The notes under the pieces: generated by a model
Databases searched by the model: none
The model's input: only the letters and a program-made list of their open reading frames with translations
What the model was told of the DNA's origin: nothing
In this document: piece by piece, positions 1 to 64,000 of the stretch
Layout: every line of letters starts with the position of its first letter
Numbering within the stretch: the first letter of the stretch is position 1
Origin: Leucoraja ocellata
Lineage: Eukaryota
Direction of reading: 5' to 3'
Assembly: GCA_036785375.1 (NCBI GenBank)
Contig: JAWMAR010000123.1
Span: forward strand, 3,472,001 to 3,536,000
DNA: 64,000 nucleotides
Program-made: the position numbers and the translations under genes

Positions 1-292
1 ATAAATTAAATCACTCTGATGCAAATGTTTGAAAATCTGTTTTAAATTGGACAATCCCCTTTTTAGTGGCCTTCTACTATAATTCATCGAAAAGATTTTC
101 TTCAAATGAACGCTCTCTAAAAAAAAAACCTGCATCATTGCTAAGTGAAAAGGCTTCACGTTGTGGAAGAGAAAATTGGCTTTGGTTTATTTTAAAGTAA
201 AGCCCTTAAAGATCTGTTTAAATTAGCATTGCTTTCTCTAATATTTGTGTACTCATTGAAAACTTGCATGAGTATTCAACAGGTTGGTCACA

Positions 293-565
293 GGCTCACG
301 ATGGCGCCACGGTAGAGTTGCGGCCTTACCCAGAGACCCAGGTGCTGTTTGTATGGAGATGGTACGTTCTCCCCGTGGGTTTTCTTTGGGTGTTCCGGTT
401 TCCTCCCACACTCCAAGGACGTACAGATGTGTAGGTTAATTGGCTTCGGTAAAATTGTAAATTGTCCCCAATGTGTAGGATAGTGCTAGTGTACACAGAT
501 TGCTGGTCGGTGCAGACTTGGTGGGCCGAAGGACCTGTGTCTGTGCTGTATCTCTAAAACAATAA
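293..565 (+). mobile_element. tRNA-derived SINE, HE1/V-SINE-like
   Basis: ggtagagttg head, V-domain-like core (gttctccccgtgggttttc...ccggtttcctcccacactccaa), CR1-type tail gggccgaaggacctgt...ctctaaa; multiple copies in the window. Confidence 0.8.
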
Positions 566-1817
566 AAAACCTTTTAGGTTTGTTCATTCAGACAAAACAG
601 TTCAATTTATACAGATAAAGCACTTCAACATTATCAGAGTGATTGAGAACTAATGGCTGTATTTATGCTGTTGTGATTTGAATTGATTCTTGATGATGCT
701 TCAGAATCTAATTTAAGGTTTTTTTTCTTAATTGAGATTGATTTGTTTCTTTTTCAATATTGTTTTGGAGAAATTGCCATTTCCTAAAGAGGGCTGCTTT
801 TTGTTTTATTGAGACAAATAGGAATGTGAAATTGATTATGTTAAATGGTAAACTGTCTGGTTAGATGATTACACTCATGTAATTCACTATTGCCCTTTAA
901 TGAGTTAATATTACAGTGGATTAATTTAGTAAAGAAGCCAAATCAACTTCAAAAGCAAAAATGATTTGTTTAATTTAATCCCTCCAGGTTCTCAGTGGTA
1001 TATTTCCTTGGGCAATTTTCTCAAGTCATTTGTATGCTTGCACTTAATACATTAGGAAATCTGATTTAATCAACCATTTTTAACATTTAAGTAAAACCAG
1101 CTTTTAATTTTGTTTACTTTTTATGTAATTGCAAGCAGCCTGATGTAAAACGTACCATGTTTCTGAGCTACTATCCTCTGATCAATATATCGTCCCTAAA
1201 TAATAAAACCTCCAGCAAAATTGTTTAGAAGTATGAGGGTTGAAATACTTTATTGTTTGCCCTCACTAAATCAGCAAAGTTCTCCAATTTTAGGTAAGGA
1301 GCCTACAAATAACACCCCCCCCCCCCCCCCCGCCCCGCACTCCTTTTTCCACTCTCTTCCCTTGGTCAATTTTCCCTCCTCCCCATCCCCTTCGATCTAT
1401 ATTCCTTTCCATGGCTTGTCCCCCACTCGCATGTATCAATGGACAGAAATTCCAGCATCTTGAGTATTTTTTGTAAACAATGACATATTTCCATCTTCCA
1501 GTTTTTAATTCGGCTTTGCATTCATTCCTTCTATTTACCAGTTCAACAAAGCTTGAATGAAATATCTCAATTGTATTGGTGCATAAACTTTCTCACACTT
1601 TTCATAATTGCAATGATTACATCTTCAAAAGCAATTCAATCTTGACATGCTGGTTTAAAAGATTCTAATGCCAATGTTTGAATTGAGATTAGCTATGTTT
1701 AAAAGGGGGAAAATATATGTTAAATCAAAATGGTTTCTTGGTGTTGTCATTTAACTCTACGAATTTGAAGTGTCAGCATTATCTACAAACCTGTTTTCTG
1801 AAATCTCAATATTTCAG

Positions 1818-1904
1818 GTGTGTCCTTTGCAGCAAAAGGTTATTTTGAGACCCTCGTGAAAATGGGCGAACTAGCCAGTGATAGCCACGCTTCTAAGGAG
1901 ATGG
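1818..1904 (+). CDS. BAIAP2: BAIAP2/IRSp53 internal coding exon (equivalent of exon 3, IMD/I-BAR domain), 87 bp, phase 1/1
   Basis: tttcag|GTGTGTCC...GAGATGG|gtgagt; translates (G)VSFAAKGYFETLVKMGELASDSHASKEM(G), matching IRSp53 GVTYAAKGYFDALVKMGELASESQGSKELG. Not in the ORF track. Confidence 0.95.
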
Positions 1905-2479
1905 GTGAGTAATAATAGTAATAAATCACCAGGTTTTGATGATTGTGTAATTCAACAAAGACCAGATGCATCTGCAAATATTTTTAGTGTTTTTAATATC
2001 TGTACTTCATTTCAAAGTGACAATCTGAGCATGCCTAATCCTGTTGTAAGTTTTAAGCAAAAATTGACTTCTTGAATTTTTCATTTCTTAATCACATCTT
2101 ATAGCCGGTGTGGGAATGTGAAATATAAAAAGAAAATGCTGGACATACTAATGTAATAAGGGTAAAAATACCTTTTTGTTTGCCCTAAGCAATCAGTAAA
2201 GTTCTTCAATCTATCCTTAACCTAACCTCTCCTATCCCCCAAACATATGTGGGGAAGATTTTTCATCGGAGCGAGGAAGCACCAGAAAACGGGTACATTT
2301 TATGTTTCCAAGAAAGAAAGGGTGGATAGAGCATGAGGCTTTTCTGTGAGAACCTGGCACAGATTGGTGTCAGTAGAGAAAAAGTACTGGAAGCTTGCTA
2401 AACTGTCTGGAGGTGGTATAACTCAAGGAGAGAATAGAGAAAAGGAAAACTGAGAATTTTGTAGGAACTGTATTATGGA

Positions 2480-2700
2480 GAGCAGATTCCTGGAAATCTG
2501 AAATAAAAGGGGATGCTGGAAACTGCAGCAGGTCAGGCAGCATCTGGAGAGGAATTACGGAGTGGTTCATTATGTTGACCTGACCTGACTAACCTTGAGG
2601 TAACTGTTGTGGACTGAGCAAAGAGGTTCTGCAAAGTGTTCACCCAATTTTTAGTTCCTCTGTAGCTCTTCCAATGTAGAGGAGACAATGTTGTGGGGGA
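2480..2700 (-). mobile_element. Old Penelope-like fragment (degenerate GIY-YIG plus terminal repeat)
   Basis: Minus strand reads ...CLLYIGR...LGEHFAEPL, next to a gatgctgcctgacctgctg terminal motif. Confidence 0.55.
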
Positions 2701-3339
2701 AATTGCTTTGTGAGTGTTAAGTTGGATTTACCAGTGACAATCCTCAAAAACGAAAAAGGAAAGCCAATCCCAATTTGTGTTTACATAGGCATGATTCTAG
2801 ATGGTTCACCAAAGTACTATGGAATCAGTGGGCGCCATGATAATTTGCCCGACAGGAGTGGAGGAAAGTCCAATTATCTGCCTTTTCAGTTCTTTGTAAT
2901 CCCTGTATGGGATGCTATTTTATTGATGCAGTCCTTGTGGTAATATATTTTTAACTTGTGCCAAATGATTCCCATGTTGTAAATAATGGATTGCAGCACA
3001 CAGCAGTGTTTCTTTGCAGGATTTTTAATCTGGAGCACTCTCACAAGCCCGCAGGCAATATTTTTGTGTGTACGTGTTTACAGTCGCATATTTCAAACTT
3101 CCTGTCCCCCCTCCTTCCCATATTTAAAGTAATTGTAAGTTTTAGTGATTTAGAGATGGCTGTATGTTGATCCTGTTTCGGCTTTTGGGAGTTGCATAGA
3201 AGATATTGATACCAGTGAAATGCTTAAAATCAAATGGGGTCATTAGAGTCGTGCAGCAGAGAAACCGGCCTTCAGCCCACTGTATCCATCCCAACCTGAT
3301 ACAGTCAGTATTAATATTGGGAAGTATTGATTTTGATAA

Positions 3340-3540
3340 GAACCAAGTACTGGAATAACTCAGCAGGTCAGGCAACATCTCTGGAGGTCATAGATAGACA
3401 TCATTTCAGGTCGGGAACCTTTTCTAGACCTGAAATGTCACCTATCCATGTCCTCCAATGATGCTGCTTGGCCCACTGAGTTATTTCAGCACTTTGTGTT
3501 CTACATAAGATTCCATCATCTATAGTTTATTCTGTCTCCA
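3340..3540. repeat. Palindromic pair of PLE terminal repeats
   Basis: gtactggaataactcagcaggtcaggcaacatc ... gatgctgcttggcccactgagttatttcagcac; hinge at ~3410-3435. Confidence 0.7.
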
Positions 3541-6500
3541 AGATTTTGGGAAGGATGTGAAAGCCTTCAAGAGGATACAGAAAAGGATTTTACTGGAAGA
3601 TTTCAATGTTAGGTCTTTCAGCTACATGGTTAGACTAAAGAAGCTGAGATTGAACCCCGTAGGGTGAAGGTATGCAATTAGTGGAAATGTTCAAAATAAT
3701 AAAGGACTTGGACAAAGTAAATATTGGAAAACTGTTTTCAATGGAAGATTCATCAACCTGGTTAAAGGTGATTGATACAAGGTGATATGAAGACGAACCT
3801 TGTTATACAGCGAGTGGTTATGATCTGGAATATGCTGTCTGAAAGAGTGGTGAAAGTAGATTTGATTATGTCTTACACAAAGAACTTGGCTGAGTATGCA
3901 AAGGAAAAATATGCACGCAGATGTGGGCAACTGTGCCCTTACAAAATACTGGTGTGGTGTGGCTCAAAGGGCCAAAGAACTGCTGCCAGAGCGGTGCAGT
4001 TCTGAGATTCTTCAGGATTTGAGTACTGTTTCGTGTTACTACCAAGGATCAGGAAGGCGTGTAAGGAAGTCATTCAATATTGACGCCAAAAAAACACAAT
4101 AACAGGACGTTGACAAACATCTAAAACATGTAAAACCTCAAGCTATTTGAAGTCTAAATCAATAGAAAGTGGCTGGAGGTTTCTGTAATTCTTTCATAAT
4201 TTAGTTGCTTTCAATTTTAAACTGGACAAGCTTTCTTTAAACAGTTTGACTGAAAGTGATTAAATAAATTACAGCTAAAATGTTTCCTCCCAATTTCCAT
4301 TAATCCTTATTTATCAGCTTTATTCGTTTTGCTATAAGCTGCATTGATATGATTTGTAATCAAGTTAACCTGAACTGAGCAGGTGTTCATTATTCAGCTC
4401 TTAAGTTCACATTGACAGCAGGTACTCAGTGTTTCACTTAAACACAAAATATCCCCTGAAGTCACAATAGCTTCTGTAGCCACACTACTTATTCTTCAAA
4501 CACTTGAACTGTTGTGACTTGCAGAGCAGTTTACATCCAACAAAGCAACTGTGGTATGATGTGTTCTTCCAGAACAGAATATCCGAAAGGTTTAGAGTTT
4601 GAGTTTAGTTTATTGTCAGGTGTACCGAGGTACTTTGTTGCGTGCTAACCAGTTAGCGGAAAGACATGATTACAATCGGACCATCCACAGTGTACAAATA
4701 CATGATAAAGGGAATAACTTAAATAATGGGAGCACAGGTTTGAAGTGCGCATTTGAGATGATCATTTGTGTTCTCTTTATAATCATATTTTCACAATTTA
4801 GAGTTTATAGGAAACAACAGCTTATCATCTATTTTCGTGTTTGGCATTGTCGGAATGTTGCCCATGCCGACCTACATGCCCCATCTACACTAGTCCCATC
4901 TCCCTGTGTTTGGCCCATGTTCCTCTAAAACATGCACATGTCTAAATGTATCTTAAACGTTGTGATAATTCCACCATAGTGAAAGTGCTTTCAGTTAGCG
5001 AGGCCTTAATTGAGTCATCGCGTCATTCAGCATGGAAACTGGCTCTTGGGCCACTTGACCAGTCCGACCAAGTTGACCCATTTAACCTAATAAATTTCCC
5101 ACGTTTGGCTCCCATGTCTCGAAACCTTTCCTACCCTGTTCAAGTTGTAATCTATAGAACTCTTCCTCCAATGTTCTCTTCATTGCCACCTGTCTTCTGT
5201 CATTAACATGATTTCTCACTGCTCCCCGGGAGGACATTTGCCAACCTGTTGGGGAACCTCGTAGCATTGGATGCTTTTTGCAAGCTGTCTAATCATAGCT
5301 CGTTGGATGCGGGGGCTTTTTCTGTGTGGTTTCCTGCCAAGTGTTTGAACTTTGATTTAATATTTATGTTTACAATTGATGATCAATTCATTTTAGTGGT
5401 AAATCATTTTTTCCCTTCACTTTGAAATGTATAGGCACATTTTTGGATCCGATTATGTTTGTGCCCTTTTTGCTGGTAAATTGTATGTTTTGATATTTGT
5501 GTTGAGTCCATTGGGCTGTACCTATCCGATGATGGTTTATCCCAGCTGGAGTGTTCTTTCACTGCCAAATTTTGCCCATGTACTGTCATCAAAGCACATC
5601 TATCCAACAAGCTTGAAAAGGGTTTGTTTCCATGCTGTATAATTCTGACTGTGGATCTAAAGGTTTACTTGCAATCATCAGTGTGCAGTCATGGTATAAC
5701 TGGGAGGCTTTTATAAAGGAAATCAGCTACTATCTGAATTAAAGCATTTCTGGCTGTTGCATAGATTTTATCCCTGACTAACCCCTACGTTGATTTGCGA
5801 GTCATCCTATTTTGCAGATGGATAGCACTGATAAAGCCTACATCCTGCCTGCACCAGAGATCCTGCAAGCATTTGCCTGATTTGTGGTTATGGCCTGATT
5901 GTAGCAAGGCGCTAAATTCTGTTTCTCCTTGGCATATTGGCATCTTATTATCCTGCGCGATGCCATTGGTCCTCTTGCCTCTCCCATCCAAACCCGATTT
6001 TATTTTTTGTCTCTTGTGCCTTTCCATGGCAGTCTGTATGGCTGGCAACGGAGAATGCTTCAACAATGCTAACCTGCTTTCCTTTTGGGCCATTTGTGAA
6101 TAAATGCCAGCTATGGATTCTGGCAATAGCTGCTGCTGTTGAATGCACGTTGGCTTTTAGCAATTATGAATGGGAGACAACAATAAAAGAGGATTCTTAA
6201 AGCAAGAACGTTCCAGCTTGGCTCTCTTTACAACAGATTTAGCTTTGGGTGTGAAAAGTATCATATCCACTTAAAACAATGCCATTTTCAAGCTATTAAA
6301 TCCAAAGGATTTTAAAGTAAGCTTGTTTTGTGATGTAATTACATTTCAAATCAGTTTGAAATAACTGTAATATGCTTTAGCAATTGGGTTTAATTTTATT
6401 ATTGTCACGTATACAGTGAAAAGCTTTTTTTGCATTCTATCCAATCATATTAGATAATACTTTTATACATAGATATAAACCTTGAGTACAATAGGTAGTG

Positions 6501-9500
6501 CAAGGTACAATAGGTAGTGTAATATTTTTGGTAAATATTAATGGTGAGGCAAAAATGCCTTCAGAAATGAACTGTTTTGAAATGCCAGGCTTCAATTGAT
6601 GTCTTGATCATAACGTCTTGTCGATGTCATAGTTCTGAAACTGGATTCTCACATACTCTTTCCCTCTCCAACCCTCCGCCAACCCATTTTGGTTGGATAC
6701 CAATAATATCCGGCACTTAATTCCAACCAAGCACTGCTCCTGGTTTTACTTTTGCTAATTTGGGAGCAATCACAGCAGCCTTTACTCTGCCTTGGCAGAG
6801 GTCTGCTAATATAACTTTGGCAATAGATTCACAATTGTTTGTGTATGGCGTCATCTTATACTGCTGCAAACAAAGAGCCTAAAACTTAAGTGGAATCGAA
6901 GTCTTACTCTTTCCAAATACTTTATAACACAGTTACTCTTAACTTCTGATGCAATTTTATTTACAGAAATCTTTTGGTTAATGCCTTCCCACAGGAATTA
7001 GCTCCAACATTCTTCTGTACACAAATGTGGCCTGATGTTCCCTTGGGTGCATGGCAGCATTGGTGTATGTACAGCCCATATGCTTGTGGCCCGATTTCTG
7101 GTGCTGATGATGTTGATGGTGTGGATGAATGCGCTTATTTTTGATCCCAGTGTTCACGGTGAACCCAATTTAGAATGAGTGCAAGAGCTGATGCCATGGG
7201 AACACGCTTTCTGACAGCTTCAAGGAAAGTCAGGGCAGCCCTGTTTGAATTGAATGTCTACAGCACCACTGAATACTGAGGACGTGTAAATCATTTACTC
7301 TAGGCTGCATTATTACATTTTCAGAGCGGACTGATAGAAACTGAAAGTCCCATGTGTTTTTTATAAACAATAGCTGGTTCATAGATGCTCAATAAATCAG
7401 TGAATTTTAATGCCACTGGAGCATGTTGCAAAGACTGAGACTGATCAAAGAGCCTACAATATCAGAGCCTTGGGGGTTCGGCTAAATGCAATGACATTTA
7501 TTTTTCTGCTCAGCAAATAGCTGAATCGGTAGCCAGATTGACAGCAGGGTGCTCTGAACACTTGGCAGGGTAATCTGGAATAGGAAAAAAGTTAGTGTTT
7601 AAATTTTAGATTTGTGCATGTATCTTCCACAGTCTGATTCTCAATCCCCCCCCCCCCCTAGTTAAATACATGGAAGCCTGATTTTAAGCAGTTTGTCACT
7701 TGGCTCAATCACAAAGACACCTCGACCTGTTGCTGTGGCATCAGTTATGTGATCAGCTAGGATAATATTTACAATAAACTTCACTTTTTTGCCTTGGCCA
7801 TTCTGAACCTCTGTTGAGTAACAGGGTATTAATATCAAGGGCAGTGTTTCTCTTTCTCTTCCCCCCCCCCCCCCATACTAAAATATATTTAATTTTCGTG
7901 TCACATGCAGTTATCAAAAATAAAGTTCTGAGTAAATGGATCATAAAATAAATACAGGGTGTGCATGTTACCAGCAAAACTGCTATTGATTAGCTATCCT
8001 TAATCGGTTTAGGTTTATTATTATTGCTTGTATCGAGGTACAGTGAAAAGCTTTGCATGCTATCCAAACAGATCAGATATACCATTCGTAAATAGGCAAA
8101 CCCAATTCAAGTACAATAGATAAAGTAAACATGAACATAGAGTGCAGAATAGTCCTCAGCATTGTTGCGCATTAGTTCCATAGACAAAGTCCAATGCCCT
8201 CAATAGGGTAGAGGTGAATCGGACAATACCCCAGCTTATGGAGCGACTGTTCAGAAGCCTGCGAACCGGGCAATTCTTGAGAAGGCAACGGGTTACTGCT
8301 TCTGAAATGTTGAAGGCTAAAATGCGGGTACTTGGTGTCAGGTAGGAAGCCTCTAGTTGGACTAGTGAGAGTGGCGTACTGGCAAAACATTTCCAAGTGA
8401 GAATATAGACTTGAATGAGGGCTTGTAAATGGCATCTGCTGCCCTTGACCTTCTCGGTAGCTGAGACTGTTGGTTTGGGTGGTGCTAAAGCAGATCTTGG
8501 CAAGATTTTGCATGCATGTCTTTTGTTTCATTGTCTTTATTAATATATTGTTTGGGGAAAAATAATGTTTTTTGTCTGCTAGAGTTCAAATTGTTTGAAA
8601 TTAATTTGGTTGGTATACATACATTCCACATACGTTTCCATGCTTTGAATGAAAGGATACTTGTCCAGCAGAGAATAACTAGTGCAGATTAAATTTCAGT
8701 AAGTAGTAATTCAGTATTGAATCTTTTCAGAAATCTTGTTTCATATTGTTTACACTACCCTCTTGAAACCTCTGTGGATGAAAACATGAAGTATTTAGCA
8801 ATAAGTGCCCCAGCAGTCCAAGTTAATGTATCGTTTTCTTTTCTGCATTCTGGGTGATTAAAAGAAATCAATTTAAACTGCTTCCTTCCTCGAGGGATAA
8901 TTCTCTTTATTACATTTTTGTTATTCTATTACCTATATTTAATCAGTATGCCATTATTTTTCAAAGCATTGCTTGAGTAATATTACAGTGCAACCTGTAC
9001 AGTGCAACCTGTTCCATGATAATCTTACACAAGAGATCACTTCATTTTGAAAGTTATTTTGCTATTGTATTTTGCCGCCACTCCTTGGTGATGGTGTTAA
9101 ATTCATATGTTGATTTTCGTCACCATTCCCATGGTATTGCATCATAACTGAAGATTGCAAGTAAATGTGTACATTGTCCACCAGTTTCCTTTATTGAGGG
9201 CATCAAGTTTATGATAGATAAGGGGGTATAGTGCATTGATAAATATAGGATTGTTATTGTCCAACTGGGATATTGAATGCTGTCATGCCCATACTTTAGC
9301 AGTGATTCATCATGGTGACGTGAAGGTTAAGAGCAACACAGCCAGTGCTTTGTAGTCATTTACATTGGTTTTCCGCTATATAATGGATGATAGAATTATT
9401 GCCCTGAAGTACATTTGAAGACCAGCTTTTATATCCATATCTGTTGGTGAATTGTAATTACTTGTGTCAACATGAAAGTTGTTAAAGTATTACCTCTGGG

Positions 9501-9514
9501 AAATTAGTATTAAT

Positions 9515-9842
9515 CGAGTCATAGAGTGATACAGCGTGGAAACAGGCCCTTCGGCGCAACTTGCCTACACCAGCCAACATGTCCCACCTGCCTGCATTTG
9601 GTCCATAACCCTCCAAACCTGCCCTAATCGTGTTCCTGTCTAACTGTTTCTTAAAGGTTGGGGTAGTCCCAGCCTCAACTACCTGCTCTGGTAGCTTGTT
9701 CCATACACCCACCATCCTTTATGTGAAAAATCTACCCCTCGGATTCCCATTAAATCTTTCCCCCTTCACCTTTAACCTATGTCCCCTCGATTCACCTACT
9801 CTGGGCAAGAGACTATGCATCTACCCGATCCATTCCTCTCGT
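9515..9842 (-). mobile_element. CR1-like LINE 3' end
   Basis: ORF 9482..9715: VGVWNKLPEQVVEAGTTPTFKKQLDR..GYGPNAG. Confidence 0.85.
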
Positions 9843-12038
9843 GCAGTAAACTTCATTTTGCTTTTGTGCATTGTAGATATTAGCTAATGTATCATAGTTT
9901 AGTAAAAAGTTAGAGATAATTAAGATATGACTTTTTATGTGCATTTATGTTTTAGTTTTCAATTATTATTAAGATTGAACAGTGCTAACACTTGTTAATT
10001 TGTATTTTGCTTCAAAGTAGTACAGTCTGGTAAACCAGCTATCCCACTTCTGTTATTACAACAGTAACTACTCTCAAGGAAACGTCCCTTGGGATGGGCT
10101 CTGATTGTGAAAGGAGCTATGTAAATGTATTTGGCTTTAATTAGCCTTCAACTAATCTTTTGCTCTGATGCTTTTGGTCATCTGATGACGCAGCTAAGAT
10201 TGAGGAATTATCTTCGTAATGATGGGTTAACTTGTCTGATAGAGTTGAAGGCTTTCCTGGGGTTAAAAAGTCATGTTCTGTGATTGATTTTGCTCCCTAT
10301 ATTATTCTCAAGCTTGGCTGTGGTCACAAATTAGTTTATTGCATGATAGTGCAAACCATGATGCAAACCAGAGACCCAACTCTATTACATATTGAGGTCA
10401 AGCGATGTTGCCTCGTCATTCAACCTTCCTTGAAGAATTGTTGCATCCTATCTTCACATTATCTTGTTGGAGTGCAGTGCAGGTAGAGACGTGATTCCCA
10501 AGATTATGTATCATTGATTTACCTATTTGAGGAATTACACCAACAATTCTTGCGGTTATTAATTTTTAAATATCACAGTAGGCAAAAGGGAGAGGCTTCC
10601 ACCTTTTTTTTTTTAAAAAACTACTCTGCTTCTGACCTCTCTCGTTAAAATGTTTCATCAATCCTATCTGTTTGATGGCCAATTGCTTTTCCTGATTATC
10701 ACTTCTGTGAAACACTAGCTATTTTTCTACTCTGAACACTGTGAATATAAAGTGTGTCGTTTTTATTCAGTTGGCTACATTTCAACAGGATAATTTCACT
10801 CCTTGCTGAAACAATTCACCATTCATGGACTCTATTTCCTGGAACGATGTTGCAAGACCACAGCACAAACATTTTAAGTTTCTTGAGATCATGCCTACTT
10901 TTAAAATACCTAGAGTCATACCTGTCCAAATGTATTTTAAATGGTGTGATAGTACCTGCCTTAACTACCACCTCCAGCAGCTTGTTCCATATATCCGCCA
11001 TCCTTTGTGTAGAAAAAGTTGACCCTCAGGTTCCTATTAAATCTTTCCCCTCTCACCTTAAACCTTGTTTTAATATACAATTTTTAATTTTAAAGGAAAT
11101 CTATTAAATTTCCTTAAATCTAAGTTTGGAAAAAACACCTTTTACTTGGTGTTTAAATATTTAGCTTCCCCCCCCCCCCCCCCCCCCCCCCGTCTGCTTT
11201 TGACTGGGAGTAGTGGTGTTGGAAATATACTAGTGATCATTTTCATACCCAGATCCTTGGAAAAAGAAGTACTGTTTTAAGTGGGTATATGATCAAATCA
11301 AAGTGCAATATACTAGAAATACGCAGACCAGCTAGTATGCATGGAAAGCAAAACTAAATTGGCATTACAAGTTAATGAAAATTCAATGGTGTGAAACATT
11401 AATTCCCTCTCCACAGGTACTGCCTGACCTGAGTATTTCCTGCATTTTTGCTTTAATTTGGATTTCTTGTCGTTTGTTTTAATACAATATTATTTATATT
11501 TAAAATATTCAGGGTGGCAGAAAAAAGTTTTTTCTAGGCTGCCTTGAAGAATTAGTTTTAATTTTCAACTTTTGAAAGCTGTTTAAATTGTATTGTACCT
11601 TTCTCAGAGCTGTTTGAGCAAGACGTGATTCATAGCTGCTGCTAACAATTTTTGCATTCTGTATTTGGATAGTGACCGGTAAAACATATATAATGATTAG
11701 ATCAATGGTTAGTAAAGGAATGCTCTTTATTTTGTTTGATGAATACATATTTGTCCAAGGTGGCTGCTTCCTGATAGGAAACATTGCAGTCCTGAAACCT
11801 GAAGCACAATGGAAGAAGCTAATTTTTGTAAGGAATTTGTGTGACACCCTATCCTCGGCAGGAATAAATGACTATTGTTTAATTTTGCTACTGCATAGGA
11901 AGCTCAAATAAGACTAGGGCTGACCTAATTTTTGACCTTCCCAGGAAGAGTGTCTTGCATTATTTACTTTCAACCATTGTATCAAAATATTTAATAATAA
12001 TTACTTTAAATGTATTTGACTTCCAACTGAAAGTTGTT

Positions 12039-12120
12039 GGTCGTAGGGTTCGTATGCTTTCATAATGCCAGGTCATAATGGTGGTAGGGTTTGTAGGCTT
12101 TCATAATGTCAGGTCAGACA
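12039..12120 (+). repeat. Tandem duplication, 2 x 41 bp
   Basis: ggtcgtagggttcgtatgctttcataatgccaggtcataat / ggtggtagggtttgtaggctttcataatgtcaggtcagaca. Confidence 0.85.
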
Positions 12121-13029
12121 TTGTTATCTGATACTTGGCATATGCTAGAAACATTTTCTGTTATGTTCAATTTCTACGTAAAGCTGTCCTGCAATAGTTA
12201 GGCAGATAGTGACATGAAATAGGCAATTTATTTCTGCTGTGAAATGTAATCAAAATAATTAATACTGACTTTGCTAACTGGCTAAATCAAAATTTCCAAT
12301 TCTGTTTGTTATTCATGTGCTACTTCCCACCTCTGCAGTCCCAATGGGTTGGCGTTTGGATAACAGACCAATGTTTAATATTCTTTGTAAATTAATAATA
12401 TTCATATTTAAGGTTGTCAAAATAATTGGTAGACTTCGCAGGTGTTATTGAATATTTAATGGATGTCAAGTTGAAATATTGCTAAATAGATTAATGATGC
12501 AATAATCTGGTTTTAAAGATGGTGAGCCTTTTACCAAGAGTGAAAAATATCTGAAACTTCATCCTCTTTCTTTCTAACCATTCCCCCTTCCTGTAACTCC
12601 AAATGTATGCACTTCAGTTTGAGAGGCTAAATAGGAACAAGCCCTTTTGTACTTCAGACACATATCTGCCCCCAGCTATCGCTTAAGAATTTTTTTTTAA
12701 TCTTTTATAAATCAACTTTTCTTGTGAGCTTTCACTAAGTCCTCCAACTTCTTTTGTACTCTGTCCCAACCTTGCTGCCAGGTTTCACAGCAAGTACAAG
12801 CTATGTATTTGTTCTCTAAAAGAATACTAAAGCGCACTATCTAGTTTAAAAAAAGTAAAGCCTTGTTAGTGTGCCGCATATGCAATCAGTGCCAGGAAGT
12901 AGAACATTCCACGGGATCTCCTTCAGCTGATATCATTGGAGCACATCTGCTTTTCTTGTCACATAGTTCACGGTGTGTCAGCAGAGCTCTTTTATATGGA
13001 AACACTTCAAATGCCTTTTTTTTAAGTCA

Positions 13030-13285
13030 TTAGTTTAGTTGAGTTACAGCGTGGAAACAGGCCCGCAGTGTCCGCGCCGACCAGCGTGATCACTGCACTA
13101 ACACTACCCGACCCACACTAGGGACAATTTTACATTTATACCAAGCCAATTTGGAGTGTGGGACAAAACCGAAGATCTCTGAGAAAACCCACGCAGTCAC
13201 GGGGAGAACACACAAACTCCGTACAGACAAACATCCGTAGTCAGGATCGAACCTGGGTCTCTGGCGCTGCATCACTGTGCCGCCC
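13030..13285 (-). mobile_element. HE1/V-SINE-like SINE
   Basis: Reverse complement of the same consensus, including B-box-like ggttcgatcc. Confidence 0.8.
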
Positions 13286-16200
13286 ATTGTTGGGAGGGAT
13301 AAAAAAAAAAGTAAATCCATTAAGCCTGATATTTAACATGTGGAGTATATTCTAATTAAGAAGTGCATGCTCTGAAGAAATGTGGATGTATTTAAATTAG
13401 TCGGAGCTCTTGCTACTCCAATTGTTTTTGAGTAAAATATTTGCACTTGATGAAGTACATTATAAATAGTGCTAATTTCCCTCCATATAGTGGTTGATAA
13501 ATTAATTCCAAGCCCAGAATGGCTCCTATTAATGTTCTTTTGACCAGACAGAATAACAACTTAATTGTACTCAACAATTTGTGCTATTCTCTAAGTGAGG
13601 ATATTATGTAATTTATTTTGTGAACTTTTAACTATTTGGACAGTTTATTGATGTACCACTTGGATAGCTTATAACCCAATTAAATGAACATTGAATTCTC
13701 CAGTTTTAGACAACTTCAAACAAACCCTACAGCCCCCTCTGGGCTCCACCCACCCCGTGCTCCACCTGGAATTGCACCTATTTTTTTCCTCCACCTACAT
13801 TCCTTTCTCTAGCTTCAAAATTTGCAACTCTTCTGTTCTTTCGTCTCACACCTATCTTTTCATCTCTGCCCCTTGTCCAACCATCTGCCTATCGTAAACC
13901 CCTCACCTGTGTTCCCCCATTATCTGCCATGCTTTGTTAAGCCTCTCCTTTCTCCCATATTCCCCCATTTACCCCCCCCCCCCATCCCTTATAATCAGTA
14001 TGAAGAAGGGCCCTGACCCAAAATGTCACCTATGCAAGTTCTCCAGGGATGCTGCCTGACCCACTGAGTTACTCCAATACTTTGTGTCCTCCTTAATATA
14101 GCCTGTGAGGCTGTGAGGTATCAAATGTAGCCAATAATTTTAGTCAGAAAAATATATTTTGGGTAAACAAAGGCTTTAAGAGAGAAATTTCAGAAATCTA
14201 GTGAAATATTGTGCTTGGGAAGCATACATGGGGGGACACAAATATTACATGGAAGCTTGCATTCTATTTGGCATTGCTATGTATTAATAATAAATTAAAA
14301 TGTGATTATTTCAAAGGAACACAAAACAGCATCAATTCTCTGGCTACTTATTTAGCAGGATTTTAATTTATTGCATCAATTTACTGACAAATAGTTTGGA
14401 GTGTATTTTTAATCCCTGCATCGATCCTTACCTATAACTATTGGAGCAGTTTGGTAGTTGAATATGAAAACAACAGGTTTCATTTATTCAAGGAACATAT
14501 GATAAATTGCATTTGTCATTCAGTAATGTGTTCTCCAATTTTCCAATTTATTTCTGCCAGCAAAGTGAATCTCTACCCATTACTTGAGTGTTCTCTTACA
14601 TTTGATGTTTCACACCCCTAGCGCATCCGGGTCACTAGGTAAAGCTTTTGCATTTAATTTTTGAGCGCAATCAGCTGCAAGTGAGAAATTGAACTCTTTG
14701 CTTTTCTCCAACTGGTGTTCTTAAATGTGTGGGAAGGAATTGCAGATGCTGGTTTACACCAAAGATAGACACAAAAAATGTTCCTTTGAAGCTCTGGAGT
14801 CTTTCAGCATTGTGGGCTCTTCTACATATTTATCAAAACCTCTCCCTCTACCACAACCCTTTGTTCATCTGAAGCTGCCTGATCAAGTGCAAAATATCAT
14901 CCTTTTATGTTTAATTTGCTGCCTAAGCTTTCTTCTACCATGCATTTTACCTTCACCAATCCAAATTTACTTTATTGAAAGTCTTTTATGATTGCCGCAT
15001 TACTTATAGCATGCATCTTAATTGCTTGAGGAAAGTTAAACCTGCTGATTCTTTGTTTAAAGTAATTTCTTTATTGTTAATGACACTCTGAAGGTCTGAT
15101 TAATAGGAGTTGTGTGTTTCTTAAAGTTCTTTATCATGTTGCTAAGCTAGGGTGAATCGTATTGTATGTTAATCGAGTCTAGATGTGAATGGTGAAAGGT
15201 CCATTGTTTCTGCAGACTATGGTGTGGTTCTTAATATTACCTATCCTATTTTAGCAAACCATGGTCCAAGTAATGGCTTGGGTTTGATAAAGTGATGCAA
15301 TTATATAGACAATTTATAAACAGCTTCAATTATATAAACAGCTTTAATAAATTAGGTAGGAAATTTAAAAGTGGCCATGGTAGTTGGAAGTCCTTTAGGT
15401 TTGAGGGTTATATTAAAGTTCTTGAAAAAAGTAATGTTCGCAATTATTTTTGTCCTGTTTGGTAAGCATGTCCCTTGCCATAAGTGTACCGCATGCAAAT
15501 CTTTACATCGTTAAGCAAGGATAAATGATAAGTGACCACAAATTAGCTGGCTATAAAAAATGGGATTTCATTTTAGTTTCGGAAGCATGTTTAACATTTT
15601 GTTGTATCATCAATTGAAACTGAGTTTGTGCTGCCAGCTTGGTAAGATATTGTAATCAAAAGGGAAACTTATCTTTCTTACAACAAAAGTTTATCTCTTT
15701 GAGATTTTGGAAGCCAGTCTAGTTTCACTTGGCATTCTCCCAAATAAAGCAACCAACCTTAGCACTTGTACTCTCACAAATACTTGGATCTGATACTTTA
15801 GTGGGAATTATTTCCTAATTTCAACTTCCTTTGCAGTTAATTTAATACTAGGGTGTCATGAATGGAGTACATAATAATAATAGTGATTCATATTTGCACT
15901 GACAAAGGCAAGATTATTATAGAGAGCTGAAACTTTTCTCTCACCATAAAGTGCCCACCCATTTTAAATTCCTCCCTATTGATTTGCTATTATCACCAAT
16001 AAATTAACAGATTATACAATGTGGCCTTTTAACTGCAAACTTCTGTAATTTTGTGCTCAAGCTAATGGCTATCTACTACAGTTTCTCTTCATCAGGCCAA
16101 CTAACTTTAAAGTGTTATGAAACGTGCTTGATTTGAAACCAGAGTACTTTGCCATTCAGTAAGGTCCTGATGGATCTTCTTTCACTGCACTTCCCTGCCA

Positions 16201-17477
16201 TATCTCATGATTTTCTTAAAATCCCAAAATATATCTGCCCATACTCAATTGAATGGGCACATCTAAAACATACTCAATTTCTGTTTCATCAGCCACATTC
16301 TGGCCATTCATTTGTCTACAACAGATTCTTTGCCTCCCCTTCATTATTTGTATTGCCTGCAGGTGAGGAAACATTGGTGTTCCCTTCTCCACGTCATTGA
16401 TTTCATAAATATTTAAAGCCCAAGCGTGGCTTTTTTAATATCTAGCTTGCCACATTCCTTAATTTTAGTCAACCTTAATTTTATAATCTCACCTTGAAAG
16501 CTTTTTGAAAATCCTGATACATTATACTCTCCCCTTCAACCACCAAAAACTTTGGAATTATGTTTATTGAAGGATATATCCGGTTGTCCATTAACTGTGC
16601 TTCTGAAGGTAATAACATGCATTTTGTAATTTGGATATAGATTTGCTTGCGTATTTAGTTTAACAATTGGTAGAATGTTTACTTTAATTATAAGGTGTGC
16701 AGAATGCAGATCAGAGGTTCTCACTATATTAAATGGTTCAGAGCACCTGTGAAGTTTCCATTTTGTCCTGGCCAAGTTTTTAAGTTACTTGAAGTAATCA
16801 GTGGTACAGGATGTATTATTACTGCCTGAAAATGCCACCTTGTTGTCAAATTTAGCTTGGCTTCAGTGGGGAGAATTGCTTTTAATGGCACAGAATGAGA
16901 AGAACAAGATTCCCCGAGTAGTTCTAAGCTGCCTGCAGCAGCTGTGCTCTGTCGACTGAACAATTTGTGAAACTGCTAATACTTTTTGCTGTCAATAAAC
17001 TTCAAAAATAGACTTCCGTAACAAAAGGATAATTCTAGTTTAACTGCTAACAGAGCAGTCGGAGAACTTTATCGGCCAAAATCATAAATGCATGCAGTCC
17101 CAGTGGTTGTTCCAGCAAAAAAAATACTTTCCCATTATTGTTTGCTTTGGTTGGCATGGAAGCCTAGGAGTTCTTACCAGCATAAACCACACAGCTGACT
17201 GCCAGAAAAATCTGCTTCAGTGTGAAAAATGTAATGTACTTAAAATATATTGGAGAGTTCGCGTCAGAAGTGATGACTGCATCAGATGTCGGTGATAAAA
17301 ATGTGCAGAAAAAAGTGTGTCGCAGCTGAGTGTCCTATCATTTGGACAGAGTATCAGTTTCCTTTGGTCCAATTGTGTTTTGCTAAGACTGTATATAGAT
17401 GAGTGAAATGAGTAGCTAGAGAGAGTCCCACTGCATCTAACATGAATAACCACTGAAGCTGAGGTTAATATTTCAAA

Positions 17478-17634
17478 GATAAACACAAAATGCTGGAACA
17501 ACTCAACAGGACAGGCAGCATCTCTGGATAGAAGGAATGGGTGATGTTTCGGGTCTCCAGCCATAACGTCACCCATTCCTTCTATCCAGAGATGCTGTCT
17601 GTCCTGCTGAGTTACTCCAGCATTTTGTGTTTAT
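17478..17634. repeat. Palindromic pair of PLE terminal repeats (~70-bp arms)
   Basis: ataaacacaaaatgctgg...gaatgggtgatgtt / aacgtcacccattc...ccagcattttgtgtttat. Confidence 0.85.
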
Positions 17635-19989
17635 TAACATTTCAAAGTTCTTTAATTAGTGTTTAAATATTTAATTTTCCATGCCTTGCAGTTAATAACT
17701 TTTTACTTTTACTCTCCAACATGTAGGTCATTGGATAATAAATGCTTTCAAGATTTAGATCAAACTAAACTACATGCTCCATTTAATTAATTTATTTTGC
17801 CTCAACCTGTCAGGTGGTGGATTGTTTTTTGGATTGTGCTGTGTTGGCTCTTTAATGTATACACACTTTCAAGTTTTAATTCTATTGTAGATAGAGAATA
17901 TTAAAGCAAGTTTCCCCTTTAATTAATCAGATTGCTGATATTTGTTTTTAAAAACTATACTTTGAAGTTGGACTTTATTTTGGAGCATGAACAGTTAGAT
18001 TTTGGCACTTTGATCAAGTTGCAATGTGAACATTGTAAATTAAAGGAATATTAACATTTGACTATTAAATAACACGCACCAATTATTTGAATAGTCCTTT
18101 AGGCTGCACAGATATGTGGGTGTGCTGAAATATGTCGAATATGTAGGATTGAGTGGAGTAAAAATTGATATGTGCTTATAGTTTTAATTAATTTCTCTGC
18201 ACGAGGCAAGGATCATTCCATAGTTAATGAATCTTTGCCAGCCTACATTAGGTGGATTATTTATTCTGCTTTCTCCTTTTTGTCTTCGAGTCATACTGCG
18301 TGGAAACAGGCCCTTTGGCACAACTTGCCCACAATGGCCAACATGCCCCATCTATACTAGTGCCATCTATCTGCCTTTGACCCCTATCCCTCTAAACCTA
18401 TCTTATCCATGTACCTGTCTAGATGTTTTTTAAATGTTGTGATAGTACCTGCCTGAACTACCTTCTCTGGAAGTTCATTCCGTATATCTAACACCCTTTG
18501 CCCCATGGGTTTCGGATGGACAAGATTTCATTTGTTGAAGTTAACAACAGTCTCATCAAATATTTAGATGCCATGTAGGCCACAGGTCACTAAGCGTTGA
18601 TCATGCTTTCTCATGTTTCTCGGACTGTCAGGTTTGTATGCATGTATGCCTTTGGATTAACACAATACAAAATGTTCAGATGCCCTAAAAGTAGTGTATC
18701 AGGTCTATAGTTCCACTTAGCTGTGCAGCTGTAATGTAAAACCTTTATTAGTCGTTCTTAAACCGTAATCTTATATTGATGCAACCTGATTCCACTGTCT
18801 ATCTGATCATTGTGGGAGAGAAATAACATTTGACTATTGTAAGGAATAGTTAAATTCCTTACATTTAACTATTGTTAAATGTAAGGAATGAAATAGGCTT
18901 TATTTCTGTGTTTCTAATTACGGGGTGGAGCTATTCAAGCCTTTCTGTGTTTTTGCATGCTTATTAAAGGATACAGTCTATTTATGTTGTGGGGTAAACG
19001 ATAGATTTCAAAATACCTTTAGCTGAATTTTAACAAATATAAATGCAGGCACTGTTGTCTTTTTGGTTGTTCCTCCCCATCTTGTGTACCTGCTTCAGTC
19101 CTCTGAGACTGAAAGTGTGTAGTAAGGAACTGCAGATGCTGGTTTAGGCCGAAGATAAACTCTGATCTTCTGACTATAGCCTCTGCTGGAGTCTGCATTC
19201 TCTACTATTTGTAGCTGTGGTTTTGGCTGTCTAGCCCCATGGTTTGGGATTTCACGATCAAGTCATCATCCTTCCATTAAAAGACACTCTTTGTAATGAA
19301 ACTCTTTGAAGTTTTGGTCACCACTCCCAATCTTTGCTCTCACAAGGCATCTGGTTTTGCTAGGCATTTGTAAAAAAATCCCTCGGGGCATTTTCAAGAC
19401 ATATTGACTTTGTTAAATGTTATTTTGATTTTTAGGGCTGTGAAAGTTGTTCCTTGAGATTGCAAGGAAGGTTTTCTTTTGGAAATTGCCATTTTATATT
19501 TGTGTTTTTATGGTACTGTGCCTCTGACAGTGTTGGGGATGGGGGAGGGGAAACGGACCATGTCATGATAGTACTATTTCCTGGCAGGGACACAAACACG
19601 TGTTTGGATTGGAGTTATTGATCTCTGGCCCGAAAGAAATGTCAGGAAGTGCTGCGTACATATATTCATATAATGTGAAATCGGGCCCTTCGATCCATCT
19701 CATCAATGCTGACCAATCTGCCCCATCTAAGCTAAAGATAGACACAAAATGCTGGAGTAAGTCAGCGGGACAGGTAGCACCTCTGGAGAGAAGGAATGAG
19801 TGATGTTTTGGGTCAAGACCCATCTAAGCTGCTCCAATTTGTCTGCGTTTGGCCTATATCCCTCAACCTTTCCTAGCCGTGTATCTGTTCAACTGTCTTT
19901 AAAATGGTGTTATTGTACCTCCATTGTAGATATACATCTGACAGGATGTATATCTACCTCCTCTGGCAGCTCATTCCATATACCATTTC

Positions 19990-20330
19990 TGTTAAAAAGG
20001 ATTGCCTACTTTGGTCACTCGCCCGTCCCAATTTCCTAAGAGTAGGCCAGGCTTTACCCTCTTCCTTGTGGGGCTTCCTTCTTATTGCCTGAGGAAATAG
20101 TCCTGAACTCGCTGGACAAATTCATCACCATCTAAGCCCTTGGCACTATGGCAGTCCCAGTCTATATTGAGAAAGTTTCAATTCCCATACTATGACAACC
20201 CTATTAATCTTACAGCAGTCTGCAATCTCCCAGCATATTTGTTCCTCTGATTCCCATTGACTATTTGGGGTCCTACAGTACAATCCCAAAAAGGTGATCA
20301 TCCTCTTTTTGCATCTTGGCACCGCCCATC
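19990..20330 (-). mobile_element. CR1-like LINE ORF2 APE-endonuclease fragment
   Basis: Minus strand reads ..ITFLGLYCRTPNSQWESEEQICWEIA..NRVVIV..NIDW..GLDGDEFVQ..QDYFLRQ (degenerate YRPP and GDFNxxxIDW motifs). Confidence 0.75.
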
Positions 20331-21661
20331 TATTATAGTTCTACTTGGAGTTTTGTGCTCGTGGAGGAAACCTCGGATGATGTTGATGAGTTCCAGGTGT
20401 TTTTGTTCCTATATTTGCACAGAATAACTCGTGAGCACAGTTAGGCGCATGACGTGTTCTTTCAACTGGACGAGAAGTGCATAACATGTTTTTGGACTGC
20501 GGCATCTCTAATTATCAATCATTGTTTAAAATTTTTAAAGTCCACGTGCCTTTTTGTTACAAGTAACTGACCAAGGTCAGTAAACAAAATGCAATGATGC
20601 AAGTGGCTTTGCAGATTGCAACACTTTTTGAGGCTATTCATTCAAAGCACATTTAGCTGCCCTACCATGCTGCTGTGACTATGTCCCCAGTAAACACTTT
20701 AGCTTCTGCACCAGTAAATTATTTGCTCATTCCAAAATTGTTGTTCAGTTGCTGTGCAGTTAATACACATACCTCTGAGAGATGAACATTCTATTAATCT
20801 TAAGGAAGACCCAAAATGCTGGAGTAGCTCAGTGGGTCGGGCAGCATCTCTGTTAATTGTGTTCATTGTCAGCAATCGGAGTTCGGGTAGCAGTTAATAT
20901 ATGTCGAGTGTGGGATGGGGGAGGTGGAGGTTGAAATATTTGACATGTATTCAGAAAAGACTAAACAATGGTTGCATTCTTAGATCATTTTGGATCATAT
21001 TAATGGAGCACTGTGTAAAATAGTGTACCCCAATTAAAGCCATTACTTTTTATTATTGAATTAGTAATGTATTTAGAAAAATCTGGGTATCATTAATAGA
21101 GAAATTGTAAATCATTTCGACCTATTTAACAAAGGATCAAAAACATTTTAGAAATTATCCTTTTCTTTATAAAAATAGAATTGTACAAAATGTTTTTCAA
21201 GTTTCTTTGCCCTTTTAACTATAAGCAAATAGCTGATCCATTTGTGGACTTGGGCCTGTGTTACCAGCTCTGTATTTCTTGGTTGACAGGAGAAGTAAAT
21301 GGATTTAACAGGAACAAATGTTTGAAGGAACATAATTCTAGCCGCAAGACATTATGTGTTTGACCAACATATAATTATTTAGTGTTTAAGGTGGAGTGAT
21401 ATGTGGAAAGTGGGTTTGCAAAAGCCAAATGGATTTAAGAACTTTTTCTAAAAGTAAAAATTGATTTCATTTATTGCCTATATTTACAAAGCATTGAAAA
21501 GAGCTATAGAATAAGCTGTGTATGAAAGAACTGCAGGTGCTGGTTTAAATCGAATGTAGATTGCTGGAGTAACTCAGGCAGCATCTCTGGAGTGAAGGAA
21601 TGGGTGATATTTCGGGTCGAGAATCTTCTTCAGCTTGTCACTGAACTCGATTAATCACAAT

Positions 21662-21822
21662 GTCTTGCAGCTTTTTATTTTTTTTTTTGTCTTTTCCCAG
21701 AAGACCTCTGATAAGAGGGAGGATCGTGTTCACACCAATTCATTGGTGTGAACACGGTCCTCCCTCTTATCAGAGGTCTTCTGGGAAAAGACAAAAAAAA
21801 AAGAAGTAAAAAGCTGCAAGAC
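21662..21822. repeat. Near-perfect 161-bp inverted repeat (hairpin)
   Basis: gtcttgcagcttttta..tgtcttttcccagaagacctctgataagagggaggatcgtgttcacaccaat-TC-attggtgtgaacacggtcctccctcttatcagaggtcttctgggaaaagaca..taaaaagctgcaagac. Confidence 0.95.
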
Positions 21823-23985
21823 TAATTTTAGGGAACAACTGTTCTAACATGACCAAACAAGTTAAGAAATTCCAAGTGACTGAGGAAAATATCTAAATTA
21901 CTACTTGGCTTTTAAACTGAGTGATCCAAATTACAACAGGGCATTTCTCTTCCTTTTTGAACTGCAACGGGGAAATCTCTGCTTTCCACGTTTAACTATT
22001 ACAAATGTAGTTAAATCTTTGTGGCAAAGAAAAGCATCCTGATGTACGTCAGAGCCGACTGAATTTTGGATTTTTCTGGATAAATAATGCAACTTGTGTA
22101 GTCATCTCACTGTTTAAGTTTTTAAATCTTTAACAAATCCAGAATCCAGCAAAGATTCTTGATTAGTACAGGTGTCGGGGGTATGGGGAGAAGGAGAATG
22201 GGGTTGAGAGAGAAAGATGGATCAGCCATGATTAAAAGTCAAAGTGGACTTGATGGGCTGAATGGCCTAATTCTGCTGCTATAATTTGTGAGTTTATGAA
22301 CTTGAGAATGGATGATTTCTCCACCCACTTCCCACCTGCATTCCCATTGCCTAGCTCTTTCTTGTGTAGAAGACTTACTTCTAGCCCAGATTAGAACCTG
22401 AATAAAATAGTGAAGGAAATTCAGAGTTTGAGTTATACTTTGTTTCAAAATGAAGTAGCTTGGCACTGCCAAATTATTTCTATGTATGGTACCCAGTAAC
22501 AGTATTTTTAATTTGTGATGTGGAATTAATGTTTAGACACAGTAGATGTAAATATGTGATTAGACTGAAAACATGGTAAATGACTAGAAGTTAATTCTCT
22601 TACACTGGAAAGAAAAATGTGTACAACATTTGTATAACCTATCAGAACTTGGCTGTTGAGGGATTGTCAAGCTGCCTTGCTCCCTCTTGTACCGTTTTGT
22701 GCAGTCCTGCAGTAACAATTTAGCAGATGGCACATACATTTTCCTGTATCAAAGTCAGTGGCCAAGGGAAGCTGTTCTATTTACTCAAATACAAAGTTTG
22801 CCCCTTCCACAATACATTATTTGGCATTAGTTTGGGGGCATGCTCTTTAGTGACACTAAACTTTCTTGAAGCTTTCTTTTAAGCTCTTATAAAGTTCTCA
22901 TTTAGATCCCATCTGCTATTCTAAACGTTCTCTCCCTTCATCTATGAAACTGAAATTAGTGTGCCATTTACCACCGAGGCAACACACAGCTGAGACATTC
23001 GTTCTCTCCAGAGATGCTGCCTGTCCCGCTGAGCTTCTCCACCATTTTGTGTCTGCCCACAGCTGAGACGTGCATAGGCTACTCCAACAGTTCCTGACAA
23101 AGCAAAACTCTGCCACAAATATAAACATGAGATTGAGATGCTTGGAAGGGAAAACATTTTTTCTCCCAAATTGCACGTTGTTCCGATTTGGAAATATATC
23201 GCCATATATCAGCTGGAATTTAGTACTGGCATTCTCTCTTTTGTGGCACAGGGGGTGTGTCTTCCTCCGTGGTTGAAGATGGTGTCTTACCTCGAGGGTA
23301 ATTAGGGATGGCCAATCAACTCTGTCCTTTCTCGTGACTCACATCCCCCACAAATGAAAGAATTAAAATAAATATTTGAAGTAATTAGGAAAATGTTGAA
23401 TTATGGGTGCATCATTGCAACCAATTGTTTCCCATTAATACAAGGGGTTGTTGTGGTTTTAGATCAGCCCATGAATCATGTATGAAACTCAAATTTCACT
23501 GTACCTTAATTGGTACATGTGACAATTAAATTGAATCATGAATCTTGGTTGGAATATTTATCTCCATATTTATCAATTGGAACATTAGCTGGTGTAATCT
23601 TTGGTTTGGGGGAAAGGTTTAGAGGAAATTGGGATCTTGAGGTGATGTTACAATGTAATGAGCATAGAGAACTAGCCTGTTTCCTCTGTGTTGTCTGGTA
23701 TTCCTTTGCACATTCCTTGCTAAATTATTTAGAAAGCCACATAAGAGTCTGTCATTTGGCTGCTTATGATCCATTTGGATGAAGAACGCTGATTCCCTTC
23801 CATGATATACAATAATGGATTAGATTGGATTTGCAACAATTTGGTCATTTCAGGATTACTGTTACTGATAATTTCCCCTAGTTTTTTTTTTTTAATTTCT
23901 CACTTGCTTCTGTATCTGTGCCATTAATCCAGGACTCTGGGTTACTAGTCATGATATAGAAGATAGACACAAAATGCTGGAGTTA

Positions 23986-24211
23986 TGCCCCTGTCCCACT
24001 TAGGAAACCCGAACGGAAACCTCTGGAGACTTTGCGCCCCACCCAAGGTTTCCGTGCAGTTCCCGGAGGTTGCAGGTGGTTGCCGGAGGTTGCAGGTAGT
24101 GGAAGCAGGTCGGGAGACTGACAAAAACCTCCGGGAACTGCACGGAAACCTTGGGTGGGGCGCAAAGTTTCCAGAGGTTTCCGTTCAGGTTTATTAAGTG
24201 GGACAGGGGCA
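23986..24211. mobile_element. MITE (non-autonomous DNA transposon, possibly PIF/Harbinger-type), 226 bp with ~85-bp TIRs
   Basis: TGCCCCTGTCCCACTTA...TAAGTGGGACAGGGGCA; flanks TTA and TAA; interrupts the gctggagTAActcagc motif of a PLE terminal repeat. Confidence 0.85.
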
Positions 24212-27200
24212 TAACTCAGCAGGACAGGCAGTGTGTCTGGATAGAAGGAATGGGTGACATTTTGGGTCAAGACCCTTCTTCAGTCATTAATATAAACAAT
24301 TTCCCATCCCCTGTAGCCATAGACTAGTTTTTATATATTTTTTAAAGTTTAAAAAAAAAAAATTTGACCACATCCTGAAAGGAACATATTTGGTTAATTG
24401 CAGCATGGCTGCTGTAGGTTACAAGTTGTTTGACTTAAGAACTGGATTATTTCAATGTAGTAAATGGAAAGATATGAACATGTTAGATTGCTAGTTTCTT
24501 TGTATATTCTTTAATCTGATCAAATTTGACAAGAGCATGAAGATCCTTACAATGGTTTGTAATATCATGCAAGGGTTTAAATGGAGATAATGTCAGGAAG
24601 AGTTGTAGAATCATTTGTGCAACAGTTCTAATTAAAAATATAACTTGAGGACACTTGCTCCTATGACATGAGCTGATAATGCATGATGTTTCTCGAAGGA
24701 AATCAAGTAGTGAAGAGTGTGCATTCTCAGACCGTATCATTTTGAGACATCCTGGCATATTTCCTGTAATCTGATTATATTGAGGTAGGCTTAACGGTGA
24801 ATAGCTGGATGAAGGATAGGGCTCCATGTCCTTCAGACCAAATCATGAGGTTGCTGAAAAATTGTAAAAAAATGTCAAGTTCACTTGAATAAGTGTTGGC
24901 CTTGAAACTAATTTTTTTGCCATCTAATGCTGCACCTTCACTCTTTTTTAATCATGAATTTCCAATAAACTTTGTAGATCCTGCTTGTTGTAAACCATGG
25001 ATTATATGAATTAAAAATACATTTACTTCTGTTTTACTTGTAGGTTCCCTTGACTTTTGAACTATGCCTTGTGCATTCAAATTTTATTTTCTGATCGGCA
25101 TTGCTGCCTATTTTTCTTCCCCCTTTTCTCTATTTTATCTCCTAATATTCATTACCTATTTTCCATTTAATAGTCATGGAGAAACGGTCATCTAGCTAGG
25201 AAGCAGACCCTTCGATCCAACTCGTCCATGCCGACCAAAGTGCCCTATCCAAGCTAGTCCCATTTCCTAAACCTTTCCTATCCATTTACCTGCCCAAGTG
25301 TCTTTTTAAAAGCTGTTGTATTACCTGCATCAACTACTCCCTCTTGCAAGTTGTATCATATATGCGTCAACCTCTGTGGAAAAAGTTGCCCCACGATTTC
25401 CTATTAAATCCTTTGCCTCTCACCTTAAGCCTATGACCTCTAGTTCTTGATTCCTCAACCCTGTGTAAAAGACCCTGTGCGGAGTTTCCCTATTAAATGC
25501 CTTTTGCTTTGTGTCATTCAGATGCCATTGATTTCCCCATACTTCGTAGAAGCTTTCATTTGTTGTTAAAAAATAGTTGTCGTATTTAAAGGCATTTTGA
25601 CAGATGGCTTTTTCATTCCAGCAAGTGAGAGAATCGCTAATCAAAGTTTGACCTTCATTCAAAGTGTAGAATTATGGAGAGGTGGTGCACTCCAAGCCAC
25701 TTTATTACTCCAGGTAAAACCAAGAGGGATCAGGGAGCTGTGATAGGACTTGTCAATTTTTAATTTAATTTCTGACACAATCTAAAGTAGTAATAACAAA
25801 AAATAAGACTGAATTCATGGTAAAGGCCACTGTAATCCCTTGTGATGAAATAATGTGGTAATGCATAGGTCTTACGCATGTTTGCTTAACAAAAATTAAA
25901 ATAATTGTCCTTTACAATTATTTATTAATGGGTACAGAATTAAATAATCATCCTTTACATGGATTACATCCTTATACAGTGTCACCGAATGGCGTAAGTG
26001 GGTCGTATCAGGAAGAGACAATTTACTTATGCCACTCTATTTTATGTACCAGCTAAGGTCATCCCTTGGCATTCTTCAATTGAACGAATATGCAGTCTTA
26101 TTACTCAAGCCCTCCAGTCTTGATAACATTGTCGTGCATGCTTTCTGCACCTTCTTTAGCTTTATCACATCCATCCTATATAGTATGGCAATTAAAACTG
26201 CGCACAATCATCCAGATGCGGTCTCGCCAACATCGGCTGCAATTGGCACATGAAGCCCCAATTCTTGCACGTTGCTAGTTTATCATTCAAAACTTAATCA
26301 TTTAAAATCTAAGTCCCCTAGCTGGCATTATGGCATTTTAAAATGTCTCTGAATCAGTGGTCAAGTCCTGTAGATTGCAGTCTAGTAACTTCACTGTGCT
26401 ATTGTACCCAATGATGTGGGTGTACATATGTAGATATATGGTTTTAAAAACTTTTAGATGTTTGCATTGTTGGAAACCAATAAATCTCCTTGCAGTCCAA
26501 CCTGGCAAGGTATCAAATAAAACCACATTTTGTGCAAAGTTTTTTTTACTTGGCTTTGACAGTATTGGTGAGCTGTTCAAACAAAGTTTTTTGGCAGCTG
26601 CCTCTATTTGAAACTGGTTCTGATTACCCAGAAGTAAAGGTTGAAGGATTTGCTAGTTTTGCAGTTTGCTGAACTAAATAGTAATCCTGAATTATCTACT
26701 GCCCCACTTTCAAAATAGTAGATAAAGCGCAGGAAATGGGACTGACTAAGAAATTTGCCCCTTCAAACCACTTTAAAATCCTTACACTCACCTTAAACCA
26801 ATGCCGCCTTGTTTTTGATATACCTACCATGGGGGAAAAAGTCTGACTACACATTCTATCTATGCTCTACTTGTGTACTTCTGATGGAAAGTGGCCAGTT
26901 TGTATTCATTTCTGAATAGTCAAGCTGCTAGTTGAAAAGTTAATGTAAAGTTATATTTTTTAATTTCAACAGAGCATGTTGGAACATTCCCAACCAGGGA
27001 AGGATATCCTTTTGGGAAATGAGATCTGACGATTTAAATGCCAATGTAGACCACACATCACACTAGAATGGAGGAAGTATAACTATCAATAATCTGCCTC
27101 TATATGATAATGATCAGGTTATTGAAGTGAATGAAATGTGAAGCCTTGCAGTGTGCCAGATAAAGTAATATCAGCAGAATACTGATTTTCATCGGGGGTT

Positions 27201-27944
27201 CCAGCAAGCTGTAATCTCCGCAAGAGCTGTCGGAACAAGCTTGGTGAAGAATCTCTAAAATCACTCGTCAAAATTGTCAAGAAAGTGACAACAGTATTGT
27301 ATGTTAGGGGAATCTTGTTCCCTTTGTCACTGCAAGCTGCTGGAATTTTCATATTTTAATGTTTCCTTTTTTTCACATCCTTTTATATTATTAAAAAAAA
27401 AAATTAAAAGAGATTGCAGGTTTGCAAACAATTGAATAACATAATTGTTGCTTCAGAAACCACTCTATAGAGAATCTGCCTTGCTTTGTCATGTGGTGGT
27501 GGAGAAGTAGTGCAGATATTGCAAAAATATTCTCCTGAAGCTTTGAAATGAGATGTCAGAGATGGGGAGTATAAAACGCTGTAACCAATGACATGATACT
27601 CCTTAGTAATGCATAATGTCCCAAGTTAGATATTACAAGCTGGAAATGCTGGAAATATTCAGCAGGTCAGGCAGCATTTGTAGAAAGAGAAACAGTAAAA
27701 TTCCCTCATGCAGTATCTGAAATGTTAAATTTCTTCTTCCACAGAAGATGCCCGACCCGCTGAATGTTTCCAGCATTTTCAGTTTAATTTCAGATTTACA
27801 GCACCTGCAATTGTTTAGATTTCCATCCCAAATTAAAAGGTTACTTATTCATCTTATTGATTGATTGAATTAGGTTTCAACCTTTGATGGACATGAAGCT
27901 CAAACAATTAATTGGCACACTTTTAATGGGAATGTGCATGTTTT

Positions 27945-28232
27945 TTTTAGTTTTAGAATACAGCATGGAAGCAGGCCCACTGAGTCCACGCTGATGAACA
28001 ATCAACCGTACACTAGTTCTATGTTATCCCACTTTTGCATCCTACAACCTAAGGCCAGTTAACCTACAAACCTATACGTCTTTTGACTGGGAGGAAACTG
28101 GAGCACCTGGTGAAAACCCACATGGTCACAGGGAGAACGTACAAACTCTACACAGACCACCTGTAGTCTGGATCGAACCAGAGTCTCTGGCACTGTGAGG
28201 CAGCAGCTCTACCACTGCATCACTGTGCCGTC
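27945..28232 (-). mobile_element. HE1/V-SINE-like SINE
   Basis: Reverse complement copy with tRNA-like head and V-domain core. Confidence 0.8.
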
Positions 28233-29317
28233 CTTTTGCTATTTCCAGCAAAGAAACTTGGAGCTTTCCTAGATTCACAGTACATTGCTCCAGGAATACA
28301 ACAAGGCCATTGTGCTGGATCAAGTGTAAAAAGCTGGCACTTTTACTGTTCACTGATGTTGTTATGGGAGATCTGGTCAGATGCAACGTTTCCAAATTTG
28401 TGGATTCTGCTTTCTTTTTGTTCCTCTTCTGTTCCTTTTACCTCTGTTGAAAACTAATTAGAACTTTGTCAGTCGTGTGAACCGGCTCAAAGTCAAACGG
28501 CTCCTGCAGTCTTTCAATCTTTGTACATTAGTGTGAAACAAAAAATTGGGTGTGTGTCTTCAGAGTTTCAAAAGATAAACCCTTTGTTTTCAGAAATTTT
28601 TCTGAAGACTAAAATTTGGTCTGATGTTTTCTATTTTAAAAGGGCAATTTTAATTTTCACGTGTGCAAATGCAGTTTTGCCTGTAGTCAACTTGTTATTT
28701 CTTTCTTCAGAAATGTCAAAGGTGGCCTCAGAATTTGTTGAAAACATTTTATATGACCAATTATAGGCAGCTGTAGAAAATAAATAATTTGTATTCCCAT
28801 TAACCGAGTAATACTGAATTAAACTGAATAATTGGTGTCAGTGGCTTGCAACATTTCAGCAGGCATTAAAGAATATACATGTTTGATCAGTGAAGGGGAC
28901 ACAAGGCTTTTTTTTGTTTTTTTGAAACCTTTGTGATATAGTATAGATTATGGGTGTAAAGTCTAGTTCAAGCTGAGGTATTTTTATGAAGACTGTTTGT
29001 ATTCTTGTATCCCTCTCATTACCACACCTCCCCCAGCCAACAATGGGCCATCATGGGCTCCACCCTTCCTGAGGTCATCTGTTGTTTTTGCCCTGATTTG
29101 GTCTTGCCTTTGCTCGCCTCTTGTTTCCCCACCCCAAATCTCTACTTTCAGTCTAAATAAGGGTTCCGACCCGAAACGTCACCTATTTTTTTTTTTTTCC
29201 TCCAGAGATGCCGCCTGACTCACTGAGTTACACCAGCTTTTAGTGCCTATCTTTTCTAAATACATCACTGATGCCAACCAAACAATTTAAGAGGACTAGT
29301 TCCTACAACCCCCCTAG

Positions 29318-29575
29318 TGAAGAAGTTGCTCCTCGGGTTCCTATAAAATCTTGCCACTCGCATTAAACCAATGTCCTCTGGTTTTTAATTCCCCTACCCT
29401 GGATAAAAGACTCTGTGCGTTCACCCAGTGCATTCCCCTCATGATTTTATACATCTATATAATATAAGATCACCCCTCAGCCTCTTGTGCTCCAAGGAAT
29501 AAAGACCGAGCCTGCCCAACCTCTCAGCTCAAGTACTCCATGTAAAATCTTCCCTGCACTCTTTGCAGCCTACTG
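29318..29575 (-). mobile_element. CR1-like LINE ORF2 C-terminal fragment
   Basis: Minus strand gives RLGRLGLYSLEHKRLRGDL-like sequence. Confidence 0.7.
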
Positions 29576-31571
29576 AATGAATGAATGAATGAATAAGTTT
29601 ATTGGCCAACATTGTTCACATACAAGGAATTTGCCTTCTTGCTCCGCCCACAAGTGACAACACGACATACAGTGACAGTTAGGAATGACACATGAAACAT
29701 TAAACATTTAATGTACTCGGTGACTAAGCTTCCATGACTCACTTAGGTGGAGAATTCCAATGATCTTAATCAATCCATTGGGTGGAGAATTCCAATGATT
29801 CTGATTCCAATCTCAAAAAAATTCTTATCTTAATCCTGAATACCTGATCCTTTTTTTCAATGCACTGCCTCTTGGTTTTATTAACCCTTCTCATGAGAAA
29901 CATCTCTGCATTTACCCTGTCAAGCACCTGAGTATATTAGGAAATGTTTTCTTAATGCCCCCATTCTCTCCTGACTGTGTAATATTAGTAAGTAAGTAAT
30001 TTTTATTTATATAGCACTTTTAAATCAAATCACGTTGAAGCCAAAGTGCTTTACAGAGAAGAAATTAGATTTCCATACATCCATATAAAATAAAATAGTG
30101 CTCATTGTAAAAATTGTGCTGCTGATTTTAAGAGTTTCAAATAACAAAGTACAAACACTGATTTCAATAGAACTCAATTAACAATTTTAGAACAGACTTG
30201 TAGTCCAGATTTTTTTTTTAAGGCAAAATAAGGCTATTTTATTTTTAAATATTAAACATATACAGTGACACTGATATGCACCCCAAAATGAGTTAATAGG
30301 AAAGAAACAAGTATCTTTGTGGGTTCGGCTTTCTTTGCAGCTGCGATAGTCCTAGTAGACCACTCCAGATCAAAATTTGCTTTTTTTTTCTAGAACTCTT
30401 ACTTACTAGCTTTTTCGTTCAAGGTTTGAGAAATATTCAAATTCAACCCATGAAACTCCAAATTTAGTTTTTAAAGTTGGCATGGAAGCTGGTTTCCTTT
30501 AGAGTGATACACAACAGGCCCATAGAGAGCAAATTAAACAAAATGCTGCAGCAATATCAGCAAATTACCCAGCTGTCTTCGCAGTGACTGCACCATGGAT
30601 GATAAGGGAAGAGTCATGATGAACAAAAGGATTCTTTATCATTACGAGGTAACTCGAGATAAAATGTCCTGTCCATTTATCTATGTAAATTCAAAAGAAA
30701 ACATTTCCGCCCATTAATCAAACTCTTAATTTCCATCCCAAGAAGCCAGTTGAATTTTAATTCTAGCTGTAGGTGACCCGAATGGAAATGTAATGTCTCT
30801 CCACTTCCACTGTCACCACCACCCCAACTGCTTTGTTCTTTCCTTTTTAATCACTGACGACACTGCTTAGAAATGACAGTGGCACAGATCTCCAAGTGCA
30901 GTTGCGTGCCGTGAATTGGACTGTAGGTCTGCATAGTCTGTTGTAATTTCAGAAAATCCTTGCAACTGGTTTATTTCAACATGTGCCCTGAATTATTATT
31001 TTTTTTTTTGCTATGAGCAGTCGGTGCTAAATATAGATGTGCAATGTTTGAGGAAACCAAATGAATAACAACTTTGTTTTTTTGTACGTATATTTTGACA
31101 CGGTTTGGGAGTGGCCAATATTGCTTAGAAACAAAGGTGAATCTTGGCAACCATTTTAAACATCCTTCTATTTATACCTGCGTCATTAACCAACAACAAA
31201 GGTGTTCCACGTGGAGACCAGCTAAATTGTGATATTTGTTGAAGAGCCTGCTAACGCAACTACCAGACGGCTATGGGTGTGACCATTACGTATGCAATAA
31301 TTGGGGAATATTTAGGTGGAGGTATGAGAAGAGGGAAAGTAAATCATTGTATATATTAGTCTTTTGAGGTGAATGTAATTAATATTGATAATCTATGTCC
31401 CATAACCCCCTTGAATTTATTTGAGTACAGTCTTTTTAAGCATTGAATAGCCAGGATAAACTATAAAAACTTTAATGTTTTTTCAAATAAAGCAGCTTCA
31501 AAGAAAGCAAATATTTGAGTTTGAAGAATTCCTATCCGAAACATCACCTGTTCCTTTTCTCCAGCTGAGTT

Positions 31572-32490
31572 AGGGTCTCACTAGGGTCTCCTCGATATCC
31601 CGCAGCTCCGCTCTTACTCCCCCTCCTCCTATTCGTAACACGGACAGAGTCCCCCCCCCCCTCACCTTCATCAACATCAGCCGTTGCATACAGCATATAA
31701 TCCTCCAACGTTTTTGCATACTCCAACGGGATCCCACGACTGGCCACATCTTCCCATCTCCACTGCTTTCCGCAGAGACCATTCCCTCCGAAACTCCCTG
31801 GTCAATTCATCCCTTCCCACCCAAACCACCCCCTCCCCAGGTACTTTCCCTTGCAACCCAGGAAATGCAACACCTATCCTTTTACCACCCTCCCTCGACT
31901 CCATCCGAGTACCCAACAGTCTTTCCAGGTGAGGCAGAGGTTCACTTGCACGTCCTCCAACCTCATCTACTGTATCCGCTGTTCCAGTTGTCAACTTCTC
32001 TACATCGGTGAGACCAAGCTCTGGCTCGGTGATCGTTTCGCTGAACACCTCCACTCAGTCAGTCTTAACCTACCTGATCTCCCGGTGGCTCAGCACTTAA
32101 ACTCCCCCTCCCATTCCCAATCTGACCTTTCTGTCCTGGTCCTCCAGTGAGGCCCAGCGCAAATTGGAGGAGCAGCACCTTATATTTCGCTTGGGTAGTT
32201 TATACCCCAGTGGTATGAACATTGACTTCTCTAACTTAAGCCCTTGCTTTCTCTCTCCTTCCCCTTCCCAGTGTCCCGCTAGTCTTCTTGTCTCTGCCTA
32301 CTTTCTATCCTTGTCCCGCCCTCTCCCCTGACATAAATCTGAAGAAGGGTCTCGACCCAAAACGTTGTCCATTCCTTCTCTCCAGAGATGCCGCCTCACC
32401 GCTGAGTTACTCCAGCATTTTGTGTCTTCTTCCTCCAGCACTGTCTATATATTCGGTATAAACAGCATCTGCAGTTTCTTCACACACATA
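31572..32490 (+). mobile_element. Penelope-like retroelement, 5'-truncated: Cys-rich linker + GIY-YIG endonuclease remnant + terminal repeat
   Basis: Frameshifted peptides AFRRDHSLRNSLV..GTFPCN..KCNT..FTCTSSNLIYCIRCSSCQLLYIGETK..GDRFAEHL..VAQHLN..LEEQHLIFRLGS..GMN (ORFs 31684 and 31851) are the PLE GIY-YIG domain; followed by the repeated terminal sequence. The Cys-rich linker suggests the Neptune-type group. Confidence 0.88.
32339..32369 (+). ncRNA. Minimal hammerhead-ribozyme-like motif in the PLE terminal repeat (mutated, probably inactive)
   Basis: CTGAAGA-A-GGGT-CTCG-ACCC-(A)AAA-CGTT. The consensus across copies, CTGAAGAAGGGTCTCGACCCGAAACGTC, fits the CUGANGA/stem II/GAAA/GUC core. Confidence 0.55.
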
Positions 32491-33704
32491 TATACTTTGT
32501 TACCTCTGAATCTGCATTTAATAATATCTGAAATCTCAAAAAATGCGACTTAAAGGGGTATAGAAACAATGCTGGAGAAACTCAGCGGGTGAGGCAGCAT
32601 CTATGGAGAGAAGGAATAGGCGGTGTTTCGGGTCGAGACGCTCTCCTTTCTTAAACAAAACAAATCGTCGTTCAATGGCTTCCTCGTAACATAATCTGTT
32701 ATTGTATTCAGAAAGTGGGATTATTTTAGCAAATATGTAATCTTTATGGAATTAAATTAAGATGATTATATTTTCAACTTTAGGTAAACTTCAGATAAGA
32801 TTTTTGCAAGTGTGTTCATGTTGCACCTGATGTGTCAACTTCAACCATTCAAGACTGGTCTAACCGGAATTAGGAGCTATTCTAGATGAGGGTTTAGTAA
32901 GAGCACAGAAAATGAAGCTGTTTTGTAACCAAATCAGCTCCAGTGGATTAGTGAGCACAATAGTTTCTTGTGTTGCATATGCTCTTTTTTGGATAATTCA
33001 GCCCCATATTATTTTCACCAGTTTACATTATTGTCTCTAAGTTGCACAAAAGTACAACCTCCATTCACACAGCATCTCCTGTGTTATGGAAATAACTACG
33101 GTCTACATAATTTGACACTGAGCCACATGATTAAAATATTAAGGCAGTTACCAAAATGTTGGTAAGAGAAAGGCTCTAGACATTGTTTTAACGGGTGAGA
33201 GAGCTGCAAGAATTAAGGGATTAAATAGTTAAAAGTGGGTTGTTTTAACAATGGAGGTATATGAAGCCGCAATGGGAAAAGCACAGATCTCCCAGTATTT
33301 TAGAGGAGGTTCCCGAGTGAGGCTATTTAAGGTTTTGAATACGAGGATGATAATTTATTAATTAATACGTTGCTCTGCTGGAAGCCAATGTAAATTTGGG
33401 ACCATAAGAGTGACTGATGATTAGAATTTTTTGCTAGTTATTATTTGAGCAACATAGGCTTAGGTGAGCTCATGTTTGTAGACTGTGGAAAATGGGAGGC
33501 TGGCCAGGGGAGCGACTGCAGATTCTCTAATTCTTAAGTCTGTGCAACCTGTCAGTGTAGCGACTGCAAGGCTGAACTTGTGCAAATCTGTTTTCAAATC
33601 TTTTTGCCACATTGCCCAATGAAGCAGAAGTCCTGAAAGAGGAAAGCAAAACAAGCTGCTGCAGTACACTTGTGTTCCCATAATTAAAGAGCCATTGACA
33701 GACG

Positions 33705-33905
33705 CCAAAGGGTAGAGTGACTCAGCTGGTCAGGCAGCATCTCTGGAGAAAACAAATAGATGGTGTTTCGGGTCGAGACGAGGGTCTTGACCCGAAACAT
33801 CACCCGTTCCCTTTTCTCCAGAGATGCTGCCTGACCTACTGAGTTACTCCAGCCTTTGGTATCTGTCTTCAGTTTAAGCCAGCACTACAGTTCCTCCCTA
33901 CACAT
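33705..33905. repeat. Palindromic pair of PLE terminal repeats
   Basis: Left arm ends tttcgggtcgagac and the right arm starts gggtcttgacccgaaacatcacc. Confidence 0.8.
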
Positions 33906-35560
33906 TAAAGAGTCATTGATTTTTATTGGGGCTTTTTAGACTCTGGATTAACACATTTTCATGTCCATGCATCAACTGAAATTTTATTGTCGGAACAATG
34001 GTTCATGAAGTGATACATTTGGTCGTCCTTAACGTGGACGTGTTTTTTTTTGTTTTGTTTTTTCTCTTAATTTGTGCCATGTTGTTAGTTTAGGTAAAGG
34101 TGGTACTTGCAGGAAAATTCACTGAGGTTCTTATAATTAAATATACATAAGGTGTCAAGGGTTTCAGGAATGTGGCTATTTGAAACCTCTCCAAAGGAAT
34201 TGCCTGAGTTTTCAAGGGAACTGTATGAAGCCAAATAACCTCTTCCCACTTCCCCATCACCTGTATCCACCGGCCACTTGCCAGGCTTTGGCCAGCTCCT
34301 GCCTCTCTTCCAGCTTTCTTCCCCAACTTCAATCGATCTGAAGAAGGGTCCCGACTCAAAACGTCACAAATCCATGTTCTCTAGGAATGCTGCTTGACCT
34401 GCTGAGTTACTCCAGCACTTTTTGTCTTTTTGAATGAAATAGACCAAAGCTTCATGCAGCAAGATGGGTTATGTTGCTTGGGCTTCACTCCTGACAAGAT
34501 ACATTACAGCTACTCTTCATGACTTATTTGATAGATCCTCATAAGTCATTATCTCTACTACCCAAAAGGACAAGTGCAGTTGTTGCATAGAAAGAGGGTC
34601 ACCTTAAAATCATAGACACAAAATGCTGGAGTAACTCAGCGGGACAGGTGCATCTCTGGATAGAAGGATTCTGTCTGAAGAAGGGTCTCAACCCAAAAAG
34701 TCACCATAAGTCACCAAACTACACAGAGATGCTGCCTACCCTGCTGATTTATCCCAGCATTTTGTGTCTATCTTCAGTGCAAACCAGCATCTGCAGATCC
34801 ATCCCACACATCTTCAAATCATACCCTGACTTGGAAATGATCTCTTTTCCTCTGGTGTTGATGAGTCTAAATTTTGGAATTCCCATTCTAATAAGTGCGG
34901 CTACTTCTATTACACCGAGTTCAAGAAGTTGAATCGGTATTTCTTTTACAATGGCAAAAGTTGACTGTCCTTGCCACATCCTGCAAGTGACTAAACAAAA
35001 GATAAGCTTCTGATCTGCATTTTCAATGATGCATTGAAGCAGTATTTCATGCTGTTTTGTGACTTCTTTTATCTCTCTCTTCCCCTTCTCTTCAAGAGAT
35101 ATTTATCACAGCTTGATTGGAATGAGATCAAAGTTTCAGTTTGGAGAAGTGTTCTGAATCATAATACAGCCTTAAAAAACCTGCAAGGGGCAGAAATGGT
35201 GCAGAATTCATTTCGAGCATGCCTAAATAGTCCAAACTATGTATTTAGATTGCCGAATGCAAAATTCCTACTACCTTTGGTGAGCCCAAATTTGTGTTGT
35301 TATTGGTGATACTTGTGATTCTGATCAAAGATGGCAGCTATTTTAACTTCAGACGGCAAATAGGTGGGAACATATTGTGGAGAACATTGTTTAATTGGTA
35401 TCAGAGTTCTCTCAATAGTTGGACATGACTTACTGCGTAGGATGATCGGCCATGCTCATATTGAATGGCGGTACAGGCTAGAAGGGCCGAATGGCCTACT
35501 CCTGCACCTATTTTCTTTGTTTCTATGGAATACTTATTCTAGTTCCAATTTATTTTTCAG

Positions 35561-35622
35561 GGGATGTCTTGTTCCAGATGGCAGAGGTTCACAGACAAAT
35601 TCAGATACAGCTTGAAGAAATG
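35561..35622 (+). CDS. BAIAP2: BAIAP2 coding exon (exon 4 equivalent, IMD), 62 bp, phase 1/0
   Basis: tttttcag|GGGATGTC...GAAATG|gtgagt; (G)DVLFQMAEVHRQIQIQLEEM, near-identical to IRSp53; phase joins the 1818-1904 exon across a ~33.7-kb intron. Confidence 0.96.
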
Positions 35623-36004
35623 GTGAGTCGTGCGATTGTTTAGCACAGGACATGTTTATACCTGATGTGCAAAGGTGTCTGAAGTTTTTCATACTTATTT
35701 CATGCAGTCTAAAAACACGTTCTTCTGCCAACCAATTCTGCGCTGATCATGAAGCACCTTTTCAAACCAATCCCATTTAATTCTTCCTCGGCACCCATCA
35801 GCTACCAATGGATTCTACCGCTTGCCTACATACTATTGGCAATTTATCTTGACCAATTAATCTACCAACTTGTATGCATTTGGAATGTGGGAGAATACCA
35901 GGGGAAGCTGATGAGCTTGCAAACTCCAGCACTGGAGGTCAGAATTGAACCAGCGTCTTTGAAGCTCTGTGACAGAAGCTCTGGTTATTAGGATGCCTTA
36001 TTTG

Positions 36005-36380
36005 TTCTCGGGAGATAAATGTTACTGGCATTGTTGGCATTTATTCTCCATTCATACTCGTCTCCTGGACTGAGTGGCTTGCTAGGCCGTTTGAGAGAGC
36101 ATCTAAAAGTCAAGCATTTTCATGATCTGGAATTGCCCTAAAACCATGAAGATGGATCTCAAGGCGATTCTAGGCCTGACTAAGGACTGGAGATTCCCAT
36201 CCATATCCTGAACCACATGGGTTTTTACAACAACCTGGCAGCTTTGTGGTTACATTACTGATAGTTTTTCAATATTGTGAAATTGCATTTTATAGTTACC
36301 ATGGTAGCATTCAAACCCTTAATCTCATTTGTGCGGGCTCCTGACTGTTAGTCCAGTGATTTAACCACAATACTACTGTA
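36005..36380 (-). mobile_element. Old tRNA-derived elasmobranch SINE
   Basis: Minus strand: gtggttaaatcactggactaacagtc..aaaacccatgtggttca..ggcctagcaagccactcagt..aataaatgc; a related relic lies at ~23745-23950. Confidence 0.6.
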
Positions 36381-37192
36381 AATAACAAATTGCTGGAGGA
36401 ACTTGGCTGTTTGAGCAGAAAATGTGGGGGTAGGGTAATAAGCAATTGTCAAGACCTTGCAGCAGTCCTAATGTAGGGTCTCAACCTGAGACGTTGACAA
36501 TTCTTCTACCCTTTCCCCCCCTCCCCCCTCCCTGCTCCCCCAGACCTACTAAGTTCCTCCTGCAGTCTGGTTTCTGCTGCGGGTTCCAGCAACAGCAGTC
36601 TTTGTGTGTGTGTCTCTGTTGCTGTGATTGACTTGCAGCTGATGTGCAATGTGAATTCTATTAAAATAGTTGTGAAGTAATCTTTTATCTGAATTTTTTA
36701 TTTAAATGAATACACTTCCAGATATTTTCCAGATAACATTCTTGTTCAAATATTACATTAATAGAAATATATTTGGCATTCAAGTCAGAAATTTAAAAAT
36801 GTGTTTAATACATACTTTTATTTTATTAAGTGTAGATCAAAATTGTCAGACGTTCTTTGAGATATTAGTCCTTGCATCAGATACAATCTTATGCTGAAGC
36901 TGAGGTGTGAAATAGAATCGTAGTATGTGTCTCTGCTAACAGAGTAAAAATTAACGTTAATTGGTGGTGAACGGCAGCATGTGTGCGTGCGTGGTTAAAT
37001 TACAGCTTTCAAGGAGCTGAGTCTGGAGGAGGGAAACGTCACTTGCACATGACTAATCCGAGGATCCAAGGTACAAACGCTGCTTTTGCAGTGGGTGTCT
37101 GTGTGTGGGTGTTCAGGGGGATTCTTGTTTCCTTGACATTATTGAAAATTAATGTTTTAAGCTCTGCAGCTGACATTCTCTTGCTGTTACAG

Positions 37193-37264
37193 TTGAAAGT
37201 GTTCCACAATGAGCTGCTGATGCAACTGGAGCAGAAGGTTGAGTTGGATGCCAAGTACTTAAGT
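37193..37264 (+). CDS. BAIAP2: BAIAP2 coding exon (exon 5 equivalent, IMD), 72 bp, phase 0/0
   Basis: gttacag|TTGAAAGTG...TTAAGT|gtaagt; LKVFHNELLMQLEQKVELDAKYLS (within ORF 36983..37417). Confidence 0.96.
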
Positions 37265-37501
37265 GTAAGTTCCAGGCTCGCTTCTCCACTGTCACACCAT
37301 TTTATTAATCACCATGTATTAATCTGCCCCTACACTTATCCTGCAATATTAAAGCAAAAATGGCATCTATTCAAATACATTATAAGTAAAAAGTATGAAA
37401 TGATTACAGCATCATAACCTGGTAGGGGTTTTTGACTAAAGATGGAGTAACTCAGCAGGTCAGGCAGCATCTCTGGAGAAAAGGAATGGGTGACATTTCG
37501 A

Positions 37502-37770
37502 GTTACTCCCGCCACGGGTACCATGTAATCCCGTGCTACCTGCTCCATGGTCCGATAGTCGGCGACTAAACCGTCTCCCCCACCTGGTTTGCCAGGTGAA
37601 GAGGGGGCTGTGGAACCCCAGCAGGACCAAAAACAAGACCTGTCAAGGGGCGGATGAACTTCTAGCGAGCCAACGACCATCCACACTTCAGTAGAAGTTG
37701 TGATCACTGTCGTACATAGCCTTGTAAGGAGTGAAGAAAAACATGAAATGTAATTCTTCTCTGTCCTTAC
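37502..37770 (+). repeat. Dispersed non-coding repeat (possibly a LINE 5' UTR), inserted into a PLE palindrome
   Basis: About 230 bp shared in reverse orientation with 48810-49005 (e.g. gactaaaccgtctcccccacctggtttgccaggtga; atccacacttcagtagaagttg). Confidence 0.75.
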
Positions 37771-39267
37771 TCCTCAAAAGAGAAGTTGTTAATTAATTAA
37801 TTAAAGAGATGCTGCCTGACTGGCTGAGTTACTCCAACACCTTGTGTCTATCTTGGTTTTAAACCAGCATCTGCAGTTCCTTTCTACACAGATGTTTTTG
37901 ACTATATGTTTTATGACCATGAGGATTGAGTTACAGCTCTGAGATTATTGCCATCCACATGCAATTTATAAGCAAAGTGATGATTTAAAAGAATTCAGAT
38001 TTGGCAAGTTTTTATTTCCAGGCATATTGGTTCCTGGAATATTTTCTGCTGAATATTTCTGGTGTAGATTCTCCAGATATATAGTTAGCTGCTACGTTTT
38101 GAATTATGACTGCTTTAACTGCAGTGGTGGATGGACCTTAAACATCTTAATGAAAATTTACATTGGGCCTGTTTTTAAACACTATTCTGTTGTCCAGTCA
38201 TTGGAGGTTTCTTGATATTATTCAGCTAAATTAACATTCGATTTGCATTTTTAATTCAAATATGGGTTCAGTCACTCGGGACAGTAGATTTTGCTCACCT
38301 GGTTGGGGGGGGGGGTTGTGAATATTTAGGGCAATGTAGGTTCAATCACTGAATATATTCAAGGGCGATAGATTTTTTCATATTAGGGTTTCAGGGGGTT
38401 ATGGTGTTAATACATGTAAGGGGGTACAATATCAGCCACGATCTTGTAGCAGGTGTAGGGGACTAAACAGTCTATTTTTACCTGTTCTTGTATTCGGATT
38501 ATCTTAAATGTTTGGGTTAATTTGTCTCGTACACAAAGTTGCTCACTCGTACCTCCATTAAAATTTATACACGGTTTGCATTTTCCTGGACAAATTCAAT
38601 TTGACTTGGTCTGAACTTACTTCATTTGATACAAGACTTTCTTGAGAAATATTTGTGCTTCTGCAAGTTAAATGTACCTACTTTTGATATTGTGTGACAC
38701 AGATTCTGCATTAATATGTGAATTAATGCAGTCAGATGTTATGTTTAAAGTCTCATACTCCAGTGGCCATTCTATTTTAATAGTTGTAACATTTGTAGGC
38801 TAGCTTGCTTGCTCCAGTTAATGGAGCTCTGATTTCGAGACCCCTTTATGATGCCAACAAGCCAATTAGAAACAAGATGCTTCAAACAGAGGTTCCTTAA
38901 CATTCTTTCTTCTTGTCTTCTATCTTATCAGTAGCATATGAACCATTGTCAGTGAATGGTTAAGTTGTCTACAGCTATCTCCTTAAACAAGGCCTCATTG
39001 TATTTTTTAGTTGTTTTAGAAAGCCAGAGTAGTTATTTTACTATTGTCTGTGAACTAATTCATCTCTTAATATGCAGCTTGCAGATCAGTGTATATTGAA
39101 CCATTAGAATGTGAATTAATATGAAACCAATTTGATATTAAACCCATAATTACTCTTCCCTCTACCTTAACAAAGCCCAGCAATTACTGGTCTCCTTCCT
39201 TGTTGAGGTAATGTTTACATTATGACTGTTTTTATTGGTGCATTTGTATTTACATTTTTCCCTTTAG

Positions 39268-39405
39268 GCCACTTTGAAGAAATATCAGGCCGAGCATAAA
39301 GCCAAGTTGGAGTCTCTGGAAAAATGCCAGGCAGAACTGAAGAAACTTAGAAGAAAGAGTCAGGGCAGCAGAAATCCTCAGAAATATGAAGAGAAAGAGA
39401 TGCAG
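39268..39405 (+). CDS. BAIAP2: BAIAP2 coding exon (exon 6 equivalent, IMD basic patch), 138 bp, phase 0/0
   Basis: cctttag|GCCACTTTG...ATGCAG|gtacgt; [46 protein letters not shown], including the membrane/actin-binding KKLRRK patch. Confidence 0.96.
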
Positions 39406-41517
39406 GTACGTCCTTGGACCAAGGTAGATTTTCCTGAGAATGGTTCTTTGAAGTTCTTTCCAAAAATAATCTTGGAGACATTAATTGGGAATTGAGTGTG
39501 TGAGTGAGAGTGGCAATGGAAAATTTCAATTATCGGCAGATGGGTATCTTGCAGGTTAGTCCACTGTATCATGGATGGTATTGAAAATATATATTTTGCC
39601 CCATTCATCTAACAGAAAGCTCTATGAAGTTAGGTTCAGTCCAAGCTCTGATGGCCATGGATACACTACATAGATCTTCTGTCACTTGTTACAGAGCTGT
39701 AAGGCTATCATGTTGGATGGAAATAGTAAATTGATGATTTTGAGTTCAAAGTATATATTTGGAATAATGTAAAATTCATGTTGTGCTACACCTTATTCAG
39801 AGTATTTAATGTTAAAATATGATAATTGAGTGTAAACATTCACAAAATATACCAAAAATGCAAACAACATTTTCTCTCATTAAGAAATGGAGCTAGAGAT
39901 TGTATTGGCCAAATCGTCGTTTGATAATCTAGGTGAATAATCCAAATTGATAAATTCAAATTTGTTTGCCACTTTGGGAGCCTGACCTGTCCACCCCAGA
40001 AACTAGCAATGGCAGGAATAAAAGAGACTGCAGATGCTGGAATCTGGAGCCAAACAATGGTGAGGTTCTTGCTGAGTATCAACATCTTCAAAGGTGATGA
40101 AACAAAAACCATACGTGATTTGGAAAATGGGAACTGATCCAACATCCAACATGTTTTGTCGGGCAATAAAACAATAACAAGAATATAGGACAAATTGTCC
40201 ACTTCAGTGTATCAAGTGGTTACATTTGCTCAATTTTTTATTCCCAAAACGGGTGCAATCAGCAACCTAATTTGAATTATATCAAAAAGTTGTTAAACAT
40301 GCTGAATTCGAAAATAGAATTTTGTAAAGTATTTCAGAGGCTGGGTCTGATTTCCCTGAAATGGAGGTTAAGAGGGAGTTATGCAAAATTGATGGATATA
40401 AAAAGGGTAGTCGATATTAAACTAGAAGGCATAGGTTTTGGGGTAAGTGGATAAGAGATTTAGAGGAGGAGATCTTTCCATCAGAGTGTCCCAACTAAGG
40501 AATACACCGCCTGCGAGAAAGGTAGAAGCCAAGTCATTGACAGCATTTAAGACATGGCTCGAAGAGGACAGAATCAGCCAAGCAAAGAAGGCTGTGGCCC
40601 AAGTGCTGGAAGATGGGGGTCATTAATAATAATGAGTCCCTGCTCGTTGCAAAGGAAATGATGGGCTGAATGGCCTGTTGTCATGTAATTCCTCTCCATG
40701 AATTTCCTTGAGTATTGACCCCGGGAGATGGAAATCCTCAACACCAAAAGTTCATGTGATATTTAAAATACAGGGAAGATTCACTCAGTCCACATGTGTT
40801 ATTGAACCATTATTTGCACCTTTAACATAGATATCACATGTTTTGGTTACAGATCTTCTCGAATCAATAGCAAGTTCCAGGAAAGATCTTTGCATAGCAA
40901 TCAGCCAGAACCCCCCCTGCTAATATCTTTTATCTTCTTTAGTAGAGGCAACTTGGAAGCCTACTGTAGTGTTGCTAATGATGCTTAGGCACTGAAGCTG
41001 GTATCATGCGGGACTGTGCAGCTAGTAATAAAACATTGATTCATTTCATGACACACTGGAGGGATACAAAGCTTGTTTCTTGCTTGGCCTTGAAGTAGTG
41101 CAGGAGTCAGAGAGCCTCTCTTTATGTAACTTGCTGAGTGCTGATGGTAATTTTTAATGGATCATAATGCGTCAGTTGAAATACTGTATATATTTTAAAT
41201 CCCAACATGTTAATTGTAGTTGCTGTTGGTTCAAATCCCATGCTTTAGATAATCAAAATCAAATAAATCAATAATTCAAATTTTAATTAAAGCCTTAACC
41301 ACATATTTCCTCAAAGTTTAAACATTTTATTGTATTTCCGTGTTATTTATATGCTTCTAAGTGTGCTATATCATTGCGCAGTACCATAGCTGTCTTAATA
41401 GGAGTAGAGAGATATTTTTTTAATACTTGGCTTGGACAAAGACTTGCACTGTTTAGACTAATTGCTTTTTTAGAATTGACTTTTAAGTAGAATCCTTCAA
41501 TCCTTTAAAACAAATTT

Positions 41518-41782
41518 AGGGTGACGCAGCTGGTAGAGTTGAAGCCTCACAGTGCCAGAGACGCAGCTATAATTCTGACCTCGGCTGCTGTCTATGTGCA
41601 GATTGCACGTTCACCCTGTGGGCTTTCTCCAGGTGATTTGTTTTCCTCCCACATCCCAAAGATATGCGGGTTTGTAGGTTAATTGGGCTCTGTAAGTTGC
41701 CCCTAGTGTCTAGGGAGCGGATGTGAATGTGGGATAACATGGAACTGGTGTGAACGGATGATCGATGGTCATTGTGGACTTG
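41518..41782 (+). mobile_element. HE1/V-SINE-like SINE (diverged)
   Basis: gtgacgcagctggtagagttg... cctcccacatcccaaaga...ggtttgtaggttaattgg. Confidence 0.75.
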
Positions 41783-41783
41783 T

Positions 41784-41999
41784 AACATTCTGTGTGCTAA
41801 AAGAATTACAAAAGAATGCATGCTGTTATTTAATGCTTCTTGCTAAAAACTAAGATGGTTTAAATTTGCACAGGGTTTATTTCCTTGCCATATCAACAAA
41901 CTAGACTAATTTTCCAAATTTAAACCATCTAAGTTTGCAAGAAAATGTATTAAATAACAGCATGCATTTTTTTGTAATACTTTTAGCATATAGAATGTT
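41784..41999. repeat. Imperfect inverted repeat, ~85-bp arms with ~46-bp spacer
   Basis: aacattctgtgtgctaaaag..aatgcatgctgttatttaat..agatggtttaaatttg pairs with caaatttaaaccatct..attaaataacagcatgcatt..cttttagcatatagaatgtt. Confidence 0.85.
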
Positions 42000-42470
42000 C
42001 CAAATTGCTTTGCAGAAGTGTAATCAAAATTGTTCTGATACTGAACTACAAAGAGCGGTTAACCAGAAGTCTGGTCACGTGCATATTTTAAGAGGCTAAA
42101 GAGGAAGGAGAGGTTGAGGGAAGGTGTTCCAGAGAAACAGGCTGTTGTGGTGGAATAATTTAAGATTCATGGTGCATGAGGCAAGACTGGTGGATTTTAA
42201 AGGCCTCTGGGGTTTTGAACAGGAAGACATATTTTCCCTGGAAAAGGAAAGGTGCAATATCATGAAGAAAATGTATAAACCAGGATGAGAATTTTAAAAT
42301 AAAGGCATTGACTGATGGAAACCATCAGAGTTGTCAAGTAAGGATGATAGATACATTCATCTTTCTTGACGTGTTGGAAAAATTCGGAAGAAGTTGAGGA
42401 TGGGAAGACTGTTGGAAGAAGTTGAACGGAGAGTGCCAGTTGAATCCAGAGAAAAGCATGGATGGACTTT
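42000..42470 (-). mobile_element. Degenerate L2-like LINE 3' fragment
   Basis: Purine-rich tract (tgatactgaactac..accagaagtctggtc..gaggaaggagaggttgagggaaggtgttccaga) similar to ~33100-33510; typical reverse L2 end. Confidence 0.5.
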
Positions 42471-42517
42471 CAATGATTAACCTGGCTATTTATTCTCCAG
42501 TGTATTTATGTATAATG

Positions 42518-42915
42518 TACATATAAGATCGTTAAGGGTTTGGACAATATATAAGATTGTTAAGGGTTTGTACACGCTAGAGGCAGGAAACATGTTCCCG
42601 ATGTTGGGGGAGTCCAGAACCAGGGACTCGGTTTAAGAATAAGGAGTAAGCCATTTAGAATGGAGACGAGGAAACACTTTTTCCTCACAGAGAGTGGTGA
42701 GTCTGTGGAATTCTCTGCCTCAGAGGGCGGTGGAGGTAGGTTCTCTGGATGCTTTCAAGAGAGAGCTAGATAAGGCTCTTCAAAATAGCAATCAGGGGAT
42801 ATGGGGAGAAGGCAGGAACGGGGTACTGATTGGGGATGATCAGCCATGATCACATTGAATGGCGGTGCTGGCTCGACGGGCCGAATAGCCTACTACTGCA
42901 CCTATTGTCTATTGT
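42518..42915 (+). mobile_element. CR1/HER1-like LINE 3' end (young)
   Basis: ORF2 C-terminal remnant (...VVSLWNSLPQRAVE..SLDAFKRELD), 3' UTR gggccgaatagcctact..., (attgtct)n tail; 28-bp tandem duplication at the truncated 5' end. Confidence 0.85.
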
Positions 42916-44444
42916 ACCAAGAAAATTCGTTTTTTTTTTCTTCTATTTTCATTAAAGTGATACTATGCATTTTGAAGCTGTTTGTGCCCTTCCCTTTCAC
43001 CGCCTTTGCAATCAGAGAAGTGTATTTAATGAGGTACGCAGTCGGTTAAAATACTCCAGTGTTTAGGACATTTTGTACCGCAATCAGTGAAAGGATTTGA
43101 AAACAGTTTTTTTTTTTACTTGAGTTGGCCTGAGTACAAACCGAGGGCGGTTGGAAAAGCTAGCAAGTAAGTATTTGAAAGAAAAGTGAGCTGTCGTAAT
43201 ATGCGTCTCTCTCTGTATTTGCTGAGTAAAATTTATTTTTGTGTATCGGATGCCATGGCGACGTAACCATATAAGGTACTTGGGCAGAATGCGCTGTTGC
43301 TATGATGTGATGCTGAGAATCCTGTGCTTCAGTGATGTGTTATCGCACCACTGGCAGAGCCATTTCAGCTACGTTCAAATGGGCTCATTAAAATTTATAG
43401 TGCTGAAACATTTGCACCTGTGTGTTTCACACACAGGAACACCGTGTGCAGGTTTTCCATCGCTCAGACTCGCAATGCACTGATTTCTTCCTTTTCAAGA
43501 AAAGTAGTTATCCTCAACATGTTTTATATTTATGCATGTGGCCTCTTTCATCCTCCACCCTACCACAGGCAAATAGTAGTCGATGCAAATTGTAAGCTAC
43601 TCAGGAACATTTAAGTTGTATATAGATGATGATTTTGACAGATGGCCTATCAATTTTTAAATGCCTTTCCACACTATTTTGTTCTGACTTTTTTTAAACA
43701 CCTAACGTTGTCATTTTAATTCCATAGCATACTTATTCATTTAATTTAATTACGCAACCCATATATTAGTTAATTCCATAGTTTCTATTTGTCGAATCTG
43801 TGTATTCCGAGCTGATTTTAATAACAGTCCGAGACTTGGCCCTTCCTTGTGCCTAAACTTCATTCTATTTTTGAACTAGCTGGAACTTCAAACCAAGAAC
43901 TCACTGAAAAACTTACAGGAGACTCTTGCGTTAAATATAATACTTTTGTCCAATGTAAGGTAACATAATAATAATAATATCTTTTATTGTCATTGCACGT
44001 CAGTGCAACGAGATTTAGTATGCAGCTCCAACCGATGAAAAAGAAAAGTAAAATAAATAAAGCTAAAAGTTTTAATAAAGCAAAATGCATGCCAGAAAAT
44101 ATGATTGACGGAGACTGACAAATCCCACACTTGGTGATGGTTGGTTATCATTTTTAGTTGCAGTCAGGTCACCTTTTCCTTACTGGAAGTTGTGGATAGC
44201 CTATAACACCAATTAGTGCCCATAGCTGTCAGTTCAACAGCCACATCAGCACCTGTGGGTTATGCATCGAAAGGAAAACAAAGTGCCTAGAATAACCGAT
44301 TGTCATTTTAACTTGACATTTTGTCACAAAGGTTGTGCATGAGATTTGAACAAACACTGATTTACATTTACATATGAAATTAATACTAAAATGTTCAACC
44401 AATCAATGAAATAAGTGCAGAATTGGCATCAATGGACTTTTTTT

Positions 44445-44635
44445 ATGAGATACAGCACGGAAACAGGCCATGGGATCCACTGAGTCTGGGCCGACCAGCG
44501 ATCACCCACTTGATTATCCTACATACTAGAGACAATTTGCAAATTACATAAGCCAATCAACCTACAAACCTGTACGTCTTTGGAGTGTGGGAGGAAACCA
44601 GAGCACCCAGAGAAAACCCATAGGGCGAACATACT
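44445..44635 (-). mobile_element. HE1/V-SINE-like SINE, 5'-truncated
   Basis: agccaatcaacctacaaacctgtacgtctttggagtgtgggaggaaacc matches the other copies. Confidence 0.75.
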
Positions 44636-45456
44636 AAATTAGCTAACTAATTTGAGACTAATTCGGAATAAAATATATAATGCTGATAGTAATCCAAACA
44701 CATAGGTGGCCACTAAAACAAATGCTCATTATTGTACCCCTGTCCACTTCTCCAAAATTTTACGCTTAATGTTTTTGAAACTTTTCTACTGTAACTTTTT
44801 AAAATGACTAATATGAAAGGTAACTTCGCCCTCCCCCTCTCCTTGTATTGTAAACCCACTAACTGCAATGAGTCATACTCAGTCAAATTGCTAGCAGTGT
44901 TTCAGCAATGATTTTAGAGGGCTGTCATAACATTTAAAGCCTACTAAATGCTCAGTGTAGGTGTGTTACTTCCAAGGACATTAGATTTGACTGCAAGCAC
45001 AAATTTTCCAGATGAATTATTTTCGAGGATTCCCCTATAATGGAAGGTTTTGTTCTGTCAAATGTTGACATGAACAGAATAAGTTCTTATTGCATGTCTT
45101 TATTATTCTTCCTTTACAAATATATTCTAAATGATTTTTAAAAGAATCTGTGTGAATGAACTCATTAATTTGCTGAAATATGTTCTTATAATTAAAATTG
45201 TCAGTGACTCCGATTCATTTTCAATTTTGAGTTTTACTGCTGGGCCAAAAGTTACATTTTGCTTTATATCCAATTATTATAAAATTAAAGATTCTGTACC
45301 TTGTATAACCTATTACCTGCACTGCATTTAAAGATGTGTCTCTACACAAGACTTTCTTACTGCTCTGACCATATAAAAAAAACGATTTAACGTGTATTTC
45401 CTCAAGTGCTTAGATTCAGTGCTTTATTTCATTATTGTTCCTCCTTGGACTTGCCT

Positions 45457-45757
45457 ATTTAGTTTTAGTTTAGTGGAAACAGGCCCTTCAGCCCACCGAG
45501 TTCGCGCCGACCAGCGATCCCTGCACACTAACACTACCCTACACACTAGGATAATTTAACATTAATGGCAAGCCAATTAACCTACAAACCTGTACGTCTT
45601 TGGAGTGTGGGAGGAAACCGAAGATCCCAGAGAAAACCCATGCAGGTCACAGGGAGACCCCACAAACTCCGTACTGACAAGCACCCGTAGTCAGGATCTA
45701 ACCCGGGTCTGGGGAGCTGTAAGGCAGTAGCTCTACTGCTATGCCCTTGTGCCGCCC
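45457..45757 (-). mobile_element. HE1/V-SINE-like SINE, near full length
   Basis: Complete head-core-tail in reverse, ending in a (taaac)n-type tail. Confidence 0.82.
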
Positions 45758-47919
45758 ATATTTGATCATATTAATTCTGCCATCTGTCTATCAACTCTTT
45801 CTGCTGACTTTCATAGTCTCTCATAGTGATTTGTAACCTTACACCATCACTAAGCTATGATCTGTTTTTCATTCTAAATTATTTCTGTACTTTGTTTTTT
45901 ATTTACATGTACTATGATGTGGAGCGTGACCTGCTGCATCTTTCTGGTCTGAAAAGCTTTCCTATTACTGTATTTGCTGACCGAAACCCTATTGCTTACA
46001 GCATTTTTGCTGACAGGAAACCATTCTTCTTTGACCACATTGCCTCTTTGTTATTTGTCTTTATCTTGACAGTAAACCACAAAGAAAAAAACATTTTATT
46101 TAAAAAGCACTCTGTTCCTAATTTACAGACATTGCTTTTTGAAATTTAGTAATCTGAACTGCATCCATATTACTTTGTCATTGGTTTCTTATAGACGACT
46201 TAGCATTTCCCAGTGATGTGCAGTTTGTCTCCCTCCCCAACACAGCTGATGTGGCTAAGATTGAGAGATAATGATGTGTTAGTCATGAATGTGAACCCAT
46301 GTCATTAGAGCCCACTGGAGCACCAATTCAACATCATCCCACCGCTTAATGCAGCCTCAGCTAATTGAGCATTTAAAATAAGTAGGATCATGCACAGTAG
46401 TATTTTACGATCACTGGTTGCATTTACATGGATGCAATGAATAGATTTTCTGTGTTTGTGAAGATGATATTTTAGTATTCTGTGCAAAATGTTGTCATTG
46501 TTTTTACAATTGCCACCCAAGGGTCATTTCTTACTGTTTCAATAGATGCAACTTTTTTGGTAAATGGTTTTGCTTTTTTCTTGACTTTCATTAAGATATA
46601 TACCAGTTGCCTAGCTGCCTTGTGATTGCTTGGGTCAGACGTTGACCCTTTCACCAGGAAGTTGAAGCTGACCACCAGTTAGCTGTCTGTGATAAAACTC
46701 CAGGTTTGACAGCTTTCATGAGAGCTAACTGTCACCACCAAAAAAAAATGTAGCCCTTTGCTTTTCTGCGAATGATAGACCAATGTTGCATTCACTCCTC
46801 TTCTCTTATCTGACATCCTTTTGTCTCCTTTTCACCTCTTGTTTTGTCACTTACACCACCCATTGTAATCATGTATTGTCTTTTTGCTGACTGGATAGCA
46901 CTCAACAAAAGCTTTTCACTGTACCTCAGTACACGTGACAGTAAACTAAATTGAACTGAACATGCCCTCACCTGTGTACACCTATCATTTGCCAAACGTT
47001 GTCCTGCCCCCACCTATCTCCTCCAGCTTTCTCATCCTTACTTCAATCACACTGAAGACGGATCCCAACCCAAAACTTTGTTCATTCCATTCACAATGTT
47101 GCAAGACTTGCTGAATTCCTCCATCACTTTGTGTATTGCTTAATATTCCAGCACCTGCAGTTACTTGTGTGTCCATGGGGCAATCGGTAGTGGGAAAGGG
47201 CAGATTTACACCAGTGAGGGTGGCAGTTTACTCAGTAAGTGCTGAGGAGCACATTTGTACAGTAGCCGTGTGCTCAATGAATAATGAGTCATGGAATGAG
47301 TGTTGCATGCATACTTTTAATCTCGATGTCCTTAGCACTATTTAATAATGTCTTATTTTTTAAAATGTCTTTGCACATTGCTCAACTGATAGCACTCCAA
47401 TTGCATCAGCTACGAGTTTCTGTCTGTTCAGCTTAAGTGATTTCCATAGGTTTCTCCCCGCAAGTAATGCCGTTCCCAGCTATGAAAAGAATTTCTGCTA
47501 TGACCTATTTCCTGTAGCTATGGCGACAGCCTATCGTGAGATTTGTATTGGGGAAAACACTAGGGAGTTATGAAAAATGACATTTCAATGCATAACTGAA
47601 GATCAAAGATGTTTGAGGAAACCATTGTCTAGATGAAAATTTGCATATGAAAGGACCACTAAAAATTTGAATATAGGTAAAAATTTTGGAACAAAAACAT
47701 TAGGTTGTTTTTGGAGTTCAAATGAGCAGACGCAATGAGAGTTCATTTTGCATACTCCATTTCTGCTAAACTTGTTCACTAAAGGTGTGTCTGGCTTATT
47801 TGCCAAAACATCCTGAAGTCTTAATGCTGGGCACAGTTGTATTTATTCTCAGTGTAGGTATTTCAATTTCTAACATCCCAATGTACCTTGACTGAGTTCA
47901 AAGCTGATGGCCTGCTGAT

Positions 47920-48355
47920 CCGATTAACATATGAGCGTTTGACGGCACTGGGCCTATATTCGCTGGTGTATGGAATGATGAGGGGGGATCTCATTGAAAC
48001 GTACCAAATTGTGAAAGGCTTGAATAGAGTGGATGTGGAGAGGATATTTCCACTAGAGGTCATAGCCTCAAAATTAAGATGTGAAAGGACGTTCTTTTAG
48101 GAAGGAGATGAGGAGGAATGTATTTTGTCGGAGGGTGGTGAATCTGTGGAATTACTTGCCGCAGAAGGCTGTGGAGGCCAAGTCATTGGATATATTTAAG
48201 GCAGAGATAGATAGATTCTTGATCAGTACAGGTGACGGAGGTTATGGGCAAGGCAGGAGAATAGGGTTAGGAGGGAAAGATAGATTAGCCATGATTGAAT
48301 GGGGGAGTAGACTTGATGGGCTGAATGGCCTAATTCAACTATCACATGATCTTAT
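47920..48355 (+). mobile_element. CR1-like LINE 3' end
   Basis: YERLTALGLYSL..MRGDLIETYQIVKG and RRVVNLWNYLPQKAVEAKSLDIFKAEIDRFL are CR1 ORF2 C-terminal motifs. Confidence 0.88.
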
Positions 48356-48809
48356 GATCTGCATTTTTTAATGCACACGTAATAATGTTACATTTTGCAG
48401 CACATCTTGATCAAAGTAACATTAAAATTGCAAAGTAATATTAAGTGAAAGTATTCTTTAATAAACATCATTTTGATTTAAATCTAAATCGACAGCTTGC
48501 TTCTATGCACTGCTAAATCCCAAAGAAATATAATCTCGTAGGAGTTTCCACAGAAATGTAGCTAAGTCATAATCCTATTTGCATGGGTTAATGAATAAGG
48601 TAGTAGCATTAGATTTGGAAAATTGAGTTTTCATTTGTGGATGAAATTTTAAAGGACTGAATTTTGCCTTGCTTATGACACATCAGTAAATGTTAATCTT
48701 AACCGATAGAAATCATTGACTTTTTCTTTATTTTAATATAGTACTTTCACACACTTGTTCTTTGACCATGCATCATTATCATTGTTGAAAACATCAACAG
48801 GCACGGTGC

Positions 48810-49005
48810 CATACAATGCTATATACGACAGTGACCGCAACTTCTACTGAAGTGTGGATGGCTGTTGGCTCGCTAGGACCTGCTGGGGGTCCACAGCCTC
48901 CTCCTCACCTGGCAAACCAGGTGGGGGAGACGGTTTAGTCACCGACTATCCGACCATGGAGCAGGTAGCACGTGATTACATGGTACCTGTGGCGGTGGGA
49001 ACTCC
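48810..49005 (-). repeat. Second, inverted and internally deleted copy of the 37502 repeat
   Basis: Reverse complement matches 37502-37727 with a ~35-bp internal deletion. Confidence 0.75.
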
Positions 49006-49707
49006 ACCCCCCCCCCCCCCGACCTGACCATGCCATTATACCTTATTAAAGAAGACTGCAAATTTGGCTGTTCTTCCCCTCTCTTAGCCAAGTGGTTACC
49101 TTTGCAAGTAGTATGTGCAGGAAAGCGGGCAACTTGTATCTAAGAAAAGTCCTATTTATTTTTGAGCAAGGTTAGGTGCATGGAGTTGGACAGCAGGAAA
49201 CAGACCCTTCGGCCCAACTTGCCCCATCTACATTAGTCCCACCTGCCTGCGTTTTGCCCTTATCCCTCTAAACCTTCCTGGGTATAAATGGGAATCAAAT
49301 TTGATAATTAGTACTGGTATTAAGCAATTGCAAATATTCAATCAAATTATCTGTTTGAATGTTGAAATTAGTGATTCCGATTTACATGCTTTTTGTTTTA
49401 AAGTTCTGATTCTCAAAGGACTGGTAGTAGTAAATTAGTAGAACAATTTAAATTGAGTCATTGGTCCCAAGTTGGTCTCTGGTGCAAAATTGGAGTTGAA
49501 TCTTGGATTTTCATGATGTGATCAGCTATGGCAGAATTGCGGTTGGTATCATTGTGACTCAAACTTCACGTTGTCCATTCTGCCTTGCTCCTTAATACAA
49601 ATTGGCTCGGTTAATGAACCCCCAGTGGAAAATAAGGTACTTTTAAGTGGAGCTTTCAGGGTGTCTGGTCAGCCATGTTGACGGGTATTACGAATTAAGA
49701 GCATCAA

Positions 49708-51366
49708 TTGTATTGTATTGTATTGTATTGTATTCAAATTTATTGTCATTGTCTCAATTTGAGACAACGAAATGAATTTCCCTTACAGGCAGTATCATAA
49801 AAAAAATCACAAAGAAATAATAAAAATAAATAATCAATAAATAATAAAACATATTAAAAATAAAATTGAAATTGAATTAAAATTTTAAAAAAGCACAAAC
49901 ACAGAAAGTCCACGACACAACATAACATAAATGGCACCAAGGTGAGGAAGGCACCATAGTCCAGCCGGCCTCCCCTCCGTGTTCATCCGTGGTCGGGGCC
50001 TTCCGAGCACCTGCAGTCGCCGCCCCGGGTGGCCCGATGTTCAGGCCCTCACGCCGGACTGGTGGAACGCCGACGCCGATCCCCGACTGTGAACATCCTC
50101 CTCCTCAGCGGCCCGGACCTCCTGATCAGCCGCCTCCCACTGCCGGAGTCTGCAGCTCCTGAGTCCACAGGCCGAGCCGGGCAAAGTCACAGGACCCCGC
50201 GCTGTCCATCAGCGCCGCCCGCGTTGGGAGCTCCGCAAACCGCAGCTCCAGGATGTTGGTGCAGCAGGTCCAGCACTCCGGGCTCCAGACGTCGACCTCT
50301 GGTAAGGCATCGCCAGCCCCGCGATGTTTCAGTGCTGTCCCGCCGCTGCTGGAGCTCCGGTCGATCCCGACAGGAAAGGCCGCGCCAATCCAGGTAGGTA
50401 GGCTGCTGTGGGGAGAGGGGGGGGAGCGAGGACGCGACTCGAATAATAGTCGCGTCCTCACCAGGAAGCGGCTGAAGGACGGTATCCCCCGCACCGTGCC
50501 CTCTTCCCCCACATAAAAACACCAAAGAAAACACAAAAAAACACACTTTAACATAACTATGTTTATGAATCTCTCCCTGCACTGGAGACCCGACCTTTTC
50601 TCGTCGGGTCTCGGGTGTTGTTGAGGCTGCAACGGGGAGCGGCCTCCAACAGGAAGAAGCCAGGGACTCAGGTGTCGACTCACCGTTGCCGTCGCGGAGC
50701 TGGCCGGGTCCGGAGCGGGTGGAGCGGTGGAGGAGCGCTGCTGCTGCTGCTGCTGCTGCTACCGGAGAGTCGGAGGCTCCAACGACGGGTCTGTGGACGA
50801 CGGCATCGGGAGCCCACGGCTCCCTGGAGGGAGACCGCTTCTCAGGGCTCCTGCAACGGCGACTTCTCCCGCCCGAGTGCGGGGTTGAAGAGCTCTTGGA
50901 GCGGGGCCTGACACCACTGCCCTGCGCGGCTGGAGTGGCCGCGGACTTTGCGAGCGCACACCGGGGGCTCTAACACCAAGACCCGGTGTGCGACCTCGCA
51001 CCACCCGGCGTGGCTTTAATGGCCGCGGGACAATCGCCATCGCCAGCCGGGGGCTATGACTTTGACTCTGACATCGGGGGGGGGGGGGAGAGTGCAGTGG
51101 AGAGAAGTTTATTTGGCCTTCCATCACAGCTATGTGATGGATGTTTATGTTAAATGTAATTATTGTTGTGTCTGGGGTCTATTTGTATGTAATGTATGGC
51201 TGCAGAAACGGCATTTCGTTTGGACCTCCAGGAGTCCAAATGACAATTAAATTGACTCTGACTCTGACTCTGACTCTCTGACTCTGAACTAAATAATAAA
51301 CAAAAAAACAAAAAGATACCGGGCTGTAGGTGGAGGCTGCTGGCACCAGCGCCACCGGAAGTACAA
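49708..51366 (-). mobile_element. GC-rich non-autonomous retroposon A (~0.93 kb excluding the nested insert)
   Basis: Minus strand starts near ACTTCCGGTGGCGC (51362) and ends stem-loop-AATGACAATAAA-(CAATA)n; CATCAA is repeated at 49702-49707 and 51367-51372 (putative TSD). Confidence 0.75.
50560..51286 (+). mobile_element. GC-rich non-autonomous retroposon B nested in element A
   Basis: Ends CATTTCGTTTGGAC..GTCCAAATGACAATTAAA-(GACTCT)n; AACTA is repeated at 50555-50559 and 51287-51291, and removing B rejoins A's T-rich tract. Confidence 0.75.
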
Positions 51367-52289
51367 CATCAAGAGGTTTGAAGTAAATGCAAGAGAGTTT
51401 TTGGGATTGTTCTCTGGAATGGAAGACGCAGAAGCTTGAGACACAGGGAGCTATTTCTAATTTCTCTATGATCTCCTGACATTGTTGGGTTGAAAAGTAT
51501 ATTTGCAATGACGGTGCTTAATTAACTTGTTTTGGAGGGAGATTTGGGAATGTTTTATTAATATTTACTTCATTCTTTATTAAAGTATTATTTTTAAGGC
51601 AATGTTTGTTTCTACTTGGGCCATTTGTGCATACTCCCACAGTTGTGGGAATGTGTTCGTGCCGGAGCACCGCAAGTCGCCTGTTGAATCACTCCCATCC
51701 TGCTACATTTTATGAAGTAATGTGGCAATTGTTTGTTTTAATAACTTTTGATTTAGTAAAAAAAATACTAAATTGCTGTATTCCATTTTTTTCAGTCCTT
51801 GAGTTTGAAGCAATATTTTGTACTATGATATATATTTGGAAACAAGTTTGAAAAATCTCTGCAGTTAATAGTGGTGGAATAATTACTGGCACTTGATGCT
51901 GCAGCTTAATGAATTCTAATGGGAAATATGGTGCATTTCATATTTTAACTGAATAATACTTTTGAAATATTTGTTTAAAATATTTGAGGCTGTTTTGCAA
52001 CTTTCAGTATAAACATCCAGAAGTTAGGAATTTAATTCTCATTGCAGAAATTGCATTCAATAAAACTAATAAGTTGCTGCCAAACTTTAGAAAATAAATA
52101 GCCATGTATTATCGGTAGGATGGTCATTAAAGATCCCTCTTGTGAGGATCCTTGTGATGGCACGGTTGACATTATGTTGCTACTGACACTTTGTATACTT
52201 CTAATCCAATCTGAAATTCGGTAAATTTATTTGCAAAGATTTCATTTCAAATTTGAGACATTTTATTTTAGCACAGAAGTAGAGCATTG

Positions 52290-52490
52290 GATAGACAATA
52301 GACAATAGGTGCAGGAGTGGGCCATTTGGCCCTTCGAGCCAGCACCGCCATTCAATGTGGTCATGGCTGATCATCCACAATCAGTACCCCTTTCCTGCCT
52401 TCAACCGATATCTAGCCCTATCTAGCTCTCTCTTGAAAGCATCCAGAGAACCTGCCTCCACCGCCCTCTGAGGCAGAGAATTCAACAGAC
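52290..52490 (-). mobile_element. CR1/HER1-like 3' end
   Basis: Reverse complement of the 42518 family with a (agacaat)n tail. Confidence 0.8.
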
Positions 52491-52806
52491 ATAGTTATTG
52501 ATAGTTGTATATATATACAGCAGGTGCAACCAATTGTTTTGAATTTATCATCCAAATATGCATATTCAATAAATTGATCACAATTGGGGTTATCTGTAGG
52601 AAATAGTGCACTGCAATATGTTTCCAGAATTAGGAGCAATAACTCCCAAACTGCAGTTGAAACTGATGTAAAAATAGAAATGTATAGCGATGTGCATTAA
52701 AAATTAAAATTAAAAAAAAATAATTGGAAATGATTTTATTCCTACATTGTTGTTTTACCGTTGTCTAATTAGTCTAAAATTCTTCCTCCTCCTTCTCCTA
52801 CTGCAG

Positions 52807-52959
52807 TTTGCGGAGGCAATAACCAAAAAGCAAGTGGAACTGGGGAACTATATTGGAAACGGATACAAGACGGCATTGAGTGAGGAACGTAGGCGGTATT
52901 CCTTTTTGGTGGAAAGGCAGTGTTCCGTTGCCAAGAATAACATGGTGTACCACAGCAGG
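52807..52959 (+). CDS. BAIAP2: BAIAP2 coding exon (exon 7 equivalent, IMD signature), 153 bp, phase 0/0
   Basis: ctgcag|TTTGCGGAG...AGCAGG|gtaagt; FAEAITKKQVELGNYIGNGYKTALSEERRRYSFLVERQCSVAKNNMVYHSR with the IMD ALxEERRR signature. Confidence 0.96.
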
Positions 52960-54429
52960 GTAAGTATTTTGAAAATCCTTTTAAAATGTATTTGTTATCA
53001 ACCGCAACAGCTTTTCAGTAATTTTCAGAGAGGAATGACGATACAGGCAAGTGTTTAAACAATTTATTTTTGTTCTGTTTCTCTACTGACCATCTAATGG
53101 TGGGGATTAGTTCTACACATTTCAGTAGGTCTTTGTTGACTTTATTTCAGAAGAACGTTAAATTAACTGCCCAAACAATGTCTCTCTGTATTTGAGCATC
53201 ACACCTGAGCTCTTTTTGTTAAAGGATGCCTATCAGTTTGCATCTGGCCCACAGTTTAGTGCCAAATCCCTGGGGAAGCTGTTTTTTCCCCTTCTAATTT
53301 TGAGAGGCTACCAACCATGGACCCTTTCCAATCTTGCTTTCTCGGAAAGGTCAATATTCCACAGCCATTAAGTCATGCAGCAGGGAAACGGGTCCTTAAC
53401 CCAATTTGTCCATGTCGACCATGTCCAGGATGGCCCATCTGAGGTAGTCCTATTTGCCAGTATTTGGCCCATGCGCCTCTAGACCTCTCCATGTATCTTT
53501 CCAAATGCCTTTTAAATGTTATCGTCCCTGCCTCATTAGAGGTTTGTGATGTGGAAATAGTACCATGGAAAATTGTTGTAGTTACACTGGTATACACTCA
53601 CAGTAGATTAATAATATAACTTTTTTTGTTTTGAAGTGAAAATGTGCCACTCTTTGCAAAAGTTCTCTCACCAGAAGTAATTTTTGGTACCTTTCTCTTT
53701 AGCAATTTCCTTATTGCTCTCTCCTCTTCTGAAGAAACTCGTTTCCTCCCATCTGCACAGTTCTGTGGGAGACAGTAATCTTTTACCACTTTCAAGTTGA
53801 AACGTGACAAGCATTTAAAAGGTTACCGTGACATTCTCAGCAGATTATTTCTCCTTGAAGGGTCCTACTGACAATTCTGAGTCGATCCTCACCAGATTAC
53901 ACTCCCTGGTTTTAATGAAAACATTCGGGAGCAAGTGTTCAGTTCAGTTTGTTTGTTCCGCTGGTCTCGGGGTACAGAGGTCAATTATATCATCCATAAC
54001 CACCATTCATTTGCAACCATTTAATTTGCCACCGATCCAAAGATGGAATCTTACATTGCAAGTAACTGAGCCATCAGGAGATGTTTATCTTAATTAAACC
54101 GTCAAAAGTTATCATTTGAAGGATGTTCAGACAATTTATGCTCAAAAACAGTTCTATTTAACATATAACTAGCGGGACTGCTTTATTTATTTGTATTAGT
54201 AGATTTGACGCATTGTCCAAAATTACTTACTTTTCTAATTTGGTTTAAAATGGGTTGCATTTTCAAAATAAGACAAAGGTACAGTCGTATAAAAGAAAGT
54301 GGGAACCTTTGTGCATAGACCATGATTTTGTGCAAAATCCAGGATTTCCATCATGAGTCCCTCGGGTTTGACATTTAATGCTTGAAAAGTTACCCCAATA
54401 AAGTATCCCAGTCACCTCCTTTATATTTT

Positions 54430-54682
54430 TGTGTGAGAAGGAACTGCAGATGCTGGTTTAAACTGAAGATAGACACAAAAAGCTGGAGTAACTACATCTC
54501 TTACTTTGTCTCATCCCACTTCCTCTAAGTCCAAGGCGCAGCTATGGGCACCTGCATGGGCCCCAGCCTTGCCTGCCTCTTTGTCGGGTACGTTGAACAA
54601 TCCCTGTTACAGGCGTACAATGGTCCTATCCCCGATTTATCTCCTGTCCCGTTGAGTTACTCCAGCCTTTTGTGTCTATCTC
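54430..54682 (+). mobile_element. Penelope-like element deletion derivative: inverted terminal piece + RT fragment + terminal piece
   Basis: SHFL*VQGAAMGTCMGPSLACLFVGYVEQSL is the PLE reverse-transcriptase GxAMGxxMxPxxAxLF motif; flanked by oppositely oriented copies of the terminal repeat. Confidence 0.8.
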
Positions 54683-54777
54683 CCTTTATTTTCATAATGG
54701 ATGTGAGGCTTGTAGATGGCATAGTCCTTTTGTGCAGGAATGACTTTCCAGAAGACAGAAGGAGCCAACAAAGGTAT

Positions 54778-55012
54778 CAATAGACAATAGGTGCAGGAGT
54801 AGGCCATTCGGCCCTTCGAGCCAGCACCGCCATTCAATGTGATCATGGCTGATCATCCCCAATCAGTACCCCGTTCCTGCCTTCTCCCCATATCTCCTGA
54901 CTCCACTATTTTTAAGAGCCCTATCTTGCTCTCTCTTGAAAGCATCCAGAGAACCGGCCTCCACTGCCCTCTGAGGCAGAGAATTCCACAGACTGATCAC
55001 ACTCTGTGAGAA
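54778..55012 (-). mobile_element. CR1/HER1-like 3' end
   Basis: Near-identical to 52290-52490 and the reverse of 42690-42915. Confidence 0.82.
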
Positions 55013-55178
55013 AATTAATAATTTATTATTACATTAATAATTGTAATAGTAAGAAATAACGTTCTTGGTGTTATGAATTTTCTTTAGTTATTTCATGTAA
55101 TACTGAGTAGATACATCCTAAAGTATATCTCCTTGAATTTATGCAATGCAATAATTACATTGTTTTTTTCTTTCACAG

Positions 55179-55427
55179 GGCAAAGACATGGTAACACAAA
55201 AGCTTCCTGGTTGGCAGCAGGCCTGCAGCGATCCTTCCAAAATTCCTGACCATGCATTGTCAATGGTGCAGCAGTTGGCTTCAGGCAATGGAGGAACCCT
55301 TAACCCCGACCCTGTGGCCACCACCAAATCAGGGCTGATAATTTCAGATCCCATTCCTGGTGCTAAACCTCTACCAGTACCACCAGAGCTTGCACCCTTC
55401 GTTGGAAGTAACATGGGTTCCAATTCT
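55179..55427 (+). CDS. BAIAP2: BAIAP2 coding exon (exon 8 equivalent: end of IMD plus CRIB-PR Cdc42-binding motif), 249 bp, phase 0/0
   Basis: tttcacag|GGCAAAGAC...AATTCT|gtaagt; GKDMVTQKLPGWQQACSDPSKIPDHA...LIISDPIPGAKPLPVPPELAPFVGSNMGSNS. ISDPIPGAKPLPVPPELAPF is the IRSp53-specific partial CRIB/proline-rich motif. Confidence 0.95.
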
Positions 55428-57267
55428 GTAAGTAACAATGATTTCTATCCGTGATTTAGCAGTATGAGTCTACTATGTATGTAGAATAATTCAACAGTGA
55501 AGCAGTGGGACATGGACTTCACTATCTAAGAGAGTGGTGGAGACAGAAACGCATCTACACGTACTGGAAGGGCCACGATCCATGTAACTCTGCACCAACA
55601 GCTGCAGAGTGGGAGTAGTCTCAATGCCTCAAATTTTGGCTGGCATGGATGAATCAATATGCTGCTTATTCTATTATCTTGATTCAATGTGGGGTTAGAT
55701 ATGTTTATCTAATGCTTAATGAGAAACAGAATCTACAGGAGCCCGTTTGATATTTGTACATCATTTTCCCTGAAGAATGTTTTTTTTCCTCTGGAAGTTG
55801 ATCATAGAATTTTTTTCACCCTCACATTGTTGGAGTTGTTCCAAGAGATTTTGTTGCACTCTCAGATAGAAATGAGAGCACTTCTCAGAAGTCGTTAATT
55901 AAATGTTGTCGGTGCCAATTTTGATACAGTTAAGCTGCATGCAGGTCAATCTACCCTAGTGGGTTGAAGCCATGTCAGGAGTCTTCACAAAGAGTTGTGA
56001 ACTACTGTGACGGATTGTTTCTCTATTTAAAATGACAGCCGTAAAACACTGGCATTTAAAACTGTGAATGCCTGACACAAAAGCTACGGCAAGTAGTAGT
56101 AGCTGCTTTTTTTATTTATTCATTGACTGTGGGAGAGTATTTATGCACACAATAGTGAAATGCACATTCATAAAATTGGCATTGCATTTAAATACCTAAT
56201 GTTCTGTTTATCAAATTATTTTAAGTATTCATTCATTTCTCTGGGTCCTTTTTAAAGCTAGTCTTTGCCTCCTTAATCCACAGCTTGGAAACAGCGGCTG
56301 GGGCGTATCTCCTGAGACATTTTCCAATGACAATAGAATAGTTCTTATCCATAGGTCTGCACGCCTTTTCCCACTCCAAGAGAGAAGATGAAACCAAATT
56401 GATTCTAATTTATCAGAATTATTCTGAGGGTTTCATTCACTCGGGTAAAATAGGTCACATTCCGTGCACCATAGTGGGACTTGTTCAATATGGATATTTT
56501 TAAGATGAGGAGATTCACATGACTAAGGTTATTCAGCTTTAGGATTTTCTTAGTCATTGTTGTTCAGGAGTATTTCCAAGTTCAGGAACAGTATTGTTTA
56601 GCTGTTCAGGATGAGAGTGTACTTTGCTTCTGTATTCAGAAAGGAGGATTAAAAAAAAAAACTTTTGCTTGTATTGCAAACTCAGAATTCAAATGGGCAC
56701 ATTATTAGTTGAGAATGATGTGCTACATGTAAGAATCTGAGATGCAAGGAGCATTTTGTGCTGTTCAAAAAGTCCAAACCTGGTCTGATCTTGGCTTCGA
56801 CGCCATTTTACTGCCCTTTGGCCCACTATGTCCAAGCCGACCTTGTTGCCCCTCTACTCTAATCCAATTTCCTTTATGAAGACAGTATCCTTCTCCGCCT
56901 ACATCCTGGCCAGTCTCTGCATTATCTCCAGAACAATCACTATAACTTGCCGACGAGAACTGCACACTGCACTCCAAGTGCAGTCTAATTGGTATTTTGT
57001 AAAATTGCATCATAACGTCCCCCTCTTGAATTCTTTGACTTTGCCAATGAAAGCAAGCATTTCATATCTGTACAGTTAAATGCTTAAAATAGTTATTGTG
57101 TAGTCATGATTTTTTAAATTTATATAGTGCCATTCATATGTTGTGGTAATATATCCATATAATTTTGAATGATATCAATGTTATATCTTAGGAAAGGCAA
57201 CAGCCAGTTTCAGCAGAGGAAGCGTTCTTAAACAACATTGCTAATAGCCAATTATGTTTATTTATAG

Positions 57268-57612
57268 ATGTTACTTGAGGGATAAGTATTTCAAGGCACC
57301 TGGGATATCTCCTCTGAAATAGCAACCCAGGATCTCTTGCATCCATTTTAGAGAGCAGATGGGTCTTTGGTTTAATATCTCATCTGTTGCTGCTTCAGCT
57401 TGCCACTAGATTACCAGCCTGTATTTCCCATGTGATGGCCTAAAACTATAACTCTGCATAGATGCTGCTTGACCTGCTGATAACTTCTTGCATTTTCTAT
57501 TTTCTTTTTAAATGTTTGTTTCAGGTTTCCAGCATCTGCAGTTTTTGTTTACCCTTAATTATTTTTTGTGCTCAAGTCCCGGGGTGGGATAGGAACAAAC
57601 AACCTTTGAGAT
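57268..57612 (-). mobile_element. Ancient DeuSINE/SacSINE1-like SINE, interrupted by a PLE terminal fragment (~57455-57550)
   Basis: Minus strand: gacttgagcacaaa..aggctg..gatgagatattaaaccaaagacccatctgctctc..ggatgcaagagatcc..atccctcaa resembles the Deu-domain consensus (from memory). Confidence 0.65.
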
Positions 57613-57804
57613 GAGGATCACTCGCTCGAATTTGTCTTTTTTCATTGGAAGTTAATTTTTGAAGAACATTACATGTTAAATATCCAGTTAAATTCTATTA
57701 CCTCGATGTAGTGAACTGCAGACTGGGGTCAAGCAAAATATTAGATAGAGACACATGATTTAGAAATTGCTCTAATTTTAAAACCTGGTTTCAGAGTTTT
57801 TAGC

Positions 57805-58118
57805 CAGAATAGAGGAATCAAGGACCAGACCTCATGGGTTTAAGGTTAGAGGGGAAAGATTAAAAAGGAACCTGAGGGGCAACTTCTTCCACACAGAAGG
57901 TGGTGGGTATATGGAATGAGCTGCCAGAGGAGGTAGTTTAGGCAGGTTCTTTAACAAAAAGACATTTGGACAGGTAAATGGGCATGCAAGGATTAGAGGG
58001 ATATGGGCCGAACACAGGCAGGTGTTCTAAGATAAGGTGTTCTAGCTAAGATGGGACATATTGGTCAGCGTGGGCAAATTGGGCCGAAGGGGTCTTTTTC
58101 CGTGCTGTGTTACTCTGT
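57805..58118 (+). mobile_element. CR1-like LINE 3' end
   Basis: ctgaggggcaacttcttc..gtatatggaatgagctgccagaggaggtagt..gggatatgggcc..gggccgaagg. Confidence 0.8.
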
Positions 58119-60653
58119 TACAAATATTTTAATGTTCCCCACCATTTTTTTTGGTTCTAGCCACAGCGAAAGAAGTTTCCAAATAGAAGGATTAGATAGA
58201 CATTTTCAAATGACAATAACTGGTGTTAATTTTCTTTTCAAATTGTTCAGGGAATTGCACCAACACGGATATATAGATCTGTGGATTCTTGTGAAGTAAA
58301 CTCTTGGTGTTATTCAAATGTGCTCCACAGTTTATATCTAGAAATTCAGAGCAGCTCCAGTAATGAAATAAATAGTCTACTTATTTTGAACCCGGACATA
58401 AATAGCAAATGCGTAGGTGAGCTTTTCAGCCTTGCACCATTTCTACTTTGAATACTGTGGACGTACAGTCCCTTATTAGCTCTAATAATAGAACGCATAT
58501 CTGAATGGAACATCATGATTTTTTATTTGAAGACTGAAGAAAGGTCTTGACCCAAAACATCGCCTATTTCCTTCGCTCCATAGATGCTGCCTCACCCGCT
58601 GAGTTTCTCCAGCAATTTTGTCTACCTTTGATTTTCCAGCATCTGCAGTTCCTTCTTAAACTTTTATTTGAACTTGCTATCTTTGACGATGCCTTTTATA
58701 ATTTGGCCGAGTCCAACGATGTTTTTATCAAGTGATTCTTTAATGCTGCAGCAAGGGAAATAACTGACTTCATCCTGTTGAGTAATGCCTTCCAACAGCT
58801 AATCATTGCCTGGGAATGACAGTGAACGTCAAGTGTTTTGAGACTAAAACCTATCAGGGAAGTAATTGCAAAGTGCTTCACTTGGCAAAGGGAAGGGTTT
58901 GCAACAGTTTTCTCAATCCACACACTGCATATTTTGTGCTTTATTTGCTCATTGGAATCTACTGCAAGCATATATTTAATGCTTCTGCTCACTGTCCATC
59001 TTCTCAGGAGGACTGAACATAGTGAAAATCTGTGCATGGGCTTCCTGTGATGCCTTTCTGTTGATTTCATTCAACTCTAAATTGTGTCTAATTTTTAGTA
59101 ATTGGTTTTGTTTTGCTTTGGAATTGCTTTAGAATTCAGATTTCTTTTTAGATTTACCCTGCACAGAAAGTTCTGCTATAATGTAATAGATGTATTCCTA
59201 AGACATAGCAAACTGTTTTATAAACTAGTTGTCTCGATGGGGAAAAGGGAATTGGGTGCTAGAGAATTTCAGACGCTCAATAACAAAAGTTATTTCTCCC
59301 ACAGGATTTTCAAAAATAAAGGTTCTTTTAATAGCTACAGGTTTAGTTTTGTTATTGCAAGCTAAAAATACTAAAGGTTGTGTGTTACATAGCTTAATTC
59401 GGGTATCATTGCACAAGTGTAGATAGAAGTGATTCTTATCAATTTCAGTGCCACTCATGATGAACTGTGTTAAGAGATAATTGTGACTGATTACTGCAGG
59501 GAGGTTACATGGAAACTCTTTCATTTTCATGGATTGTTTTGTTTTTTACACAGGACAGCTTTTTTTCTGCTTGTCAATTTCCAAAGTGACTTTTAAATGG
59601 TTTTCCAATTCCTGACAGAAATCGGGTGATATTCAATTCAACCCATATAATGCAAATATGTCCCCTCATTCATCTATCACATTATATTTAAACAGTGTTA
59701 TTGAAAGCACAGGTTATAGCCAAACTGTACTTGGTTTTGTCTGGAAACAATTATATCTAAAGTTGTTCAGTGGGAATTGCAGTCTATTGCCACCAAATTT
59801 TAGTTGTTCGAATAAGGTTTCTGTTTTAATGCAGATAAGAATGAGTGAATACTTATTTTGAATGATGTTGGACTAATTTCTGTCCAATTGCATGTTTCAG
59901 TGCTTAGATGATTTTTTGCAGTTAGTTGAAGGCAAATAATATGTAATGATTGCTGATGATTTGTATGGTTGACTCATTATAATGAACCACATCCGAGGCA
60001 TAATGTAGAATTACTTCCAAAAATAGTGATTTTTTTTTCCCCTTGATTGGCTAACATTTTGCACCAAATTCTACTACTAAACTTGAAGATAACTATCCAT
60101 TCTTATTTTTAGCTAGCGAATTATCCCATAAGCTCGATCCTTTGTGAACTATTCGTATACAAACCAGGATAGCTTTTGCTACGTTAATGCAAGATTTAAG
60201 AATATATTAGTAAAAGTACACCCAAAAGTGCTGACTGTGGGGCTCCATACTCTCGGAATATTGCTATGACAATCTGGAATACGTAGCATTAAGTCTTTTA
60301 AGATGCTGTTTGGCACAGGAAAATACAAAGAAGAGACATTGGCGCTGAAAGGCAGCAAGCCTACCGCTGCACCACTGTGCTGGTGGTTTAGTTAAAGCTA
60401 TAAATATGAGATTTACAGGAGGCTTGAAACAAGTGGACGAAAGATCCACAACCAGGCATTGAACTTGGAAAAACAGATTGAGGAGCAAGTCATGAAGTCT
60501 GATGATTACAAATGTTGTTTGTAACAAAGACAGTGAAATACTAGTAATTTTTGACTTTATCAATCCAGGGATGTGAGTTATGTGCTGTATATTTTGTAAT
60601 AAGCTGTATTGTCGGAGTTAGATACTGAATGATTATTTTTGTTTCCATTTCAG

Positions 60654-60855
60654 CGCATGATGGGCCAGGATGTTTCCTTAGTGCCTAATGGCGACCTGTC
60701 CAACTCACACCAAGCAGGCTATCAGCAATCGGCCCCGCCTGATGTCAAACCAAAGCCGCCTTCACCGCCACAACTTCCCAAACAGCAAAATGATGTCTAT
60801 TCCAACACACTGCCTACACGCAAAGCATTGCTCTTGAAAGCCAGCCCTTTGTCAG
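60654..60855 (+). CDS. BAIAP2: BAIAP2 coding exon (exon 9 equivalent, linker with 14-3-3 site), 202 bp, phase 0/1
   Basis: catttcag|CGCATGATG...TTGTCAG|gtgagt; RMMGQDVSLVPNGD...NDVYSNTLPTRKALLLKASPLS. YSNTLP matches the IRSp53 T340 region. Confidence 0.93.
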
Positions 60856-61185
60856 GTGAGTGACCAGTAATCTGGGCACAGTCTAATGGTAATGGGAACA
60901 AATATTTAATCATTGTTGTCAAGTGTACATTAAACAGGTCATGCACTGACTTGTATGTTTCTTTAGTCACAGGCAGTATTTAACTAGGTGTGGTCCTGAT
61001 AGAAAGTTGCATAACATATTTAACCCTTGCATTCCTTAGCACAAAAGGACAGCAAATTGCTTAAGGGAAATTCTGTGTCTACCTTCTCTTTAATAATGAA
61101 GGCAACTCTACATTATAGTCTCAGACCACTTCCACTGCAATTATAATCCAAAATCGGTATTTCAAAACTATTCACTTCTTTAGTC

Positions 61186-61410
61186 CAAGGATGGTGAATC
61201 TGTGGAATTTATTGCCACAGACAACAGTGGAGGCCAAGTCGATGGATATTTTTAAGGTGGATATTGGCAGATTCTTGATTAGCAAGGGTGTCAGGGGTTA
61301 TGGGGAGATGGCAGGAGAATGTGGTTGAGAGGGAAAGAACATCAGCCATGATTGCATGGCGGAGTAGACTTGATGGGCTGAACGGCCTAATTCTGCTCCG
61401 GGAACTTGTG
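61186..61410 (+). mobile_element. CR1-like LINE 3' end
   Basis: Same family as 47920-48355 and 22145-22300. Confidence 0.78.
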
Positions 61411-61417
61411 AACCGGT

Positions 61418-61620
61418 TAGACACAAAATGCTGGAGTAACTCAGCAGTTCAGACAACATCTCTGGAGAAAAAGAACAGGTGACATTTTGCGTTGGAACCC
61501 TTCTTCAGATTCAAATCACCCATCTTTTTCTCCAGAGATGCTGCTTGACCCACTGAGTTACTCCAGCATTTTGTGTCTACCTTTGGTATAAACCAGCATC
61601 TGCAATTCCTTCCTACACAA
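61418..61620. repeat. Palindromic pair of PLE terminal repeats
   Basis: tagacacaaaatgctggagtaactcag ... ctgagttactccagcattttgtgtcta. Confidence 0.82.
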
Positions 61621-61745
61621 CTAGCATCTACAGTTTTTCCCTACGCACCTATGTTAATCTTTAGTCGTCTCCATTATAAAAGTAGCTGTATTTAATTCAC
61701 CTGCTATGGTGATGCAATTTTCAACAACCTACTGTTCAGTAAGAT

Positions 61746-62048
61746 AGTTTAGTTTAAAGATACAGTGTGGAAAATCTGCACTGTACATGCCGTTCATTGA
61801 TCACCCATACACTAGTTCTATGTCATCCCAGTTTCACATCCTACACACTAGGGGCAATTTACAGAAGTCAATTAAGCTGCAAGCCTGCACATCTTTGGAA
61901 TATGGGAGGAAATTGGGGGCGACCGGTGAAAGCCCATGCGGTCACAGGGAGAATGTACAAACTCCATGCAGACAAGCACCTGTAGTCCGGATCGAATCCG
62001 GGTCTCTGGATCTGCAAGGCAGCAACTCTACCGCTGCACCATTGTGCC
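61746..62048 (-). mobile_element. HE1/V-SINE-like SINE
   Basis: Reverse copy with head ggcacaatggtgcagcggtagagttgctgcc. Confidence 0.8.
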
Positions 62049-62182
62049 ACTCTTGGGTATCCTCGAGTTTCTTGCAAATTTGGCACAATTGCAATCTCAA
62101 AGATCATATGTTAAGAAATGCTGATTTTTCTCATTCTTAAACCAACTAGAGAGACCAGTTTATATTAATAAGAGCCTGCTTT

Positions 62183-62645
62183 TAGGTTTATTGTTGTCAC
62201 ACATATCGAAATACATTGCTGAGTTTTGTTTTGTATGCTGTCTAATCTGATCAGATAATGCTGCACATAAATACAATCTGGTCAAACAACAGGCAGAGCA
62301 AAGGGGAAAGTACAGAGTTCAGAATCTAGTTCTCAGCATTGAAGCGCATCAGTCCCATAGACAAAGTTCAATGTCCGCAATAAGGGACGAGGTGAATCAG
62401 ATAGTACCCTAGCTTATGGGAAGGCCGTTCAGAAGCCTGAAAATAAGGGGAGAAAGCTGTTCCTGAGTCTGGTGGTGCGTTCTAGCTTCTATACCTTCTG
62501 TTGAATAGTGAAGGGAGAAGAAGGAATGGGTCAAGTCTGAGTTTCATTGGCTGCTTTTCTGAGGCAGCATGATGTGCAGATGGTCAGTAATAGGGAGTCT
62601 GGTCCATGCGATGGACTGGGCCACATCTACAACACTCCGCAATTA
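62183..62645 (-). mobile_element. LINE 3' fragment with TGACAATAAA-type tail (Rex1/L2-like)
   Basis: Shares sequence with 8008-8265, 4595-4720, 6388-6500 and (plus strand) 46860-46960; ends ~40 bp before the SH3 exon acceptor. Confidence 0.65.
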
Positions 62646-62685
62646 CTTTGTACCCTGACTGATGTTATCTTGTCCCGCTGTTCAG

Positions 62686-62887
62686 CTGAAAACAAGACTT
62701 TGCCTCGATCAAGCTCAATGGCTGCTGGTTTAGAAAAGAACGGAAGAATCAAAGTCCAAGCTATTTTCTCGCATCAGGCCGGAGGCAACAGTACACTGCT
62801 GAGTTTCAGCGAGGGTGACGTCATCACATTGTTGGTTCCTGAGGCCAAAGATGGCTGGCATTATGGCGAGAATGAAAAGACACGGAT
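62686..62887 (+). CDS. BAIAP2: BAIAP2 coding exon (exon 10 equivalent, SH3 domain N-terminal part), 202 bp, phase 1/2
   Basis: gttcag|CTGAAAAC...CGGAT|gtaagt; (A)ENKTLPRSSSMAAGLEKNGRIKVQAIFSHQAGGNSTLLSFSEGDVITLLVPEAKDGWHYGENEKTR(M). Confidence 0.97.
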
Positions 62888-63144
62888 GTAAGTAACCATG
62901 TACTGTGCATTAACGTTTATATCGTCCAATTTGTCACCATTAAAAGCAAATTGTTGTCGTGGTCGAGGATGATGGTCTACATTCTGTGGTTTTTATGGAC
63001 TCTCAGGTGGCTTAAAAGCAAATAACTATGTACTCATGAGGCATTGCCAACTGGATTGTTGCTTGCCGGCATTAGAGGCAGGTGAGTTTTGTTTTTACAA
63101 TGTATAAATGATATGATCCAATGATTCTATCATTTTGTTTTCAG

Positions 63145-63210
63145 GCGAGGATGGTTTCCCTTCTCTTATACCCGTATAATGCAAGGTGGAATCAATAACA
63201 TTTTAAATAA
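63145..63210 (+). CDS. BAIAP2: BAIAP2 coding exon (exon 11 equivalent, end of SH3), 66 bp, phase 2/2
   Basis: ttttcag|GCGAGGATGG...AATAA|gtaagt; (M)RGWFPFSYTRIMQGGINNILN completes the SH3 GWFPxxY motif. Not in the ORF track. Confidence 0.93.
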
Positions 63211-63816
63211 GTAAGTGGCTATTTAAGAATAATTGCACCTTTGGATGTGTGATATTTGTCTCCATTTCCTGCCCACCTGCTCTAATGCAAGTTCCTTTTG
63301 TCCATATTTTACTCCATTAATTGCTCGGAGAGGTCTTGTTTCCTCTTTGATGAGCACAAAATTAATGGAAATTGGTGTTTGTACCTGGGGAAGGCCATTT
63401 CTATTTCACTGCCTGCTGCTAAATCTTGTGCTAACCATAACAAATGTGTCTGGTTTTTCCACATCACAACGCATTAATAGTCCAGTGCTGTGTGCCAACC
63501 GATAATTAAACTTCATGGTTACTCTATTCTTGATGATAAACAATACACTTAATATATTTTTAATTGCAGTTGTTCATTTTGTATATTGGAAGAATAATTT
63601 ATTTTTCCAGTTCAATCTGGTTGGTTGCTAAATCTTAAGTCAAAACTGGTCCTCCCCAGATTCCGATGCAGTTCCATTCCTGAGCATGGTTTGTGATCTG
63701 GACAGTTTGTATGTTGGAGAAGTGGCTGCCCAGCAATATATTTAAACAAAAACGGAGGCGAAGCCAGGGCAACATGCTGTTAAACCTAGATGTTTAACCT
63801 GCCACTTCAGGTCAGA

Positions 63817-64000
63817 GTGGCTGCACAGTGACGCAGCGGTAGAGTTGCAGCCTAATAGCACCAGAGGCACTGGTTCGATCCTGGTTACGGGTGCTGTCTG
63901 TACGGAGTTTGTACAGTCTCCCTGCGACCACATGGGTTTTCTCTGGGCGCTCTGGTTTCCTCCCACGCTCCAAAGACGTACAGGTTTGTAGGTTAATTGG
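63817..64000 (+). mobile_element. HE1/V-SINE-like SINE (runs off the window end)
   Basis: gtgacgcagcggtagagttgc...ggttcgatcc...V-domain core. Confidence 0.8.

Follow-up and report, generated by a model that had tools for sequence, protein, structure and literature searches.

The introns of BAIAP2 in this genome carry a short recurrent motif, and the question is whether it is a ribozyme, where it comes from and whether it could act within the host gene. In an initial annotation of the 64,000-nucleotide stretch analysed here (G000:C123:3472001-3536000, referred to below as the window) it had been described as a minimal hammerhead spread by a Penelope-like element (PLE). The best explanation of our data is that a Neptune-type Penelope-like retrotransposon with a minimal type I hammerhead in its pseudo-LTR (pLTR) has left the repeats behind as short, decayed 3' ends, and that the motifs lying in the BAIAP2 introns are broken and likely inert; we put the probability of this reading at about 0.88.

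The proposed identity of the host gene was confirmed on the plus strand by matches of IMD and SH3 exons, for which BAIAP2 was the best PDB match. Plus-strand IMD exon matches extended from 4.7 kb upstream of the window start to position 55247, with an IMD exon at 52810..52974 (+), further IMD matches at 1808-1912, 35560-35628, 39265-39402 and 55164-55247, and an SH3 exon within 62541-62888. None of the exons in this mapped subset was overlapped by a motif copy. We also noticed an inverted second set of BAIAP2 IMD exons on the same contig, about 210 kb downstream (G000:C123:3742783-3802746), in which a transposon remnant showed 98% identity; either a haplotype was merged with the contig or an inverted duplication took place recently. 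For other IMD genes, too, two copies were present, in these cases on separate contigs. An intronic stretch of the window at 49960-51178, with several overlapping open frames on both strands, is probably another repeat.

All ten motif copies previously listed in the window were recovered at their positions and on their strands. An ungapped scan for the motif, allowing up to nine mismatches, matched the window 12 times and none of its 50 dinucleotide shuffles, and a profile of the pLTR end detected 37 fragments (20 plus, 17 minus) with none in the reversed-sequence control. A strict hammerhead descriptor gave no match in the window, and no hammerhead covariance-model family was among the nine Rfam matches obtained there at E values up to 5. 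The consensus given earlier needs correction in its GAAA box, which is found in only three of the ten listed copies (21603, 29153 and 33781); the other seven read AAAA.

The GIY-YIG remnant noted earlier was found again at 31701-32147 (Pfam E=0.006, under the cut-off). It belongs to a 5'-truncated Penelope-like element at 31550..32482 (+; tblastn E 3.5e-49), made up of the end of the ORF, a 3' pLTR with a hammerhead and a remnant of the tail, and positions 31550-32425 could be aligned with a full-length unit at 74% identity. The hammerhead copy in this pLTR (32339..32369, +) has lost G12, as have the pLTR ends at 14000..14098 (+), where C3 is lost too, 34338..34434 (+), 47052..47168 (+; absent from the earlier list) and 23954..24283 (-; interrupted by an inverted-repeat insert), and a solo pLTR end with a tail and an 11-nt target site duplication (TSD) at 58534..58659 (+), which starts 2 nt ahead of C3. 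The pLTR end at 29153..29260 (+) has lost G5 and G8, and the tailed one at 21521..21633 (-), antisense to BAIAP2, has a complete core, two of four stem II pairs and no helix I. Head-to-head pairs lie at 33692..33900 (16-nt TSD, one tailed arm, CUGANGA box absent from both arms), at 34608..34804 (12-nt TSD; the plus arm begins at the core, 34675, and has lost G12), at 61415..61615 (core on the minus arm, 61478-61508, G12 lost), at 17454..17642 (no CUGANGA box) and, in a decayed state, at 3336..3532. The window further contains an older decayed copy with three core changes at 36468..36601 (+), a pLTR end beginning within the core at 19726..19825 (-), and, at 54434..54683, an RT fragment (54505-54639) flanked by two pLTR-end pieces.

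Two other structures adjoin these copies. An element with 92-nt terminal inverted repeats and a short T/A-rich duplication (23980-24217), presumably similar to a MITE, is inserted inside the pLTR copy 24211-24283. A near-perfect palindrome of about 130 nt (21673-21807) adjoins the 21603 copy, and the weak, sub-threshold Rfam miRNA matches at 21643-21842 are due to it.

Outside the window, a young subfamily was reached by sequence walking outward from the GIY-YIG remnant. The same genome contains an intact 3,946-bp tandem unit in which a complete motif accompanies a 1,221-aa ORF for RT and GIY-YIG; contig C8 carries three hammerheads at a spacing of 3,946 nt, and the two intervening units are identical. 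L151/L152 (G000:C8, 5.606-5.617 Mb), L153/L154 and L155 represent young elements in tandem, whose ORFs are intact and whose units are identical. The ORF contains DKG and YIDD motifs, a GIY-YIG domain with two cysteines between its motifs and CX4CxxC in the RT-EN linker, and Pfam recognised RVT_1 (E 1.6e-6) and GIY-YIG (E 0.013), both below the curated cut-offs. We also observed a long proline-rich, low-complexity stretch ahead of the RT. The motif is situated 117 nt 3' of the stop codon and 164 nt 5' of the next ATG. Judged by its sequence, the element belongs to the EN+ Penelope-like elements. According to PMC8557442, a CX2-5CxxC linker motif characterises Neptune and Nematis; the clade here is probably Neptune, the linker motif being common to the two. 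No relative of the element was present in the viral contigs searched.

The majority profile of 191 core-spanning copies has the full core with an extra A after A9 and the G10.1-C11.1 pair, a stem II of 4 bp, a CG palindrome at 15.2-16.2 and a helix I of 2 bp, and the CUGANGA, GAAA and UH core is present in the family consensus and in the young copies. The strict descriptor gave 23 matches in 800 kb, against 1, 0, 0, 0 and 0 in five shuffles. By its sequence and place the motif is a PLE minimal hammerhead and a putative ribozyme, and the earlier description, which placed a type I hammerhead of the minimal kind, its helix III reduced to a palindrome, in the pLTR of a Penelope-like element, proved correct. 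The expected GUC cut triplet is found in the older subfamilies and is replaced by GUU in the youngest intact one.

It had been anticipated that stem II would covary across subfamilies. Within the genome no two-sided change was seen: loop II and the upstream sequence vary among the subfamilies, and the one substitution found in stem II replaces U-A by U.G. Relatives were then taken from 32 metagenome-contig loci, in which a relaxed scan that required stem II gave 11 matches. In an alignment of ten rows (six genome copies and four hand-picked relatives, two partly misaligned), a two-sided change was present in six of nine pairs, stem II having been demanded by the scan, and the covariation score of this hand-picked, partly misaligned alignment was reached by none of 500 shuffles. 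In relatives from other organisms (L181:1468, L202:1448 on the minus strand and L196:2195) the first box reads CCGAYGA, with U4 changed to C, and the stems are compensated. For the young motif, minimum-energy folding predicts a structure other than the hammerhead; by analogy, this would fit the report that cleavage in the anole element is assisted by protein. A 251-nt pLTR stretch folded no better than its shuffles (z -0.46).

None of the 11 core-spanning copies in the window retains an intact motif, that is, a complete core together with stem II and the palindrome. G12 is changed to A in seven of the nine full-length copies of the earlier list, one of which has also lost C3; of the remaining two, one is without G5 and G8, and the minus-strand one keeps the core and half of stem II, with no helix I. 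The partial copy at 33781 lacks the first box. G12 is the general base of the hammerhead (PMC6155905) and sits in a CpG together with C11.1. Across 242 copies, C>T and G>A changes at C11.1pG12 were equally common (54 and 61), and the same symmetry was found at three other CpGs; strand-symmetric change of this kind looks like neutral methylation decay. In a reference set of 120 stretches of 10 kb picked by position (1.2 Mb), 39 of 297 core-spanning copies were intact, and the absence of intact copies from the window is within chance (P = 0.21). Helix I was retained in 22 of the 38 intact copies with flanks. Extrapolated to the 3.44-Gb assembly, apparent haplotype duplicates included, these counts give approximately 63,000-112,000 intact motifs. 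Non-CpG core positions were slightly better retained than the flanks (0.94 vs 0.90), an excess that may reflect ascertainment or weak selection. Within the BAIAP2 introns, then, we see ordinary copies that are likely inert.

The initial annotation had further inferred that many copies of a self-cleaving motif, in both orientations, are transcribed as part of the pre-mRNA of this gene. Activity of such copies there is not supported: in the BAIAP2 transcript a copy would be a ribozyme only if it lay on the plus strand, minus-strand copies would not, and a complete core was found in none of the eight core-spanning sense copies. An enrichment of PLE ends in BAIAP2 was considered and rejected, the density of fragments in the window being ordinary (5.8 per 10 kb vs a mean of 5.3; 34.5% of random 64-kb draws reach the window count). 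In four IMD-family genes (307 kb), 66 sense and 56 antisense fragments were counted (p 0.42), and the intact proportions were 2/29 for sense and 2/21 for antisense copies, a small sample with little power; these four genes gave no signal, at low power, of selection against sense copies.

RNA-seq data were available for a related organism, in which about 12,800 of 12.9 million reads (approximately 1 in 1,000) carried the element end, and 95% of those reads ran on into unlike sequence. No pile-up of molecule starts or ends was seen in its raw reads, although none is to be expected where libraries are fragmented. The reads show passive transcription of such copies in the related organism, not cleavage. 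No RNA run was among the sequencing runs listed for the young element. In single-cell reads over the motif (L152:1648-1740, runs X21 and X22) the minus strand was 4-5 times commoner, while bulk reads were even, and loose read ends suggest internal oligo-dT priming at the complement of the pyrimidine tract. The idea that the intronic copies cleave or regulate BAIAP2 pre-mRNA, singly or by mutual pairing, can draw on the 20 sense-strand fragments in the gene and on this read-through transcription in the relative; given sense copies that all lack a full core, an ordinary density and symmetric decay, we regard it as highly improbable.

The ends of the copies are informative about how they arose. 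The 290 copies with a core start comprised 71 with an inverted partner just upstream, 89 that run into the element body and 130 solos, defined by background sequence beyond about 6 nt upstream of the core. TSDs of 9-18 nt bounded 29 of the 244 solos examined, against one in the flank-swapped controls. Of these 29 solos, 21 start within -6..+5 of C3 and five at +41..+55, and three begin further upstream, with extra letters. We reject ribozyme cleavage as the origin of the ends: the starts cluster at the 5' edge of the ribozyme instead, none of the 29 TSD-defined starts is at the cut site and only one of 637 profile starts fell at the position after the cut. Nor are the TSD-bounded solos host exons spliced to an acceptor-like site, because their upstream flank is duplicated target DNA. 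An extra G at -4, a candidate for a cap-derived base, was present in 11 of 54. At the 3' end there were two end-point peaks about 30 nt apart, the copies stopping before or after an optional tail of about 30-37 nt. Other PLEs have been described with such a tail, and for EN+ elements tandem or inverted pLTRs and an optional 30-40-bp tail are characteristic. Exactly one arm was tailed in 84 of 103 head-to-head pairs, where half would be expected (p 3e-11), and 19 of 71 inverted copies were centred exactly on position 2.1 (both arms of one pair countable). A single TSD-like repeat surrounded the whole unit in 51 of 118 pairs, an uncontrolled count that includes a few false or duplicated cases.

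We suggest that reverse transcription of the element would begin at one of two tail sites and mostly halt at the 5' edge of the ribozyme, yielding solos of 100-135 nt, and that the head-to-head pairs would be made in one insertion event. To cut, the motif of the parent element may need either dimerisation or binding by the element protein, as reported for other PLEs. The sequence at the 5' edge fits what we take to be the initiator consensus, and in the subfamilies seen a pyrimidine tract and YAG lie upstream of the core; the 5'-edge stop could be caused by a transcription start, a splice acceptor or an RT stall. PMC4209133 describes a D. virilis intron whose end lies at helix I. A more specific version, which we offer tentatively and with the odds against it, is that the element RNA begins, or the RT run ends, exactly at the hammerhead 5' edge (initiator-like YYANWYY, also readable as a 3' splice acceptor). 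The 100-135-nt copies would then be strong-stop-like cDNAs, and the pairs would represent both strands of one staggered cut, primed from two tail sites and joined at the quasi-palindrome around position 2.1.

Rather than truncated full elements, the short copies could also be a SINE-like or retrozyme-like mini-element, non-autonomous, that propagates itself and has a fixed 5' end of its own. The clustering of 21 of the 29 TSD-bounded starts, the lack of upstream element sequence in 130 of the 290 core-bearing copies and the retention of YAGT ahead of the core, even though subfamilies diverge upstream, would all agree with this; however, the starts are spread over about 12 nt, and subfamily variants are common to solos, body-bearing copies and full-length copies, which makes such a mini-element improbable. 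Another possibility, which we consider unlikely, concerns the motif itself: it might be a relic in the shape of a hammerhead that is retained because it serves as a transcription start, a splice acceptor or a protein-binding site, and it might not cut even in young elements. The 2-bp helix I, the GUU triplet of the youngest subfamily and the competing fold point in this direction, as does the fact that the cut site is the end of no copy; PMC11167929 describes in vitro insertion without a need for cleavage, and RNA-seq data in which no ends fall at the cut site. On the other hand, all subfamilies retain the core positions and the palindrome despite variation in loop II and in the sequence upstream, and the anole motif does cut with its protein present (PMC11167929). 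Truncated ends of a Neptune-type PLE with a minimal hammerhead remain our preferred reading.

Compared with known systems, the family resembles the minimal hammerheads (min-HHRs) of metazoan PLEs, including fish Xena, Poseidon and Neptune (Cervera and De la Pena 2014, PMC4209133). It shares with them the type I core and its place in the pLTR, the extra nucleotide between A9 and G10.1, the G10.1-C11.1 pair, the palindromic 15.2-16.2 and the occurrence as thousands of dispersed single copies. A helix I of 4-5 bp, typical of those min-HHRs, was not found in the family, which has 2 bp only, as reported for D. virilis; the 4-bp stem II is another difference. The extrapolated load given above, haplotype duplicates included, compares with about 4,000 motifs in coelacanth and about 9,000 in Xenopus, counted by another descriptor. 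Poseidon of Anolis carolinensis (Frangieh et al. 2024, PMC11167929) likewise has a pLTR hammerhead, tandem units, an optional tail between two RT start sites and no RNA ends at the cut site. Its ORF starts within stem II, whereas here the ATG lies 164 nt after C3, past the tail, and the linker here, unlike that of Anolis Poseidon, has the extra cysteine motif of Neptune and Nematis.

Inverted-pLTR insertions of EN+ PLEs (PMC3846280, PMC8557442) also consist of head-to-head pLTR pieces with a palindrome at the junction, with one tailed arm and a single TSD around the unit (PMC3846280). The inverted units described here differ in being mostly about 200 bp long and without ORF, and in having junctions clustered at the ribozyme 5' edge. 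Non-LTR retrozymes (bioRxiv 10.64898/2026.07.22.740005) carry a type I hammerhead derived from PLE pLTRs, as here, and are reported in one chondrichthyan. They are head-to-tail tandem monomers, in contrast to the copies in the window, among which no such tandem monomers were found and which are dispersed solos and inverted pairs. Among the literature listings and passages searched, that one chondrichthyan was the sole case of PLE hammerheads in sharks or rays, and no paper dealt with copies truncated at the edge of the ribozyme or with the hammerhead of the present family; motif lists in the supplements of the retrozyme preprint and of PMC4209133 may already include it.

The motif is real, of a known kind and ordinary within BAIAP2, for which it has no import, the copies there being ordinary debris. 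The family is of modest value as a resource: a Neptune-type element that is intact and apparently young is present in the genome, and end fragments numbering on the order of a million, with sharp ends, record where PLE reverse transcription starts and stops. If the reading of the 5' edge as a start or stop is true, the young intact array would allow direct tests of how Penelope elements integrate and of what their ribozyme does.
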